DNA from: Bacteroidota bacterium
GTDB taxonomy: Bacteria; Bacteroidota; Bacteroidia; 2-12-FULL-35-15
Reading direction: 5' to 3'
Assembly: GCA_947447995.1 (NCBI GenBank)
Contig: CANFLQ010000005.1
Span: 1 to 61,275, forward strand
DNA: 61,275 bases
Shown here: positions 1 through 61,275 of the stretch, piece by piece
How positions within the stretch are numbered: the stretch's first letter is position 1
Layout of the letters: every line of letters starts with the position of its first letter
Translations under genes and position numbers: made by a program
Notes under the pieces: model-generated
Told to the model about the DNA's origin: nothing
Database searches by the model: none
The model's input: the letters and a program-made list of their open reading frames with translations, nothing else

Positions 1-2
1 AA

Positions 3-935
3 CCCGACATAGTTCATACGCACGCTTCAAAAGCAGGAACTCTTGGGCGCTTGGCCGCCCATTCGTGCAAAGTACCAATTATTGTTCATACATTTCACGG
101 GCACGTGTTTCATTCCTATTTTGGGAAATTTCAAACTACTTTTTATAAAAACATAGAACGTTTTTTAGCAAAAAAATCATCTGCAATTATTGCTATCAGC
201 GATAAGCAAAAAGAAGAATTAGTTAATATTCATAAAATTTGTCCTTTAAATAAAGTCGCCGTTATTCCATTAGGATTTGACCTTTCAAAATTTCAGGAAA
301 ACAGTACCGAAAAAAGAGAAACATTTAGAACCAAGTATAATATTGATGCGGATGAGATTGTTATTGCAATCATAGGTCGACTGGTTCCTGTAAAGAACCA
401 TGCTCTTTTTTTGGAAGCCATTAAAATTGTTTCCGAAAAAACCACTAAAAAAATCCGCGCATTTATTATTGGAGATGGGGAAGATAGATTAGTGATAGAG
501 AATAAAGCCAACCAATTAAATATCTCATTTGTTGATGCTACAAAAACAAACGAAAAAGCTACGGTAACATTTACATCCTGGATAAAAGAAATTGATACCG
601 CACTTGCCGGTAGCGACATTATTGCTTTAACATCCTTTAATGAAGGTACGCCTGTCAGTTTGATTGAAGCTCAGGCTGCAAATAAACCTATTGTTACCAC
701 TAATGTAGGAGGCATTGAAAATGTTGTAAACCCGAATGACACAGCACTTTTATGCTCTACTTTTGAACCCGAAAATTTTGCCGATACGTTACTAAAACTT
801 ACTGAAAACGAAGAATTAAGACATAAAATGTCAGAAAACGGCTGGCAACACGTAAAAGAAAAATACCACTACACTCGATTAGTGACCGACATGGAGCACC
901 TTTACAGTAAACTACTAATAAACAAACCATTATAA
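3..935 (+). CDS. GT4 (GT-B) glycosyltransferase, 5'-truncated by the window edge
   Basis: Frame is open upstream of ORF 51..935, reading PDIVHTHASKAGTLGRLAAH, a typical GT4 N-domain. C-domain has IIGRLVPVKN and SFNEGTPVSLIEAQAA (EX7E). Confidence 0.9.
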   Translation, partial: PDIVHTHASKAGTLGRLAAHSCKVPIIVHTFHGHVFHSYFGKFQTTFYKNIERFLAKKSSAIIAISDKQKEELVNIHKICPLNKVAVIPLGFDLSKFQENSTEKRETFRTKYNIDADEIVIAIIGRLVPVKNHALFLEAIKIVSEKTTKKIRAFIIGDGEDRLVIENKANQLNISFVDATKTNEKATVTFTSWIKEIDTALAGSDIIALTSFNEGTPVSLIEAQAANKPIVTTNVGGIENVVNPNDTALLCSTFEPENFADTLLKLTENEELRHKMSENGWQHVKEKYHYTRLVTDMEHLYSKLLINKPL

Positions 936-998
936 AAATATTGATTTAAGTTCAGATTATTTTTTAACTTTACTATTAAAATGTATAGAATAGTAAGT

Positions 999-1772
999 AT
1001 GCGCAAACTTCTTTATTTATTTGGATTTCTATTGCTGTTTTCAAGTTGTGGGTTGTTAAACCAAAACAATATGTTTAAAACCTCCACAAATTACAAATAC
1101 GCATCTACCCCCGATTCCAGTAAAGTATATGAATATAAAATATCACCAAACGATATTCTTTCCTTCACAATTTATTCGAATGATGGATTTAAACTTATTG
1201 ATCTAACAGCGTTTGCCCCATCAAATAGTTACACAAATTCGTCAACCGCTCAAAATGGAAACATGTACACTGTTGAAGCTGATGGAAATGTAAAGCTTCC
1301 TGTGTTAGGTAGAAAAAAATTAATAGGTCTTACAATACGAGAAGCCGAACAAATACTAGAAGAAAGTTATTCAGCATTTTATGTAAAACCATTCATTGTT
1401 GCAAAAATAATTAACCGAAAAGTAATATTATTTCCAGGAAGTACTGGTGATGCCAAAGTTATAGAACTTAAAAATAACAACACCACACTTATTGATGTAA
1501 TTGCTGCTGCTGGAGGTATTTCAGAAGATGGAAAAGCTAAAAAAGTTAAGCTTATAAGAGATATAAATAAAAAACACGAAGTATACTTAATTGATCTTTC
1601 AACCATAAAGGGTATTAACGACGCCTTTATTGTTTTGCAAGCAAATGACATAATTTATATTGAGCCCAGAAAACATGTTAGCAAAAAAGTTATGCAAGAA
1701 CTACTGCCTATATTAAGTTTACTTTCCACTACTATTTTATCGTTTTCACTGATACATAATTTAACCAAATAA
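999..1772 (+). CDS. wza: Polysaccharide export outer-membrane lipoprotein (Wza/Poly_export + SLBB)
   Basis: Lipoprotein signal MRKLLYLFGFLLLFSSC from ATG 999 (track starts at 981). YKISPNDILS...VEADGNVKLPVLG, TLIDVIAAAGGIS and LQANDIIYIEP motifs. Directly upstream of wzc. Confidence 0.88.
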   Translation: MRKLLYLFGFLLLFSSCGLLNQNNMFKTSTNYKYASTPDSSKVYEYKISPNDILSFTIYSNDGFKLIDLTAFAPSNSYTNSSTAQNGNMYTVEADGNVKLPVLGRKKLIGLTIREAEQILEESYSAFYVKPFIVAKIINRKVILFPGSTGDAKVIELKNNNTTLIDVIAAAGGISEDGKAKKVKLIRDINKKHEVYLIDLSTIKGINDAFIVLQANDIIYIEPRKHVSKKVMQELLPILSLLSTTILSFSLIHNLTK

Positions 1773-1774
1773 AT

Positions 1775-4213
1775 ATGCATCAGCAAGATATATCAAACGC
1801 TAACGATAATTTTGAACGTTATAAAGAAAGAATCTCCAACTTTAGTGGCGATTTTGAACTAGGGCTTTTTTTATTTATTGCGCGTAAAAGCCTTATTTGG
1901 GTGACTTTGCTTTTTGTTATTGCCTTTTTTGCTGCATTATTATATCTGCGATATACCCCCCCGATATTTGAATCACATAGCACCTTACAAATACAAACAA
2001 GCAATCAAGCAACTGACTTATTAAATGTGTCGGACTTTGGTGAAAATAAAAATGTATTATCTGAAGATGTTGAACTTTTGCGTTCTAAAGTTTTATTTAA
2101 ACGAGTGCTTTCTAAATTACCATTAGAAAACAGCTATTTTGCAGAAGGAACATTTAAAGCAAATGAATTATACTCCAATTCACCTTTTAGTGTAGTTGTT
2201 AAAATTAAAAACCCAACAATTGCAAATTCCAAAATATATGTTGATTTTTTAAATACCCACCAAGTTATAATTTCTTATGAAATAAATAAAACGCTATTTT
2301 CTAAAACCTGTGAAGTAGAACAATGGATTGCATCCCCCAATTTTGATTTTAATATTCATATAAAAAACTACAAACAAATAGAAGAACAACAGAATTTGGT
2401 AAAGAAAAACTCCTATTTCTTTACTATCAACAATTTAGACAATTTAGTGGAGGAGTATTACCCTAGGCTGGACGTTAAAATCCTTAATGCAAATGCAAAT
2501 ACAATATTAATTACATTTTCTGATTTTAATGCCCAAAAAGCTACCGATATTGTAACAACAATTACCAATGAATACGATGGCTTTGAAGTAGAGCGTAAAA
2601 GCCAAAGTTCGGGAAGTATTATTGAATTTATTAATGAACAATTAGATGTTGTTTATGAAAAACTTAAAGCATCGGAAAACTCTATAAGAGAATTTAAAAA
2701 AGAATACAGTATTGGCGAAAACAGTCTCCGACTAGCAGAAAAATCTTCTCGTCATAATGCAATTGAAGACAAAATTATAGCACTAGAATTAGAAGAATCT
2801 GTATTAATAAAAATAGAAACAAACATTAATAATTCTAAGAATATCAATACTTACAGTTTACTAGCCATGCTTGCTGGTACAAACAGTGAAACTTCTATTT
2901 CTTCGTCAATTAACGCTTTACAAAAACTCTTACTTCAAAAAGAAGAAATGCTTTACAATGTAACCCCTAATAGTGAAGCAACTAGGGCTATTGACTATCA
3001 AATTGAGATTCAAACAAAACTATTAAAGGAAAGTATTAAATCAATAAAAAATAATATCCAAATCAGAAAAGAGGACTTAAAAGCTAAAGCGGAAGAAATA
3101 GATAATAAATTTCACGAACTACCTGAAAACGTAATTGAATATAATAGATTACAAAGGTTATTTGATCTAAATGAAAAATATTACACCATGCTGATTGAGA
3201 AAAAAACAGAATACTCAATATCTAAAGCGGGCTTTGTAACACAAAATGTTATTCTTGAAAAAGCAACTGTTTCGGGGACTCCAATTTCCCCTAACAATAA
3301 CTTTATTTACTTAACTTATTTATTGAGTGCTTTTTTATTAAGTATAGCTTATATAATCATTCGCTATTTATCTCACGATCAAATAAATTCATTGAATGAT
3401 ATAAGCAAACATCTAAATACTTCTATTAGTATTTTAGGTATTGTACCAAAAAGCAAACAAGATATCCCTAGTTCTCAACTTTTAGTAGACAAAAGTCCTA
3501 AATCAATCATAGCAGAATCTTTCCGCTCCATTCGCACTAATTTGCAATTTATTTCAAACCAATCCGATTCAAAAGTAATTGCAATCACCTCTACCATTTC
3601 TGGAGAAGGTAAAACTTTTGTAGCTATTAACCTGGCAGGCATTATCGCCTTTTCTGGAAAAAAAGTCATACTCATTGATTTAGATATGAGACGACCAAAA
3701 ATACATATTGGCTTTAAAGCTGAAAACACAAAGGGTATGAGCACATTATTAATTAAAAAAGATACATTACAAGATTGCATTCAAGGCAGCAGTTTAGAGA
3801 ATTTACATTTCATAACTGCCGGACCAATACCTCCCAATCCTTCAGAATTAGTGATTAGTAAACGAATGGATGAATTAATTGCTGAATTAAAAACGATGTA
3901 CGATATTATTATGATTGACACCCCACCAGTTGGATTGGTTAGCGATGGAATAACCATGATACAAAAAGCAGACTTTCCAATATATATTTTCAGATCAGAT
4001 TACTCCAAACGAAACTTTATACATAATGCTGACCGTTTGTATAATGAAGCTAATATTAAAAAATTATCCATAATATTAAATGGGATAGATATTGAAAGGA
4101 AAAGCTACGGATATAGTTACGGATATGGATACGGGTACGGATATGGGTCGGGGTATGGGTATTACGATGATGATACAAAAGCTAAGACTAAAAAAACATT
4201 TTTTAAAAAATAA
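1775..4213 (+). CDS. wzc: Polysaccharide co-polymerase / BY-kinase (Wzc)
   Basis: Two TM segments, coiled coil, Walker A STISGEGKT, A' IDLDMRRP, Walker B IMIDTPP, C-terminal Tyr cluster YGYSYGYGYGYGYGSGYGYY. Confidence 0.93.
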   Translation: MHQQDISNANDNFERYKERISNFSGDFELGLFLFIARKSLIWVTLLFVIAFFAALLYLRYTPPIFESHSTLQIQTSNQATDLLNVSDFGENKNVLSEDVELLRSKVLFKRVLSKLPLENSYFAEGTFKANELYSNSPFSVVVKIKNPTIANSKIYVDFLNTHQVIISYEINKTLFSKTCEVEQWIASPNFDFNIHIKNYKQIEEQQNLVKKNSYFFTINNLDNLVEEYYPRLDVKILNANANTILITFSDFNAQKATDIVTTITNEYDGFEVERKSQSSGSIIEFINEQLDVVYEKLKASENSIREFKKEYSIGENSLRLAEKSSRHNAIEDKIIALELEESVLIKIETNINNSKNINTYSLLAMLAGTNSETSISSSINALQKLLLQKEEMLYNVTPNSEATRAIDYQIEIQTKLLKESIKSIKNNIQIRKEDLKAKAEEIDNKFHELPENVIEYNRLQRLFDLNEKYYTMLIEKKTEYSISKAGFVTQNVILEKATVSGTPISPNNNFIYLTYLLSAFLLSIAYIIIRYLSHDQINSLNDISKHLNTSISILGIVPKSKQDIPSSQLLVDKSPKSIIAESFRSIRTNLQFISNQSDSKVIAITSTISGEGKTFVAINLAGIIAFSGKKVILIDLDMRRPKIHIGFKAENTKGMSTLLIKKDTLQDCIQGSSLENLHFITAGPIPPNPSELVISKRMDELIAELKTMYDIIMIDTPPVGLVSDGITMIQKADFPIYIFRSDYSKRNFIHNADRLYNEANIKKLSIILNGIDIERKSYGYSYGYGYGYGYGSGYGYYDDDTKAKTKKTFFKK

Positions 4214-4230
4214 ATTAATAGTTAAACAAT

Positions 4231-4773
4231 ATGAGAATTACTGAAACTCCTATCAAAGATTTATTAATTATAAAGCCTACCGTTTTTGAAGACAGTAGAG
4301 GCTATTTTTACGAATCGTATAGTAAAATATTATTTCAACAACATGGAATTAATGTTGATTTTGTTCAAGACAACCAATCCTTATCGCAAGCTGGAGTATT
4401 AAGAGGATTACATTTTCAAAACCCTCCATTTGCTCAAGGAAAGCTTGTTAGAGTTATTAAGGGAGCTATTTTAGATGTGGCATTAGATCTTCGAAAAAAA
4501 TCCCCTACTTATGGAAAACATTTTGATTTAGAACTAAATGAAAAAAATAAAACCATGTTATGGATACCCGCTGGATTTGCACATGGATTTTTAACATTAG
4601 AAAACGACACTGTTTTTTCCTACAAATGCACTAATATATACAACAAAGCTTCAGAAGACTGCATTTTATGGAATGACGTTGATTTAGGAATTAATTGGGG
4701 TATTGATTGCCCCCAATTATCTGAAAAAGATACGTTAGGCAAAAATTTTAAAGACTTTGTAAGTCTTTTTTAA
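4231..4773 (+). CDS. rfbC: dTDP-4-dehydrorhamnose 3,5-epimerase
   Basis: FEDSRGYFYESY, QDNQSLS, GVLRGLHFQ, LWIPAGFAHGFLTL motifs. Confidence 0.95.
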   Translation: MRITETPIKDLLIIKPTVFEDSRGYFYESYSKILFQQHGINVDFVQDNQSLSQAGVLRGLHFQNPPFAQGKLVRVIKGAILDVALDLRKKSPTYGKHFDLELNEKNKTMLWIPAGFAHGFLTLENDTVFSYKCTNIYNKASEDCILWNDVDLGINWGIDCPQLSEKDTLGKNFKDFVSLF

Positions 4774-4796
4774 ACCGAAACAAAACAACACATTTT

Positions 4797-5867
4797 ATGG
4801 ACGGAAATCTTTTACTTTTTTTAATTTACACTTCCTATTTTATTACCACCATTTTATTGTCATTTTTAATAAACGGTTTGTTTTTAAAATTTTCATTTAG
4901 CTTGGGTACCAGAAATATGCCTGAAAATATCATACGCTGGAGTCCGCAAGCAAAACCATCTTTAGGCGGCATATCATTTTTTATAATCTTTCTATTATCG
5001 GTAGCAAGTTACCCTATATTGTTTGAACAACATGCAGTGTTGTTCAACAAACAATTATTCGGAATACTATCTGCATCCACGCTCGCCTTTTTAATGGGTT
5101 TATCTGACGATGCTTATAATACAAAACCATTTTTAAAACTAACGGTTCAGATATTTTGTGCACTTATATTAATTTTTTCGGGTACTCAAATTTCTTTATT
5201 TGAATCAACTATTCTAAACCAGGCATTAACTATTTTTTGGATTGTAAGCATTATGAATTCTATCAATATGCTTGATAATATGGATGCTATCACTACGGTA
5301 ATTTCAATTAGTATTATTATAAATGCCTTATTGATACTTTATCTTAACAGCGACTCATACAACATTCATATTATACTTTTGATTGGCGTTTTATCTTCAC
5401 TAATTGGTTTTTTATTTTACAACTGGCATCCTGCAAAAATGTTTATGGGTGATACGGGCAGCCAGTTTTTAGGTTTGTTTTTAGGTGCAATGGGTATTAT
5501 TTACTTTTGGAATACCCCTGATATGCAAGGTCATTTTATTCAATCGAAACAATTTTTTGTAACCATTCTTGCTTTTGCTGTACCTATAATAGATACTACG
5601 TCTGTGGTTATTAACCGAATAAAAAAAGGAAAATCTCCATTTGTTGGAGGGAAAGATCATACAACCCACAGTCTATTTTTTTCGGGATTAAGCGAAAAAA
5701 AAATAGCTGTTCTATACGGTGGAATATGTATTTTTTCTATGTTTTTCAACTTTTTAATAATTAATTATATTAAAGAATGGGGATATCTCCACATCACATT
5801 ATTTTCGGCTTATTTTATTGTGCTTTTTTTATTTTTATATGTGCCTACAATAAAATATGGACAATAA
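4797..5867 (+). CDS. MraY/WecA-family undecaprenyl-phosphate sugar-1-phosphate transferase
   Basis: Polytopic membrane protein with GLSDD, NSINMLDNMD, FYNWHPAKMFMGDTGS and GGKDHTTHSL motifs. Confidence 0.88.
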   Translation: MDGNLLLFLIYTSYFITTILLSFLINGLFLKFSFSLGTRNMPENIIRWSPQAKPSLGGISFFIIFLLSVASYPILFEQHAVLFNKQLFGILSASTLAFLMGLSDDAYNTKPFLKLTVQIFCALILIFSGTQISLFESTILNQALTIFWIVSIMNSINMLDNMDAITTVISISIIINALLILYLNSDSYNIHIILLIGVLSSLIGFLFYNWHPAKMFMGDTGSQFLGLFLGAMGIIYFWNTPDMQGHFIQSKQFFVTILAFAVPIIDTTSVVINRIKKGKSPFVGGKDHTTHSLFFSGLSEKKIAVLYGGICIFSMFFNFLIINYIKEWGYLHITLFSAYFIVLFLFLYVPTIKYGQ

Positions 5868-5874
5868 AAACTGA

Positions 5875-6999
5875 ATGATAAAAAAACATCTGCGTCCAGT
5901 AATTATTAATCTAAACTCATCCAAAAAATACCTCATCGCATTTGGATGTGTGTCACTTTTATTAATCTCCATTAAGCTATTTAACTATTCTTTAACCAAT
6001 CACCGTTCCGACGATAACTACGAAGATTATTTTAATTCCAATTATAAAATATTCAATATCCGTATCCCGAAAAATTTAAACTTTGCTGGAGAAAAAGTTC
6101 CTGTTTCTAATTTAAGGATACACAAAGCAATGGAAGAAGAACTTGTTAAAAACACGTATTGGCAATCTCAATCGTTGGTATTGCATAAACGTGCCAGCAA
6201 ATGGTTTCCTGTAATCGAGCCTATTCTTAAAAAATACAATATACCCAACGATTTTAAATACATAGCTTTAGTTGAAAGTCAATTAACCAATGTTATATCA
6301 CCTCAAGGTGCAACAGGATTCTGGCAAATTGTGGAATCTACTGGAAAAGGTTATGGAATGGAAATAACAGATGAAGTAGATGACCGATACCATGTTGTTA
6401 AATCTACCGAAATGGCTTGCAAATACTTTAATGAAGCCCATAAACAATTTAATAATTGGACACTTGTTGCTGCTTCGTACAATTTAGGTATGAATGGAAT
6501 TAGGGCGCAATTAAACAAACAACATGTTGATAATTATTATGACCTGCATTTGACTGAAGAAACAAGAGAATATGTATTTAGAATACTAGCCATGAAGGAA
6601 ATTATTTCTCGCCCTAAAGTGTATGGATTTATGCTAAAAAAAAGAGATTTATATCGTACTGTTCCTACAAAATTTATCACTATTGATACAAGTATTAGCG
6701 ACCTCTCCGAATTTGCAAACGCTATTGGGATTAATTATACAGTACTTAAACATTTAAACCCTTGGTTAAAGGCAAATACACTCACAAATACTTATCGCCA
6801 CCAAGGACTTATTGCTATAAGATCTACTGTTTCTAAAAAAAGGTATCTAATTGAAATCCCAATCAATAAGGTATCAATGGCCGATTTAGGTTTATTAGAC
6901 GATAGCGAAACTACAATCCATAAGGACTCTACTTGTAGTTCTATAATACCATGTGCTGTAGTAATAGACTCTATAAGCCATAATTCAGCAATCAAATAA
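5875..6999 (+). CDS. Lytic murein transglycosylase (SLT domain, MltD-like)
   Basis: IPNDFKYIALVES (catalytic Glu), GATGFWQIV, AASYNLG, ETREYVFRILA motifs and an N-terminal membrane anchor. Start uncertain. Confidence 0.88.
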   Translation: MIKKHLRPVIINLNSSKKYLIAFGCVSLLLISIKLFNYSLTNHRSDDNYEDYFNSNYKIFNIRIPKNLNFAGEKVPVSNLRIHKAMEEELVKNTYWQSQSLVLHKRASKWFPVIEPILKKYNIPNDFKYIALVESQLTNVISPQGATGFWQIVESTGKGYGMEITDEVDDRYHVVKSTEMACKYFNEAHKQFNNWTLVAASYNLGMNGIRAQLNKQHVDNYYDLHLTEETREYVFRILAMKEIISRPKVYGFMLKKRDLYRTVPTKFITIDTSISDLSEFANAIGINYTVLKHLNPWLKANTLTNTYRHQGLIAIRSTVSKKRYLIEIPINKVSMADLGLLDDSETTIHKDSTCSSIIPCAVVIDSISHNSAIK

Positions 7000-7009
7000 T
7001 ACAGTACAA

Positions 7010-8134
7010 TTACCCTATCAACGATTTATAAAGATTTTCGTACATCGGTAATATTTTAGTTATATCAAATTTATTTGCTTGTTGATAGGCATTTGCTTTA
7101 AACTGATTTAAAGTGGCATCATCTTTTAAAATACTTATGGCATTTATTGCCATTTCCTCCACATCGCCTACATTACTCAAATATCCCGAAAAACCATTCA
7201 CATTCACTTCGGACAAGCCACCCGAATTAGATGAGATTACAGGCACTTTACTTGCCATAGCTTCCAAGGCGGCTAAACCAAAACTTTCGGTTTCCGATGG
7301 CAATAAAAACAGGTCGGAAATCCGTAATATTTGTTCCGGATTTACAATTTTCCCTAACGATCTTACATCATCACAAATATGTAATTCCCTGCATAATTTT
7401 TCAATATTTCCACGTTCGGGACCATCACCAACCAATATTAATTTTGATGGAATTTCTTTATGCACTTTTTCAAATATACGCACCACATCTTCCACCCGCT
7501 TTACCTTTCTAAAATTAGATACATGTATTAATAATCGCTCACCTTTAGGTGCATACATTTTTTTTTGACACACGCCTGCCTCCATATTGTATTCATCCAA
7601 ACAAATGAAATTGGGAATTACCTTAATCTCTTTTTTAACATTAGGAAAATTGATATACGTATCCTGTTTCAAACTTTCAGAAACTGCTGTTACCGCATCA
7701 CTTTGATTGATTGCAAACGTAATAACAGGTTCAAATGAAGGGTCTTTACCAACCAATGTAATATCCGTACCATGCAAAGTTGTGATAAACGGAATATTTA
7801 TACCTTGAGAAGCCAATATCTGCTTTGCCATGTATGCTGCGGAAGCGTGAGGAATGGCATAATGAACGTGCAAAATATCTAACTTTTCATATTTTACTAC
7901 ATCAACCAATTTACTTGACAATACCAATTCATAAGGTGGATAATCAAACAATGGATAATCCGAAACAGACACTTCATGATAAAATAAATTACCCGATAAA
8001 AAATCCAAACGCACAGGTGGGCTATACGTAATAAAATGCACCTGATGTCCTTTTTGAGCCAAAGCCTTACCAAGTTCGGTTGCTACTACTCCACTACCAC
8101 CAAATGTTGGATAACACACTATTCCTATTTTCAT
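7010..8134 (-). CDS. bshA: N-acetyl-alpha-D-glucosaminyl L-malate synthase (bacillithiol-type biosynthesis)
   Basis: MKIGIVCYPTFGGSGVVATELG, LHVHYAIPHA, TTLHGTDITLVG, HVSNFRKVKR and ESFGLAALEAMA are the BshA signature. Confidence 0.93.
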   Translation of the reverse strand: MKIGIVCYPTFGGSGVVATELGKALAQKGHQVHFITYSPPVRLDFLSGNLFYHEVSVSDYPLFDYPPYELVLSSKLVDVVKYEKLDILHVHYAIPHASAAYMAKQILASQGINIPFITTLHGTDITLVGKDPSFEPVITFAINQSDAVTAVSESLKQDTYINFPNVKKEIKVIPNFICLDEYNMEAGVCQKKMYAPKGERLLIHVSNFRKVKRVEDVVRIFEKVHKEIPSKLILVGDGPERGNIEKLCRELHICDDVRSLGKIVNPEQILRISDLFLLPSETESFGLAALEAMASKVPVISSNSGGLSEVNVNGFSGYLSNVGDVEEMAINAISILKDDATLNQFKANAYQQANKFDITKILPMYENLYKSLIG

Positions 8135-8171
8135 TTTTTAAAAATTCGGTTTTGAATTCTTCATTGTAGCT

Positions 8172-8179
8172 CAAAGATA
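8172..8179 (-). promoter_or_regulatory. Bacteroidota sigma-A -7 element (TATCTTTG) upstream of bshA
   Basis: Exact TAnnTTTG on the minus strand about 38 bp before the bshA start. Confidence 0.6.
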
Positions 8180-8182
8180 ACA

Positions 8183-8217
8183 CAACTTTAAACTTTTCAA
8201 CTTTAAACTTTGAACTA
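8183..8217. repeat. Degenerate heptamer array (family 1, (C)AACTTT[AG]A)
   Basis: caactttaaacttttcaactttaaactttgaacta, just 3' of the GH3 stop on its coding strand. Confidence 0.75.
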
Positions 8218-8220
8218 AAT

Positions 8221-11148
8221 CTACTTCAACACCTCATACATCACTTCCTGTATTTTTGTACGAATACCCGATTTAGCTAATTTATTATCCTTAGCGCTAG
8301 GACAAACCCTGTTTGATAAAAAAATATAAACTAACTGATTAGAAGGATCGGCCCAAGCCAAGGTACCTGTAAAACCAGCATGTCCAAAACTTAAATAAGA
8401 TACACAACCACAAACCGGACTGTCTTTATCGGGGTTCATTTCCGGTTTATCAAAACCTATTCCTCTTCTATTGTCTTTACAATATTGGCATTTGGTAAAT
8501 TCGTTTACTATTGCTGAATCAAAATAACGTATACCTCCATACTCTCCTTTATTCATAAAAAGTTGCATTATTACGGCTAAATCGTTAGCATTAGAAAACA
8601 ATCCAGCATGACCGCCAACACCGCCAAGCATTGCTGCTCCTGGATCATGCACATCGCCATGTACCAATTGTTTTCTAAATTTTGTATCCAATTCCGTAGG
8701 CACTATTCTTTTCGGATCAAACCTATCGAGCGGTTTGTAACCCATTGTTGACAGACCTAAAGGAGCATAAAAATATTTAATAACATAACGTTCTTCAGGA
8801 ATAAAATTTTTCGCTTCAATAATTTTTTTTAAAAAATAATATCCCATATCACTGTAATGGTATTTGCCCATATCTTTTAAAGGCGATTCTATAATTTGTT
8901 TATAAATGGTATCTTCGTAAGCAGCAGTAATATATAATTTTTCAGCTACACGTCGTGGATATTCAAGCGTTCTAATATTGTTATAGATACCTGGTTTATA
9001 ATTATCATTTTCCATTGTTTTTACCCAAAATGGAATCCAATCTTTTAATCCAGCTTGATGTGTTAGCATTTCTCGCAATACAATATTTTCTTTATTACTG
9101 CCTTTTAATTGCGGTAAATATGTTCCTAAATGTTCGTCCATATTTATCTTTTTTTCATCTACTAATTTCATCACACAAGCAGTTGTGGCGGCTATTTTGG
9201 TAATGGATGCTAAATCATAAATATCATCGTTTTTTACAGGTATTTCATTATCATACGTATGATACCCAAACGATTTTTGGTAGATCACTTTCCCATTTTT
9301 TGCAATTAAGATCTGGCAACCCGGATATACCCTATTTTTTATACCCTCATTAGCTATACTATCAATTTTGTTTAATGCTTTTGAGTTGGCACCCAACTCC
9401 TCTGGAATGGTATATTTAAAACGAATAGCTTTTGTTTGAATGCCTGTACCTGCCGTATAATAAGCGCTTGGAGTAATTGGCAATTTACCTGAAGCGGCAA
9501 CACCACCAAATATAAGCTGTGCAGAATAACTGTTGCTCAAATCATTTTCTTCGTAACTCATTATTACCGCATCTGCAAATTGCAAACTATCCATTTTTGC
9601 AAGTATATAAGGGTTTGCCGATACATTTACAATCACCTTATTTTGTTTCATTACCAATTTGAGCATGTTCATTGCCTGTGCGGTTAACCCAAAATTTTTA
9701 TCCGGTTTATTATTGGAATTATTTATTTGTACAATTACCAAATTGTATTTTTTCAGTTGGGTTAGTACCGAATCAAATACATTTTGTTTTGCATCTTTAT
9801 CAATACCATAATGCTTGATAGGTGAATAATTAGAAAGGGTTTGCTGAAATACATTTACATCTTTATAACCAAGCGATAAAGAAGCAATTCTCAAAGTATC
9901 TAAATTTTGAAGCGGAATCAAATTATTTTTATTTTGTAATAAGGTCAATGAGGCTTCTGTTAATTTACGATTAATCAGCTCTGCTTGTGGTGAATTTAGA
10001 TCGGTATACAAATCTTTTACTTTTATTTTGGAATAGTGATTCAAGCCTGTCCACTGTTTTACCAATAAAATTTTCATACAACGTGTGTCAATTTCTTCCT
10101 GCGTAATTTCTCCACGTTCAATCGCTTTTTTAATTTCCTTAATAGCCGTTGGAACATCTTCAGCAAAAAGCAACACATCGTTTCCTGCAATCAGGGCTTT
10201 TGCATCCACTTCTCCAGGTTTATAAAATTTACTCACACCTTTCATATTCAACGCATCGGTAAATACCAATCCTTTAAAACCTAAGGTGTCTTTTAACAAA
10301 CCTGTTACTATTTTTTTAGTAAGTGTTGAGGCTTGATTAGTAGTTGTATCTAATGCTGGTATTGACAAATGAGCCACCATCATACTTCCTAAGCCTTGAG
10401 AAATTAATTCCTTAAAGGGGTATAATTCCAACGTATCTAAATGCTCTCTGGATGATTTTACTGTCGGTAAAGTTTTGTGCGAATCGCTATCTGTATCTCC
10501 GTGTCCGGGAAAATGTTTTGCATTGGCAAGCACTCCATTATCCTGCATTCCCTTCATGTACATTAACGATTTACGGGTAACGTTCATTTTATTTTCACCA
10601 AAGGAACGGTTACTGATAACAGGATTTAAAGGATTATTATTAATATCCACTACTGGAGCAAAATTTATTTGCATGCCCAAACGTTTACATTGGCGTGCTA
10701 TTTCAGCTCCCATTTCATAAACCAATGTATCATTTTGAATAGCTCCTAAGGTCATTTGACGAGGGAATTTAGTTGTACTATCCAATCGCATAGCCAAACC
10801 CCATTCCGCATCAATCGACATTAACAAAGGAACTTTTGAAATTGATTGATATATGTTTGCCTGATTTGCTTGCCTTTCTGGACCACCCTGAAAAAATATT
10901 AACCCTCCAATCTTATTATTAACTATTAGTTTTTTAATTTCTTTAATATGCACTTTATCTTTATTTGAATAAGCTGCAACCATAAACAGTTGAGCCAAAC
11001 GTTCTTCAGGCGTTAAGGATTTAAAAACAGAATCTGCCCAATGCGTATCTGACAAATAAAATGGCGGATCTTGAGCTGGAGTTTTAGGAGTAAAGCCTAC
11101 AAGCAAAATGGTAACAATTGAAAATATAAGAAATACGTATTTTTTCAT
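8221..11148 (-). CDS. GH3 beta-N-acetylhexosaminidase fused to a beta-lactamase-like serine hydrolase, with signal peptide
   Basis: GH3: SIDAEWGLAMR, RSFGEN, KHFPGHGDT, FTDALNM. C-terminal domain: DLASITK (SxxK), LTHQAGL, YSDMGY, GHAGFTGT. Confidence 0.92.
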   Translation of the reverse strand: MKKYVFLIFSIVTILLVGFTPKTPAQDPPFYLSDTHWADSVFKSLTPEERLAQLFMVAAYSNKDKVHIKEIKKLIVNNKIGGLIFFQGGPERQANQANIYQSISKVPLLMSIDAEWGLAMRLDSTTKFPRQMTLGAIQNDTLVYEMGAEIARQCKRLGMQINFAPVVDINNNPLNPVISNRSFGENKMNVTRKSLMYMKGMQDNGVLANAKHFPGHGDTDSDSHKTLPTVKSSREHLDTLELYPFKELISQGLGSMMVAHLSIPALDTTTNQASTLTKKIVTGLLKDTLGFKGLVFTDALNMKGVSKFYKPGEVDAKALIAGNDVLLFAEDVPTAIKEIKKAIERGEITQEEIDTRCMKILLVKQWTGLNHYSKIKVKDLYTDLNSPQAELINRKLTEASLTLLQNKNNLIPLQNLDTLRIASLSLGYKDVNVFQQTLSNYSPIKHYGIDKDAKQNVFDSVLTQLKKYNLVIVQINNSNNKPDKNFGLTAQAMNMLKLVMKQNKVIVNVSANPYILAKMDSLQFADAVIMSYEENDLSNSYSAQLIFGGVAASGKLPITPSAYYTAGTGIQTKAIRFKYTIPEELGANSKALNKIDSIANEGIKNRVYPGCQILIAKNGKVIYQKSFGYHTYDNEIPVKNDDIYDLASITKIAATTACVMKLVDEKKINMDEHLGTYLPQLKGSNKENIVLREMLTHQAGLKDWIPFWVKTMENDNYKPGIYNNIRTLEYPRRVAEKLYITAAYEDTIYKQIIESPLKDMGKYHYSDMGYYFLKKIIEAKNFIPEERYVIKYFYAPLGLSTMGYKPLDRFDPKRIVPTELDTKFRKQLVHGDVHDPGAAMLGGVGGHAGLFSNANDLAVIMQLFMNKGEYGGIRYFDSAIVNEFTKCQYCKDNRRGIGFDKPEMNPDKDSPVCGCVSYLSFGHAGFTGTLAWADPSNQLVYIFLSNRVCPSAKDNKLAKSGIRTKIQEVMYEVLK

Positions 11149-11189
11149 CAGAATATAATTTTTAGCGCCACGCTAAAATAACGTTTATG

Positions 11190-11229
11190 ATAGTTGAATT
11201 CCAATAACTTATTTCAACTTTTCAACTAT
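11190..11229. repeat. Inverted pair of family-1 arms (atagttgaa ... ttcaactat)
   Basis: Perfect 9-bp inverted repeat 11190-11198 / 11221-11229 with an extra ttcaact unit, between divergent genes. Confidence 0.6.
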
Positions 11230-11304
11230 TGAATGTTGATGGTTTAAATATTCTAAAAAGCAGATATTCAATTAATTTTGAAAAAAAATAATTATCCATT
11301 TTTT

Positions 11305-11673
11305 ATGTACAAAAAGCTATTCAACTTAATGGTGTTAATGATAAGTGTATTAACACTAAATTTACTTACAGGCTTTATTACAGACTACATTGTTCATTAC
11401 AAAACCAATATCAACCCTTTTAAGTTTACTGCAATAGCAATGCTTACGTTGGTATTTATTCTAGTTCCTGCATTCAGTTACATGAATTTACGTATAGAAA
11501 AAATTGTTGCAAAGCTGCTGGTATCTGGTAGTAATTCTTTTGGAAAAACTGTTGGCTTATTAATTTCGTTCGCAACCATATTTGGGATACTTTTTGCAAT
11601 TTATATTCATGAATGGTTTCAAATTAACTTATTACATGAAATTAAAGTAAAACTGCTTTCTTGCTTCAATTAG
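11305..11673 (+). CDS. Small hypothetical membrane protein (about 3 TM)
   Basis: ORF 11278..11673 with likely ATG at 11305, three hydrophobic stretches, no recognised family. Confidence 0.65.
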   Translation: MYKKLFNLMVLMISVLTLNLLTGFITDYIVHYKTNINPFKFTAIAMLTLVFILVPAFSYMNLRIEKIVAKLLVSGSNSFGKTVGLLISFATIFGILFAIYIHEWFQINLLHEIKVKLLSCFN

Positions 11674-11749
11674 TCTGCTATTAGAACGTTTTAGTTTTTC
11701 TATTATTTTATTAATACTTTTGCTTTTTAACAAAACCCAAAATAAAAAA

Positions 11750-12598
11750 ATGGCTACAGAAAAATTACCATCATTAAGCAAATTACTTTTAGCAGGTTTC
11801 CTTACAGCAAAAAAAGGGGTTAAAATTGGCAATACTGATTTTAAAATGTCAAAAGTATTTAACGATGTGAATATTGATAAAAATAATGTAAAAAAATACA
11901 ATGATTTTTTTAATATAAACGATTCATTACCGCTTACTTATTTATACTTATTAGCTTTCCCAAGTCAGCTAAGCGTAATGACTAGCAAACAATTTCCTAT
12001 ATCTGTAATGGGGCTTGTACACTTAGGCAATACCTTGGAATTTAAAGCAATTATGGATATTGAAAAACCTGTACGCATGGAAACCTCAACACTTATTCCA
12101 ACCAAGGAAGAAGGTTCGTTATTTCCAACATTTAGTGTTAATTTTTTTCAAGGCACTACTTTAGTTGCTACATGCAGCAGTAATTACATTGCTAAACGTA
12201 AAAGAAAAAGCGAAAAAAAGGCGGAAGAAGAAGTGTTGCCTCAACTGGAAAAACGAGTTCCTATTTATACCGAGAATTTAACTTTTACACAACGTATTGC
12301 TTTTAAATATGCACGAATTTCTGGCGATTTTAATCCCATTCATATTTCACCCTTTTTAGCGAAAAGCTTTGGTTTTAAATCATCCATAGCTCATGGATGG
12401 TGCTCGGCTAGCAGAGTGTTTTCTATCATAGAAAAACATACAAAGAAAGAACTTAAATATATTACTGTGAATTGGAAAACCCCCATTTTACTTCCTGCTA
12501 ATGTTAAATTAGAACTTTATGATAATACCGATGGTTCAACCGCTTTTAAAGTGACCAACAAAAAAGATGAATTGTGTTTAGAAGGTAGTGTATCGTAA
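11750..12598 (+). CDS. MaoC/PaaZ-like double hotdog acyl-CoA dehydratase
   Basis: KYARISGDFNPIHIS...AKSFGFKSSIAHGW hydratase-2 motif and N-terminal GLVHLGN. ATG at 11750 in frame with track ORF 11720. Confidence 0.85.
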   Translation: MATEKLPSLSKLLLAGFLTAKKGVKIGNTDFKMSKVFNDVNIDKNNVKKYNDFFNINDSLPLTYLYLLAFPSQLSVMTSKQFPISVMGLVHLGNTLEFKAIMDIEKPVRMETSTLIPTKEEGSLFPTFSVNFFQGTTLVATCSSNYIAKRKRKSEKKAEEEVLPQLEKRVPIYTENLTFTQRIAFKYARISGDFNPIHISPFLAKSFGFKSSIAHGWCSASRVFSIIEKHTKKELKYITVNWKTPILLPANVKLELYDNTDGSTAFKVTNKKDELCLEGSVS

Positions 12599-13504
12599 AT
12601 GACAAATTTTTTAATAATTGGCATTTGTATCCTTGCAGGAATGCTTTTCCGCAAGTCAAAAACATTGCCAGAAGATGCACACAAAGGGATTAATGCATGG
12701 CTTATCTATATTGCTTTACCTGCTGTTTCTTTCAAATACCTACCGCACATTCAATGGAGCAACAACTTATTATTACCCACCCTTGCTCCCATTATTGTAT
12801 GTTTTGGAGGATGGCTTTGGATTACTTTATACACAGCAAAAAAAAACTTTAAAAAACCAACAGAGGGCACTTTAAAATTAGTTGCATCATTAAGCAACAC
12901 ATCTTTCATAGGCTTCCCACTTATTATGGCTTACTTTAGCGAAGCAGATATTGCTGTTGCCGTTATTTGCGATCAGGTAACCTTCCTCTTATTATCAACC
13001 TACGGCGTTTTTGTAGCCATCAATTCATCAAAAAGCGAACAATTATCCTTGGGCATTATTATCCGAAAAGTAATTACATTCCCCCCTTTTTTAGGATGCG
13101 TTACAGCACTTACAATCCCTCATTTCATAAACATATCCGCGCTTACCCCTTTATTCGACAAACTTGCAACTACAGTAGGTCCTTTGGCATTATTTTCAAT
13201 CGGTTTACAATTAAATTTTGAAGGATGGAAATCGGAAATAAAAAATATATCCATAACATTGTTATACAAATTAATGATTGCTCCTGCCTTAGTATTGCTA
13301 ATTGCTGTTGCCTTTCAGTTAAAAGGACGAATTGCTCAAATAACTATTTTTGAAATGGCTATGCCATCTTTTCTTTCCGCAAGTGTTATTGCTAACCAAT
13401 ACCATTTGAATACTAAACTCACCAATCTTATCATTGGATTAAGTATTGTAATTTGCTTTATTACCACTGCTTTATGGTACCTAATTTTGCAGTATTTGCA
13501 ATAA
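12599..13504 (+). CDS. AEC family (auxin efflux carrier/malate permease-like) transporter
   Basis: About 10 TM segments with IYIALPAVSF, SNTSFIGFPLI, LFSIGLQL and EMAMP motifs. Confidence 0.85.
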   Translation: MTNFLIIGICILAGMLFRKSKTLPEDAHKGINAWLIYIALPAVSFKYLPHIQWSNNLLLPTLAPIIVCFGGWLWITLYTAKKNFKKPTEGTLKLVASLSNTSFIGFPLIMAYFSEADIAVAVICDQVTFLLLSTYGVFVAINSSKSEQLSLGIIIRKVITFPPFLGCVTALTIPHFINISALTPLFDKLATTVGPLALFSIGLQLNFEGWKSEIKNISITLLYKLMIAPALVLLIAVAFQLKGRIAQITIFEMAMPSFLSASVIANQYHLNTKLTNLIIGLSIVICFITTALWYLILQYLQ

Positions 13505-13527
13505 TTTAATCTTAGCTAAAAAAAGCT

Positions 13528-13535
13528 TATTTTTG
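13528..13535 (+). promoter_or_regulatory. Bacteroidota -7 element (TATTTTTG) upstream of aguB
   Basis: Exact TAnnTTTG about 30 bp before the in-frame TTG at 13566. Confidence 0.55.
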
Positions 13536-13565
13536 TCGCAAATTTTAACCATTATTAATACTACA

Positions 13566-14444
13566 TTGGAAGCAAAAAAAGTAAATGTTGGATTGGTTCA
13601 GATGAACTGTTCAGCAGACAAAAAAAACAATCTTGAAAAAACAATTTTAAAGATTCGTGAAGCTGCATCAAAAGGTGCAGAAATTATATGTTTACAGGAG
13701 CTTTTTCTATCGCTTTACTTTTGCGATGTAGAAAACTACGATAACTTTGGACTTGCCGAAGCTATTCCCGGACCAACAACAGATGTACTTGGTAAACTAG
13801 CCGCTGAATTGAAAGTTGTTATTATTGCTTCTCTTTTCGAAAAACGTACGCAGGGTATTTATCACAATACAACCGCTGTGTTAGATGCCGACGGCACTTA
13901 TCTAGGAAAATACCGTAAAATGCACATTCCGGATGATCCGGCGTATTACGAAAAATTTTATTTCACTCCCGGCGATTTAGGCTACAAAGTATTTGAAACC
14001 AAATATGCAAAAGTAGGTGTGCTTATTTGCTGGGATCAATGGTACCCTGAAGCTGCCAGAATCACAGCGCTTATGGGGGCAGAAATACTGGTATACCCTA
14101 CCGCTATTGGTTGGGCTACATCGCAAGATGCAGAAACCAACGATGAACAATACAATGCATGGCAAACCATACAACGCAGTCACGCTGTGGCAAATGGAAT
14201 ACATGTGGTATCGGTTAACCGTGTTGGAAATGAGGCCGACATGCAGTTTTGGGGTGGTTCTTTTGTTTCTAACCCTTTCGGGAGATTATTATACAAAGCA
14301 TCGCACGACAAGGAAGAAATTCATGTGCAGGAACTGGACTTAAGCAAAACGGATAGTTACCGCATTCATTGGCCATTCCTCCGCGACAGAAGAATAGACT
14401 CTTATCAGCCTATTACCAAACGCTTTATTGATGAAGATAATTGA
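13566..14444 (+). CDS. aguB: Carbon-nitrogen hydrolase, N-carbamoylputrescine amidase-like
   Basis: Nitrilase triad ICLQELF / YRKMHIPDDP / LICWDQWYPE, adjacent to agmatine deiminase. Start probably TTG 13566 (track 13533). Confidence 0.85.
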   Translation: MEAKKVNVGLVQMNCSADKKNNLEKTILKIREAASKGAEIICLQELFLSLYFCDVENYDNFGLAEAIPGPTTDVLGKLAAELKVVIIASLFEKRTQGIYHNTTAVLDADGTYLGKYRKMHIPDDPAYYEKFYFTPGDLGYKVFETKYAKVGVLICWDQWYPEAARITALMGAEILVYPTAIGWATSQDAETNDEQYNAWQTIQRSHAVANGIHVVSVNRVGNEADMQFWGGSFVSNPFGRLLYKASHDKEEIHVQELDLSKTDSYRIHWPFLRDRRIDSYQPITKRFIDEDN

Positions 14445-14489
14445 TGTGCTGATTAATTGATGTGCTAATGTGCTGATTAATGGATGTGG
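14441..14489. repeat. Family-2 array (GATGTGCTGATT-like)
   Basis: ttgatgtgctgattaattgatgtgctaatgtgctgattaatggatgtgg, overlapping the aguB TGA stop. Confidence 0.8.
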
Positions 14490-14569
14490 ACATTGCAATT
14501 GAATTTTTTAAACGATATAACAATTGGATAGAAAGTTGAATTTTAGAGTTCGTGTGATTTACAAAACAC

Positions 14570-14619
14570 TTTGAACTTTGAACTTTGAACTTTGAACTTT
14601 AAACTTTGAACTTTTGAAC
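14570..14619. repeat. Family-1 heptamer array (TTTGAAC x about 7)
   Basis: tttgaac x4, tttaaac, tttgaac, t-tttgaac. The last unit contains the aguA TTG start. Opposing arm gaaagttgaattttagagttc at 14531-14551. Confidence 0.9.
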
Positions 14620-15663
14620 TTAGATATAACACCAAAACAATTAAATTACCGTTTTCCTGCTGAGTGGGAAAAACACCGTGCTACATGGCTTAGTTGGCCG
14701 CATAAAGTAGAATCGTGGCCTGGAAAAATTGAGAGCATTTACCCGATTTACGCTCAATTTATAAAAGCATTAACTGAAGGCGAACTTGTTTGCATCAACA
14801 TAAACAATGAACAGATAAAAGCTAAAGCTGTTCAGCACTTGGAAAAAAAAAATGTCGATCTAAGTAAAGTATTTTTTTACATTCACCCCACCAACGACGC
14901 CTGGTGTAGAGATCACGGGCCAAGCTTTTTAATTAACCCAAGTGCAGAAAATAAAAAAGTAATTATAGATTGGAATTACAATGCTTGGGGCAATAAATAT
15001 CCTCCATACGATTTGGATGATGTTATTCCAACGCTTATTGGCAATGAGTTTAATATTCCTGTATTTAATCCCGGCATTGTGATGGAAGGTGGCTCTGTTG
15101 AATTTAATGGCAAAGGAACACTGCTTACATCTAAGGCTTGTTTGCTTAACCCAAACAGAAATTCGCATTTGAATCAATCTCAAATAGAAAAATATTTAAG
15201 GGATTATTATTGTATCGATAACATACTTTGGGTAAACGATGGCATTGTTGGTGATGATACCGATGGACATATAGACGACATAACACGATTTGTAAATCAA
15301 GATACAGTTGTTACAGTTGTTGAACAGAACAAAAATGATGAAAATTATTTTATCCTAAAGGAGAATGTTGAACTACTTGAAAAAATGAACGTAGAAAATG
15401 GCAAACAATTAAACATTATCGAATTGCCGATGCCATCACCTGTAATATATGAAGGGCAGCGTTTGCCTGCCTCTTATGCAAATTTTTATATTGGTAATGC
15501 AGCAGTAGTTGTTCCCACATTTCGTGATAAAAACGATGACAAAGCATTGAATATTTTGCAAAAATGTTTCCCTGATCGTAAAGTGATTGGACTAGACTCT
15601 ACCGATATTATCTGGGGATTAGGAAGCTTTCATTGTTTAAGTCAGCAAGAGCCGGCTGTATAA
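14614..15663 (+). CDS. aguA: Agmatine deiminase (peptidyl-arginine deiminase family)
   Basis: RFPAEWEKH, DAWCRDHGP, MEGGSVEFNG, DDTDGHIDD, PASYANFYIGN, GSFHCLSQQEP motifs. Confidence 0.93.
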   Translation: MNLDITPKQLNYRFPAEWEKHRATWLSWPHKVESWPGKIESIYPIYAQFIKALTEGELVCININNEQIKAKAVQHLEKKNVDLSKVFFYIHPTNDAWCRDHGPSFLINPSAENKKVIIDWNYNAWGNKYPPYDLDDVIPTLIGNEFNIPVFNPGIVMEGGSVEFNGKGTLLTSKACLLNPNRNSHLNQSQIEKYLRDYYCIDNILWVNDGIVGDDTDGHIDDITRFVNQDTVVTVVEQNKNDENYFILKENVELLEKMNVENGKQLNIIELPMPSPVIYEGQRLPASYANFYIGNAAVVVPTFRDKNDDKALNILQKCFPDRKVIGLDSTDIIWGLGSFHCLSQQEPAV

Positions 15664-15668
15664 AAAGA

Positions 15669-15813
15669 ACCACTAAGACACTAAGAACGCTAAGGAACAC
15701 TTAGAATTTCTTAAATTTTAGTGGTAAATTTTAATAAAAAAATATTTTTTGTATACAAATAAATCTAAAATATTTTCTTTGTGTTTTCTCTGTGTTCTTA
15801 GTGCCTTAGTGGT
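15669..15813. repeat. 145-bp MITE-like element with 20-bp imperfect terminal inverted repeats
   Basis: accactaagacactaagaac (15669-15688) versus gttcttagtgccttagtggt (15794-15813), 1 mismatch. Arms built from CACTAAG-like units, AT-rich core. Confidence 0.75.
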
Positions 15814-15849
15814 AAAAACTTAATAAAATTTAATACCATTTAATCCATT

Positions 15850-18330
15850 ATGACAGAGCAACTCCCCATCGTAGAAGTTATTCCTGAGATTAAAAAAAAA
15901 TTAGAAGAGCACAACACCCTTATTTTACAAGCCCCACCAGGTGCGGGAAAAAGCACAGTACTTCCACTACAATTATTAAACGAACCTTGGTTGAAAGGTA
16001 AAAAAATTATTATGTTGGAGCCTCGCCGACTAGCAGCTAGGTCTGTGGCAACACGAATGTCGTCCATATTGGATGAACCTATTGGAACAACAGTAGGGTA
16101 TCGTGTTCGCTTTGACAATAAAACAAGTAAACAAACACGTATTGAAGTATTGACAGAAGGAATATTAACCCGCATGTTACAACAGGACAATACATTGGAA
16201 GATGTTGGGTTGGTTATATTTGATGAGTTTCATGAACGCAGCTTGCACGCTGATTTAGCGTTGGCATTGTGCAGAGAGATACAAACTGTATTACGTGAAG
16301 ACCTGCGTATACTTATCATGTCGGCAACACTAGATGGAGAGCAACTTTCAACCTTGCTTGGCAATGCACCTATTTTAACAAGTGAAGGAAGACAATACCC
16401 CATACAACTGTTTTATTTACCGACAGAGAACGATACAAACCTTCCGCTGCAAATGGCAAAGGCTATTCGCAAAGCTCTTACAGAACAAGAAGGTGATGTA
16501 CTGGCTTTTTTACCAGGTGCAGGGGAGATTCAACGCACACAGGAACTATTAGAAAAAGAGATTGGTAACATCAGTATTCATCCTTTGTTTGGCGACCTTC
16601 CGCAACAAAAACAACAGGAAGCCATCATGCCTCATCCGCAAGGAAAACGTAAAGTTGTATTGGCAACCTCCATTGCAGAAACTAGTTTAACAATAGAAGG
16701 CATTAAAATAGTGGTTGACAGCGGCTATTGCAAATCTCCCCGTTTCGACCCTAAAACAGGGCTAACCCGACTAGATACCATCCGCGTTACACAAGATATG
16801 GCAATACAACGAGCAGGAAGAGCTGGACGTTTAGGTCCGGGTATATGTTATCGTTTGTGGCACGAAGCCACACATCAACACTTGTTGGCGCACCGTACTC
16901 CCGAAATTATGGAGGCCGACCTAGCACCTACTATCATTGAACTATCACAATGGGGTACGCATAATATACAGGCATTGGCGTGGCTAAATCCTCCTCCCAA
17001 TGCGGCTGTAACTCAAGCTCAACAATTGCTAGAAGAGTTGCAAGCTATAGAAACCAACAAGATCACCGAACGTGGCAAAGAAATGTTGCGATTGCCAACA
17101 CACCCTCGCATAGCACATTTGCTTTTGGAAGGGAAACATTATGGTTTACTTGCTTTAGCTACAGATCTTGCAGCTGTGTTAGAAGAACGCGATCCCTTAC
17201 AAAAAGATGTCGGCGCCAACATCACCCTACGGATTGAAGCATTACGAAAATGGAGAAATAAAGAATATGTTGTTGCAGATAAAAATACATTGGAACGCAT
17301 TGAGCGACTCGCTTCTCAATGGCGAAAACTATTTTCTATAACTCAGGATAATGCTGCACCTATTGATCAGGATGTAGGCAAACTTGTGGCTGCTGCATAT
17401 CCTGAGCGACTCGCCAAACAAAGAGAACAAAACCATAGATACCGCTTATCAAATGGGAAAATAGCAAAGCTCAATGAACATGATCCTTTGAGCCACGAAA
17501 CTTTTTTAGCAATTGCACAATTGGATGCAGGAACCAATGAAGGTAAAATATACATGGCTGCACCTATCAGCTTAAGCGATATTGAACATTTGGCAACAGA
17601 AAAACGAGTGATTAACTGGGATGCCCAGGCTGGAATATTAGTAGCCAGAAATGAAAAACGTATTGGCGATATTATTCTTGAAAGCAAGCCTTTAAAAATA
17701 ATTCCGGAAGAAGAAAAAGTTAAAATTTTATGTGACGTCGTTCGGAAGGAGGGTTTATCACTTTTTAATCAAACAGAACAGGTACTTGCATGGAAAGCCC
17801 GCATACAAAGCCTCATTAAATGGAAACCGGATGATGGGTGGGACAATTTAAGTGACGAATATTTATTAAATACTCCGGAAGATTGGCTTGGACCACACAT
17901 CAGTAATATAAAAAAACGAGAGGACTTTTTTAAACTTGACCTGTATCAAATTTTAACGGGATTGTTATCTTACCCTCAAACACAGCAACTAGATACGCTC
18001 GCTCCTGCTAAAATAAAAGTGCCAAGTGGTTCAAGCATTGCCATTGATTATCAAACGGATGGAACCAGCCCTGTGTTAGCAGTTCGCTTACAGGAAATGT
18101 TTGGATTACAGGATACTCCAACTGTAAATGAAGGGAAAATAAAAATAACGCTACACCTTCTTTCGCCCGGATACAAACCTGTTCAGGTTACTCAAGATTT
18201 AAAAAGCTTTTGGAAAAACACCTACCAGGAAGTACGAAAAGAATTAAAGATACGTTACAAACGCCATCATTGGCCCGAAGATCCTTGGACAGCCGAGGCT
18301 GTTGCCGGAGCAAAAAAAAGAGGAACTTAA
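15850..18330 (+). CDS. hrpB: ATP-dependent DEAH-box helicase HrpB
   Basis: APPGAGKST, LEPRRLAAR, IFDEFHERSL, MSATL, LATSIAETSLTIEG, QRAGRAGR and the C-terminal HrpB domain (LAVRLQEMFG, ELKIRYKRHHWPEDP). Confidence 0.95.
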   Translation: MTEQLPIVEVIPEIKKKLEEHNTLILQAPPGAGKSTVLPLQLLNEPWLKGKKIIMLEPRRLAARSVATRMSSILDEPIGTTVGYRVRFDNKTSKQTRIEVLTEGILTRMLQQDNTLEDVGLVIFDEFHERSLHADLALALCREIQTVLREDLRILIMSATLDGEQLSTLLGNAPILTSEGRQYPIQLFYLPTENDTNLPLQMAKAIRKALTEQEGDVLAFLPGAGEIQRTQELLEKEIGNISIHPLFGDLPQQKQQEAIMPHPQGKRKVVLATSIAETSLTIEGIKIVVDSGYCKSPRFDPKTGLTRLDTIRVTQDMAIQRAGRAGRLGPGICYRLWHEATHQHLLAHRTPEIMEADLAPTIIELSQWGTHNIQALAWLNPPPNAAVTQAQQLLEELQAIETNKITERGKEMLRLPTHPRIAHLLLEGKHYGLLALATDLAAVLEERDPLQKDVGANITLRIEALRKWRNKEYVVADKNTLERIERLASQWRKLFSITQDNAAPIDQDVGKLVAAAYPERLAKQREQNHRYRLSNGKIAKLNEHDPLSHETFLAIAQLDAGTNEGKIYMAAPISLSDIEHLATEKRVINWDAQAGILVARNEKRIGDIILESKPLKIIPEEEKVKILCDVVRKEGLSLFNQTEQVLAWKARIQSLIKWKPDDGWDNLSDEYLLNTPEDWLGPHISNIKKREDFFKLDLYQILTGLLSYPQTQQLDTLAPAKIKVPSGSSIAIDYQTDGTSPVLAVRLQEMFGLQDTPTVNEGKIKITLHLLSPGYKPVQVTQDLKSFWKNTYQEVRKELKIRYKRHHWPEDPWTAEAVAGAKKRGT

Positions 18331-18341
18331 TTAACAAAAAA

Positions 18342-18367
18342 ATCCTCCCGAAATCAATCGGAAGGAT
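18342..18367. terminator. Probable bidirectional intrinsic terminator between convergent hrpB and DUF1573
   Basis: Stem atcctcccga / tcggaaggat with a 6-nt loop and a 5' A-run (a U-tract on the minus strand). Confidence 0.6.
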
Positions 18368-18401
18368 CTAAAAATTTTAATACAAACTTATAAAACAAAA
18401 A

Positions 18402-18857
18402 CTAGTGTTCCGCAGGAGTTGCTGTAACTGATGGTGTTGCTACTGGAGTAGCATCTGGTTTTACCACACCTTTAATTTTAATTACTTTAGATGGTGTATC
18501 TGCATTTGAAGTTAATGTAACTGTTTTTTCAAATGAACCTACTCTATCTGTAGCGTAACGAACTTTAATTACAGCTGAAGCTCCAGGTTTGATTGGTTCT
18601 TTAGGCCATTCTGGAGTTGTGCACCCGCAAGAGCCAACAGCATTGGAAATAATTAAAGGCTCCTTCCCAATATTTTTAAATTTAAACTCACGGTAAGGAT
18701 CAGCATTGTGTTCAATAGTACCATAATCAACAACCTCTGATTCAAATTTAAATTTGGGAGCATTTGGATTTACAGGATTTGGAGTAGTTGTTTCTTGTGC
18801 ATTTACAGCGGCCGCAACGCATAGCATTAAACCGATTGATAAGATTGCTTTTTTCAT
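18402..18857 (-). CDS. DUF1573 domain secreted protein
   Basis: Signal peptide, F.FKN.GKEPLIISN..GSCGCTTP motif, Pro/Thr-rich tail. Confidence 0.88.
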   Translation of the reverse strand: MKKAILSIGLMLCVAAAVNAQETTTPNPVNPNAPKFKFESEVVDYGTIEHNADPYREFKFKNIGKEPLIISNAVGSCGCTTPEWPKEPIKPGASAVIKVRYATDRVGSFEKTVTLTSNADTPSKVIKIKGVVKPDATPVATPSVTATPAEH

Positions 18858-18918
18858 TTTTTTACGTTTTTATTGTTTATTTTAATTTTATTATCTAATT
18901 ATTATTTTATTTATATTC

Positions 18919-19404
18919 TTAATGTTTCTCAAATGGAGTTGCTCCATTATCCGTTTTTTTGCCAATAGGAAAAACTTCTTCTGTAACCTCAGCTTGAACA
19001 TTGCCTTTTATGGTTAATACATCTACATGTTTTTTTGAATTGGAATTAATTGTAACCGTTTTCATAAAATTACCTACACGTTTTGTATCGTAAGTAACTT
19101 TAATTACCTGTGTTTCACCTGGTTTAATTGGAATGTTTTTAGGATACGTAGGAACGGTACACCCGCAAGATCCCTTTGCATCGGTAATAATCAATGGCTC
19201 TGTACCTGTATTTTTAAATTTAAACTCGTATGATCCATTGCCTGCAAATTCTATTGAACCAAAATCATGCGAATCTTTTTCAAAAGTCATTTCGGCATCT
19301 GTAATATGAGGTGCGGCTGCAACAACCAAATTTGAGGGCACTTGAGCTAATACAGCTGTACTTAAAAATAAAAGAGATGATACTGTAAAAATAAATTTCT
19401 TCAT
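18919..19404 (-). CDS. DUF1573 domain secreted protein (tandem paralog)
   Basis: Signal peptide, HDFGSIE...FKFKNTGTEPLII..AKGSCGCTVP motif. Confidence 0.88.
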   Translation of the reverse strand: MKKFIFTVSSLLFLSTAVLAQVPSNLVVAAAPHITDAEMTFEKDSHDFGSIEFAGNGSYEFKFKNTGTEPLIITDAKGSCGCTVPTYPKNIPIKPGETQVIKVTYDTKRVGNFMKTVTINSNSKKHVDVLTIKGNVQAEVTEEVFPIGKKTDNGATPFEKH

Positions 19405-19497
19405 GTTTGTTATAAATTTTATCTTCTTAAAAATTTACAGTTAAAAACTTAACTATAATCGTGCCAAAATTAAAAAAAAGCGGAAAAATAATTTTAG

Positions 19498-19505
19498 TAA
19501 CTTTG
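19498..19505 (+). promoter_or_regulatory. Bacteroidota -7 element (TAACTTTG) upstream of valS
   Basis: Exact TAnnTTTG about 38 bp before ATG 19543. Confidence 0.6.
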
Positions 19506-19542
19506 CTCCTCTTTTTTGAGGAAACTAATTACGGAAATTATT

Positions 19543-22236
19543 ATGGAACTACCAAAAACATACGACCCTAAAATTACTGAAGATAAATGGTATGCCCATT
19601 GGCTCAAACATAAATTCTTTAAATCCACCCCCGACGAACGCGTGCCATACACCATAGTAATTCCTCCACCCAATGTTACAGGGGTATTACACATGGGGCA
19701 CATGCTCAACAACACCATACAAGATGTATTGATACGTATGAAACGTATGCAAGGCTTTAATGCTTGTTGGGTACCGGGTACCGACCATGCTTCTATTGCA
19801 ACAGAAGCAAAGGTTGTTGCCTTGTTAAAAGAAAAAGGGATTAATAAATCAGACCTTACCCGTGAGGAATTTTTAAAATACGCATGGGAATGGAAAGAAA
19901 AATACGGCGGGATTATCCTTAAACAACTTGAGAAACTAGGTGCTTCCTGCGATTGGGATCGTACCCGTTTTACAATGGAAGAAGATTTGAGTGCTGCCGT
20001 AATTGATGTATTTATTGACCTATACAACAAAGGGCAAATATACCGTGGCGTACGTATGGTTAACTGGGATCCTCAGGGATTAACAGCCGTTTCCGATGAA
20101 GAAGTTATCCATAAGGAGGTAAATTCTAAACTTTTTTACGTAAAGTATAAAATTGAAGACGCGGAAGAATGGATTACCATTGCAACCACCCGTCCGGAAA
20201 CAATATTGGGAGATACCGCCATTTGTGTTCATCCTGATGATGAACGCTATAAACACTTGAAAGGTAAAAAAGCTATTGTCCCTATTATTAACCGTGCTGT
20301 GCCAATAATTTTTGATACATACATTGATATGGAATTTGGTACAGGAGCTTTAAAAGTAACTCCTGCTCACGACATCAACGATTATAACCTCGGGGTAAAG
20401 CATAAATTAGAAGTTATCGACACCATTGCTCCCGATGGAAAAATGAGTGCCGCTGCACAGTTTTATATTGGTGAAGACCGTTTTGCTGTTCGTAAAAAAA
20501 TTGCGAAAGATCTGGAAGAAATGGGGCAACTTCTAAAGACTGAGGACATTAAAAATAAAGTGGGATATTCCGAACGCACCAATGCTGTTATTGAGCCCCG
20601 TTTATCCATGCAATGGTTTCTTAAAATGGATATAATTTCAAAACCTGCATTGGATAATGTGTTGAATGGTGAGATTAAACTAATTCCTGAAAAATTTACC
20701 AATACCTATAAACATTGGATGGAAAACGTGCACGACTGGTGCATTTCCCGCCAGTTATGGTGGGGACAACAAATTCCTGCATGGTACGATAATAAAGGGA
20801 ACACTGTAGTTTGCAAAACTAAAACAGAAGCTATTGAAAAATTAAAAGTTAAAAATCCAGATGTTAAATCTGAAGATGTTAAACAGGATGAAGATGTATT
20901 GGATACATGGTTCTCGTCCTGGTTATGGCCCATCAGTGTTTTTGATGGTTTTAAAGAACCCAATGGTAAAGACATTAACTACTACTACCCTACCAATGAC
21001 CTAGTAACGGCTCCCGAAATTTTATTTTTTTGGGTAGCACGTATGATCATTGCCGGTTATGAATACCGCGGACAAAAACCGTTTACCAATGTATATTTAA
21101 CAGGCATTGTTCGTGATAAACAAGGACGCAAAATGAGTAAATCATTGGGTAACTCTCCTGACCCTATTGAATTGATAGAAAAATACGGGGCTGACGGTGT
21201 TCGTGTGGGTATGCTACTTTGCTCCCCAGCCGGTAACGACTTGCCTTTTGATGAAAGTACTTGTGAACAAGGAAGAAATTTCTCCAATAAAATATGGAAT
21301 GCATTTAGATTGATCAAAGGCTGGGAAGTTGATGCTAATATAGTACAAAATGAAGCTAGTAAAATAGCAACTGAATGGTTTGATGCAAAGCTTAATGAAC
21401 AATTAAATCAAATTAATGACCTATACTCAAAATACCGCATGAGTGAAGCGTTGATGTGCACCTATAAATTGGTATGGGATGATTTTTGTGCATGGTATTT
21501 AGAAATGATAAAACCTGAATTTGTTGATGGTAAATCATTGCCTATTGATAAAGAAACTTATGATGCTACGATTATTTTCTTTGAAAAAATTTTAAAAGTA
21601 ATGCATCCTTTCATGCCTTTTATTACGGAGGAAATATGGTCTTTAATTAAAGTAAGGGGAGAGAAAGATTGTATAATTGTTGCTGAATGGCCGAAAGTTG
21701 AAATATTCAAAGATAGAATTGTACCCAATTTTAAAAATGATTTACTCATATGGGAAACATCATTAAAAAATATTTTTTCAGATTTTGAAATTATTAAAGA
21801 AGCAATAAAATTTATTCGCACTGTTAAATTAAGAAGAAATATTAAACACCAAGAAAACATAGAAGTAATTTCACTTCCATTGCTACAAGAAGAAATTTCA
21901 CTCAATTATTGGAAAAATATAATTAAAAAAATCACCAACTGTAATTTGATTATCACTCATGAAGGATTAATAAAAACAAATTATGATTGTTGGATAAATG
22001 GGAAAATGGATTTTTTTATTGCCAAAAAAGATGCTAAATCAATTGAGGATATTGAAAAGCTAATTGGTGAACTTAGATATACTCAAGGGTTTCTTGATAT
22101 GGTTGTAAAAAAATTATCCAACGAAAAATTTATTGCCAATGCCAAACCTGAATTACTTGCTAATGAACAGAAAAAACAAGCAGATGCTGAAGCAAAAATA
22201 AAAGCGTTAGAAGAACAATTAGCAGGATTAAAATAA
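19543..22236 (+). CDS. valS: Valine--tRNA ligase
   Basis: PPPNVTGVLHMGH (HIGH), GTDHASIAT, WCISRQLWWG, DVLDTWFSS, KMSKS and a C-terminal coiled coil. ATG at 19543. Confidence 0.97.
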   Translation: MELPKTYDPKITEDKWYAHWLKHKFFKSTPDERVPYTIVIPPPNVTGVLHMGHMLNNTIQDVLIRMKRMQGFNACWVPGTDHASIATEAKVVALLKEKGINKSDLTREEFLKYAWEWKEKYGGIILKQLEKLGASCDWDRTRFTMEEDLSAAVIDVFIDLYNKGQIYRGVRMVNWDPQGLTAVSDEEVIHKEVNSKLFYVKYKIEDAEEWITIATTRPETILGDTAICVHPDDERYKHLKGKKAIVPIINRAVPIIFDTYIDMEFGTGALKVTPAHDINDYNLGVKHKLEVIDTIAPDGKMSAAAQFYIGEDRFAVRKKIAKDLEEMGQLLKTEDIKNKVGYSERTNAVIEPRLSMQWFLKMDIISKPALDNVLNGEIKLIPEKFTNTYKHWMENVHDWCISRQLWWGQQIPAWYDNKGNTVVCKTKTEAIEKLKVKNPDVKSEDVKQDEDVLDTWFSSWLWPISVFDGFKEPNGKDINYYYPTNDLVTAPEILFFWVARMIIAGYEYRGQKPFTNVYLTGIVRDKQGRKMSKSLGNSPDPIELIEKYGADGVRVGMLLCSPAGNDLPFDESTCEQGRNFSNKIWNAFRLIKGWEVDANIVQNEASKIATEWFDAKLNEQLNQINDLYSKYRMSEALMCTYKLVWDDFCAWYLEMIKPEFVDGKSLPIDKETYDATIIFFEKILKVMHPFMPFITEEIWSLIKVRGEKDCIIVAEWPKVEIFKDRIVPNFKNDLLIWETSLKNIFSDFEIIKEAIKFIRTVKLRRNIKHQENIEVISLPLLQEEISLNYWKNIIKKITNCNLIITHEGLIKTNYDCWINGKMDFFIAKKDAKSIEDIEKLIGELRYTQGFLDMVVKKLSNEKFIANAKPELLANEQKKQADAEAKIKALEEQLAGLK

Positions 22237-22254
22237 TTTTTTTATAGTACATTT

Positions 22255-22289
22255 ACTAATAACTAACCACTAATAACTAATAACTAAAT
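22255..22289. repeat. Family-3 heptamer array (ACTAA[TC][AC] x5)
   Basis: actaata actaacc actaata actaata actaaat, then c-ATG at 22291. Confidence 0.8.
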
Positions 22290-22290
22290 C

Positions 22291-22572
22291 ATGGCTAATC
22301 GCAGACAAATAAAAAGAGAGATCAACTATTTACTAGGAGATGTTTTGGAAGAGTGTTATTCGGAAATGTTAAATAGACCGGATAAAAATGAAAAAGAGAT
22401 TGATGCAATTATTGATGATGCCGTTGATTTAGCAGATGATTTAATATCACGCATAAATAACCTTAAAAATATTAAAACGAGAAAGGATATGAAAGCGCAC
22501 TTCAATGCTATTTTAATTGATTTGGAAGATAAAACATCTGGTTTTATTGAAAGACTTAACAAACTGTCCTAA
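22291..22572 (+). CDS. Small helical hypothetical protein (93 aa), Bacteroidota-type
   Basis: Clean ORF with ATG, amphipathic helical pattern (MANRRQIKREINYLLGDVLEEC), co-oriented after valS. Confidence 0.75.
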   Translation: MANRRQIKREINYLLGDVLEECYSEMLNRPDKNEKEIDAIIDDAVDLADDLISRINNLKNIKTRKDMKAHFNAILIDLEDKTSGFIERLNKLS

Positions 22573-22592
22573 GTTCCTTTATTATTGATATT

Positions 22593-25352
22593 TTACTCTT
22601 CGGGAAACATTTCTGATGTATACGAATCGTAAAGATCAAATAAAAATTCAATCCGTTTTGTATCGGTTGTAAAGGGAGTATCACGATAGCATTTGTCAAC
22701 CGCTTTGTCAAGTAGTTGATGCGCTTTCAATAATTCGTCCGGCATTTTTGATGTGTCGTACAATTTTGCGAGTGAATTATCACTCCTTAAATATTCCTGC
22801 CGTATGTCAATTATTTTTTGTGCTGCTTTTTCAACAGCATTTTTTTTACTTTTTGAAATACCATTTGTCCAAGGGAAATTGTTATAAACTATACTTGCCG
22901 AATATTGATATCTGCTTTCTAATCTACCACACACATAACGCATCCAAGTCATGTGCATAGCAGATGTAAGCACTCCAAAAGTATATAAATCAGCTTTGGG
23001 AATAATTAAGCAGCTTCCACTGGCAATTATTGATGGGGGATAAAACCCGATGGGGATATATTGGCGGTTTTCTGAAGACACCTTCGGTATTAAAATATAT
23101 GTTGATTTTGGTTGGCGAATTTCGCCAAATAAAGTTGGAGTACTTGCCAGTTTTTGTGTAGTTATTCGTTCACTACTTCCCCTATATTTTTTCACAGCTC
23201 TTACTCTTTTCATTACCTCTGTAGATTCCTTTATTTCATCAAGATCAAAATCTAGCAACCATAAACACCAGCGCTTTTTATTGTTTATAAACTCGAACCC
23301 TCCCGTATATTTTCTCAGAAATTTTTTTGCAATTGGTTCAATTTTGAGCAATTCGATTTTCTCTTCATCTGAAAATATTAAATGCCCATCATCAATAGGC
23401 ATACTACCGTAATTCATACTTGGAGCATTATTGATAGAGCTATTTCTCATTTCAATAAAAACATCTTTACCCGCTACTAAATAAGAATTTATGCGACTAG
23501 ATTTTATTTCAATGGGTTCTCCTTTTATGTCCTCATAAATAAATATTTTTTTATCTTTTCTACTAAACAAAGCAAATCCAATAATTACACAATGTACACC
23601 AGCAACCCCATTTGCTTCATTTGTCCATTTAAAAGTTTGATGGGCAAAATTTATTTTAACCTTAAATTTACTTTTCAAATATTTCCAAAATACGCCGACT
23701 TGTTCGCCTTGAGAAATGGAATTGGTACTTACAAAAGCTGACTCCGTTGTTGGATATTTTTGCATATAATCGCATGCTTTTACGTACCATGCAGTTACAT
23801 AATCTAAATTACCCGTTCCTTTAAAGTCATCAAAAATGGTTGTTAAATCATTTTTTTGTTCAACAGTTTGTTCCTTTTTTCCTATGAAAGGAGGGTTACC
23901 TAAAATATAATTGAATACTTTATCTTTTTTTAATGGTTTCCAATCTAAGTGCAGTGAATTATCATTTACAATTATTGCAGCTTCATCTAAAGGAATTGAA
24001 GGAACTGCTGTACCAAATTCGCTTTCCAATCGCATATTCATTTGGTGTTCGGTTAGCCAAAGGGCAACTTTTGCAATCATCGCAGAGGTTGAATCTATTT
24101 CATAACCATAAAAATTTTCAAGAGGAACATTACTTAACCAACTTGAATCAAGCACTCTTGTTCCTTTGTATATTTTTCGAATAATTTCAATGTCAAGTAA
24201 CCGCAACTCACGATAGGTAACTACTAAAAAGTTTCCACAACCACAAGCTGGGTCTAAAAAGGTTAGTCCATTTAATTTAGCTCTGAACTTTTCCAATGAT
24301 ATTTTGCTACTTTTTATTGCTGCAAATTCTTCGTGTAGCTTGCCAAGAAACAGAGGTTCTACAACTCGTTTTATATTTTTTTCAGAAGTATAATGAGCCC
24401 CCAATGATCTTCTTTCATTCTCGTTCATAACTGCTTGAAATAATGAGCCAAAAATAACTGGCGAAATGTCTGACCAATCATAAGCACAGCAGTCTAGAAG
24501 CGCATCTCTTAAAGCATTTGTTGTTGAGGGTACTTTTAATAGTGTATTGTCGAATAAGTCGCCATTAACATAAGGGAATTTTGAAAGGTATTTGTTTATA
24601 GCTTTTCGATTTATTGTCGGCGTATTTAAGGTTTCAAATAATGCTAATAAGTGGTCGCCAAGCGTTTTGCCTGTAGTATGCTCTTTGATATAATTTTCAA
24701 ATTGTTTTTTATCAAATATTCCTGTATCTTCTGCAAACATGCAAAAAAGAATACGTGCTAATAAAATTGCAATGTCGTTTTGGCTGTACCCTTTTCGTTC
24801 AATGGCATCATATACATTTGCAATTCGTTTTGCAGCTTCTTGATTCGCTTTTTCTTCATCTTCTTCCAAGCGACTAGCAAACTCCAGAAAGAAAATAAAT
24901 TCATCTAATTCAATTGCTAGTTTTTCAAGGGGAACTTCAATAAGGAATGTTATTTTTATTTTGTTTGTTTTACTTACTTCAACAGAGTATTTATGAATTC
25001 TTTTGAAATTCATAAGTAAAATAAATTGCGGCCTTTGGTGTGGTAAAAGGTTTTCAATGTATTCCTCTGCTTGATGAAGTGTTTTTTCCCAATGCTTAGG
25101 ATTGTCTAAATGTGCAGATTTTGATTCTATAATTAGTTTACCTGACCAGAACAAGTCGGCAAAGCCAGTGCCCGTTTCGTCTTTCTTTTGAATTGGTTTT
25201 TCAAATTGAGCTAAATCCTTTCTGTCGAGTCCAAAGATTTGAAAAAATTCATTTGTAAAAGTTTGAGCTTCTGCTCTTTCAGCAGTAGTTCCTCTCCATC
25301 GGATAATGAACGCTTCTGCGTTCTCTTTCATTCCTCTTGTGATATTTGTCAT
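22593..25352 (-). CDS. MmeI-like type IIL restriction-modification enzyme (PD-(D/E)xK nuclease + N6-adenine MTase + TRD)
   Basis: N-terminal GFADLFWSGKLIIESKS, LGAHYTSEKNI, motif I FLDPACGCGNFL, motif IV GNPPF, AHQTFKW and C-terminal RYQYSASIVYNNFPW / AHQLLDKAVD typical of the MmeI family. Confidence 0.9.
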   Translation of the reverse strand: MTNITRGMKENAEAFIIRWRGTTAERAEAQTFTNEFFQIFGLDRKDLAQFEKPIQKKDETGTGFADLFWSGKLIIESKSAHLDNPKHWEKTLHQAEEYIENLLPHQRPQFILLMNFKRIHKYSVEVSKTNKIKITFLIEVPLEKLAIELDEFIFFLEFASRLEEDEEKANQEAAKRIANVYDAIERKGYSQNDIAILLARILFCMFAEDTGIFDKKQFENYIKEHTTGKTLGDHLLALFETLNTPTINRKAINKYLSKFPYVNGDLFDNTLLKVPSTTNALRDALLDCCAYDWSDISPVIFGSLFQAVMNENERRSLGAHYTSEKNIKRVVEPLFLGKLHEEFAAIKSSKISLEKFRAKLNGLTFLDPACGCGNFLVVTYRELRLLDIEIIRKIYKGTRVLDSSWLSNVPLENFYGYEIDSTSAMIAKVALWLTEHQMNMRLESEFGTAVPSIPLDEAAIIVNDNSLHLDWKPLKKDKVFNYILGNPPFIGKKEQTVEQKNDLTTIFDDFKGTGNLDYVTAWYVKACDYMQKYPTTESAFVSTNSISQGEQVGVFWKYLKSKFKVKINFAHQTFKWTNEANGVAGVHCVIIGFALFSRKDKKIFIYEDIKGEPIEIKSSRINSYLVAGKDVFIEMRNSSINNAPSMNYGSMPIDDGHLIFSDEEKIELLKIEPIAKKFLRKYTGGFEFINNKKRWCLWLLDFDLDEIKESTEVMKRVRAVKKYRGSSERITTQKLASTPTLFGEIRQPKSTYILIPKVSSENRQYIPIGFYPPSIIASGSCLIIPKADLYTFGVLTSAMHMTWMRYVCGRLESRYQYSASIVYNNFPWTNGISKSKKNAVEKAAQKIIDIRQEYLRSDNSLAKLYDTSKMPDELLKAHQLLDKAVDKCYRDTPFTTDTKRIEFLFDLYDSYTSEMFPEE

Positions 25353-25429
25353 TTATTGCTAGATAAAAATGAATATTTAATTAGGCAAATGCAGTTCAAA
25401 GTTGAATGTTATTTATATTTTAAATTTAC

Positions 25430-25437
25430 CAAATGTA
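25430..25437 (-). promoter_or_regulatory. Bacteroidota -7 element (TACATTTG) upstream of the MmeI-like gene
   Basis: Exact TAnnTTTG on the minus strand about 78 bp before the start. Confidence 0.45.
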
Positions 25438-25481
25438 CAATTTTTGGGTGGAGAAAATAAAAGCTAATTGAGCTAAAAAGT

Positions 25482-25504
25482 AAGATGTTGAAAAGCAACA
25501 TCTT
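25482..25504. terminator. Hairpin, probable intrinsic terminator of the ydcF-like gene
   Basis: Perfect 9-bp stem aagatgttg / caacatctt, 5-nt loop, A/T runs on both sides. Confidence 0.6.
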
Positions 25505-25566
25505 TTAGTATAAACTTATTTCAGGACAAGATATTTACTTTCGTCTTCCTTGTACTTAAAGGCAGG

Positions 25567-26328
25567 TTAAACATACCCTACAATCTTGTAAGTAATATAA
25601 CCAACAATTTCATGTATCACGTTACTGAAATCATAAACTGCTGAAACATCGGGAATAAATAAATGATCGAACTCAAATTTTCTAGGACCAGCATATCTAT
25701 CGGTACTATAAGGTTCTGTTATTAAACCTGCTTTATTAAAGCAACCTAAACTTCTACGCATGTGAAATGCTGAAGTAATCAATAAAAAATTGCCTTTTAC
25801 ATTTTCTTTTTCAAAAAGAGCTTTTGTAAATTCCGCATTTTCATGCGTATTTTTAGACTCCGATTCTATTAAAAAATCAGTTTCAGGAATCCCTAAAGTT
25901 AACAAATAGCGTTTAACAAAATATCCTTCTTTTTGTTCCTGATGCAATATACTTCCAGAACCTCCTGTAATAAATATTTTTTTGATATAACCACGTTTAT
26001 ATAATTCTATTGCCTGTAACAAACGGTCTGCTCCCCTATAAAATTGAAGCCTGTCAAGTTTTTCATCATAGGTCATCATTCCGCCTAAAACTATACCTGC
26101 ATCGTATTTTTTTAAGGATGGATATGACCTTGCAGGTATTTCCCAAATTCGAGCACATTCTTCAAATATAAATTTGTTTGAAAAAAAAAGAGTAAAACAT
26201 AAAGCAGCTATTAAACTTTTTTTTCTTGCTTTTTCATTTTTAGATATTATCGCAAATATTAGTAATAAAATTAACCAAAATTGTGGCGTTATAACAAACT
26301 GAAGTATTTTAGAAAGGATAAAAAACAT
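25567..26328 (-). CDS. YdcF/ElyC family (DUF218) membrane-anchored protein
   Basis: N-terminal TM segments, IVLGGM, RLLQAIELYK, IFITGG, ESESKNTHENA, ITSAFHMRRS motifs. Confidence 0.88.
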   Translation of the reverse strand: MFFILSKILQFVITPQFWLILLLIFAIISKNEKARKKSLIAALCFTLFFSNKFIFEECARIWEIPARSYPSLKKYDAGIVLGGMMTYDEKLDRLQFYRGADRLLQAIELYKRGYIKKIFITGGSGSILHQEQKEGYFVKRYLLTLGIPETDFLIESESKNTHENAEFTKALFEKENVKGNFLLITSAFHMRRSLGCFNKAGLITEPYSTDRYAGPRKFEFDHLFIPDVSAVYDFSNVIHEIVGYITYKIVGYV

Positions 26329-26365
26329 CGTTAAAATTTTAAGGCAAAAATAGTCAATATTTTAA

Positions 26366-26482
26366 TAGTTATTAGTGAATAATTATTAGAGTTAAGTACC
26401 ACTTATTGATACTGAGTAAGGTGGAATCGAAAATAAGTTACTCCTAAGTATCTTCCTAATAACTAACAACTAACCACTAATT
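26366..26482. repeat. Inverted pair of family-3 arms between divergent genes
   Basis: tagttattag (26366-26375) pairs perfectly with ctaataacta (26456-26465). The right arm continues actaaca actaacc actaatt. Confidence 0.7.
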
Positions 26483-26497
26483 GATTATATTTACATC

Positions 26498-27562
26498 ATG
26501 TTTAAGTCCGCATTAAAAACATTTTCCCAATTACTACTTTTAGTAATCATGCTTTACGGCTTAATTGAATACCAAATGGTAATTTATGGCATTTACCAAG
26601 GTAAAGGACAGTTATCTATTATACTAAATACTAAACCTATTAACGATGTTTTAAAGGATCGAAATTTTCCTGATTCTTTAAAACAAAAATTAAAATTAAT
26701 TCAGGGAATAAAGCAATTTACGGTGGATAGCATTGGCTTTCGTCCAAGCAATAATTATACTACATTATATCAACAAAACAAGCAAGCTATTTTGAGAGTA
26801 GTTTCAGCTTGCGAACCTTATACTTTTCAGGCAAAGGAATGGACATTCCCTATTTTAGGAACCGTATCATACAAAGGATTTTTCAACAAAATAGAAGCAC
26901 GAAAAGAAATTTACGCATTACAATTAAAAGGCTACGATGTAGATGTATATAGCCCTTCTGGTTGGTCAACACTTGGTTGGTTAAATGACCCAATCCTTTC
27001 TAACATGTTATACAAAAATGATGGACAGCTTGCTAATCTTATTATTCACGAACTTACACACAGTACATTATATGTAAAAAGCAACGTAACTTTTAATGAA
27101 AACTTAGCTAATTTTATAGGAGAAAAAGGAGCGGAAAAATTTTTAATGTATAAGTATGGCACTCAATCGCTCCAATACCTTAATTACCAATACAGCAAAA
27201 AGGATGATGAAATTTTTAAAGATTATATTTTAAAAAGCAAAGACATATTGGATAGCTTATATACAAGCCTTAAACCAGAAAAAAATGAGGGTATAAAAAA
27301 ACAAAAGAAAATGTTATTACTTACCAGTATAGTGAAAGGTGTAAATAAACTACCATTACATAAAAAACAAGTTTATTTCAATTATTCTCTACAAATTTTT
27401 AAAGAGAAAAACGCCTTTTTTATGGCTTTTAGCCGTTATGATTCTCAATACGATATTTTTGAAAAAGAATTTAAAGAACAGTACCAATCCAACCTACCTA
27501 AATATATGAGTTATTTAAAGAAAAAATATCCAACTAATTTACCTACAGCTAATGCTCTATGA
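26498..27562 (+). CDS. Putative zinc aminopeptidase (HExxH gluzincin-like)
   Basis: [34 protein letters not shown]...FNENLANF motifs and an N-terminal anchor. Confidence 0.82.
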
Positions 27563-28086
27563 CTAATCTTATTTTTTTCAATTAAGTCCATTTCGGCAAA
27601 GGTTGTATTATAGCCATTAGGTACAAAAATTGGATCGTAACCAAACCCTTTTACTCCTCTCTTAACATCTATAATAACTCCATTTACAATTCCTTCAAAC
27701 TGAGTTTCTTTACCGTCAATAATCAACGATATAACCGTTTTAAAACGAGCGTTTCTATTACTTATACCTTTAAGTTCATTCAATAATTTATTCATATTAT
27801 CATCTGCATTTTTGCTTTCTCCAGCATAACGTGCTGATAATACACCTGGTTTACCATCTAATGCTTCAACTTCCAATCCTGTATCATCTGCAAAACAATT
27901 AAAATGATAATTGTTATATATATAAAATGCTTTTTGTGAAGCATTTTTTTCAATAGTAGGCTCTGTTTCAGGAATTTCTTCCAAACAGTTAATATCCTTT
28001 AAACTCAGCAATTGTATATCAGAGGATATTAACTCCTGTATTTCATTTACCTTATTTTTATTTGCTGTAGCGAATACTAATTTCAT
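27511..28086 (-). CDS. rdgB: Non-canonical purine NTP pyrophosphatase (HAM1/RdgB)
   Basis: [48 protein letters not shown] motifs. Confidence 0.95.
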
Positions 28087-28092
28087 ATTTTA

Positions 28093-28206
28093 TTGATGTG
28101 CTTTTGTTAATGTGCTGATTTATTGATGTGCTGATTATCGATTAATTAATTTGCTGATTAATCGGTTGCTAAAACTTTAAACATTTGAACTCTCTAACGT
28201 TGAACT
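28093..28206. repeat. Composite array: family-2 arm (28093-28160) plus family-1 arm (28171-28206)
   Basis: ttgatgtgct...atgtgctgatt x2...ttgctgatt, then aaactttaaacatttgaactctctaacgttgaact. It fills the whole gap between the PKD stop and the rdgB start. Confidence 0.8.
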
Positions 28207-31200
28207 AATTTATAACAAACCGCTTTACAAACCTTTGTCCATCGTATACTACAACAAAAGAATAAACTCCTTTTTCTATTCCTTTTAAATTAACCGTAAT
28301 TAACTGAAGTCCTTCAGCAACAGTTCCTGAATGCACTAATCCCAAGGATTGTCCTCTGCTATTATAAACAGTAACATCTAAATTATTAGTAGCCGGAATT
28401 AATACGGGTAAAGTTAGTACTTCCCCTGCTGGTACAGGGTAAGGAGCTAACACTTCAAAAGTAGATTTATCAATAGCTGTACAACTTTCGTTATCTGATG
28501 AATCTGAATCATTTATATTGTTAGGTTTTACAGCCGATACACAAACAAAACGCTTTGAATCTTTCATATAAATAGACGTAGTTATTGTATCTAATACTAC
28601 TCCTCCCCTTAACAATAATCCTGTCCAATGCTCTTTTAAAGCTGTACCATCGTTAATTTTTATTGTAATATCTAATGATGTAACATCAACTGTTCCTTTA
28701 TTTACCAATAAAGCTTGTACTGTCATAAATTGATTATTAAGTAGTGTTGTTACACTCTGAACGGCAATATTTACAATAGGTAGTAGCACTTCAATTGTTT
28801 GTATGCTAGTATCGGCACAACCGTACTGGCTTATTGCTATTAATGACACCTTATAGCTTCCTGTATCAGTATAAACGGTATGTGTATTTTGCAAAGTATC
28901 GGTATTCGTATTGCCTAGTGCCCAAGTATATTTAACTGCACCTAAACTAGTATTGATAAAATTAACATTTAATGGAGGTGCTCCATTATTAGGAGTTGCT
29001 GTGTAAGTAGCAACAGGTGTTGAACGTACAACAATAGTTTTAGAAATTGAATCTTTACAGCCTTGATTGGAAGTAACTAGTAATTTTACTTGTGGAGTAA
29101 CGGCGGTAATAAAAGTGTACGCATTATTTTTTACTATGGATGTAGCCCCTCCTGCACCATACGTCCACAGCCTATTTGCTATACTTCCAGACGAAATAAG
29201 TGAGGTGTCAGAAAAAATTGCAGGCAATCCAACGCATACATTACCTACAGTATATAACGCTTTTGGCAAAGGATTTATAGTTAACGTTTGAGTGTTAATA
29301 TTGCTACAGCCATTATTGGCAGTTATTGTATGCGTTAAAATATATTTACCACTGGCAGCGTAGGTATGAATAGGATTTATTAATGGTGTAATTGCACTAT
29401 TATCACCAAAGTCCCATGCTCCAAATTGTATTGCCATGGTTGGCAATACAGTAGTAATATCCGTAAATATTATTGCTTGTTTTTCGCAAAGCAAGGATGT
29501 TGAATACTTAGTAACCGGAGAAGGTTGTATAAGGACTTGTTTATTAATAGTTGTAATACAACCAAAAGTATTTTGAATTGTTAAGGATACTGTATATGTT
29601 GCTGCATTTGCATAAAAATGTTTAGGGTTTTGAAGATTTGAGATAAAACCAGGGCCTGCAAATGGTTCACCAAAACTCCATCCCCATTGTGTTATTGGAT
29701 AACCATAAGTGGCGGCTGTACCGTTAAATAAAACGCTATCCCTTTCACATAAATTACTTACAATAAAATTGGGTTGAGGATATGGTGCAATAGTAACCTT
29801 TTTTGACAATGAAGCAGAACAACCCACATTGCTTATTACTGTAAGTTTAGCTGTATAAGATCCTGTGTCTGCGTAAGTATATGAAGGCGATGAGATATTT
29901 GAAGTAAGTGATGCGTCACCAAAATCCCAAATCCTAGAAACTATGCTATTACCTAAAGGGGGACTAGAAGCATCTGTAAATTGAGTAGTACTACCAATAC
30001 ATGTTGTTGGTGTTATTGAAAAATTGGCTGTTGGCGCTACTCCAGAAATTCCAATATTAACAGTATCTTTTTTTATACAGCCATTAATACTTGTTGCCGT
30101 TACGGAATATTGCCCTGCTACTGAAACAGGTAACGAACTATTGGTAGATCCATCCGACCAAACATAAGATGCAGCTTGCATAGCACCTGATTTTAAAAAG
30201 ATAGGATTGCCAGCACAAAAATTAGTATCGGGACCAAGGGAGGCTGTAATAGGGAAATTATCCCGCAACACATCTATAGTGTCGGAATGTATACAACTAT
30301 TGGCATCTTTAATTTTTACAAAATATTGTCCTGACTGAGTAATTGTGTATACACTATCAACAGAATTGTCTTGCCATTGAAATGTATATAATGATTTTGG
30401 ATATTTTGTGTTCCACACTATTGATTTCCCAAAACAAAAAACAGTTGTTTTGGGAATATTTATATCAAAAGGAAGTGAAACTATAATTGTATCGCTTGAA
30501 GAATATCCAAACTGATCTACTACATCTACCCAATATTTGCCACTTTTTGAAATATTTATAGTAGGTGTTGTTTCACCAGTTGACCATAAATAGGAAGAAT
30601 AACTATATTTAGATTTGATATTTAATATACTACAAAAAGAATTATTTGGCAAAATGGTATCATTTCCTAAATTAACAGGGGGAGAATACTTTAATCGCAA
30701 ATAATTTTCAACACGTTCACGATCTATTTTAGATAAGCTTTTATCATAAATTATAAACTCTGCAATTTGAAATTTTGCATAAAAGCTACCAAAACTACTT
30801 GCGTACCTGCCTAATGCTTGTTGAATTCCAGGAGAAACAGGCAATTGGGCATTACCTGCACTCGTTGTAATATCTGTGCCATTTTTCCAAACCTGACTTG
30901 CCGAATTAATACCATTTATTGATATGAAAGCCCAATTATTTAATGTTAACAAGTCCCTATCAACAACATAATTAGATCCACTATTTTTTTGAATTCTTAA
31001 TCCGCCATTTAATTGTGATGTTAATTCCAAATTCAAATAACCAGCATTTGAACCAAAAATACCTCCATTTTTACTTTCCTTTAATTTTACAAGTGCGAAT
31101 ATGGAAAGACTAGATAAGTTATCTAACAACCCTGAAGGCATTAACATAAATGAATTACTGCCATTAAATTCCAAAACAGGTTTTCCATTTATTACATTTG

Positions 31201-31441
31201 AAATAACCAATGGCTGATTTAAGGATACAGGTTGTATAGCACTATTATTGTTCCCGCTTAAATCACCCCATTGAGCAACAGCACCTCCCGATTGGTTAAC
31301 TAAAGTATCGGAGCTTAACCATATTTTTAATCCAGAAATATTAGAAGGGGTAAAGCTACTTTGAGCGTTTAATTGAATTGGAAACACTAAGATCAATATA
31401 ATCCAAAGTATTATATGAAAGTATAGATTAAATTTTCTCAT
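28205..31441 (-). CDS. Large secreted PKD-repeat protein with an N-terminal LamG-like domain and a T9SS type-A-like C-terminal domain
   Basis: Signal peptide. LKIWLSSD...QWGDLSGN LamG-like module, YLWSTGETT and WDFGD PKD repeats, C-terminal PYPVPA...VYNSRGQ...KGVY...KRFVIN. Confidence 0.82.
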   Translation of the reverse strand: MRKFNLYFHIILWIILILVFPIQLNAQSSFTPSNISGLKIWLSSDTLVNQSGGAVAQWGDLSGNNNSAIQPVSLNQPLVISNVINGKPVLEFNGSNSFMLMPSGLLDNLSSLSIFALVKLKESKNGGIFGSNAGYLNLELTSQLNGGLRIQKNSGSNYVVDRDLLTLNNWAFISINGINSASQVWKNGTDITTSAGNAQLPVSPGIQQALGRYASSFGSFYAKFQIAEFIIYDKSLSKIDRERVENYLRLKYSPPVNLGNDTILPNNSFCSILNIKSKYSYSSYLWSTGETTPTINISKSGKYWVDVVDQFGYSSSDTIIVSLPFDINIPKTTVFCFGKSIVWNTKYPKSLYTFQWQDNSVDSVYTITQSGQYFVKIKDANSCIHSDTIDVLRDNFPITASLGPDTNFCAGNPIFLKSGAMQAASYVWSDGSTNSSLPVSVAGQYSVTATSINGCIKKDTVNIGISGVAPTANFSITPTTCIGSTTQFTDASSPPLGNSIVSRIWDFGDASLTSNISSPSYTYADTGSYTAKLTVISNVGCSASLSKKVTIAPYPQPNFIVSNLCERDSVLFNGTAATYGYPITQWGWSFGEPFAGPGFISNLQNPKHFYANAATYTVSLTIQNTFGCITTINKQVLIQPSPVTKYSTSLLCEKQAIIFTDITTVLPTMAIQFGAWDFGDNSAITPLINPIHTYAASGKYILTHTITANNGCSNINTQTLTINPLPKALYTVGNVCVGLPAIFSDTSLISSGSIANRLWTYGAGGATSIVKNNAYTFITAVTPQVKLLVTSNQGCKDSISKTIVVRSTPVATYTATPNNGAPPLNVNFINTSLGAVKYTWALGNTNTDTLQNTHTVYTDTGSYKVSLIAISQYGCADTSIQTIEVLLPIVNIAVQSVTTLLNNQFMTVQALLVNKGTVDVTSLDITIKINDGTALKEHWTGLLLRGGVVLDTITTSIYMKDSKRFVCVSAVKPNNINDSDSSDNESCTAIDKSTFEVLAPYPVPAGEVLTLPVLIPATNNLDVTVYNSRGQSLGLVHSGTVAEGLQLITVNLKGIEKGVYSFVVVYDGQRFVKRFVIN

Positions 31442-31532
31442 ACGTGATTAAAATAATTTAACAGTATAAAATAATAGAATTTTAAAAACTACAAAATTGC
31501 TTTATAGATACGTTAAAAATTGGCATAAGTTA

Positions 31533-31540
31533 CAAAAATA
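31533..31540 (-). promoter_or_regulatory. Possible -7 element (TATTTTTG) for the PKD gene
   Basis: TAnnTTTG on the minus strand about 90 bp upstream, in AT-rich context where chance matches are possible. Confidence 0.35.
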
Positions 31541-31647
31541 CACTCTGTTTTTTATAAAATAGTTTTTAGCTAAAGCTTCTCGCTTTTTTATATAGATTTA
31601 TTACCTTTACGCGTATTTCAGACAGAACCAAATTTTAATAAACACCA

Positions 31648-32526
31648 TTGGATAGGTTTAACAATAAAACTAATATAGATTCTCAACAAGATGAGTGGAC
31701 GGAAATAATTACGCCTAAAAATGGTTTATTTGACTTACATCTTAATGAAATTTGGCGTTACCGCGACTTACTAATGCTTTTTGTAAAAAGAGATTTTGTA
31801 TCTACATATAAACAAACAATACTTGGTCCTCTTTGGTTTTTTATTGCACCCATACTTACAACTATTACTTTTACAATAGTATTTGGCAATATAGCCCATC
31901 TTTCAACTGAAAAAAAGCCTCCCGTAATTTTTTACATGTGTGGTATTATTGCTTGGAATTACTTTGCTACCTGTTTAACAAGCACATCAACTACTTTTAG
32001 AGACAACGCAACTATTTTTGGTAAAGTTTATTTCCCTCGCCTTATTATACCATTATCAGTTATCATTACTAACCTTGTAAAATTTGCTATTCAATTTTTA
32101 CTATTAATTTGCGTTTGGTTGTATTTTTTAAAACAAGGAACTATTTCAAATCCTAGTAAAAGCCTACTTATACTGCCACTTTTAGTTATTTTAATGGCAG
32201 GATTAGGACTTGGAGCTGGAATGATTATATCCTCACTAACAACTAAATATCGCGACTTAATTTTTCTACTTCAATTTGGAATACAACTACTAATGTATAC
32301 TACCCCCATTATTTACCCTTTGTCATCTATACCAACAAAATATCAATGGATTATAATTGCCAACCCAATGACTGCCATTATAGAATCGTTCAGGCATGCT
32401 TTTTTAGGAAATGACAACTTTTTACCTTTTAATTTATTTTATAGTGCAGGTTGTATGATTTTACTATTATTCATAGGAATTATTATTTTTAATAAAACAG
32501 AAAAAACATTTATTGATACTGTTTAG
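31648..32526 (+). CDS. wzm: ABC-2 polysaccharide transporter permease
   Basis: IWRYRDLLMLFVKRDFVSTYKQTILGPLW, FGKVYFPR, YRDL, YTTPIIYP, NPMTAIIESFR motifs. Confidence 0.92.
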   Translation: MDRFNNKTNIDSQQDEWTEIITPKNGLFDLHLNEIWRYRDLLMLFVKRDFVSTYKQTILGPLWFFIAPILTTITFTIVFGNIAHLSTEKKPPVIFYMCGIIAWNYFATCLTSTSTTFRDNATIFGKVYFPRLIIPLSVIITNLVKFAIQFLLLICVWLYFLKQGTISNPSKSLLILPLLVILMAGLGLGAGMIISSLTTKYRDLIFLLQFGIQLLMYTTPIIYPLSSIPTKYQWIIIANPMTAIIESFRHAFLGNDNFLPFNLFYSAGCMILLLFIGIIIFNKTEKTFIDTV

Positions 32527-32625
32527 ACAATATATAGTTTTTTATAAACTATATTCATTTAAGCAGGAAACAATACAAATCAATAAAAAATTATTTAATT
32601 CTTATTAAATTACAAAACTTGCTAA

Positions 32626-33906
32626 ATGAGTAATGTTGTAATACGTGTGGAAAACATTTCGAAGCAATACCGGCTTGGATTAATTGGCAGTGGTTCTTTA
32701 CAGGATGATTTCAAACGAAAAATAGCTGCAATACGTGGCAAAGAAGACCCTTTTTTAAAAATTGGAACTACTAATGACCAAAACAACATAGAAAAATCTG
32801 AATATATTTGGTCACTTAAAAACATAAACTTTGAAGTTAAACAAGGAGAAGTATTAGGTATTATAGGTGCCAATGGAGCTGGCAAATCTACTTTACTTAA
32901 AATATTATCTAAAGTAACAGCCCCAACTACAGGAAGTGTAAAAATCAAGGGTAGAATAGCATCTCTATTAGAAGTAGGAACAGGCTTTCATCCAGAACTA
33001 ACAGGAAAAGAGAATGTTTTTTTAAATGGAGCTATTTTAGGGATGAACAAGTTAGAAATTAGCAAAAAATTTGAAGAAATTGTAGCATTTTCTGGTGTAG
33101 AAAAATACATTAATACTCCTGTTAAACGGTATTCATCAGGCATGTACGTTCGCCTTGCATTTGCAGTTGCAGCTCATTTAGATTCAGAAATATTGATTAT
33201 AGATGAAGTATTAGCTGTTGGCGATTTGGAGTTTCAAAAAAAATGCCTAGGTAAAATGAAAAATATTAGTCAAGAACAAGGAAAAACGGTACTGTTTGTT
33301 AGCCATAACATGACAGCTACAGAAAATTTATGCGATAGCGTTTTAACTTTAAAGAATGGGAATATTATTTATTCTGGTAACACCCAAAAAGGAATATTAG
33401 AATATCTTAATCCCATTAATTATAAACCTACATCTACTTTACAAAATCAAATTAAAAATTTGAACACCGATTCAATATTTGAATTAACTGATGTTAAATT
33501 ATGCCAAAATAATATCGAAGACAATTTCTTATCAAATAAAGAAATTAATTTTTCGATGAAGTATAATTTAAAAAACAATATATTAGGTCTAAGAGTTGGT
33601 TTTGATATAATAGATTCGTTAGGTACTTGCGTTTTTAGAAGTTATCACGACGACCTTTCAGAAAGCATAAACCAATTTAACGCTGGCAGCTACGTTTCAC
33701 AAGGCACTATACCTGCTAACTTATTAAAAAACAGTTCCTACGTTTTAAGTTTATCAATTGGAATACATAATTTGCGATGGATCATTTTTGATAAAATAAA
33801 AATAACATTTCACGTACTTAATCTTCAAGGCATAAACAAATTATATGCGGATGAAAGACCAGGTGTAATAATGCCTAAAATAGTTTGGCAAACATTTTCA
33901 ATATAA
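32626..33906 (+). CDS. wzt: ABC polysaccharide transporter ATPase with C-terminal Wzt_C extension
   Basis: GANGAGKST, LLEVGTGFHPELTG, YSSGMYVRLAF, IIDEVLAVGD, VSH, plus about 150 aa of beta-rich C-terminal domain. Confidence 0.93.
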   Translation: MSNVVIRVENISKQYRLGLIGSGSLQDDFKRKIAAIRGKEDPFLKIGTTNDQNNIEKSEYIWSLKNINFEVKQGEVLGIIGANGAGKSTLLKILSKVTAPTTGSVKIKGRIASLLEVGTGFHPELTGKENVFLNGAILGMNKLEISKKFEEIVAFSGVEKYINTPVKRYSSGMYVRLAFAVAAHLDSEILIIDEVLAVGDLEFQKKCLGKMKNISQEQGKTVLFVSHNMTATENLCDSVLTLKNGNIIYSGNTQKGILEYLNPINYKPTSTLQNQIKNLNTDSIFELTDVKLCQNNIEDNFLSNKEINFSMKYNLKNNILGLRVGFDIIDSLGTCVFRSYHDDLSESINQFNAGSYVSQGTIPANLLKNSSYVLSLSIGIHNLRWIIFDKIKITFHVLNLQGINKLYADERPGVIMPKIVWQTFSI

Positions 33907-33912
33907 TACACA

Positions 33913-34710
33913 ATGAAAAAAATATTTCATAAAATATTGAATCGCTTTAATTACATCCTCATAAGAAAAAATGAGTTTGCTTTATTGGTTGACAAAAATA
34001 ATTTTATCCTAAAAAATAATAATGATTACCTCTTATTTATTTTAAAAAATTTGAAAGTTAATTTAGATTTAATAGCCTTTTGTATCCATAAATCACAATC
34101 TCAAATAAGACAAGATATTTTTGTATTAGCAAAGCTAAATTTTAAAAAAAATGGTTTTTTTGTAGAATTTGGAGCCACCAATGGTGTTAATTTAAGTAAT
34201 ACTTATCTATTAGAAAAGCATTTTGATTGGAAGGGAATACTTGCTGAACCAGCCAAAATATGGCATACTGATTTAAAAACAAATAGAAATTGTAATATTG
34301 AAACAAAATGTGTGTGGCCAAAGTCAGCTGATTTTTTGCAATTTAATGAAGTAAAAAGCCCCGAACTATCCACAATTGTTAATTTCAATAAAACCGACAA
34401 TCACTCCAAGGAAAGAGAACAGGGTATCGTTTATGATGTTGAATCAATATCACTGAATGATTTGCTATCTAAATATAACGCACCCTCTATTATTGATTAC
34501 CTATCTATAGATACTGAAGGAAGCGAGCTATCAATCTTAGCATCAACCAATTTTAGTAAATACATATTTAAAATTATTACTTGCGAACATAATTTTACCG
34601 AAAACAGAGAGAAAATATACGATTTACTTACTAAAAATGGATATAAAAGAATTTTTGAAGAATACTCACAATTTGATGATTGGTATATACATAGTGAAAG
34701 TTTTAAATAG
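33913..34710 (+). CDS. FkbM-family methyltransferase
   Basis: FFVEFGATNG...SNT, GILAEP, SISLNDLL, IDYLSIDTEGSELSIL motifs. Confidence 0.88.
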   Translation: MKKIFHKILNRFNYILIRKNEFALLVDKNNFILKNNNDYLLFILKNLKVNLDLIAFCIHKSQSQIRQDIFVLAKLNFKKNGFFVEFGATNGVNLSNTYLLEKHFDWKGILAEPAKIWHTDLKTNRNCNIETKCVWPKSADFLQFNEVKSPELSTIVNFNKTDNHSKEREQGIVYDVESISLNDLLSKYNAPSIIDYLSIDTEGSELSILASTNFSKYIFKIITCEHNFTENREKIYDLLTKNGYKRIFEEYSQFDDWYIHSESFK

Positions 34711-34744
34711 GGTTGTTATAATTAATCACAAATAAATTCTAACA

Positions 34745-35857
34745 ATGAAAATATTATTAGGATACAGTTATTACCCATACCCCTATGATGTAAAATTGAA
34801 AGTGGAAAAATGGATTTCACGATTAAATAAATTTGGTTTTAATGTTGAGCTCTACCCTTTAACAATAGACCCTCCTAACCACCCTTATTATTGGAAAAAG
34901 CTTGACAGGCTATGGAAACTAGGCGACTATAAATTACTAAATCATTATGAAAAACTAGCACTAAAACTTGAAAATTTTGACGTTTTTTTAAATTGGAATG
35001 GAATTAATATTCACCCTGATTTTATACAACAACTAAAAACATTTAATATTTACGGATGTTTTGATGACCCTGAATCCAGTGAAAAATTATCCAAGCCAGT
35101 TGCTGCGGCCTATGATCTTTCACTTATAGGAAATATAGCAGAAATTGAAACCTATAAGTCCTGGGGGGTAAAAGATGTGCGATTTTGGCCTATAGGATTT
35201 ATGGAAGATGAATATGACCCAACACTAACAGAGGAAAAAATTTTAAATACAAATCGACCATTTCAAGTTGGTATGCTATGTGAAAAAAAATACAATGAAA
35301 ATAGGATTAAACGATTAAATAAATATTCAGCTGCATACCCCGAAGGTCAATTTTATGGAGCAGGATGGGAAAAGGGGTTTTTAAAAGAAGAAGATAAAAT
35401 TTCATTCTATCTGAATACTAAAATAGGGCCTAATTTTCATAATTCTACTGGACCAATCAATTATCGTTTATACACATTACCCGCAAACGGGGTAATGCAA
35501 ATTTGTGACAATAAACGTTTTTTAGGAGAAATATTTGAACTTGGAAAAGAAGTTATTGGATTTAATACCATTGAAGAGGCTATAGAGTTAACAAATTATT
35601 ATTTAAACCATGATGATGAACGAAAAAAAATAGCCATTGCTGGTTGGAAAAGAGTTTTAAAGGATTACAATGAATATTCGGTATTTAATTTGGTAGAAAA
35701 ATATGTAAATGAATTAAAACCTAAATTAACACCTCAATTTAAGTCAAAAGCTGTAATACAATTTTTAGCTGAACACCGCCGAAAAACCGTTTTTGAAAGG
35801 ACAACTTTCACAATTAAAAACAAAATAAAAAAAATAGATATTCCTGAAAATGAATAA
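34745..35857 (+). CDS. Glycosyltransferase (CgeB/Glyco_trans_1_2-like)
   Basis: NYRLYTLPANG...ICDN...FELGKEVI...YYLNHDDERKKIAIAG C-terminal pattern. Confidence 0.75.
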   Translation: MKILLGYSYYPYPYDVKLKVEKWISRLNKFGFNVELYPLTIDPPNHPYYWKKLDRLWKLGDYKLLNHYEKLALKLENFDVFLNWNGINIHPDFIQQLKTFNIYGCFDDPESSEKLSKPVAAAYDLSLIGNIAEIETYKSWGVKDVRFWPIGFMEDEYDPTLTEEKILNTNRPFQVGMLCEKKYNENRIKRLNKYSAAYPEGQFYGAGWEKGFLKEEDKISFYLNTKIGPNFHNSTGPINYRLYTLPANGVMQICDNKRFLGEIFELGKEVIGFNTIEEAIELTNYYLNHDDERKKIAIAGWKRVLKDYNEYSVFNLVEKYVNELKPKLTPQFKSKAVIQFLAEHRRKTVFERTTFTIKNKIKKIDIPENE

Positions 35858-37070
35858 ACTATCCATATTGTTTGTAATAAATTCATTAGAAATCGGTGGT
35901 GCCGAAACATTTCTTTTGCGCCTAATTAAAGAACTTAAACAATCATTTCAAATTCACCCTTATTTATTAGTTCTATTACCCGAAAAAAATGACCCTACAT
36001 TTGCAAATTTTTTTTTAAAAGAAACAAATGTTCAGCTAATTCCAAAATATAAAAACCCTAAAGGAGTTACCGACTCCCTATTTTGGAAATTAAATGGTTT
36101 ATATAATAGAATAGCAAAAAAAACATTTTATGAAAATTTATTACAGAAACAAGAAAATAAATATTATCTAAATATATTGACTAAAAAATATAAAATAGAT
36201 TTAATAAACAGCCACTTATTATCCTCAGATATATTTGCAGTTAAGCATATAAAACCCATAATACAAAAACCATTAGTTATTACTAACCAAGGTTGTTATA
36301 ATGATTATAATAACCAAAATACTATTATTGAAATTATAAAAAATATAGATGGAATAACCTACGTGGCTGAAAAAAATCTAACATCATTTTACAATACACA
36401 GGTTCCAATAACAAAAAACAGAATGCTAATTTATAATGGATTAGCATATCCTCAAAATATTGAACTTAAAAAAAGAGAAAGTCTGGGACTGTCAAAAAAT
36501 GATTTTATTATTGGACAAGTTAGCCGATCGATAGAAACTAAAGGTCTTGAAATTTCGATTAGAGCGATTATATTATTAGTAGAAGGGAAACAAAATAGTA
36601 ATATAAAACTAATACTTGCAGGGCCAGAAAATGAATATTATAACTATTTAAAAGAAAAATACAAAAAGTATATATATATATATTTTGTAGGCCAAACGAT
36701 GCAACCTTTGGAATGGATTGGAATGTTTGATGTTGGTATTTTACCAACAAGTTTTCCAGGTGAAAGCTGCCCAAGTTCTATTATCGAATACCTTGCACTT
36801 GGAAAACCAGTCATTTCTACTAATATAGGCGAAATCCCCAATATGATAAAAAGTGGAAATGATTTATGTGGGATAATTGTTAGCGAACAAGATGAGCAAC
36901 ACAATCTTGACTTTACGGCATTTTCAGAAGCAATATTGAAATATTACAAAGATAAAGAGCTTTTAAAAAACCACAGTACAATTGCACTCAAAGCGTTCGA
37001 GAAATTTTCAATTATTAAAACTGCAGAAAGTTATATGCAAATTTACAATAATGCCTTAATGAACAAATGA
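35850..37070 (+). CDS. GT4 glycosyltransferase
   Basis: INSLEIGGAETF, IGQVSR..ETKG, ESCPSSIIEYLALGKPVISTNIGEI motifs. Confidence 0.85.
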   Translation: MNKLSILFVINSLEIGGAETFLLRLIKELKQSFQIHPYLLVLLPEKNDPTFANFFLKETNVQLIPKYKNPKGVTDSLFWKLNGLYNRIAKKTFYENLLQKQENKYYLNILTKKYKIDLINSHLLSSDIFAVKHIKPIIQKPLVITNQGCYNDYNNQNTIIEIIKNIDGITYVAEKNLTSFYNTQVPITKNRMLIYNGLAYPQNIELKKRESLGLSKNDFIIGQVSRSIETKGLEISIRAIILLVEGKQNSNIKLILAGPENEYYNYLKEKYKKYIYIYFVGQTMQPLEWIGMFDVGILPTSFPGESCPSSIIEYLALGKPVISTNIGEIPNMIKSGNDLCGIIVSEQDEQHNLDFTAFSEAILKYYKDKELLKNHSTIALKAFEKFSIIKTAESYMQIYNNALMNK

Positions 37071-38278
37071 TAAAATTTTTTCTAAAAAATACCCGATTAT
37101 ATAAGCCCTTAACCAAGGTATATGATATTATAAATTACAACCGCATTTTTATAATTACATGTTTAAAACTTTTAAGTATAAAAAAAAACAATAAAGTATA
37201 TTTTTTTTTTCCATTTTATCATACTGGAGGCGCTGAAAAAGTTCATTTAGATATTATTAATTCTATTGAAATCCCTAAAGTTATTATATTCACTAATGAC
37301 TCTTCAAACAATGCACTTCTCAAACAATTTAACCAAAAATGTAAGTGCCTAGAAATTAATATATTTATCAAAGATAAAACTAGCTTACATTATAAGTTAA
37401 CATTAAACTTAATTAAAAATAAAATAAACAACACTTCTAAATCAAGCACATTTGGTTGCCACAGTTTATTCTATTATGAACTTATCCCCCTACTTAATAA
37501 AAATATAAAAACAATTGATCTAATCCATGCATTTACTGGATTAAATGAGCCTGGATTTGAAAAAATAAGTTTACCATTTATTTCTCACTTAAAAAAACGA
37601 ATCACAATAAATTCAAAAACAAAAAATGATTTAATATCCTTATACAAACAAAAAGAAATTCCAGACAGTGAAATTGAAAAAATTGAAATTATACAAAATA
37701 AAATAAACAATATAAATCAAAAATTATACGATAAACCTAATGACTCATTTACTTTAATTTATTTGGGTAGGAACAGTCCCGAAAAACGAATATACTTAAT
37801 CGGCCGCATAGCTAAAGTAGTTAAAAATAAATATCCAAATATTGAAATATTATTGGTTGGTGAAAACTTAGAAATAGGAATAGAGAATGAATGTAAAGAA
37901 TATTGTAATTTCACAGGGAGAATTGATGACACTGAAATTTTAAATAAATTATATGTAAAATCTCATTTAGTTATAATTACATCGGAACGCGAAGGTTTTC
38001 CTATGGTTTTTATGGAAGGGATGATAAATGGAACTGTACCTATTACTACTAATGTTGGTGGAATACCAGAACATATTATAAATAATCAAAATGGAATAAT
38101 CATTAACAATGATTTATCTGAATCCGAACTAATTAATGAATTTTGTGAAAAAATACTATTGATGTATGAAAACAGAAAACGACTTTCAATTTTAAGCCTA
38201 TCAGCTTTTGAGTATGCAAAAAATTGTTTTTCAGAAAATGAATTTAATGAACGGTATAATACGTTACTAAACAAATAA
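37067..38278 (+). CDS. GT4 glycosyltransferase
   Basis: GGAEKVH, YLGRNSPEKR, SEREGFPMVFMEGM...TTNVGGIPE motifs. Confidence 0.85.
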   Translation: MIKFFLKNTRLYKPLTKVYDIINYNRIFIITCLKLLSIKKNNKVYFFFPFYHTGGAEKVHLDIINSIEIPKVIIFTNDSSNNALLKQFNQKCKCLEINIFIKDKTSLHYKLTLNLIKNKINNTSKSSTFGCHSLFYYELIPLLNKNIKTIDLIHAFTGLNEPGFEKISLPFISHLKKRITINSKTKNDLISLYKQKEIPDSEIEKIEIIQNKINNINQKLYDKPNDSFTLIYLGRNSPEKRIYLIGRIAKVVKNKYPNIEILLVGENLEIGIENECKEYCNFTGRIDDTEILNKLYVKSHLVIITSEREGFPMVFMEGMINGTVPITTNVGGIPEHIINNQNGIIINNDLSESELINEFCEKILLMYENRKRLSILSLSAFEYAKNCFSENEFNERYNTLLNK

Positions 38279-38322
38279 TTATAAAATTTTACTACTTCTA
38301 ATATCCTTAGTATAAATTAAAA

Positions 38323-39768
38323 ATGATTTTTAACCAAATTAAAAAAAATCTAAACACACTGAATACCGATTTTAATATGCAACAAATATTTAATACCCGA
38401 GTATTTTATTTAATAACAATAATTGTATTTTACAGTATGGGGTATTTAGCATTTCATGTTCATCCATCATTTGATGATTATGCGTGGCCTGTATTTATAA
38501 GGGAAAGAGGAATACTAGAGACTCAAAGATTTGCATACACTGAATTAAATGGTCGGTATTTTTCAACAATAATCTCCACATTAACAATGTCAGAATTTTA
38601 TTTTCATGTTAAATATAAATTTTTTATTTTCTCTTATATCATATTATATTTTATAGCTATTTACAGATTTTCATCTATCGTTTTAATTTCATCTAATACT
38701 AAAAAAAACAAAAGTACTATAATCACAACAGCGGGGGTATTAGCTTTTATTATATTACTTATTATTCCAGAAAGTTCAAGTATGTATTTTTGGTTAACTG
38801 GATCAATTGTATATCTTTCAACAGTAATTATATTCTTGTTTTTTATTTCGGAATTAGAAATTTATTATACCAATTACGATAATACAAAAAACACTTCATT
38901 TGTAATAATATGCATTTTACTGTTTGCTATTCCACTTTTTAGTGAAATAGGTTATTTTACTGTGTTACCAATATTAATATACCAAACTGTTTTAAAAATA
39001 TTCAAATATAAAAACTGGGATTTGAAAATTATTTTTACACTATTTTTAATGACTATTGCAATGTTAATCAACTATTATGGCAGCAAAATTAGAATGGAAA
39101 AACTTAATATTTTAACCCATAATTTAGATTTTAAAAATGCCATTTTAATAACTTACCATTTTATTTGTAATTTTCTAATTTCTACCCAATTTATCATTTT
39201 AATTACTGGAAATATCATTTTACATCTATTTTTAAAACAATATAATATAAGGCGAACCGCTATACTTTCTATAACATCTTTTATTCCTTTTATAGTTATA
39301 GGCATAATTACATTCAGTTTAAGTTATTACACAAGTGCATTAATTTTAGGAGTTAATCCACCTAAAAGAGTTTTAAATTTATTATACATCACTTTTCAGA
39401 TATTTATAACGATGGCAATGGTTGTTTATAACTCTAAAAAAATCGAAAATTCATCAAATTCAATTTATATTACAATTATCGTATTAGTTATAGCATGTTT
39501 ATTACCAAGTAATTTCCGACAAATGATTGGAGATATATTAAAGGGAAAAGCCAAAAACTATGATATTTTTATGCAAAAGCGATATGAAACAACTATGAAA
39601 GCTCAAACAGACACCGTATTTTTAGATGATATAAATTACATTGACAAACCTATTTCAATTATGTTTAATACAGGGGGTGATTTAACTAAATCTAAACTCC
39701 ATTCAAATTGGTATTATAATGAATATTATTCTAAATTATTTAATATTAAATCAGTATATATCAAATAG
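38323..39768 (+). CDS. Polytopic membrane protein, DUF6056/GT-C-like
   Basis: About 11-12 TM segments, N-terminal loop PSFDDY...ELNGRY, YFWLTGS..Y, short soluble C-terminus. Family assignment from pattern only. Confidence 0.6.
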   Translation: MIFNQIKKNLNTLNTDFNMQQIFNTRVFYLITIIVFYSMGYLAFHVHPSFDDYAWPVFIRERGILETQRFAYTELNGRYFSTIISTLTMSEFYFHVKYKFFIFSYIILYFIAIYRFSSIVLISSNTKKNKSTIITTAGVLAFIILLIIPESSSMYFWLTGSIVYLSTVIIFLFFISELEIYYTNYDNTKNTSFVIICILLFAIPLFSEIGYFTVLPILIYQTVLKIFKYKNWDLKIIFTLFLMTIAMLINYYGSKIRMEKLNILTHNLDFKNAILITYHFICNFLISTQFIILITGNIILHLFLKQYNIRRTAILSITSFIPFIVIGIITFSLSYYTSALILGVNPPKRVLNLLYITFQIFITMAMVVYNSKKIENSSNSIYITIIVLVIACLLPSNFRQMIGDILKGKAKNYDIFMQKRYETTMKAQTDTVFLDDINYIDKPISIMFNTGGDLTKSKLHSNWYYNEYYSKLFNIKSVYIK

Positions 39769-39832
39769 TAAATAATAATTTATAAATCATTTAAGTCTAT
39801 TAATTAAAAACAGATTACTATTAACTAAAAAC

Positions 39833-40663
39833 ATGACAATAAATTCACCTTTAGTTTCTATAATTATTCCATATTTCAATGGGGGTGAAACAATTAATGA
39901 AACTATCGATTCTATATTTAATCAAACCTATTCTAATTTTGAAATTTGGATTATAAATGATGGAAGTACGAATAAAAATTCCACAGAAAAATTAAAAGAA
40001 TTTACAACCAATTCTAAAATAAATATTATCCATCAGCAAAATTCAGGTCCAAGTATTTCAAGAAATAATGCAATTAAAAAATCTAATGGAAAATATATTG
40101 TATTTTTAGATAGTGACGATATAATCGAAAAAAAAACTATTGAAATATCAATAAATGTGTTGGAAAATAATCCTCCTATATCTATTGTATATGGGAACAA
40201 TCGACATTTTGGAACAAAAAATTTTATTAGAACACAAAAGCCATTAGATATAGCTGAATTATTGGTATACAATACAATTGCCATTTGCTGTACAATTAGA
40301 AAATCTGTTTTTGAAGATGGATTTTATTTTGACGAATATTTAAGTAAAAAGGGGCTTGAAGATTATGAATTTTGGATTAATCTGGCATCAAACAATTTTA
40401 AGTTTCACTATTTAAACGAATTATTTTTTAATATTAGAATAAGCGACACGTCACGAACATACCAAGTAGCAAATACAAATATTACCGAAATAAAAAACTA
40501 TATTTTTAAAAAACACGCTAATTTTATTAATTCTCAATATGAAAAATTATTTTACAAAAGTAAAATGCAAAACGAATCAATCAACAATAAAATTGGAAAT
40601 TTAATCCTTTACCCCTATCGGCAAATAAAAAACATGTTACTCAATATTCGTAACCTCCGATAA
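39833..40663 (+). CDS. GT2 (GT-A) glycosyltransferase
   Basis: VSIIIPYFNG, IINDGST, NSGPSISRN, FLDSDD, EDYEFW motifs. Confidence 0.9.
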   Translation: MTINSPLVSIIIPYFNGGETINETIDSIFNQTYSNFEIWIINDGSTNKNSTEKLKEFTTNSKINIIHQQNSGPSISRNNAIKKSNGKYIVFLDSDDIIEKKTIEISINVLENNPPISIVYGNNRHFGTKNFIRTQKPLDIAELLVYNTIAICCTIRKSVFEDGFYFDEYLSKKGLEDYEFWINLASNNFKFHYLNELFFNIRISDTSRTYQVANTNITEIKNYIFKKHANFINSQYEKLFYKSKMQNESINNKIGNLILYPYRQIKNMLLNIRNLR

Positions 40664-40751
40664 TTTCACAATCAATAAACAATTTTAAATTAATCCTTTA
40701 CTAATAAATAAAACAACTTTAAATACAAATAGAATCGTTAACATCAAAACA

Positions 40752-41735
40752 ATGAAATTATCAATAATTATTGTTCATTACAAAACACCTGAACTGTTAT
40801 CAACATGTATTAATTCAATTTATTCAAATATATCTGATTTGAATTTTGAAGTAATTATAGTCGACAATGATTCTCAGGATAACTCTGAAACTTTAATTAA
40901 ACGGCAATTTAAAAACATTATTTGGATTAATAGTGGTTACAATGCAGGGTTTTCTAGAGCAAATAATCATGGAATAAAAGCAGCAAAAGGAACACATTGC
41001 CTTTTATTAAATCCAGACAGTTATATCAAGGATAATTTTTTAAAAAATATGTTGAATTTTTATATAACAACCGACCTCAATAATACATTAGGCTTATTGG
41101 GATGCCGGATAATATCTTCTACGGATAAAAAGTTGATGATTGGTAGCGGAATAGGATTCCCATCATTAAAAAAGCATATAAAAGCCAACCCTATTTATAT
41201 ATATTTTACACGCAAAATTTTTAAAAATAACATTGCGTATAATCCGCAATTAAAACACTATCAAAACCATAAAATTGATTTTGTAAGTGGAGCATGTGTG
41301 ATGGTAAAAAAAAGCAAAATAGTGGAAAAGGATTTATATTTAGATGAAGATTTTTTTTTATACTATGAAGATGTTGAATGGAGTTATAAATTTAAAAAAG
41401 CTGGATTTCAAAATTATTTTTTTAGTGATTTAGAAGTATATCATTTTAATTCTGCAAGCACATTGGCAACAGGATTAAAATATGAGCAAATCCAAATTTC
41501 AGAATACCTTTACTTTTATAAAACACACGCACTATTGGAATATTATTTACTGGGATATATTCTTAAATTTAATTATTTTATGAATATAAAATTATTAGAA
41601 AGAAAAAATGAATTAACAAAATCAGCTGCTATTAAGAGGGAAAAAATTATATTCAAACAATATTTTACAAAAATCCCCAAATTATACAAAAAAAACATTT
41701 CAGGAGAAAATAAATATTTGATTTATGCTAAATAA
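40752..41735 (+). CDS. GT2 glycosyltransferase (WbbL/rhamnosyltransferase-like)
   Basis: SIIIVHY, VDNDS, NAGFSRANN, LLNPD, VSGACVMV, FFLYYEDVEW motifs. Confidence 0.88.
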   Translation: MKLSIIIVHYKTPELLSTCINSIYSNISDLNFEVIIVDNDSQDNSETLIKRQFKNIIWINSGYNAGFSRANNHGIKAAKGTHCLLLNPDSYIKDNFLKNMLNFYITTDLNNTLGLLGCRIISSTDKKLMIGSGIGFPSLKKHIKANPIYIYFTRKIFKNNIAYNPQLKHYQNHKIDFVSGACVMVKKSKIVEKDLYLDEDFFLYYEDVEWSYKFKKAGFQNYFFSDLEVYHFNSASTLATGLKYEQIQISEYLYFYKTHALLEYYLLGYILKFNYFMNIKLLERKNELTKSAAIKREKIIFKQYFTKIPKLYKKNISGENKYLIYAK

Positions 41736-42639
41736 ATTAAAAGAAAAGATGTTTGGAAAGGACAATAAGCAATTATTACAAGAAACATTAAAACAAATTA
41801 CGTTAAAACGAAAAGAACACCAAACACTTGTACTTTGTGGCACCCCAACTGATGGCAATTGGCTGGGAATAGCTATTGCTACAAAAAACATATACCCCGA
41901 AAACACTATTGATATTCCTCAATGGTATTCCAATTCAGTGTTTAATCCAAAAGAAACTCGATTAATTTGTCAAAAAATTAAAGAACTAAAGTTTGAAAAA
42001 ATTATATTCAGCGGTTTTGCATCCTATTTTTTTGAATGGATAAACTTACTAAATGAGTATACCTATATTGAAATTATTTTTCATGGAACAATAAGTGAAT
42101 TTAATGAAAAAACTAAACAAGAATTTATTGGAAATGTGATTAAATACTCAAAACAAAATAAAATAAAGAACATTGGATTTATTAAAAAAGGCTTATCTGA
42201 GGTATTCAAAAAACTTTACGGCATTAATTCTTTCCATCAAATTTTACCAGTTCCAAAAATTACACATAATATTAAAAAAATAGAATTAGAAAAAAATAAA
42301 ATACATATTGGTGTATTTGGAATAGACAATTTTAATAAAAACATACATAACCAGGTAATATATAGCTTAACTATTAAAAATACTATTATTCATGTATTGG
42401 ATAAATCAAATTTTGCATATCTAAACTTAGATGATAGAATTATAGCTCATGGAAAAAATTTGCCACGTGAAGTTTTTTTAAATATACTGGGATCAATGGA
42501 TTTTAATTTACACATGAGTTATAACGAATCATTTGGATTGATTGCACATGAAAGTGAGGCTCTGGGTGTGCCTTGCATAATATTAGAAGATGTTGATTAT
42601 ATAAAAAAAATACATTGCATCATTTATAACAAAAAATAA
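41725..42639 (+). CDS. Hypothetical GT-B-like protein, possibly short or truncated
   Basis: C-terminal SYNESFGLIAHESEALGVPC resembles the GT4 EX7E motif. The ORF ends about 20 aa later. Confidence 0.6.
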   Translation: MLNKLKEKMFGKDNKQLLQETLKQITLKRKEHQTLVLCGTPTDGNWLGIAIATKNIYPENTIDIPQWYSNSVFNPKETRLICQKIKELKFEKIIFSGFASYFFEWINLLNEYTYIEIIFHGTISEFNEKTKQEFIGNVIKYSKQNKIKNIGFIKKGLSEVFKKLYGINSFHQILPVPKITHNIKKIELEKNKIHIGVFGIDNFNKNIHNQVIYSLTIKNTIIHVLDKSNFAYLNLDDRIIAHGKNLPREVFLNILGSMDFNLHMSYNESFGLIAHESEALGVPCIILEDVDYIKKIHCIIYNKK

Positions 42640-43039
42640 CAAAATATACTTAAAAGGATTTAATAGTTTAATAGCTATAGGTGCAATAAACGTATTACTT
42701 GACCATATTGAACTAACAAAAAAAACTTAAATTTAATAATTTTCAAAACCCACCATTTTATAAAAACACTTCAGGTTATTTAGGACTTATTCTATTTTTT
42801 ATACTAAGCGGGGGTTTTTCATTACATTTGAAGACCCGTTAAATTATAATCATTCATTATTTCAACTAGCTAACGCAATTCATTGGCAAGTATTTGAATA
42901 GTGCTACTCAATATTTTTTACTAGGGATTCTTTTTTGAAATCAGTATGTTTTTTGAAAGGTTTTCAATGAAATCAGTATCTTCATTTTTGTTAAAAACGT
43001 TTAGGGCGCTATTAAATTAACAACACAATTACTAAAAAC

Positions 43040-44188
43040 TTGAATCATCCAATAAATATAGTTCACATTATCCCTAATCTCAGAAAAGGCGGTGCGGAAA
43101 GATTAGTTATAGATATTGTTTCTAAACTTTCAAAAAAAGATAATGTAAATATACGTTTAGTTTTACTTGAAAATAAAATAGAATTTGATGTAGTTAATAT
43201 CAAACAATTTATTCATATTGTTCAATCTAGTATTAAACTATCTTTTACAAAAAAGAACAAATTTGAAATTGATACACTTCAATCCTTTATAAACGATTTC
43301 AGGCCTAACATTATTCATACGCATTTATTTGAAGCGGAAATAATAAGTCGATCATGTTATTATCCGCATGCAAGATGGTATTCACATTGCCATAATAACA
43401 TGGTTCAGTTTCGAAACTTCGATATTAAAACTTTGTTTAATAAAAAATATTTAACCAATTATTATGAGAAAAAATATTTATTCAAATCATATCAAAAAAA
43501 TGGAGGAACTCACTTTATAGCAATTTCTGAGGACACAAATTATTATTTTGAAAAAAACGCGAAGCCATATACTGTTAAACTATTACAAAATGCTATAAAT
43601 TATAAACGATTTTATAAAAACGAAACTTCCGAAAAGTCTGATCCAACATTAAAGTTGATAAATGTAGGTTCTTTTCAAGATAAAAAAAACCAAGTTTTTT
43701 TACTTGAAGTTGCGCGAATTTTACAAACAAAATACTGTTTGTTTGAAATGCATTTTTTAGGGGATGGAGCAAATAGAAATAAGTTGGAGCAAAAAATAAA
43801 AGAGTATCAATTAGGAAAATTTATTTTTTTGCATGGTAACATAGAAAATGTAGAGAAATTTTTATGGCAATCGGATATCTATATTCATTCTGCCGCTAAT
43901 GAATCATTTGGTCTTGCTTTATTAGAAGCCATGGCTGCCGGACTCCCTGTAATTACCCTTGATGGTAAAGGAAACAGAGATTTGATAGAACAAGGCAAGA
44001 ACGGCTATATGCTATTTGAAGAAGATGCCGAAAAATTTGCTGATCTTATTATTGAACTGTGGAATGATAAAAACAAATATCAGGAAATATCAGCTTATGC
44101 CCAACAATTTTCAAAGCAATTTGAAATGAAAAATTATTGTATAAAACTGCTGGAAACATATACCTCTTCTCACAATTCAAGTATTTGA
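43040..44188 (+). CDS. GT4 glycosyltransferase
   Basis: IPNLRKGGAER, IIHTHL, NVGSFQDKKNQ, NESFGLALLEAMAAGLPV motifs. Confidence 0.9.
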   Translation: MNHPINIVHIIPNLRKGGAERLVIDIVSKLSKKDNVNIRLVLLENKIEFDVVNIKQFIHIVQSSIKLSFTKKNKFEIDTLQSFINDFRPNIIHTHLFEAEIISRSCYYPHARWYSHCHNNMVQFRNFDIKTLFNKKYLTNYYEKKYLFKSYQKNGGTHFIAISEDTNYYFEKNAKPYTVKLLQNAINYKRFYKNETSEKSDPTLKLINVGSFQDKKNQVFLLEVARILQTKYCLFEMHFLGDGANRNKLEQKIKEYQLGKFIFLHGNIENVEKFLWQSDIYIHSAANESFGLALLEAMAAGLPVITLDGKGNRDLIEQGKNGYMLFEEDAEKFADLIIELWNDKNKYQEISAYAQQFSKQFEMKNYCIKLLETYTSSHNSSI

Positions 44189-45429
44189 CCTATAAAAGCT
44201 TTATAGTTCTTTTCTGCATTATAATCGTTTTTCCAGGTATAAAAAGCATTTTTAGAAAAGTCTGAATACATTTCTTCATTCATATTTATAAATTCTAAAA
44301 TTGCATTAGCAATTTCATTTGCGTCTGTATTAGAAGTTAACAATACACCATTTCTATGGTTAACAATTTCTGATGTCCCACCTACATCTGTTGCTAAACA
44401 AGGTATTCCAAAACTCATTGCCTCCATTATTGATACAGGAATGCCTTCAAATTCACTTACATTAATAAATAAATGAATTTTATAAAAATTATAAAAATTC
44501 ATTAACTCTTTATTGCTGACCCATCCCTTAAATTCAAATTGAATATTTTTTAAAGCCGATAATTTACCATTTGCTAATTGTTTGATCTCTGATTCCAAAT
44601 ATCCACTACCAAAATGAATCCACTTAATATTTGTATCATTTATCATTGAAAGAGCTTCAATAATCAAATGAACTCTTTTTAAAGGAATCAGGTTAGAACA
44701 ACTAACTATTGTATAAAAAGTATCCAAAGTATTATTTTTCTGTGCCAAAACAATAGGATTACTATTCATCGTTCCTAAACGGGAAGTTTTGATCTTATTA
44801 CGATGCTCTTTACATAAAGACTGGAGATATTGTTTGCCATTTTCAGAAATAGGAAAACAAACATCTAAATTTTTTAATAAAAAAATTCTTAAAGGCAAGT
44901 ATTGGAAAGCTTGTCTTTCCATATAAACATCCCAGCCATGAGCTCTGGAAACAGCCCTAATTTCGGGCATTCTTGTTTTTAATTCTGCCAAGCCTATCGC
45001 CATATCATTTAACCAATAGGAATAGAAAAGCGTTTCTCTTGAATTTAATTTTTTATTTGCAAGGGTTTTTTCAAGAAAATCAGCTAATCTTCTCCCCTCT
45101 TGCATAGATTTTAAAAGAGTTTTAAGTATAAGGAAATTCAAACTTAGTTTATATTGATTAAATACAATTCGGATTTCTCTCCAAAACTCTTTAGAAAAAA
45201 CACCTTGAAATGAAATCAATTTTTCAAAAAAGGAGAGTTCATAAGGAAAATAAATTATTTCCACGTTCTCTGAACCAAGGATCCTTACATTACCCGTGGG
45301 AGTTCTATTGGTAATGATAATTATTTTATCAAAGGATTGGAATAAAAACGGGAATTCATTTTCAACAAAAGTTTCAGCCGTACCGTAAGGAAACTCAGAG
45401 CAAATGAAAATTAAATTTCTATTTTTCAA
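44170..45429 (-). CDS. GT4 glycosyltransferase (antisense to its neighbours)
   Basis: FPYGTAETFVENE, YSYW, SRAHGWDVY, CSNLIPLKRVH, SEFEGIPVSIMEAMSFG motifs. Confidence 0.9.
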   Translation of the reverse strand: MKNRNLIFICSEFPYGTAETFVENEFPFLFQSFDKIIIITNRTPTGNVRILGSENVEIIYFPYELSFFEKLISFQGVFSKEFWREIRIVFNQYKLSLNFLILKTLLKSMQEGRRLADFLEKTLANKKLNSRETLFYSYWLNDMAIGLAELKTRMPEIRAVSRAHGWDVYMERQAFQYLPLRIFLLKNLDVCFPISENGKQYLQSLCKEHRNKIKTSRLGTMNSNPIVLAQKNNTLDTFYTIVSCSNLIPLKRVHLIIEALSMINDTNIKWIHFGSGYLESEIKQLANGKLSALKNIQFEFKGWVSNKELMNFYNFYKIHLFINVSEFEGIPVSIMEAMSFGIPCLATDVGGTSEIVNHRNGVLLTSNTDANEIANAILEFINMNEEMYSDFSKNAFYTWKNDYNAEKNYKAFIGQILEL

Positions 45430-45476
45430 CGTTTTTAATGTAATTTAGTGATTCCATTTTACAATGTGTAATAATA

Positions 45477-46817
45477 GTGAAAAAAGTTTTAATACTCGCA
45501 TACGATTTCCCACCCTATGTATCTGTTGGAGGATTACGACCTTATAGCTGGTATAAATATCTGAATGAATTCGGTGTTTATCCTATTGTTGTTACCCGTC
45601 AGTGGAACAATGAATTTAACAATCATTTAGATTATATTGCCCCGGGAGATTCTACAGAGAGTATAATAGAAACTACAGCGTATGGAACTATTGTTAAAGC
45701 TCCATACACACCCAATTTTGCAAACAAACTAATGCTAAAATATGGGAACTCTAAATACGCTCTTCTCCGTAAATGCATTTCAGCATATTTTGAGTTGGCA
45801 CAGTTTTTATACCTTACCGGACCTAAAGCTCCACTTTATTTTGCAGCTGAGCGTTACCTTAAAAATAATCAGGTGGATGTAATTATTGCAACCGGCGACC
45901 CTTTTATTCTTTTCAATTATGCTGCTAAATTGAGTAAAAAATTTAACATTCCATGGATAGCCGATTACCGCGACCCCTGGTCGCAAAACCTTCATATTCA
46001 ACAAAACTACATTCTAAAGAAATGGTTCTCCTTTTTTGAAAAAAAAACAATACGTTCAGCTTCTTTAATTACAACTGTTTCTGATTTTTTAGAGGCGAAA
46101 ATATCTGAATTGATTGAAAATAAAAAGTTTTTAATTTTACCCAATGGTTATGACCCCGAAGCTTTCGAAAACATAGAATTAATCAATCAACAGAGCGATA
46201 GTTTCAATATTGCATTTGTTGGTTCGATCTATAACTGGCATCCCGTAAAAAGTTTCCTTTCGGTTATTTCCTTATTTATAAAAAATAATACGGGATCAAG
46301 TATCAAGGTCAACTTTTATGGAATCAATAATATGACCGAACTAAACGAAATGATAGCTATTCATTTTAACGATTTATCAAATCACATAACCTTTCATCCT
46401 AAAACAGAAAACAAACTTCTAATTCAAAAATTGGCCAAGGATAATATCCTGTTGCTTTTTAATAATTACTCCCTTTCAGGAACAAAAATATACGATTATA
46501 TCCGATTGAAAAGAGCTATTTTATTTTGCTATGCAAATGACGAGGAAGCAAAAAAATTAAAAAAAATATATTTCAGAATATCGGAATTAAAAAAAACAAA
46601 CGATCATTTACAAGAGGACATTATCAATGAAACCAATTCAGGTTACGTTATTCAGGACAGCAAGCATCTGCTCAGCACCCTTGATCATCTGCATAAAGAA
46701 CATAGTAAAACAGGGCTTATCCAATGCAACACCATTAACACAGAACAATATTCGAGAAAACATCAGGTAAAACAGTTGGCTAAATTAATACATGAGTTTT
46801 CTTTACAAAAAAAATAA
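45477..46817 (+). CDS. GT4-like glycosyltransferase
   Basis: GTG start. KKVLILAYDFPP...GGLR, IATGDPF, WIADYRDPWS, ILPNGYD, GTKIYDY motifs. Confidence 0.8.
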   Translation: MKKVLILAYDFPPYVSVGGLRPYSWYKYLNEFGVYPIVVTRQWNNEFNNHLDYIAPGDSTESIIETTAYGTIVKAPYTPNFANKLMLKYGNSKYALLRKCISAYFELAQFLYLTGPKAPLYFAAERYLKNNQVDVIIATGDPFILFNYAAKLSKKFNIPWIADYRDPWSQNLHIQQNYILKKWFSFFEKKTIRSASLITTVSDFLEAKISELIENKKFLILPNGYDPEAFENIELINQQSDSFNIAFVGSIYNWHPVKSFLSVISLFIKNNTGSSIKVNFYGINNMTELNEMIAIHFNDLSNHITFHPKTENKLLIQKLAKDNILLLFNNYSLSGTKIYDYIRLKRAILFCYANDEEAKKLKKIYFRISELKKTNDHLQEDIINETNSGYVIQDSKHLLSTLDHLHKEHSKTGLIQCNTINTEQYSRKHQVKQLAKLIHEFSLQKK

Positions 46818-46826
46818 AAAACAAGC

Positions 46827-47447
46827 ATGTCTATCAATATCGTTATTGTTGATTATGGAATGGGGAATTTAAACTCTGTTTATAAAACATTGGTTCGCCT
46901 TAAAACAAACCCCATTATATCCAATAATCAAAAAATAATTGAACAAGCCGACAAGCTGATATTGCCTGGAGTAGGTCATTTTAAAAATGCAATGGCACAA
47001 TTAAACAATCTGCAATTATTGGAAACATTAAATGAAAATATACTGGTTAAAAAAAAACCAATTTTGGGTATTTGTTTAGGAATGCAGTTAATGGGTAGCA
47101 AAAGTGAAGAAGGCAATGTAAACGGATTGGGTTGGATAGACGGAGATGTAATTAAATTCAACATTAACGATACGCTCAAACACAAAATCCCTCACATAGG
47201 ATGGAATAGCATTGTAAATTCAAAAACAAGCTTGCTGATGAAAAAAATCCCCAATCATTCTCAATTTTATTTTGTTCATTCCTATCATTTTAAAGTTGCC
47301 AACTCAAACCATATTTTAAATGAAACAGAATATGAATATACATTTACATCAGCAATTGAAAAAGAAAACATATTTGGGGTACAATACCACCCCGAAAAAA
47401 GCCACGATATAGGAGAATTGTTACTTAAAAATTTTATTGAACTGTAA
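46827..47447 (+). CDS. HisH-like class I glutamine amidotransferase (glycan-locus paralog, WbuY/HisH2-like)
   Basis: DYGMGNLNSV, LPGVGHF, GICLGMQ (catalytic Cys), YFVHSY, QYHPEKS motifs, inside a glycan locus. Confidence 0.9.
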   Translation: MSINIVIVDYGMGNLNSVYKTLVRLKTNPIISNNQKIIEQADKLILPGVGHFKNAMAQLNNLQLLETLNENILVKKKPILGICLGMQLMGSKSEEGNVNGLGWIDGDVIKFNINDTLKHKIPHIGWNSIVNSKTSLLMKKIPNHSQFYFVHSYHFKVANSNHILNETEYEYTFTSAIEKENIFGVQYHPEKSHDIGELLLKNFIEL

Positions 47448-47448
47448 T

Positions 47449-48207
47449 ATGTTCCGACCAAGAGTGATACCCGTTCTGCTTTTAAAAAATCAAGGACTGG
47501 TAAAATCAAAAGCCTTTAAAGATTATAAATACATTGGTGACCCAATTAATGCGGTTAGAATATTTAATGATTTTAAAGCTGATGAATTGGTTTTTTTGGA
47601 CATAGATGCTAGCAAAGAAAACAGATTGATTGACCTTAATTTTGTTAAAAATGTAGGTGAAGAAGCCAATATGCCTTTTGCTGTTGGCGGAGGAGTACGT
47701 TCCTTAGAAGACATTCATAAAATAATTACCGCTGGTGCCGAAAAGGTTGTTATTGGGAGCTATGCTGCCAAAAATCCTGATTTTATACAAGAGGCGGCTG
47801 ATGCATTTGGCTCCTCCACCATTGTTGTTTGCTTAGATGTTAAAAAGAAATTTTTCGGCGGCGCACAAACGTGGATACTTAACGGAAGTAAATCTACAGG
47901 ATATTCACCCATTGCTTTTGCCCAACTAATGCAACAAAAAGGAGCCGGAGAAATTATTATTCAATCTATTGAAAAGGACGGAATGATGACAGGATATGAT
48001 ATTGCCTTGATAAAATCAATATCGGAAGCAGTAAGCATTCCCGTGATAGCTTTGGGTGGAGCAGGAAACCTGAGTCATTTGCAAGAAGCATATTCTCAAG
48101 CATATGCAAACGGCTTAGCTGCTGGCAGTATGTTTGTTTACCAAGGCGTTAAACAAGGTGTATTGATTACATATCCTGAAAAAGTTGACTTTAATTTTAA
48201 ATATTAG
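47449..48207 (+). CDS. HisF-like cyclase (AglZ/HisF2/WbuZ-like)
   Basis: RPRVIPVLLL, YIGDPINAVRIFN, ADELVFLDI, GGGVRS, IPVIALGGAG, AAGSMFVY are the glycan-locus HisF2 pattern. ATG at 47449. Confidence 0.88.
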   Translation: MFRPRVIPVLLLKNQGLVKSKAFKDYKYIGDPINAVRIFNDFKADELVFLDIDASKENRLIDLNFVKNVGEEANMPFAVGGGVRSLEDIHKIITAGAEKVVIGSYAAKNPDFIQEAADAFGSSTIVVCLDVKKKFFGGAQTWILNGSKSTGYSPIAFAQLMQQKGAGEIIIQSIEKDGMMTGYDIALIKSISEAVSIPVIALGGAGNLSHLQEAYSQAYANGLAAGSMFVYQGVKQGVLITYPEKVDFNFKY

Positions 48208-48249
48208 AAAAAAATTAATCGATTAAAACTTCCTATTCATATATAAATA

Positions 48250-48257
48250 TACCTTTG
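48250..48257 (+). promoter_or_regulatory. Bacteroidota -7 element (TACCTTTG) upstream of the amidotransferase
   Basis: Exact TAnnTTTG about 56 bp before ATG 48314, in a 106-bp gap. Confidence 0.5.
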
Positions 48258-48313
48258 CTCAAAATAATTAAAAGGCAACACTAAACTGCAAAAAAATTAA
48301 TATTACTAAATTA

Positions 48314-49435
48314 ATGTACAACAAAAAAACAGAATACCAACAATGTAATCGCTGCGTAATGGATACGAGCGATGTTGCAATTGTATTTGACGAAAAAGGC
48401 AATTGCAATCATTGTAACAGGTATTTCGAAAAGCTAGAAAAACAAACCTACCAAGGAAAGATAAGTGATGAGCAATTACTAGAATTGGTTAAAAAAATAA
48501 AAAAAGATTCTAAAAACAATGACTACGATTGTGTAGTTGGAATTAGCGGCGGGGTAGATAGTTGTTACACGGCTTATTTACTAAAAAAAATAGGATTAAA
48601 ACCCTTGGCTGTTCATTTAGACAATGGTTGGGATTCGGAAGCCGCAGTAAAAAATATCAAGTATGTAGTAGGTAAATTAGGTATCGATTATCAAAGTTAT
48701 GTGCTAGATTGGGAAGAGTTTAAAGACCTGCAACTGGCATTTCTTAAAGCATCGGTACCTGAAGCTGAAACACCAACCGACATTGCTATTTTGGCTGCTT
48801 TGCACAAAGTAGCTAATGAAAACAACATTAAATACATCATAAGTGGTGGTAATTACGTTACAGAAGGCATACTGCCAAAAAGCTGGCATTACAACGCCAA
48901 AGATTTTAAATACCTTAGCTCCATTCACAAACAATTTGGCAAAAAAAAGCTACGCACCTTCCCTACTTTCGGCTTTTCAACCGAAATGTATTACAAATAC
49001 ATCAAAGGCATCAAAATAGTTTATTTACTCAATTATGTAAGCTTCAGCAAGCGAGATGCTATGGCATTGCTTGAAAAGGAGTTAGACTGGAAATATTACG
49101 GAGGCAAACATTACGAATCAAAATACACCGGATTTTTACAATCTTATATCTTACCCGTAAAATTTAATATTGATTACAGACGAGCCACCTTTTCTACCCA
49201 AATTTGCGCTGGCGAAATGTTGCGCGCAGAAGCCTTGGAAGAGTTAAAGCAAGTATCCTACCACTCAATAAAGGTTCAAGAAGAGATGGAATACCTGTGT
49301 AAAAAATTAGGCATATCCATTCAAGCATTTACCGATATAATGAACCTTCCCCCTAAAACACACAAAGATTATCCTAACGATGAAGCTCTTCTGGAGTTTA
49401 TTTATGAGGTATATCGTAAACTGAATAGAAAATAG
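48314..49435 (+). CDS. N-acetyl sugar amidotransferase (WbuX/WbpG/PseA-like)
   Basis: N-terminal CNRCVMD...CNHC, PP-loop ISGGVDS, HLDNGWDSE, YYGGKHYES motifs. Confidence 0.88.
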   Translation: MYNKKTEYQQCNRCVMDTSDVAIVFDEKGNCNHCNRYFEKLEKQTYQGKISDEQLLELVKKIKKDSKNNDYDCVVGISGGVDSCYTAYLLKKIGLKPLAVHLDNGWDSEAAVKNIKYVVGKLGIDYQSYVLDWEEFKDLQLAFLKASVPEAETPTDIAILAALHKVANENNIKYIISGGNYVTEGILPKSWHYNAKDFKYLSSIHKQFGKKKLRTFPTFGFSTEMYYKYIKGIKIVYLLNYVSFSKRDAMALLEKELDWKYYGGKHYESKYTGFLQSYILPVKFNIDYRRATFSTQICAGEMLRAEALEELKQVSYHSIKVQEEMEYLCKKLGISIQAFTDIMNLPPKTHKDYPNDEALLEFIYEVYRKLNRK

Positions 49436-49442
49436 TTTTAAC

Positions 49443-51311
49443 ATGTGCGGAATTGCAGGATATTACAGCAATAACAGTTCGTTTTCAGAAACAGAATTAA
49501 AGGCGATGACCAATACTCTTGCTCATCGGGGACCTGATGCCAAAGGATATTTTATTGACGATACAATAGGCTTGGGACATAGACGATTAAGCATCATTGA
49601 TATATCAGCGTCTGCCAATCACCCTATGATATCGGGATGCGGGAGATATATTATCATTTACAACGGAGAGGTTTATAACTTCAAAGAAATTGCATTTCAA
49701 CTTAAACAACTTAAACCTTCTTTAAATTTTAAAACTACCTCCGATACCGAAGTTATTATAGAAGCCTTTACTCATTGGGGGGAACAATTTATTGAACAAC
49801 TTAATGGAATGTTTGCTTTTGCTATTTATGACAAAATAAATAAAGAATTATTTATTTATCGCGATAGACTAGGTATTAAACCCATTTATTATTTTTGGGA
49901 TGAAAACAATTTTATTTTCGCCTCCGAATTAAAATCCTTAAAGCAATTAAAAAACAAAATTAACTTTAAGATTAACCCTTTAGCTATCAACGAATTTTTA
50001 CACCTCGGATATATTCCTGAGCCTCATTCTATATACGAGAACATTCATAAACTACCATCGGGAACCTATTTTAAAATAAAGGGTAATCGTCTGATAAAGT
50101 GCCAATATTGGAATGCTCGGGATAAAATACAACCACAAATAGAAACCAACTTTACAAATGCCAAACAAACATTAACAAACTTAATCGAATCTTCGGTAAA
50201 ATACCGAATGGTAAGCGATGTACCTTTTGGAACATTTTTAAGCGGAGGCATCGATTCTAGTTTAGTAACTGCTGTAGCCCAAAAATTTTCTGACCAACCT
50301 ATCAATACCTTTTCAATAGGCTTCAAAGAAACAAAACAGAACGAAGCCGGATTTGCTAAAAATGTTGCCAAGCACTTAAAAACAAATCACTACGAATGGA
50401 TAGTTACTCAAAAAGAAGCCCTAAATCAGGTAAGTCAATTACCCGAAATTTATGATGAACCTTATGCCGATTCATCAGCAATCCCCACTTTAATTGTTTC
50501 ACAATTTGCAAAAAAGTATGTTAAAATGACCTTATCCGGCGATGGGGGTGATGAATTATTTATGGGGTACGGAGCTTACAAATGGGCTAAACGCCTTGCA
50601 ACCCCTTTACTTAATGTATTAGGAAAACCATTAGCTATGGGCTTATCAACGAGGGGTGAAAAATATAGAAAAGCAGAAGAACTGCTTAAATACAAAGATC
50701 CTGGTACTTTAAAAAGTCATATATTTTCACAAGAACAATCTCTGTTTTCAAGACAAGAAATAAAAAACTTAGTTCATCCCAATTTTTATACAGGAATCAA
50801 CCTGAATGAAAATTATGAAAACTTAAATCGCACTTTATTGCCTGAAGAACAGCAAGCCTTGTTCGACATTAATTATTATTTAAAAGATGATTTGTTAGTA
50901 AAAGTAGACAGAGCAACTATGCACCATTCATTAGAAACCAGAGTGCCCTTACTAGATTATCGCTTAGTAGAATTTGCACTCAATTTATCACCCAGCCTTA
51001 AACTTAAAAACGGAGAAGCTAAATATTTATTAAAACAAGTATTGTATGAATATGTACCAAAAAAACTGTTTGACAGACCCAAACAAGGGTTTTCAATACC
51101 TTTGGCAGATTGGCTTAAAAATGATTTACGATTTTTAATAGAAGATTATTTATCAGAAAAAACGATCAAAAAACACGGGATTGTTAATTATGAAATTGTT
51201 GCCGAATTAAAAAAACAATTTCTTATAAACAACAACAACTTTCTTTATAATAAAATATGGCTGTTGATAGTGTTACACCAATGGCTGGAAGCCAGTGTGC
51301 TGATTGCTTGA
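49443..51311 (+). CDS. asnB: Asparagine synthase (glutamine-hydrolysing)-type amidotransferase
   Basis: MCGIAG (Ntn Cys2), HRGPD, LGHRRLSIID, YNGEVYN, FLSGGIDSS, LSGDGGDELF, ETRVPLLD motifs. Confidence 0.93.
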   Translation: MCGIAGYYSNNSSFSETELKAMTNTLAHRGPDAKGYFIDDTIGLGHRRLSIIDISASANHPMISGCGRYIIIYNGEVYNFKEIAFQLKQLKPSLNFKTTSDTEVIIEAFTHWGEQFIEQLNGMFAFAIYDKINKELFIYRDRLGIKPIYYFWDENNFIFASELKSLKQLKNKINFKINPLAINEFLHLGYIPEPHSIYENIHKLPSGTYFKIKGNRLIKCQYWNARDKIQPQIETNFTNAKQTLTNLIESSVKYRMVSDVPFGTFLSGGIDSSLVTAVAQKFSDQPINTFSIGFKETKQNEAGFAKNVAKHLKTNHYEWIVTQKEALNQVSQLPEIYDEPYADSSAIPTLIVSQFAKKYVKMTLSGDGGDELFMGYGAYKWAKRLATPLLNVLGKPLAMGLSTRGEKYRKAEELLKYKDPGTLKSHIFSQEQSLFSRQEIKNLVHPNFYTGINLNENYENLNRTLLPEEQQALFDINYYLKDDLLVKVDRATMHHSLETRVPLLDYRLVEFALNLSPSLKLKNGEAKYLLKQVLYEYVPKKLFDRPKQGFSIPLADWLKNDLRFLIEDYLSEKTIKKHGIVNYEIVAELKKQFLINNNNFLYNKIWLLIVLHQWLEASVLIA

Positions 51312-51434
51312 TATGCTGATGTGCTAATTAACTAATAAGATGATCTAATACTACTTTATGATACGGTATTAATAACGATAAGTTAATGTATTTAATAATC
51401 GAAAATCAGCACATTAGTAATCAGCACATCAATT
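51295..51434. repeat. Inverted pair of family-2 arms between convergent stop codons
   Basis: gtgtgctgattgcttgatatgctgatgtgctaatt (51295-51329) versus aatcagcacattagtaatcagcacatcaatt (51404-51434). Confidence 0.85.
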
Positions 51435-52776
51435 AAACTCCCAACTTCTTCTTAAATTTTTGTTCGTACAAATACCTTAGTACAAATAAACTAGATACAA
51501 AAAACGGAATACACGGTATTTTTAAACGAACTAATGAGCCAAAATTAGAAGTAGCTATCCCAACAGAAAAGGCAAAGAATAGAGAAAAAATTACAGAAAA
51601 TAACAACAATGGCTTTTCACCAATCAACGTAAAAAATCCGAAAAACTTCAATCTAATTAGCAGTAATAAAGTTAACACCATTATATATGTATTTTCAAGA
51701 GCAGAAAGAAGCATTACCGGATTGCGAGCATCTAACAAGGTTGGTCTAAACAATGTAGCAGCGATGGCTAAATGCGCCTTGCTGGCAATACTACCAGCAG
51801 AAGCATCAAACTCACCAATATCAAAACTATTACCTCCATAATACTCACTTTTTTGATCTTTGTTAGAAATTACAGCTTTAGTTAATACCTTATCAACCGA
51901 ATAATCGCCTAAGGTATCACCCAACTTTGTTAAAATAAAAAAACCTACGCCAACTCCTATTGCAATAAAAAATGGTGCTAAAAATAACCTTAAAAATTTA
52001 CTCTTCACGTTTACCAAGCGTTGGTTTGCTAACCAAATAACAGAACCAGGAAGCAATGCAAACAAAATATACGGTTTAATTAACACTAATAATAGGGAAG
52101 AAATGAAAATAAAAAAAATGTATTTTATCTTGTAATTTTTCTTAACAAAAAAAACATAAAAATAATAGGTATACCAACCCACTGCGGAAAGTGTAATGGT
52201 ATCTTTTAGTAAACCTGAGCCCCAAAAAACTACCGATGGAATAAATAAAATTGAAATGGCAAATTGCTTCTCCAATGCAGGAAATTCTTCATTAAATAAT
52301 AGGAACAAACGCCAAATCCCTGTGTAACAAATCCAAGCTAAAAGTATAGAAGAAACCATAAAACTTTGAAAGGAAACCATAATCAGAGGAACAATCAAAC
52401 GAACAACCACCATAGCTTGTTTATCGAACATCATGTAACAATAACCTGTTTTATTATCAAAAACACTATAATTTTCCCAAGTAGTATTTCCCTTCATTAT
52501 GTCAAAAAAAACAGTGGGATTTTTACCAAATAATTTTACCAACGCCTGAGATGACATAAAATAATTTACAGTATCCCCGTCCTTATAATAAAACTGGTAT
52601 ATTAAACAAACTGCAATGGCACCAAAACATTTAACAATCAAACCGCGGGTATACCATTTATACAATGGCTGTTGCTGTTCATTTTTTTTACGAATATAAT
52701 TTCCAACAAAAAAAATAAACAATAAAAGAAAAGGAGTAAACAATAAATCGAAAATAGTAAGTACAAACGTATTCAT
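51433..52776 (-). CDS. Polytopic membrane protein, Wzy/polymerase-like
   Basis: About 11 TM segments with periplasmic loops (GDTVNY, FWGSGLLKDT, NFGSLVRLK), within the glycan locus. Function inferred from topology and context. Confidence 0.6.
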   Translation of the reverse strand: MNTFVLTIFDLLFTPFLLLFIFFVGNYIRKKNEQQQPLYKWYTRGLIVKCFGAIAVCLIYQFYYKDGDTVNYFMSSQALVKLFGKNPTVFFDIMKGNTTWENYSVFDNKTGYCYMMFDKQAMVVVRLIVPLIMVSFQSFMVSSILLAWICYTGIWRLFLLFNEEFPALEKQFAISILFIPSVVFWGSGLLKDTITLSAVGWYTYYFYVFFVKKNYKIKYIFFIFISSLLLVLIKPYILFALLPGSVIWLANQRLVNVKSKFLRLFLAPFFIAIGVGVGFFILTKLGDTLGDYSVDKVLTKAVISNKDQKSEYYGGNSFDIGEFDASAGSIASKAHLAIAATLFRPTLLDARNPVMLLSALENTYIMVLTLLLLIRLKFFGFFTLIGEKPLLLFSVIFSLFFAFSVGIATSNFGSLVRLKIPCIPFFVSSLFVLRYLYEQKFKKKLGV

Positions 52777-52802
52777 TTAAGTATTTTTGCTGTAATTAGT
52801 AA

Positions 52803-52810
52803 CAAAAATA
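52803..52810 (-). promoter_or_regulatory. -7 element (TATTTTTG) upstream of the Wzy-like gene
   Basis: Exact TAnnTTTG on the minus strand about 27 bp before the start. Confidence 0.5.
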
Positions 52811-52871
52811 ACACAATGTTTGACGAATTTAGCCAAATATAACTTTTGTAGCAACAATTAAATTTAAAAAA

Positions 52872-54110
52872 ATGAATGTTATCTATATATCTTATGACGG
52901 AATGACCGACCCTCTAGGGCAATCACAAGTGATTCCCTATTTGATTGGGTTAACAAAAATTGGGCATACAATAGCCATCATAAGCTGTGAAAAAAAAGAT
53001 AATTTTGAAAAACATCAGTCATTTATTAAACAGTTATTACAGGTCAATACTATTAACTGGCATCCTGTCCCTTACTCATCATTACCTTCTATATTATCCA
53101 AGCAAATTAACCTATTCCGTATTCAACAAAAAGCAAATCAACTTTATAAAATAAACAACCCAGATATAATACATTGTCGAAGTTATATGGCAGCATTGGT
53201 TGGAAATACGTTAAAAAACAAATACGGTGTTAAATTTATTTTTGATATGCGCGGCTTTTGGGCCGATGAGCGCGTTGATGGGCATATATGGGATTTAAAA
53301 AAAACGATACATCAAAAGGTCTACCATTTTTTTAAGAAAAAAGAATTGGAATTTCTACAAAATGCCGATCACACCATCAGTTTAACTCAAAATGCCAAAG
53401 ACGAAATTTTAAGTTGGACTTCATTAAAAAACAAATCCATTCCAATAACCATTATTCCCTGCTGCGTTGACCTTAATCTTTTTACAACTAAAAATATTGC
53501 CCCTACTCATCAACAAAATATAAAAATTCAATTAAATATAAGTCCCGATGATTTTATAATATCATACCTAGGTTCTATCGGAACATGGTATATGTTGGAA
53601 GAAATGCTGGATTTTTTTAAACTACTTACTTCCAAATATAAAAATGCAAAGTTCCTTTTCATTACGCAGGATAATCAACAACACATTTTCTCACTAGCTG
53701 CAAGTAAGGGAATTTCTAAAAAACGGCTTATCATTCATTCAGCATCAAGAAATGAAGTGCCAATATATTTGAGTATTTCTCATTTATCTATATATTTTAT
53801 AAAACAAGCCTATTCTAAAAAAGCCTCCTCCCCCACCAAAACAGGAGAAATAATGGCAATGGGCATTCCTATAATCACCAATTCAGGAATTGGCGATAGT
53901 GATAAAATTATTTCGGAATCAGGAGCTGGTGCACTGATAAATAGCTTTACAGAAAAGGAATACCTTCGTATAATTGAACAAATTGACGTACTTTTAAAGT
54001 CGGATAAAACAAAAATAAGAGATGCGGCATTTAAGTACTTTTCACTTGAAAACGGAGTTGAATTGTATGATGATGTTTATGAGAAAGTAATAAACATTGA
54101 ACGCAGATGA
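52872..54110 (+). CDS. GT4 glycosyltransferase
   Basis: YISYDGMTDPLGQSQV, IHCRSY, FDMRGFWADER, YLGSIGTWY, SSPTKTGEIMAMG motifs. Confidence 0.88.
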   Translation: MNVIYISYDGMTDPLGQSQVIPYLIGLTKIGHTIAIISCEKKDNFEKHQSFIKQLLQVNTINWHPVPYSSLPSILSKQINLFRIQQKANQLYKINNPDIIHCRSYMAALVGNTLKNKYGVKFIFDMRGFWADERVDGHIWDLKKTIHQKVYHFFKKKELEFLQNADHTISLTQNAKDEILSWTSLKNKSIPITIIPCCVDLNLFTTKNIAPTHQQNIKIQLNISPDDFIISYLGSIGTWYMLEEMLDFFKLLTSKYKNAKFLFITQDNQQHIFSLAASKGISKKRLIIHSASRNEVPIYLSISHLSIYFIKQAYSKKASSPTKTGEIMAMGIPIITNSGIGDSDKIISESGAGALINSFTEKEYLRIIEQIDVLLKSDKTKIRDAAFKYFSLENGVELYDDVYEKVINIERR

Positions 54111-54177
54111 CGCAGAAAAAAAAATTTAAAAGAATTTCGATAACTAAAGCCAACTTTAAACTTTGAAACTTTGAACT
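54101..54177. repeat. Composite array: ACGCAGATG 9-mer arm over the GT4 stop plus a family-1 arm over the galE start
   Basis: acgcagatgacgcaga (54101-54116) and caactttaaactttgaaactttgaact (54151-54177). Confidence 0.7.
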
Positions 54178-55214
54178 TATTAAAAAACACCGTACTAGTT
54201 ACAGGAGGAGCTGGATACATTGGCTCTCACACCATTATTGAATTACTGGAAAATACCAATTTCAATATTATTTCCATTGATAATTATTCCAACTCTTCAG
54301 CTAAAACATTTGATAGAATTGAAAAAATAACCGGCAAAAAAGTACGCAATTACAATGTAGACATTTGTAATAAACAAGAGCTATCTAACATTTTTGAAAC
54401 AGAGAAAAATATTGTAGGAATTATTCATTTCGCAGCCTTTAAATCAGTACCCGAATCAGTATATAACCCCTATAAATACTACAACAACAACATAAATTCA
54501 TTATTAAATATACTGGAATGTTGTTTAAAATTTAATATCGATAATTTTATTTTTTCTTCTTCATGTTCTGTTTATGGCAATATCAACCAATTGCCTGTAA
54601 AGGAAAACACTCCGTTTAGTAATGCCGAATCGCCTTATGCTGCTACCAAACAAATGGGAGAAACAATACTTAAAGATTACAACAACGCATACCCTCAATT
54701 GCAAAGTATCGCCTTGCGTTATTTTAACCCTGTGGGTGCTCATATTTCAGGATTGATTGGTGAAGATCCAATCAACAAACCTACCAGCTTAGTTCCTGTT
54801 ATTACACAAACTGCTATTGGAAAAATAAAACAAATGACGGTACATGGCACCACTTACACTACAAGAGACGGCTCCTGTATTCGAGACTATATACACGTTA
54901 CCGACATTGCCATTGCACACACCAAGGCTTTGGAATACATCATTCATAAAAAACAAAAAAGCAATTATTCCATTTTTAATTTAGGAACAGGCAATGGTGT
55001 TAGTGTTTTGGAAGCCATTCATGCTTTTGAAAAGATCGGCAACAAAAAATTAAATTACACAATAGGTCCAAAAAGAGAAGGTGATGTTGAAGCCATTTAT
55101 TCCGACACAACGCTATCTGAAAAAGAATTGGGCTGGAAAACCAAATTCAATTTGAATCAAATGATGGAAAGTGCTTGGAAATGGGAGTTACAATTGGCTA
55201 AGGAGATGTGCTGA
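54171..55214 (+). CDS. galE: UDP-glucose 4-epimerase
   Basis: VTGGAGYIGSH, IHFAAFKSV.ES, FSSSCSVYG, YAATK, LRYFNPVGAH, IRDYIHV motifs. Confidence 0.95.
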   Translation: MNLLKNTVLVTGGAGYIGSHTIIELLENTNFNIISIDNYSNSSAKTFDRIEKITGKKVRNYNVDICNKQELSNIFETEKNIVGIIHFAAFKSVPESVYNPYKYYNNNINSLLNILECCLKFNIDNFIFSSSCSVYGNINQLPVKENTPFSNAESPYAATKQMGETILKDYNNAYPQLQSIALRYFNPVGAHISGLIGEDPINKPTSLVPVITQTAIGKIKQMTVHGTTYTTRDGSCIRDYIHVTDIAIAHTKALEYIIHKKQKSNYSIFNLGTGNGVSVLEAIHAFEKIGNKKLNYTIGPKREGDVEAIYSDTTLSEKELGWKTKFNLNQMMESAWKWELQLAKEMC

Positions 55215-55249
55215 TTTTTTGATGTGATGGTGTGCTGATTTTTTTGATT
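55204..55249. repeat. Family-2 array over the galE stop
   Basis: agatgtgctgattttttgatgtgatggtgtgctgatttttttgatt. The galE TGA lies inside the first unit. Confidence 0.8.
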
Positions 55250-55274
55250 ATCAATTGGATTTTATTGTAAAGCA

Positions 55275-55373
55275 TGCTTGCGTAATTCTGTGCCAATAAT
55301 TATCGGGATTGATTCAGAATCTGAGCGATGGCTTACCCGTAGATTCTGAATCAAGTTCAGGATGACGCAAGCA
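55275..55373. repeat. Palindromic MITE/REP-like element with a nested mini-palindrome
   Basis: Inner stem ttgattcagaatct / agattctgaatcaa (14 bp perfect), outer stem tgcttgcgt / acgcaagca (9 bp perfect). Confidence 0.8.
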
Positions 55374-55435
55374 CAAATTATCATTGCTAAAATCCTCCTT
55401 ATTTCTTAACTTTACATTAACTTAAACAATATAAT

Positions 55436-57652
55436 ATGCATGAACAACAAGTAATTGACGTTGAAGGTGAAAAAAAAGAAATACTAAAGCGTTATCGCTC
55501 ACTCCTCCACGCATGCCGAAGAACGCTTGAAAAAGGAGATAAGCTTCTTATCCGGAAAGCCTTTGACATTTCCTTGGAGGCGCATAAAAATATGCGCAGA
55601 AAATCGGGCGAACCATACATATATCATCCCATTGCTGTTGCCCAAATATGCGCCGAAGAAATTGGGTTAGGCACTACTTCCGTAGTTTGTGCCTTATTAC
55701 ATGATGTAGTAGAAGATACGGAACTTACTATTGAAGATATTCAACGTTTATTTGGTGAAAAGGAAGCCAAAATTATTGACGGGCTAACAAAAATATCAGG
55801 AGTATTTGACCAAAGTTCTTCCCTACAAGCAGAGAACTTCCGTAAGATGTTACTCACCTTATCTGACGATGTACGTGTTATCCTTATTAAACTTGCCGAC
55901 CGCACACACAACATGCGTACGCTGGATAGTATGAAGCGCGACAAACAATTAAAAATTGCTTCTGAAACACTATACTTATATGCTCCACTAGCCCACCGTT
56001 TGGGATTAAATGCCATTAAAACCGAATTAGAAGATTTAGGCTTAAAATATACCGAACCGGATAGCTACAACGAAATAGCGCAACGCTTAAAAGAAACGGA
56101 ACCCGAACGTAAAAAATTTATCTCCAAATTCATTGTTCCCATAAAGGAAATACTGGAAGAGGAAGGAATGAAATTTAAAATTATCGGTCGGCCGAAATCC
56201 ATTTCGTCTATCAATAACAAAATAAAAACCAAAGGAGTTACCTTCGATGAGATATTTGATTTGTTTGCCATTCGGATAATTATTGAATCGGAATCAGAAA
56301 GCGAAAAGTCGGACTGTTGGCGCGTTTACTCCATGGTAACTGATTTTTATCACCCCAACCCAGAGCGCTTACGCGATTGGATATCCAGCCCTAAAGCCAA
56401 TGGATATGAAAGTTTACATGCCACTGTAATGGGTCCCGAAGGTAAATGGGTGGAAGTGCAAATTAGGACGGTACGAATGGATGAATTAGCTGAAAAAGGC
56501 TATGCCGCCCACTGGAAATACAAAACAAGTGGTGCCGAAAACCAATTAGACGATTGGATTAGAAAAATTAGAGAAGTACTGGAAAGTCCGGAAGAAAATG
56601 CGATGGACTTTATTGATGATTTCAAACTCAACTTATTTGCTGAAGAAATTTTTGTATTCACACCTTCCGGCGAACTAAAAACCCTACCGGTTAACTCTAC
56701 TGCGCTAGATTTTGCATTCGACATTCACACACAAGTGGGGGAAAAATGTATTGGAGCTAAGATAAATCACAAACTAGTACCGCTAAGCTACAAACTCAAA
56801 AGCGGTGATCAGGTAGAAATCCTTACCTCAACCAAACAAACACCAAAGGAAGATTGGTTAAGTTTTGTAGTTTCAGCAAATGCTAAATCAAAGATAAAAA
56901 ATGCCCTCAAAGAAGAAAGACGTAAAGTTGCCGACGAAGGGAGGGAAATACTGGAAAGTAAATTCAATCATTTAAAAATAGACTTTACCGTTTCCAATAT
57001 TACCGATTTAGCAAACTTTTTTAAATTACCCAGTAATCAGGAGCTCTTTTACCGTATTGCAGTTGGCAATATCAACCTTAAACATTTAAAAGATTTTCAT
57101 CAGGAAAAAGGGAAAATTGCTCACAAATCAGGCATCATCAAAAAAGCAGAACCTGCTAAATCGCTAGAGCAAATGGTTACTGCAGCCCGCGGTAAATCTG
57201 ACATGTTGGTTATTGGCGAAAACCTTCAAAAATTTGATTATAAGCTTTCACCTTGCTGTAACCCCATTTCGGGAGATGATGTTTTTGGTTTTATAACCAT
57301 CAACGAAGGAATTAAAATACACCGCGTAAATTGTCCCAATGCAATTCAGTTATTATCCAACTACGCATATCGCGTGGTAAAAGCAAAATGGACTAGCCAA
57401 GAACTTATATCCTTCCTTGCTGGAATAAAAATTACTGGAATTGATGAAGTAGGGTTGGTAAACAACATCACCAAAATTATTTCTAACGAACTCAACGTAA
57501 ACATGCGCTCCATTAGTTTTGATAGCAATGATGGCACTTTTGAAGGAACAGTGATGGTATTTGTACATGATACCAACCACTTGACCGACCTCATGAAAAA
57601 ACTCAAAAAAGTACATGGGGTACTTTCGGTTACACGTATGGATGGAAATTAA
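55436..57652 (+). CDS. relA: Bifunctional (p)ppGpp synthetase/hydrolase (long RSH)
   Basis: RKSGEPYIYHP, HDVVEDT (HD), IKLADRTHNMRTL, DLFAIR, GYESLH, EVQIRT, TGS (DFAFDIHT) and ACT domains. Confidence 0.95.
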   Translation: MHEQQVIDVEGEKKEILKRYRSLLHACRRTLEKGDKLLIRKAFDISLEAHKNMRRKSGEPYIYHPIAVAQICAEEIGLGTTSVVCALLHDVVEDTELTIEDIQRLFGEKEAKIIDGLTKISGVFDQSSSLQAENFRKMLLTLSDDVRVILIKLADRTHNMRTLDSMKRDKQLKIASETLYLYAPLAHRLGLNAIKTELEDLGLKYTEPDSYNEIAQRLKETEPERKKFISKFIVPIKEILEEEGMKFKIIGRPKSISSINNKIKTKGVTFDEIFDLFAIRIIIESESESEKSDCWRVYSMVTDFYHPNPERLRDWISSPKANGYESLHATVMGPEGKWVEVQIRTVRMDELAEKGYAAHWKYKTSGAENQLDDWIRKIREVLESPEENAMDFIDDFKLNLFAEEIFVFTPSGELKTLPVNSTALDFAFDIHTQVGEKCIGAKINHKLVPLSYKLKSGDQVEILTSTKQTPKEDWLSFVVSANAKSKIKNALKEERRKVADEGREILESKFNHLKIDFTVSNITDLANFFKLPSNQELFYRIAVGNINLKHLKDFHQEKGKIAHKSGIIKKAEPAKSLEQMVTAARGKSDMLVIGENLQKFDYKLSPCCNPISGDDVFGFITINEGIKIHRVNCPNAIQLLSNYAYRVVKAKWTSQELISFLAGIKITGIDEVGLVNNITKIISNELNVNMRSISFDSNDGTFEGTVMVFVHDTNHLTDLMKKLKKVHGVLSVTRMDGN

Positions 57653-57684
57653 CTTTTAACTTTTAAACTTTAAACTTTAAACTA
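57651..57684. repeat. Family-1 array between relA and fur
   Basis: aacttttaacttttaaactttaaactttaaacta. Confidence 0.75.
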
Positions 57685-57722
57685 AATATTTTCTTACTTT
57701 TATACCTTAATTTTTACAGAAG

Positions 57723-58193
57723 ATGTTAGTGGTAGATACCAAAGAAACAGTTAAACAAATTTTTTCAGCGTTCCTTGCCAAACAGGGGCATCGTAAAACA
57801 CCAGAACGGTTTGCCATTTTAAATGAAATCTACTCGCAAGGTGGGCACTTTGATATTGAATCGCTTTACATTCAAATGAAGAACAAAAAGTACAGAGTTA
57901 GTCGGGCTACTCTATACAACACAATAGAATTACTACTATCCTGTAATCTAGTAACTAAACACCAGTTCGGTAAAAATTTAGCCCAGTTCGAAAAATCGCA
58001 TGAATTTAAACAACACGACCATTTGATTTGTCAGGACTGCGAAAAGGTATTTGAATTTTGTGATCCACGTATCCAGCAAATACAAAAAACAGCAGGCGAA
58101 ATGCTTGGATTTGAAATAGAACACCATTCACTTAATTTATTTGGGAAATGCAGCAAACTTGCCAAAAATGGAATTTGCGAACATAAAAAATAA
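57723..58193 (+). CDS. fur: Fur-family transcriptional regulator
   Basis: [41 protein letters not shown]...FGKC motifs. Confidence 0.92.
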
Positions 58194-58269
58194 ATATTCA
58201 ACCTATTTTTAATTTATATTTACATTATCCTAGTTTTTGAGTTTTATTAATAATTTAATTTTTTGACAC

Positions 58270-58623
58270 ATGACATTTGAATACCAAACCAGTAAAAAAA
58301 ATAAAATCAATATCATTCAACTTTCAGGTGAATTAATTGATAGAAACCAAGCATCAACAATGCTTACAGAAATTGAAGATGCTATTACTGTCGGTGAAAC
58401 TAAATTTTTACTTAACCTTCAAGATTTGAAATATATTAATAGCAGCGGACTTAATGTACTTATCAATGTTTTAACAAAAGCTCGTAAAGCTGGCGGAGAT
58501 TTAGCTGTATGTAATGTAAACAGTAAAATATCCCAATTAATGACTATCACTAAGTTGGATACTATTTTCAATGTAAGTATCGACGAAACTAGTGCTTACA
58601 ACAAACTTATTAGTGCTAATTAA
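58270..58623 (+). CDS. STAS-domain protein (anti-anti-sigma factor-like)
   Basis: LNLQDLKYINSSGLNVLI (D..SSG phospho-Ser motif) and ITKLDTIF. Confidence 0.88.
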   Translation: MTFEYQTSKKNKINIIQLSGELIDRNQASTMLTEIEDAITVGETKFLLNLQDLKYINSSGLNVLINVLTKARKAGGDLAVCNVNSKISQLMTITKLDTIFNVSIDETSAYNKLISAN

Positions 58624-58654
58624 CACATAAAATTATACTAAAATAATAAATTAG

Positions 58655-58694
58655 AGTTTGAAAAAGTTGAATTAAACTTAAGCTTTTTCAAACT
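58655..58694. repeat. Perfect 12-bp inverted repeat (family-1-like arms, possibly a terminator)
   Basis: agtttgaaaaag (58655-58666) / ctttttcaaact (58683-58694). Confidence 0.65.
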
Positions 58695-58733
58695 TTCTCA
58701 GTTTTAATTTTTTCAAAAAAATAATTTTCCAAA

Positions 58734-60023
58734 ATGAAAGTAGATGTATTATTGGGTCTTCAGTGGGGAGACGAAGGTAAAGGAAAGATTGTTGATGTAT
58801 TAACTCCAAAATACGATATAATTGGTCGTTTTCAAGGAGGGCCAAACGCAGGACATACCTTAGAATTTAACGGAATTAAACACGTTTTGCATACAATACC
58901 TTCGGGTATATTTCATGATAATAAAATCAATGTTGTTGGTAATGGTGTGGTTATTGACCCTGTTATTTTCAAAAAAGAAATTGATGCGTTGATAAAATTA
59001 AATGTAGATGTAAAATCCAAACTTATTTTATCTAAAAGAGCGCATTTAATTTTGCCTACTCACCGTTTATTGGATGCCGCTTCAGAGGCAGCAAAAGGTT
59101 CCAATAAAATTGGCTCCACTCTAAAAGGGATTGGACCTACGTATATGGATAAAACTGGCCGTAATGGTCTTCGCGTAGGAGATATTGACAGTCCTAACTT
59201 TAAAGCCAAATACGATGCCTTAGTAGAAAAGCACAAACAATTATTAAATTTTTATAATTATCAATACAACCTTGAAGAACTAGAACCTGCGTTTTTTGAA
59301 GGTATTGAAGTATTAAAAAGCTTAAAACGTATTGAGAGTGAACATTACATCAACGACGCATTAAACAACAACAAAGCTATTTTAGCAGAAGGTGCTCAAG
59401 GTTCTTTATTGGACATAGATTTTGGTTCTTATCCTTTTGTTACTTCGTCCAATACTATTTGCGCAGGAGCTTGTACGGGATTAGGCATTGCACCTAATAA
59501 AATTGGCAATGTAATTGGTATTTTTAAAGCCTATTGCACACGTGTGGGTAGCGGCCCATTCCCTACCGAATTAAATGACGAAGTTGGTGAACAAATACGT
59601 AAATCGGGAAATGAATTTGGCTCAACAACTGGTCGCCCGCGCCGTACAGGATGGTTAGATCTTCCAGCTCTTAAATACGCTATTATGATTAACGGTGTTA
59701 CCGAATTAATGATGATGAAAGCAGATGTATTGAGTGATTTTAAAACTATTAAAATTTGTACACATTATAATTACCAAGGTAAAAAAATTGATTATTTGCC
59801 ATTCGATTATTCTCCCGAATTATTATCTCCGTTTTATACCGAAGTAAAAGGTTGGCACAAAGATCTTACTGAATTAAATAGTCCGGACCAAATGCCAAAG
59901 GAACTAAACGATTACATCGCTTTTATTGAAAAAGAAACTGGTGTACCCATTTCAATTGTATCCGTTGGGCCCGATCGTACTCAAACATTAATTCGTAAAG
60001 GCGTTAAAGCTGCTACTGTATAA
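58734..60023 (+). CDS. purA: Adenylosuccinate synthetase
   Basis: GLQWGDEGKGK, RFQGGPNAGHT, EGAQGSLLDIDFG.YPFVTSS, GSTTGRPRRTGWLD, VSVGPDR motifs. Confidence 0.97.
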   Translation: MKVDVLLGLQWGDEGKGKIVDVLTPKYDIIGRFQGGPNAGHTLEFNGIKHVLHTIPSGIFHDNKINVVGNGVVIDPVIFKKEIDALIKLNVDVKSKLILSKRAHLILPTHRLLDAASEAAKGSNKIGSTLKGIGPTYMDKTGRNGLRVGDIDSPNFKAKYDALVEKHKQLLNFYNYQYNLEELEPAFFEGIEVLKSLKRIESEHYINDALNNNKAILAEGAQGSLLDIDFGSYPFVTSSNTICAGACTGLGIAPNKIGNVIGIFKAYCTRVGSGPFPTELNDEVGEQIRKSGNEFGSTTGRPRRTGWLDLPALKYAIMINGVTELMMMKADVLSDFKTIKICTHYNYQGKKIDYLPFDYSPELLSPFYTEVKGWHKDLTELNSPDQMPKELNDYIAFIEKETGVPISIVSVGPDRTQTLIRKGVKAATV

Positions 60024-60025
60024 AA

Positions 60026-61275
60026 ATGATTATTCAACGCGTTATTGCGAACGAGGGACGAGTAAAGCAATCTATTTGCAATACTTTACAGATAGATTGC
60101 TTCTCACCTCATAATGACCACAGTGATAACCTTACTCATTCTAAATCCTTACCACGAAAAAGTTTAGGTAAATGCATTTTTCTTGTTTTATTTTTCACAC
60201 TGCCTCTCCTGTCCTATTCTCAAAAAAAACTAGAAATAATACACGCCGGCTCATTAAAATTTGATGAGAACCTGGGCAATGGAGCAAAACGCCTGATTGG
60301 TGACGTACAATTCAAACACGAAGATGTATTGATGTTTTGCGACAGCGCTTACTTTTATTCCGACAATTCCCTAGATGCTTTTGGGCATATACACATTGTG
60401 CAAAACGACAGTATTCATTTATATGGCGATTTTTTGAAATACAGCGGCAATACAAAAAAAGCTGTTATCTCAAAAAACGTAATTGTCAATAAAGGAGATA
60501 TGCAACTTACAACTGATGTGCTGAACTACGATATTGGCACAAGTGTTGGCTTTTATACCAATACTGCCCGAATTGTAAATAAAGAAAATGAATTGGTTAG
60601 CAAACAAGGTTATTTTTTTGCCAAAACAAATGAACTTAATTTTAAAAAAGATGTAGTACTCACTAATCAAAAAGCCGGACAAACAAAACCTCAGTTTGTT
60701 ATTAATTGCGACACCATGCGTTATAACACCTCCTCCAAAATCACCTCTTTTGCAGGACCAACCACCATTAAAAGCTATAAAAATTTAATTTATTGTGAAG
60801 ACGGCTGGTACGATACGAAAAAGGATTTGTCGCGTTTCAGTAAAAACGCATATATACTTACCGAAGAACAAAAAATGTTTGGCGATAGCCTTTATTACGA
60901 CCGCATTAATGGTATTGGCAAAGCCATCAAAAATGTTCAGATAATAGATACTACTCAACACCTTAATATTAAAGGCGACTATGCCATTCACTATGAATTA
61001 GAAAACTTATCAATTGTTACCGGACATACTTTGCTTACTCAAATTTCGGGACCCGATACCCTGTATTTACATGCTGATACACTGAAAGCTTTGGGAGACA
61101 ATAAACAGGAGGTAGAAGGCCGAAGACAGAAAACAGAAGTAGTTACGAGTTCGAAATCAAAAAATAAAAAGGAAGACGAAAAAAAAGAAATAAGAAAAAA
61201 AGGAAAAAGCAAAAAAGTAGAAGAACCGATTCAAAAACTCGAAGAAAAAAACAAGAACAATGAAATTAAGAATGA
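60026..61275 (+). CDS. OstA/LptA-like beta-jellyroll envelope protein, 3'-truncated and absent from the ORF track
   Basis: I translated the frame from ATG 60026 to the window end and found no stop. It reads signal-like KCIFLVLFFTLPLLSYSQ, then RLIGDVQFKHEDVLMFCDSAY, DSIHLYGDFLKY, FGDSLYYD, DTLYLHADTL. The start is uncertain. Confidence 0.85.
   Translation, partial: MIIQRVIANEGRVKQSICNTLQIDCFSPHNDHSDNLTHSKSLPRKSLGKCIFLVLFFTLPLLSYSQKKLEIIHAGSLKFDENLGNGAKRLIGDVQFKHEDVLMFCDSAYFYSDNSLDAFGHIHIVQNDSIHLYGDFLKYSGNTKKAVISKNVIVNKGDMQLTTDVLNYDIGTSVGFYTNTARIVNKENELVSKQGYFFAKTNELNFKKDVVLTNQKAGQTKPQFVINCDTMRYNTSSKITSFAGPTTIKSYKNLIYCEDGWYDTKKDLSRFSKNAYILTEEQKMFGDSLYYDRINGIGKAIKNVQIIDTTQHLNIKGDYAIHYELENLSIVTGHTLLTQISGPDTLYLHADTLKALGDNKQEVEGRRQKTEVVTSSKSKNKKEDEKKEIRKKGKSKKVEEPIQKLEEKNKNNEIKN
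60041..60118. repeat. 78-bp palindromic element (GTYATTGCGA...AAGCAATCT/AGATTGCTT...TAATGAC type)
   Basis: Inner perfect stem aagcaatctat (60065-60075) / atagattgctt (60092-60102). Outer imperfect stem 60041-60050 / 60109-60118. Confidence 0.8.

Follow-up and report, generated by a model that had tools for sequence, protein, structure and literature searches.

Heptamer arrays at gene junctions of a Bacteroidota genome are probably arms of small palindromic cassettes built around PF05635 or PF13366 genes

Gene junctions in a 61,275-nt stretch of Bacteroidota DNA (contig CANFLQ010000005.1, hereafter the window) carry short, degenerate tandem repeats, the orientation of which follows the stops and starts of the flanking genes. 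The question raised is what these arrays are. A sequence-only reading of the window had proposed that they are the left and right arms of cassettes inserted at gene boundaries, the cargo being absent here, and had listed arrays that are all present, either at the positions given or a few bases off. All the 13 junctions (13/13) carry the described arrays (Table 1). F1 arrays are made of AACTTTR / YAAAGTT words, F2 arrays of GATGTGCTGAT and F3 arrays of ACTAAYM. Two arrays originally classified as 9-mer types are also found, but the words turned out to be a CACNNAG heptamer in one case and GAACGCAGA in the other. Spacers were folded with RNAfold, and z-scores were calculated. All the copies in the window are gene-less. 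Folding into long hairpins, a further claim of the same reading, holds for 3-4 of the 13 junctions; the remaining ones feature single or heterologous arms. Three window genes take their stop codon from F2 units. An Rfam search of the window yielded no family match and no rRNA.

Table 1. Repeat arrays found at gene junctions of the window, with their setting and folding (z, RNAfold z-score)
Position	Element	Setting	Folding
8183-8219	F1 right-type arm (AACTTTR words), single	1 nt from stop of minus-strand gene 8221-11148	no fold (spacer z=+0.3)
11190-11229	small F1-like hairpin, ATAGTTGAA ... TTCAACTAT	divergent spacer	spacer z=-2.1
14441-14489	F2 left arm, without F2 partner	first unit holds TGA stop (14442-14444) of CN-hydrolase gene	
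14532-14623	F1 element: weak left words 14532-14551, right arm of 7-8 units 14567-14623	before PAD-type deiminase gene	
15670-15812	CACNNAG (GxxExxY-type) hairpin, complete, gene-less: left arm 15670-15704, 72-nt loop, right arm 15777-15812		-48.2 kcal/mol, z=-7.0
22255-22287	F3 right-type arm (ACTAAYM x5), single	3 nt upstream of ATG at 22291	
25394-25410	F1 left-type remnant, weak (GTTCAAAGTTGAA)		
26349-26481	F3-type element: left words (TAGTTATTAGTG) 26349-26397, right arm 26455-26481	divergent spacer	weak fold, z=-0.9
28093-28208	heterologous pair: F2 left arm 28093-28164, F1 right-type arm 28171-28208	F2 arm 7 nt from start codon (28086) of Ham1 gene; F1 arm has 4-nt overlap with stop of T9SS-tailed PKD protein gene	no fold (z=-0.5)
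51295-51436	complete gene-less F2 hairpin: arms 51295-51332 and 51402-51436	between convergent genes; left arm encodes AsnB stop and its last five residues (SVLIA), right arm overlaps stop of minus-strand gene ending at 51433	z=-3.5
54097-54116	left arm of GAACGCAGA (GxxExxY-type) family	holds TGA stop (54108-54110) of glycosyltransferase gene	
54151-54179	F1 right-type arm	before epimerase/dehydratase gene	
55203-55252	F2 left arm, single	holds TGA stop (55212-55214) of epimerase gene	
57649-57686	F1 right arm; left arm and loop lost	directly on relA/spoT stop codon	
58653-58699	short F1 hairpin	before purA	spacer z=-2.5

The source genome (3.08 Mb) was scanned for arrays in its 1786 intergenic spacers, using mononucleotide shuffles as control. 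Arrays are far above expectation, 88 against 1.3 for F1, 45 against 0.3 for F2 and 16 against 0.2 for F3. The orientation bias noted in the window is upheld genome-wide, at co-directional, convergent and divergent junctions alike, the ratio of inward to outward arrays being 70:18 for F1 (p=2e-8) and 44:1 for F2 (p=3e-12), with further counts of 14:2 and 11:2. The polarity by which G-containing words follow stops and C-containing words precede starts is therefore observed, but it is not a separate property. A palindrome shows the word of its 5' arm first on whichever strand is read; consequently, a gene entering the spacer has word X after its stop, and a gene leaving it has the reverse complement of X before its start. 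Geometry gives no explanation for the excess of G over C in the 5' arm, which was found in 28 of the 28 cassettes analysed, representing seven word families. Arms lie at a median distance of 8-12 nt from the nearest coding end, stop positions being exact and start positions resulting from crude ORF calls. F1 arms adjoin starts more often than stops (54 vs 29), and in about two thirds of the array-bearing spacers the opposite side has no full array of that family.

Small ORFs located between the same arms were found, in the genome and in the genus, for F1, F2, F3-like and both supposed 9-mer words. The flanked genes encode four-helix-bundle and GxxExxY proteins, as the sequence-only reading had surmised, and its view of the arrays as cassette arms is thereby supported. 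F2 arms bracket a PF05635 gene in contig C12, and F3-like words (TAGTTAT / CGAATAG, read as a single RGAATAG-type family) bracket one in C68. GxxExxY genes are bracketed by CACNNAG arms in C196 (1240-1665) and C159 of the source genome, and by GAACGCRGA arms in C60 (11982-12386) and C21 (16530-16985); the words of the window arm at 54097-54116 are those found at the latter two genes. The source genome has no cognate F1 cargo, despite an F1 double-word count of 151. In congeners, a 140-aa PF05635 clade is found between F1 arms at three junctions at least, and the C12-type cargo clade is found between F2 arms in G002, G022 and G041. Word-array arms are present at at least 13 of the 16 PF05635 genes of congeners inspected for inverted repeats. 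Arms could be aligned in 28 out of 30 cassettes sampled from congeners; in these, median arm length is about 33 nt, typically corresponding to about five words. Cargo genes lie on the strand of the flanking genes.

Word family and cargo clade match one-to-one, a correspondence which is confounded, for most families, with shared genomic position (vertical inheritance of the whole cassette). In a ML tree of 29 cargo proteins each arm word is confined to one clade, with 99-100% support for four of the six clades that have several members. Similarly, among the four GxxExxY genes, protein identity is 67% and 44% between members of a word group, vs 31-37% across groups.

Orthologous junctions can have different occupants in different species. 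In G010 and G062 the relA|fur spacer hosts an entire F1 hairpin, of which the source genome has the right arm only. The comparison settles the nature of the array at 57651, left ambiguous in the earlier reading, as the right arm of a F1 hairpin. In most congeners the same spacer has an ordinary terminator (GC stem plus T run), and in G051 it contains a TAACTGA array. G010 shows the same arrangement as the F1 element at 14532-14623; at the junction of the 15670-15812 hairpin, both of its arms have CACGGAG/CTCCGTG words. Paired F1 left- and right-type words are found in G010 and G062 at the position corresponding to 58653-58699 (junction unaligned). At one junction, the words of both arms have changed together between G000 and G010. 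Filled and empty alleles had been anticipated at such junctions; different occupants were found, but a clean filled-vs-empty pair with identical boundaries was not, among the relatives compared. No insertion event was seen in this comparison, which included congeners and no near-identical strains, and no direct repeat indicative of a target-site duplication is evident, by inspection, at the outer boundaries of cassettes.

In the gene-less F2 hairpin C12:24734-24858, the loop retains 39 nt (95% identical) of the 5' end of the adjacent cargo. Since this is the single loop with a recognisable cargo piece, most gene-less copies may never have held a gene. Nesting is exemplified by a CACATAG hairpin located within a F1 loop (C127:1347-1712). 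F1 double-word counts vary from 0 to 625 per genome across the genus (>100-fold), the median being 33 in genomes with F1 cargo vs 8 in genomes without it (p=5e-4, not corrected for phylogeny). F1 cargo is absent in 11 of the 19 F1-rich genomes, and cargo-dependent spread is therefore unproven.

The arrays are thus probably the arms of small palindromic intergenic cassettes, full members of which carry one PF05635 or PF13366 gene. An arm would consist of a degenerate 7-8-nt word repeated about 3-7 times in tandem, and the opposite arm would be the reverse complement of this run. The full-length cassette would enclose one small gene, read in the direction of the operon around it. Its product would be a four-helix-bundle protein (family PF05635, '23S rRNA intervening-sequence protein') or a GxxExxY PD-(D/E)XK-type protein (PF13366), with one clade of cargo proteins to each word family. 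The window copies would be a few complete hairpins and, for the most part, elements cut to one arm or to arms of two families, plausibly because of deletions within them and because cassettes replaced one another, or became nested, at a given junction. Spread and turnover would take place at the DNA level, as in REPIN or MITE populations. Word arrays may be recognised by the cognate cargo protein or by a host factor, and may lengthen and shorten by slippage until coding sequence is reached. Hairpins in read-through RNA would be incidental or secondarily exploited, and not the cause of the likeness of the arms. Two solved PF05635 homologues (2gsc, 2rld) have five chains per entry; as arms comprise about five words, this hints that one protein ring could bind one arm.

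The sequence-only reading had also entertained an RNA-structure system. In such a system, arms would be kept because read-through operon transcripts form long stems, acting as intercistronic processing or stability elements through either RNase III cutting or protection and insulation of neighbouring cistrons. Architecture and cargo family are those of ORF-bearing rRNA intervening sequences (IVSs), which are excised by RNase III (PMC4990558). Complete hairpins are highly stable (-27 to -59 kcal/mol; the 30 cargo cassettes range from -14 to -59 kcal/mol, mean -39.5) and often occupy the entire stop-to-start spacer within operons, including rpsE|rpmD and a beta-oxidation operon; the shared strand of cargo and flanking genes and the joint change of both arms in G000 vs G010 fit as well. 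The arms, however, form equally stable duplexes in sense and antisense (-39.5 vs -39.3), and the transcribed strand has no excess of G·U-compatible mismatches, the ratio of G·U-type to A·C-type being 18:30 and 60:56. Mismatches sit at degenerate word positions, and transversions exceed transitions (84:48 and 153:116). As no sense-strand G·U bias was found in arm mismatches, words are what is conserved, and not RNA base pairs; the notion of RNA structure as the selected feature finds no support on this point. The many spacers and window junctions devoid of a partner array or a fold, the >100-fold variation in copy number among congeners and the lack of a Rfam match also weigh against this explanation, which we regard as unlikely.

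Arrays might alternatively be regulator or leader sites, as proposed for TAACTGA heptamer repeats. Arm ends are found 7-30 nt upstream of start codons, F1 arms are more often next to starts than to stops, and TAACTGA repeats of a Bacteroidetes genome have the same layout, forward before starts and reversed after stops, according to MacGregor 2015 (PMC4679880). The same words are equally found after stops in opposite orientation and as inverted pairs, though, next to genes of unrelated functions; they are tied to specific cargo clades, and are nearly absent in many congeners that retain the same genes. A regulatory role is accordingly very improbable. The genome encodes three Y1_Tnp genes, each surrounded by inverted repeats, and the pattern in which a single protein clade goes with a single repeat family and many gene-less hairpins is that of REP/REPIN-type repeats mobilised by RAYT (IS200-like Y1) transposases. 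Flank sequences largely refute this origin, and leave it scarcely credible, because the three genes are bracketed by separate GC-rich REP palindromes (e.g. GCTCCGTAGGAGCGACCTGT) and not by F1-F3 words; these, like the CACNNAG words, are found beside PF05635 and PF13366 genes instead. An origin by chance, or by slippage during replication of AT-rich spacers without any underlying element, is refuted. Slippage does act on arrays, since orthologous arrays differ in unit number, as is the case for the F2 arm at 14441-14489, conserved in G010. Arrays are nonetheless 70- to 150-fold over shuffles, the same words recur with strict polarity at scores of unlinked junctions, and arms are inverted, paired and linked to cargo.

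No description of this element class was found in a literature search. The palindromic cassettes proposed here resemble the ORF-bearing 23S rRNA IVSs of Coxiella burnetii and Leptospira ('S23p' ORF; PMC4990558) for the long inverted-repeat stem around a small PF05635 ORF, and for the size of filled elements, about 0.4-0.5 kb; selfishness and reductive evolution are ascribed to both. An extended stem is found in complete copies (z=-7.0 and -3.5 in the window, where most copies are single arms), and a PF05635 ORF is enclosed in F1, F2 and F3-like families, not in window copies. None is located in 23S rRNA genes (helix 25 or 45), all copies being found between protein-coding genes. Unlike IVSs, the present elements have tandem degenerate-heptamer arms and many word families per genome, are mostly gene-less or one-armed, and feature a second cargo type, GxxExxY.

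In common with REP/REPIN-RAYT systems, many gene-less hairpin repeats populate spacers along with zero or one bracketed protein gene, in inverted orientation. One protein clade corresponds to each repeat family, gene-less doublets are present (88 F1 and 45 F2 arrays vs zero or one cargo gene), and copy numbers differ largely between relatives. The cargo, however, is not a Y1 transposase, and arms are AT-rich tandem word arrays and not a single GC-rich palindrome. MITEs are similarly short, gene-less and intergenic, have inverted ends and outnumber coding copies; here inverted ends are present, but no target-site duplication and no transposase-encoding parent were seen, and the ends are word arrays in place of unique terminal inverted repeats. 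Nor are the arms intrinsic (Rho-independent) terminators, as they are AT-rich word arrays with A-rich sequence behind them.

TAACTGA repeats of Beggiatoaceae, Cyanobacteria and Bacteroidetes are also tandem 7-mers in spacers, patchily distributed, with indels in 7-nt steps and units set forward upstream of starts and reversed after stops; the accessible part of that work deals with direct arrays and a possible translational role, and makes no link with partner arms in inverted orientation or with PF05635/GxxExxY cargo (MacGregor 2015, PMC4679880). Tandem 7-nt units are found forward just before starts in the present genomes too, made of different words except for the TAACTGA array of G051. Cyanobacterial STRR heptamers are intergenic heptamer direct repeats. 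It is conceivable, if doubtful, that PF05635 and PF13366 proteins each recognise their own 7-nt word arrays, and would form a widespread REPIN/RAYT-like protein-plus-repeat family based on non-transposase proteins, of which rRNA intervening sequences would be one special landing site and TAACTGA/STRR heptamers the gene-less progeny.

If the cassette interpretation is true, PF05635 '23S rRNA IVS proteins' and GxxExxY proteins, among the commonest small bacterial families of unknown function, would gain a genomic context, and intergenic heptamer repeats would gain the same one, as one kind of element filling spacers, including those of essential operons. The assignment of a specific word to each protein clade is concrete and testable, and the apparent start/stop 'polarity code' reduces to geometry. 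Elements supply stop codons and alter a few C-terminal residues of housekeeping genes, and the relA|fur array occupies the place of the congeners' terminator. Elements of this type also break assemblies.

The arrays of degenerate words located by the sequence-only reading were all recovered at their positions, by reading of the 13 window junctions and by Tandem Repeats Finder. The host assembly, of which the window is contig C5, measures 3.08 Mb in 207 contigs, has a GC content of 34%, and carries gliding and T9SS markers (GldC-like, Por_Secre_tail) that assign it to Bacteroidota. Simple longest-ORF calling gave 2623 ORFs, with exact stops and approximate starts, covering 89% of the genome. 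The 1786 spacers of at least 40 nt host 88 arrays of F1 (words AACTTTR/YAAAGTT), 45 of the second word family F2, 16 of F3 (ACTAAYM) and 13 of CACTAAG, against 1.3, 0.3, 0.2 and 0.0 in shuffled spacers. The median distance of an arm, as each array is called here, from the nearest coding end is 8-12 nt. Nine F1, three F2 and two F3 arrays are located at contig ends, so that the repeats probably break the assembly; one F2 array of 17 units (270 nt) is also found close to a contig end.

The polarity initially noticed at start and stop codons holds throughout the genome, convergent and divergent junctions included. Of 28 stops next to F2, 27 are followed by its coding-strand version, and all 16 starts are preceded by the antisense version; for F1, read as AACTTT, the coding-strand version precedes 46 of 52 starts, and the antisense version follows 25 of 36 stops. 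In an unbiased scan of 7-mers at spacer ends, inward versus outward occurrences were 143 vs 11 for CAAAGTT, 83 vs 5 for GTGCTGA, 55 vs 3 for CACTAAG and 34 vs 0 for CGAATAG. A word following stops, with its reverse complement preceding starts on both strands, is mathematically equal to a palindromic spacer layout. The type of flank is irrelevant: the numbers of adjoining stops and starts are, respectively, 16 and 19 for F1 left arms, 13 and 35 for F1 right arms, 17 and 9 for F2 left arms, and 11 and 8 for F2 right arms. Polarity thus belongs to the spacer and not to the flanking genes: the spacer is a palindrome, or used to be one, and the same arm is met first from either side.

Cargo genes enclosed by the arms encode either PF05635 four-helix-bundle or PF13366 GxxExxY proteins. 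Three of the former and four of the latter are present in the genome, and six of the seven lie between word-array arms of matching families (see table). The seventh, on C171, is flanked on either side by AATCCGMAATC-type words of ambiguous orientation. The word flanking the C196 gene is the same as that of the window hairpin at 15670-15812. The four GxxExxY proteins are 67% and 44% identical within word groups and 31-37% between, hence protein similarity tracks the word. The association, already mentioned in the sequence-only reading, is found in congeners as well. PF05635 genes range from 0 to 15 per genome in 60 congeners; inverted word arrays bracket at least 13 of the 16 PF05635 cassettes inspected for inverted repeats, and arms were alignable in 28 of 30 sampled cassettes. 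F1 arms bracket a clade of 140-aa proteins in five congeners (G009, G010, G011, G062, G068), at no fewer than three different junctions; the stop of the upstream gene is directly 5' of the left arm, and the downstream ATG is within a few bases of the right arm. The C12-type cargo clade is similarly found inside F2 arms in G002, G022 and G041. No F1-clade cargo gene was found in the genome under study, and its 88 F1 arrays are orphans. Many congener cargo genes (several PF05635 matches, loci L009-L104) contain one or two in-frame stops, fitting the reductive ORF evolution reported for the Coxiella IVS.

Coordinates of cassettes, arrays and neighbouring elements (C, contigs of the genome under study; L037, a locus of congener G051)
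Feature	Location	Description
GxxExxY gene	C196:1240-1665	between CCACTAAGGCACGGAG... and ...CTCCGTGCCTTAGTGG
GxxExxY gene	C159	CACATAG words
GxxExxY genes	C60 and C21	GAACGCRGA words, type seen at window 54097
Four-helix gene	C68	CTAATAACTA/CGAATAG words, F3-like
Four-helix gene	C12	F2 arms
Folding spacer	window 15658-15855	z=-7.0
Folding spacer	window 51306-51438	z=-3.5
Folding spacer	window 58618-58739	z=-2.5
GC-rich nested hairpin, unrelated to F1-F3	window 55272-55374	in spacer 55209-55441 (z=-3.7); GCATGCTTGCGTAA...GATTCAGAATCT...AGATTCTGAATC...GACGCAAGCAC
Repeat units supplying the stop codon of three genes, or encoding the C-terminus and stop of asparagine synthase	window 51295-51311, 55203-55214, 14441-14444, 54097-54110	
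CACATAG hairpin within F1 loop	C127:1347-1712	
F1 hairpin	C8:11545-11901	fills spacer ahead of a 59-aa ORF
F2 array	C67:15843-16113	
TAACTGA run	L037 ~1330-1512	relA|fur junction
RAYT-type genes	C32:4171-4713, C4:49691-50188, C172:2627-3220	
GIY-YIG nuclease gene	C8:41170-41499	109 aa; perfect 33-nt inverted repeats (GTTGTCAGTTCGAGCGTAGTCGAGAACGTGTGT)
Aspartyl-protease-like gene	C14:6520-6948	
MmeI-type fusion gene	window 22593-25352 (-)	
Low-GC block	window ~36000-44000	GC 23-26%

In a maximum-likelihood tree of 29 cargo proteins each arm word corresponds to one clade: GAGATNT (12 members), GTATCAR (5), AAAGTTY, that is F1 (4), GTTGTTR (3), GGATATTAGATNT (2) and RGAATAG (2), plus TAGTCTT, a single long-branch row. 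Support is 99-100% in four of the six multi-member clades and 86/94 for GTATCAR; the four F1 rows sit on the root split.

Many spacers do not feature two matching arms. F1 spacers of the genome include 19 with both arms, 10 in which one of the two arms is weak, and 35 with a single arm, and pairing is similar for F2. Comparison with relatives accounts for single and mismatched arms by nesting, replacement and internal deletion. At relA|fur a full F1 hairpin is found in congeners G010 and G062, where it begins at the stop of relA and ends shortly ahead of fur; the genome under study retains the right arm only, now placed on the relA stop, and most congeners have a plain terminator, made of a GC stem and a T run. 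Between thiolase and acyl-CoA dehydrogenase, a GTATCAR cassette with cargo is found in five species and a GGATATTAGAT cassette with cargo in two; here the junction hosts an F2 left arm and an AGTAATT-type right arm, and no gene. Upstream of thiolase ten species have a GAGATNT cassette with cargo, and here GC-rich filler follows the same ...GGKILRN stop. F1 arms and cargo at the junction downstream of the rseP-like gene in G010 correspond here to a gene-less pair of RGAATAG arms, whose loop contains a stray F1 word. Both arms at PAD|hrpB are CACTAAG here and CACGGAG in G010, meaning that the whole element was either replaced or changed in concert. Nesting is exemplified by a CACATAG hairpin within an F1 loop. 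A gene-less F2 hairpin located beside the intact F2 cargo gene of C12 keeps 39 nt of the cargo 5' end, 95% identical; no other cargo remnant was detected in empty loops when the seven cargo proteins were used as tblastn queries and the F2 cassette as a blastn query. Outermost arms survive all these events because they abut coding sequences, and being left in place they keep the polarity even after loss of the partner. Three genes end in a stop codon supplied by repeat units, and F2 sequence encodes SVLIA, the five C-terminal residues of asparagine synthase, together with its stop; cassettes have thus rewritten the C-termini of housekeeping proteins. One F1 hairpin precedes an ORF resembling ribosomal protein L30, which places it inside a ribosomal-protein operon. 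In a fatty-acid beta-oxidation operon of congeners (L061-L090) three consecutive intercistronic junctions, namely the two just mentioned at thiolase and enoyl-CoA hydratase|3-hydroxyacyl-CoA dehydrogenase, each host a four-helix cassette with its own word. These cassettes are kept at the same site in 3-12 species each, so some are long-lived residents.

Within the genus, F1 double-words range from 0 to 625 per genome (151 in the genome under study, 264 in G010), and control double-words from 0 to 10 in all but two genomes. The median is 33 in genomes with F1-clade cargo vs 8 in those without (one-sided Mann-Whitney p=5e-4, genomes treated as independent of phylogeny), and 11 of 19 F1-rich genomes lack F1 cargo. 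The pattern is burst-like, as for a repeat element, not for a conserved regulatory motif. By inspection, no target-site duplication was evident at the outer boundaries of the cassettes examined.

The sequence-only reading had the arms folding into RNA or ssDNA hairpins. Folding exceeds that of shuffles in only four spacers of the window; one of these contains a GC-rich nested hairpin, located between an F2 arm, which it directly follows, and relA/spoT. ORF-bearing 23S rRNA IVSs, which have cargo family and stem in common with these cassettes, are excised by RNase III (PMC4990558), and stems may likewise form in RNA and get cut. Selection on pairing in the sense RNA predicts mismatches biased towards G·U, and a more stable fold for the sense than for the antisense strand. 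Neither was observed. Duplex energies of 30 cargo cassettes are -39.5 (sense) and -39.3 (antisense), with the sense better in 16 of 30 (p=0.72), and mismatches are 18 of G·U type vs 30 of A·C type; in 45 palindromic co-directional spacers of the genome mismatches are 60 vs 56, and fold energies -53.6 vs -54.4. No match to Rfam was found in the window. A selected RNA helix fits these data poorly. Transversions exceed transitions in the two sets (84:48 and 153:116), by eye mostly at degenerate word positions. Arms are conserved as words and not as base pairs, a pattern that fits inverted arrays of recognition sites, by analogy with the ends of some transposons.

The arrays are probably selfish or semi-domesticated cassettes acting at the DNA level. 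Arms would be arrays of a word recognized by a protein, and gene-less copies would spread, and then decay, as REPINs or MITEs do. A role of the cognate cargo protein as the agent is a tentative suggestion, less likely than not. Two solved four-helix cargo homologues (2gsc, 2rld) have five chains per entry, and arms are typically about five words long; the coincidence is a lead, not evidence. The 5' arm has more G than C in all 28 four-helix cassettes analysed, from seven word families, which geometry does not demand. Whether it is the G-rich 5' arm that closes all reading frames was tested, giving 3.4 vs 2.3 stop triplets per arm (p=0.03). The excess is carried by the GAGATNT family, and is reversed in GTATCAR and F1; a stop-codon rationale is weakly and unevenly supported across families, and provides no general explanation.

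Among described elements the nearest to these cassettes are ORF-bearing 23S rRNA IVSs, REPIN/RAYT systems and intergenic heptamer repeats. Heptamer repeats laid out forward before starts and reverse after stops have been described in a Bacteroidetes genome (PMC4679880); the sections consulted do not link them to inverted partners or to PF05635/GxxExxY genes. The run found in G051 at relA|fur, where the genome under study has an F1 arm, is made of the exact TAACTGA heptamer of MacGregor (2015). Within the incomplete portion of the literature covered, no report connects word-array arms to PF05635/PF13366 cargo genes, and papers naming the two protein families, or giving their accessions, do not concern such cassettes as judged by title or abstract. 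The population logic is shared with REPIN/RAYT systems, but the enzyme is different. A classical REP/RAYT layer coexists with the heptamer cassettes. Three IS200-like Y1 transposase (RAYT-type) genes are each found within their own GC-rich inverted repeats, such as GCTCCGTAGGAGCGACCTGT and GTTGGTCGGGATTTGCAATCCCGACC, and words from at least the first of them are among the most spacer-enriched 8-mers of the genome. The GIY-YIG locus adds a third kind of cassette in which a small nuclease gene sits within a palindrome, and an aspartyl-protease-like gene has a related inverted repeat at its flanks. Other features of the window are an MmeI-type restriction-modification fusion gene, complete with its N-terminal, helicase-spacer, methyltransferase, TRD and C-terminal domains, and a block of low GC, compared to ~33% in the rest of the window, which may be horizontally acquired.

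Follow-up and report, generated by a model that had tools for sequence, protein, structure and literature searches.

The genome studied here carries three families of short-unit repeats (A, B and E), and their arrays lie flush with coding boundaries. The pattern was noticed in a single stretch of DNA of 61,275 nucleotides (the window), and it holds genome-wide. Stop codons fall on the lattice of the repeat and are enriched in TGA, start codons that are ATG in orthologs appear as TTG, and the corresponding spacers that lack arrays are tiny. On balance, we consider it somewhat probable that the arrays are tolerated in short spacers, and that units at their edges have become stop or start codons. 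They are a local variant of a known, poorly understood class of repeats, and not a boundary-seeking system.

Repeat families and their position relative to genes

Family A is built on an 8-nt octamer lattice (TGATGTGC/TGATTWWT), with cores spaced by 8, 16 or 24 nt. Family B has the heptamer AACTTTR (units AACTTTG and AACTTTA), and family E the heptamer TAACTAW (units TAACTAA and TAACTAT). The A and B units, of 7-8 nt, are tandem and non-palindromic. The genome has a G+C content of 34%. Against an expectation of about 7, it has 137 copies of ATGTGCTGAT, and AACTTTGAACTTT is found 82 times where 0.5 would be expected. The window contains nine copies of TGTGCTGATT (0.15 expected). The enrichment is limited to tandem arrays, and the lone TTTGAAC is not enriched (18 copies against 19 expected). 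Genome-wide, B arrays with two or more units number 94, and E arrays 32. Among the TRF period classes, period 7 is common (307 arrays; 359 have period 9), and RAACTTT is at the top of the genome-wide list of 6-9-nt units. The output of a de novo search for 8-mers enriched near stops and starts was dominated by A/T-rich low-complexity words. Motif C (GAACGCAGATGACGCAGA), found at the GT4 stop, has just four copies in the genome and is the weak item of the set.

Arrays of all three families are found singly or as inverted pairs that turn the whole spacer into a hairpin. They are present in about 3-5% of all spacers. Within the genus, the distribution of the unit families is patchy, and six genomes (G000, which is the genome of the window, G010, G002, G017, G035 and G054) are rich in A or B arrays. 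The abutment to genes is polar: A arrays abut via their 5' end only, and B and E arrays via their 3' end only, at 5- to 7-fold over the uniform expectation. The outer end of A arrays lies within 10 nt of a gene 3' end in 28 of 47 cases genome-wide (4.2 expected). Because the genes were delimited by a longest-ORF proxy, proximity to 5' ends is overestimated. On this basis, 32 of 67 B arrays in the genome have their outer (3') end no more than 10 nt from a start (7.0 expected), and the same is true of the 3' end of 11 of 19 E arrays (2.2 expected). B and E arrays usually finish 3-15 nt before the ATG, in the pattern ..AACTAAAA..ATG. One and the same array end adjoins both stops and starts, on either strand. 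No array abuts a tRNA, but the genome has only 31 tRNAs, too few for this to tell a translation boundary from a gene boundary in general. Single arrays in co-directional spacers favour the sense orientation (sense to antisense 24:7 for A, 31:12 for B and 17:5 for E; p = 0.003-0.017). This bias points to a constraint or function linked to transcription or translation, beyond a simple filter.

Stop codons supplied by family A

Every A unit begins with TGA, and the 8-nt period places stops in all three frames. The lattice TGA position carries the stop codon in 19 of the 32 genes that adjoin A arrays (p = 5e-10). Eleven of 20 lattice stops (55%) are TGA, against 8% of stops genome-wide (p = 8e-8), and many of these stops therefore derive from the repeat. 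The first lattice position holds the stop 14 times, compared to four times for positions one or two units further in, which is not given by random-frame fusion without extra selection. It is common for an array to follow the stop with no spacer at all, as in TAA-TTGATGTGCTGAT and TGA-TGTGCTGAT.

Table 1. Arrays, repeat units and related features at gene boundaries in the window
Feature	Position	Strand	Relation to genes
A array	14442-14490	+	Begins with aguB stop TGA 14442-14444 (aat-TGA-tgtgctgatt; last codon AAT and TGA are part of first A unit); lattice TGATGTGC/TGATTAAT
B array	14568-14621	+	7.6 heptamer copies ACTTTGA/TTTGAAC, TRF period 7; last unit (TTTGAAC, 14613-14619) holds predicted aguA start TTG 14614-14616
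aguA ATA codon	14626-14628	+	Position of the ATG start in ortholog of G030 (ATG ACC CCA AAA)
A array	28091-28160	+	5' outer end about 7 nt from ATG of Ham1-family gene (28084-28086, minus strand); antisense to this gene
B-type units (aactttaaacatttgaac...gttgaac)	28172-28204	+	End directly at stop of PKD/T9SS gene (minus strand; TAG 28205-28207, then ttcaac)
A units	51296-51330	+	Overlap asnB end (gtg ctg att gct TGA); encode VLIA and give stop TGA 51309-51311
A units	51401-51432	-	Inverted partner of 51296-51330; directly after TAA 51433-51435 of Wzy-like gene (minus strand), which is followed by ttgatgtgctgatt
Motif C (GAACGCAGATGACGCAGA)	54099-54116	+	Contains GT4 stop TGA 54108-54110 (gaa cgc aga TGA)
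B array	54152-54178	+	3.7 units, TRF period 7; last unit (TTTGAAC, 54170-54176) holds galE start TTG 54171-54173
A units	55205-55243	+	Overlap galE end; G-ATG-TGC-TGA gives MC and stop 55212-55214
B array	57649-57683	+	Starts directly after TAA of upstream gene (ORF 55436-57652); matching spacer in G010 has a B'..B hairpin

In the window, an earlier note had described eight junctions at which repeat units provide codons, namely the stops of aguB, the PKD gene, asnB, the GT4 gene, galE and the Wzy-like gene, and the TTG starts at 14614 and 54171. All of them read as described (Table 1). The gene names at the window junctions were confirmed by Pfam, except for the Wzy-like ORF, which had no hit. 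The A units between the convergent asnB and Wzy-like genes form a hairpin (MFE -26.0, z -3.3).

The note had also claimed that the arrays end exactly at coding termini and remodel them, and the protein tails bear this out. AguB ends in FIDEDN*, compared to FIDED* in the array-free ortholog of G030, and its counterpart in the sister species G010 ends in FIDEE*, with a TAA that is then followed by an A array. The GalE C-terminus is ..LAKEMC*, against ELELQK* in G010, which is array-free at this place, and ..TKE* in L013. In AsnB, the VLIA* tail lies past the conserved ..LIVLHQWL, and orthologs have ..LIVLH[KQ]WL followed by 4-6 variable residues. The remodelling is real but small, comprising 0-4 residues in non-conserved or variable tails. 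In the PKD protein, the Por_Secre_tail profile (T9SS sorting domain, Pfam) is complete to residue 1077 of 1078, and the C-terminus is thus not remodelled. The intact T9SS domain and the confinement of changes to variable tails fit the suggestion of selection for insertions that spare the function of the terminus. In three orthologous comparisons, the native stop and C-terminus are unaltered, and different repeat families adjoin the same stop.

Predicted start codons supplied by family B

Each B unit contains TTG followed by AAC. Among the 49 genes preceded by a B array, 40 have an ATG 3-25 nt past the array, and seven have the unit TTG only. In nine cases TTG was called as the start, and in two of them an ATG 10-12 codons further downstream is the better candidate. 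The placement of the predicted aguA and galE starts in TTTGAAC units, as proposed before, is supported by the sequences: the unit TTGs are the sole canonical start codons upstream of the conserved N-terminal residues. In aguA, the unit TTG lies four codons upstream of the ancestral ATG, which is now mutated to ATA, and the Pfam PAD_porph profile begins at residue 13. G010 has the identical TTG AAC TTA within a B array. The galE start is ATG in the other 26 orthologs examined and TTG is shared with G010 only; within the genus, TTG is found in the window genome (G000) and G010, and ATG in 10 other members.

The unit TTG is also used as predicted start in the essential genes metG and hisS. In metG, eight species have TTG in the array end, where other members of the genus have ATG and no B-type array, and the replacement spans half the genus. 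Initiation probably does take place at the unit TTG. A role of the B and E arrays as an AU-rich leader, independent of a Shine-Dalgarno sequence, is secondary but plausible.

Filled and empty orthologous spacers

Comparison of G010 with G000 covered 116 orthologous spacers, and 14 of them have an array in one genome only. Three spacers that are filled by hairpins, of 134, 143 and 40 nt, have empty counterparts of 3-5, 16 and 0-2 nt, respectively. With empty sites of just 0-16 nt, geometry alone brings a hairpin array that inserts there into contact with both genes. At one filled spacer, the start of the downstream gene is changed from ATG AAA GAA (MKE..) to TTG AAC TTT AAA (MNFK..). At one site (L098 vs C15), G010 has an array immediately behind a TAA, and G000 lacks it. 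Gene order is the same as in array-free relatives. At orthologous spacers, the arrays stay near the family consensus while the spacer interior diverges, which suggests homogenisation or purifying selection. The number of units differs between G000 and G010 at such spacers. In contingency-locus simple sequence repeats, which cause phase variation, changes of this kind within a population turn a reading frame or promoter on and off. Units of 7 or 8 nt outside the reading frame would not shift the coding sequence.

Hairpins and candidate mobile elements

Paired arrays fold as spacer-spanning hairpins, with a mean z of -4.6, against -2.0 in array-free spacers. Hairpin fold energies and G.U pairs gave no advantage of the sense over the antisense strand (6 vs 8 for A, 5 vs 11 for B), and there is thus no sign of RNA-level selection on the hairpins. 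The earlier description of the arrays as arms of one element was not sustained, as the array-bearing spacers are without a conserved core: an all-against-all BLAST of array-masked spacers detected none common to A or B spacers. The sole shared element in this BLAST was an unrelated palindromic family common to about six spacers.

A classical MITE, whose copies have an internal sequence in common, was rejected, as the array-bearing spacers have no such core. Terminal inverted repeats and a target duplication are not clearly seen either. Many array ends are preceded or followed by TAA, which is suggestive of target duplication, but TAA is too common at this G+C content to serve as evidence. A link to RAYT and REP was rejected as well. 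The flanks of the six PF01797 (Y1_Tnp, RAYT-like) genes have GC-containing palindromes of another kind, and A or B units are absent from them. A search for Rfam families in the window gave no match. The -7 element of Bacteroidota promoters is TAnnTTTG, and inspection by eye led us to reject the B arrays as promoters of this type, since the unit spacing does not fit.

Relation to known repeats

Several known repeat systems resemble the arrays in some respects, and the TAACTGA repeats, the GGGNATC heptamers and the STRR sequences come nearest to them. Cyanobacterial STRR (short tandemly repeated repetitive) sequences, described in 1990, are tandem heptamer families that reportedly occur in about 100 copies per genome in non-coding DNA, and we know of no described relation to coding termini. 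The arrays studied here are likewise tandem heptamers in non-coding DNA, but the phylum and the units are different. REP/BIME and REPIN sequences, which go with RAYT transposases, are short extragenic repeats, often arranged as inverted hairpin pairs just after stops, with tens to hundreds of copies. A REP unit is an imperfect palindrome of 20-40 nt that is mobilised by the RAYT it flanks, and a REPIN consists of two inverted units. Inverted array pairs do exist in our case, but the units are of 7-8 nt, non-palindromic and tandem, and do not flank the six Y1_Tnp genes. Integron attC sites are recombination sites that begin at or overlap the stop of the cassette gene, with hardly any untranslated spacer. 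Here the likeness is an analogy only, as the window is without integron-like cassette organisation.

A literature search on the exact unit strings returned no relevant paper. The TAACTGA direct repeats are heptamers that are present in Beggiatoaceae, Cyanobacteria and some Bacteroidetes (MacGregor 2015, PMC4679880). They come in two to many copies and about 170 sets per genome, are mostly intergenic, and stand in forward orientation a few nucleotides upstream of start codons, with a few reverse copies just after stops (PMC4679880). As the unit contains stops in all three frames, it overlaps the stop of the preceding ORF in some cases (PMC4679880). Their phylogenetic distribution is patchy, no transposition machinery was found, and other heptamers were noted in Bacteroidetes spacers (PMC4679880). 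The B and E arrays are similar in being tandem 7-nt direct repeats in many sets, mainly intergenic, forward and close upstream of starts. However, the units AACTTTR and TAACTAW have only the AACT core in common with TAACTGA, and are therefore a variant of the TAACTGA kind, but a different family. Moreover, in contrast to TAACTGA, the units supply the start codon itself (TTG, including metG, hisS and galE), spacer-wide hairpins from inverted pairs are common, and the heptamers are accompanied by the octamer-lattice family A, which is specialised at 3' ends.

The GGGNATC/GGGGA(C/T)T heptamers of Xanthomonas and Nostoc are, according to the abstract, abundant and tandem, with variable unit number and over-representation between co-directional ORFs (Rehm et al. 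2015, PMC4692102). The same abstract gives a preference for positions less than 50 bp from a stop (sense) or upstream of an ORF (antisense), and describes the repeats as G-rich and quadruplex-forming (PMC4692102). The arrays described here are AT-rich and cannot form such structures, and their use of units as codons is not mentioned in that abstract.

Origin and possible roles of the arrays

According to the explanation that we lean towards, arrays would originate in intergenic DNA or be inserted into it, frequently where the spacer between co-directional genes is very short, with rapid turnover. The generating process may be slippage, inverted duplication or insertion. Copies harming a gene would be purged by selection, and with the damaging copies removed, the survivors would lie right up against coding sequences, or extend into no more than the dispensable codons at the termini. 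Where the edge of an array overlaps the last or first codons, the TGA of a unit could become a working stop, and the TTG a working start. Some single arrays adjoin a gene at one end only, and about 110-130 nt of other DNA lie beyond the other end. Short spacers leave such arrays unexplained, which counts against this explanation. The sense bias of single arrays, their closeness to the family consensus at orthologous spacers and the excess of stops at the first lattice position count against it too. Alternatively, and with a modest likelihood, the arrays may be functional mRNA elements. The B and E arrays would then be leaders for initiation independent of Shine-Dalgarno pairing (AU-rich landing sites, or sites for S1, Csp-like or other RNA-binding proteins), and the A arrays would be 3' trailers for termination, stability or processing. 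The flush position would be a functional requirement, and the use of the unit TTG and TGA would be design. The sense bias of single arrays, the distance of 3-15 nt between B and E arrays and the ATG, the unit TTG in the essential metG (in eight species) and hisS, and the retention of arrays at orthologous spacers with diverging interior all argue for a function, and a similar proposal exists for the TAACTGA repeats (PMC4679880). However, no more than about 3-5% of spacers contain arrays, and in close relatives these genes are expressed array-free. Antisense arrays adjoin gene ends too, the families are patchy within one genus, hairpin energies are without a sense advantage, and Rfam matches in the window are absent. 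It is conceivable, but unlikely, that the arrays are portable translation-boundary modules, i.e. lineage-wide repeats with their own stop lattice and a Shine-Dalgarno-independent TTG initiation site. Such modules would insert in zero-length or overlapping operon junctions, uncouple or recouple cistrons, and replace the native ATG or TAA of essential genes, and their 7-8-nt code would be read by a dedicated nucleic-acid-binding protein.

The frequent zero-spacer junctions, the G010 array directly after a TAA that is absent in G000, and the TAA at many array ends could also be taken as a hint of targeted insertion, by a mobile element or enzyme that recognises a stop codon, a start codon or the translation machinery at either, and places arrays exactly at termini. 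We regard this as quite improbable. Abutment is independent of boundary type and gene strand, a conserved core is lacking, terminal inverted repeats and target duplications are not clearly seen, TAA is too common to count, and the Y1-transposase genes are flanked by other palindromes. The tiny empty spacers account for the flush position without targeting. Targeting linked to translation boundaries, which the earlier note had raised, is therefore not required, given empty sites of 0-16 nt and the same array end at stops and starts. Finally, stop- and start-rich repeats might by chance or as an artefact of annotation merely delimit ORFs that run into them. With stops in all frames and TTG in the units, a longest-ORF caller sets boundaries there, an ATG is preferable to two of the nine called TTGs, and the same caution has been made for TAACTGA (PMC4679880). 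Yet the termini are also set by ortholog alignments, which do not depend on ORF calling and largely refute the artefact, and the flush position and TGA enrichment are highly non-random, which makes it very improbable.

Start and stop calls beside the arrays are easily wrong, and the predicted TTG starts lie in repeats for several essential genes. Genes ending within a repeat are marked by TGA, a rare stop codon (8% of stops). In evolutionary terms, non-coding simple repeats can replace the start and stop codons that housekeeping genes originally had, without lethal effect, and have done so repeatedly within one genus. The phylum Bacteroidota lacks Shine-Dalgarno pairing, and the TTG starts of metG and galE provide a concrete assay for array-driven initiation under such conditions.

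Repeat families

The window corresponds to contig C5 of a metagenome-assembled genome (G000; 3.08 Mb, 34% G+C, 207 contigs), and the closest named relatives of its GalE are from uncultured Bacteroidetes/Bacteroidia genomes. Genome-wide, ATGTGCTGAT occurs in 137 copies, compared to about 7 expected, and 100 of these lie outside long ORFs, though ORFs make up 85% of the genome. AACTTTGAACTTT occurs in 82 copies, with about 0.5 expected. Lone TTTGAAC is not enriched within the window; it is the tandem arrays that carry the signal. The cores of family A are spaced by 8, 16 or 24 nt, and thus define an 8-nt lattice of units TGATGTGC and TGATTWWT. The unit of family B is the heptamer AACTTT[GA]; the genome has 94 arrays with two or more copies of it. 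A third family, E (TAACTA[AT]), has 32 arrays genome-wide and behaves like B. The genome has no more than four copies of the GT4 motif GAACGCAGATGACGCAGA. Family A counts are 67 in G000, 41 in G002, 33 in G017, 23 in the sister species G010 and 0-2 in many genomes, and family B counts are 113 in G010, 69 in G000 and 42 in G054. This patchy distribution across the genus fits fast turnover.

No Rfam family matched in a search of the window. Array-containing spacers have no conserved core in common, and classical MITEs were rejected on this ground. The genome encodes six RAYT-like Y1-transposase proteins (PF01797), each gene with its own flanking GC-containing palindromes, different from the arrays (e.g. 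gctcctacggagc, gtcgggattgcaaatcccgac, cggcatagcgtcccgctatgtcg, gcgcagatttgtaatctgcgc), which would imply that this small genome has several REP/RAYT systems. Another, unrelated palindromic element is dispersed in copies of about 70-130 nt with 75-98% identity, and co-occurs with A arrays in the six spacers tabulated below. The two longest A arrays, of 17 and 10 units, lie at contig ends with adjoining sequence in common, and probably represent a single spacer split by an assembly break.

Coordinates of repeat-associated features (positions without contig refer to the window; C, contig; L, comparison locus; primes, inverted copies)
Feature	Location	Description
aguB		Pfam CN_hydrolase; 3' end aat-TGA, A of TGA opens tgtgctgatt
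aguA	14614	Pfam PAD_porph; TTG inside TTTGAAC unit
PKD gene		Pfam PKD domains and T9SS tail; stop TAG, then ttcaac
asnB		Pfam Asn_synthase; 3' end gtg ctg att gct TGA
GT4 gene		Pfam glycosyltransferase families 4 and 1; 3' end gaa cgc aga TGA
galE	54171	Pfam Epimerase; TTG inside TTTGAAC unit; 3' end atg tgc TGA
Wzy-like ORF		no Pfam match; stop TAA, then ttgatgtgctgatt
E array	22255-22287	units TAACTAA/TAACTAT
ORF with A-coded tail	G000 C26:314-949	outside the window
Longest A arrays	G000 C67:15842-16254, C82:12482-12735	contig ends
AGATTACAAATTGCAGATT / GATTGCAAATTGCAGATT family	G000 C148:3200-3360; G010 L098, L104	further short-repeat family
REP-like hairpins	G010 C15:116494-116608	two, GC-rich; orthologous spacer in G000 C83 (next to ORF 2640-3626) has A..A' pair
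GTTGTT/AACAAC-type arrays	L003 (G030) 2385-2477	inverted, in aguB-aguA spacer
RAYT-like genes	G000 C4:49691-50188, C32:4171-4713, C172:2627-3220, C111:7405-8163, C25:29754-30347, C74:11683-12216	PF01797
Palindromic dispersed element	G000 C33:10849-11056, C146:799-1057, C108:7447-7665, C40:16662-16990, C50:15107-15220, C46:8287-8473	spacers

Stop and start codons within repeat units

The earlier note had claimed that repeat units supply the start and stop codons of housekeeping genes, and direct reading of the sequence located every junction on its list at the coordinates given there. In the genome, 32 genes have an A core at most 45 nt past the stop. The stop is exactly on the lattice TGA position in 19 of them (p = 5e-10), or in 15 of 28 without the stops inside arrays (p = 2e-7). 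Among ORFs of at least 200 aa, TGA accounts for 8.0% of stops genome-wide (143/1781), and for 11 of the 20 scored stops on the lattice (p = 8e-8); all 11 TGA stops that adjoin A arrays are on the lattice. A substantial share of these stops is therefore repeat-derived.

Ortholog comparison bears out the proposed remodelling of termini, with an extent of 0-4 residues in already variable tails. AguB ends in FIDEDN here, in FIDED in G030, which lacks the array, and in FIDEE in G010, where TAA is followed by an A array. GalE ends in WKWELQLAKEMC here, in ELELQK in G010, again without array, and in EQMQTKE at L013. AsnB ends in WLEASVLIA, and its orthologs in LIVLH[KQ]WL plus 4-6 variable residues. 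No change is seen in the PKD protein, whose T9SS domain extends intact to residue 1077 of 1078. Outside the window, two A units code the tail of an ORF both here (LVDVLMC) and in G010 (LVDMLMC). At three orthologous spacers, the native stop and C-terminus (SVWDL, CMIQ, GHY) are identical in both genomes, with an A array in G010 and nothing, a different repeat or B' in G000. The AGATTACAAATTGCAGATT / GATTGCAAATTGCAGATT family in G000 abuts the same stop codon as an A array in G010.

Start codons also appear to be supplied by repeat units, a reading that is well supported by the sequence comparisons and goes further than the earlier note saw. An ATG lies 3-25 nt past the array (..AACTAAAA..ATG) in 40 of the 49 genes preceded by a B array, and TTG is the called start of the remaining nine. 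Of the latter, two have an ATG 10-12 codons downstream; seven, namely aguA, galE, metG, hisS and three others, have no plausible alternative start. In galE, 16 wider orthologs and 10 genus members have ATG at the same codon (M-N/S-..K-T-I-L-V-T-G-G), and TTG AAC within the last B unit is found in G000 and G010 only. The aguA gene starts with ATG ACC CCA AAA in G030. In G000 and G010 this ATG is replaced by ATA, four codons downstream of an in-frame TTG AAC TTA in the last unit; since the Pfam match starts at residue 13, the start codon must be TTG or, less likely, ATA. In the essential metG, the end of a heptamer array contains the TTG in eight species (G000, G004, G005, G008, G010, G012, G014 and G022), and other genus members have ATG at the equivalent codon, without B-type array. 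At locus L133 of G025, an array of another unit family, the heptamer CAGAATT, lies in frame upstream of the metG ATG (ATT CAG AAT TCA GAA TTC AGA ATT CAG AAT).

Array placement and its explanation

With gene boundaries approximated by longest ORFs, and expectations based on uniform placement inside each spacer, the 5' end of A is within 10 nt of a gene 3' end in 28 of 47 cases (expected 4.2) and of a gene 5' end in 11 of 31 (expected 2.5), while its 3' end is never that close to either boundary (expected about 4 and 2.7). For B, it is the 3' end that is so close to starts (32/67, expected 7.0) and, in antisense, to stops (20/31, expected 3.7), and the same holds for E (11/19, expected 2.2, and 6/7, expected 1.6). 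In each family, then, one of the outer ends is flush with coding sequence, at starts and stops alike. Within co-directional spacers, single arrays are more often in sense than in antisense (A 24:7, p = 0.003; B 31:12, p = 0.005; E 17:5, p = 0.017), so that A is mainly at stops, and B and E mainly at starts. Inverted pairs (A..A', B'..B) turn the entire spacer into a hairpin (mean fold z-score -4.6 in 29 such spacers, versus -2.0, median -1.0, in 80 array-free spacers). The sense RNA of the hairpins is no more stable than the antisense RNA, and there is thus no G.U signature of RNA-level selection.

Among 116 orthologous spacers of G010 and G000 (median identity of flanking proteins 83%), arrays are present in neither genome in 91, in both in 11, in G010 only in 11 and in G000 only in 3. 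Wherever only one of the two genomes has a hairpin array, the empty partner spacer is tiny. The counterpart of TAAattATG on G000 C2 (3-5 nt) is, in G010, a B'..B hairpin of 134 nt; the C-terminus encoded upstream is the same (LVKAN), whereas the downstream gene begins ATG AAA GAA GAA (MKEE) in G000 and TTG AAC TTT AAA (MNFK) in G010. TAAATG on G000 C83 corresponds to a 38-nt insertion in G010 that leaves both termini the same, and a 16-nt spacer on G000 C23 to one of 143 nt in G010. An element landing in such a spacer would necessarily contact both genes, and since TGA and TTG are within the unit sequence, small overlaps give working codons. Of the two explanations offered earlier, translation-linked targeting is therefore not needed, and selection for insertions that keep termini functional is supported by changes of at most 4 residues in variable tails. 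At one junction, REP-type hairpins in G010 correspond to A..A' arrays in G000, so different hairpin-forming repeats replace one another at a given junction. In G030, which belongs to a different family, the arrays of the aguB-aguA spacer begin 2 nt past the TGA, and species-specific short-unit hairpins may be general in this class.

Putative functional roles, a Shine-Dalgarno-independent leader formed by B and E and a 3' trailer formed by A, are kept alive by features that tiny-spacer geometry leaves unexplained: single arrays have just one flush side and a bias towards the sense orientation, units keep close to their family consensus even as the interior of the spacer diverges, and stops favour the first lattice position (14 vs 4).

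Relation to known repeats

The resemblance to cyanobacterial STRR elements and to REP/REPIN elements is more remote. The closest published description is that of TAACTGA heptamer direct repeats, present in about 170 sets in one genome and, with other heptamers, in some Bacteroidetes (MacGregor 2015, PMC4679880). They are reported to be mostly forward-oriented, a few nt from start codons, and 13 overlap the upstream stop, because forward repeats have stops in all three frames. The E unit is close to TAACTGA; overall, the AACT core is all that the units here have in common with it. A second paper describes GGGNATC heptamers, preferentially within 50 bp of ORF boundaries and between co-directional ORFs (Rehm et al. 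2015, PMC4692102). Three features are not described in the excerpts of either paper (PMC4679880, PMC4692102): the octamer-lattice A family, the TGA enrichment and the recurrent change from ATG to a unit TTG in essential genes. The main value of the finding is for gene-boundary annotation, and as an example, open to testing, of start codons borne by repeats in a phylum that does not use Shine-Dalgarno initiation.
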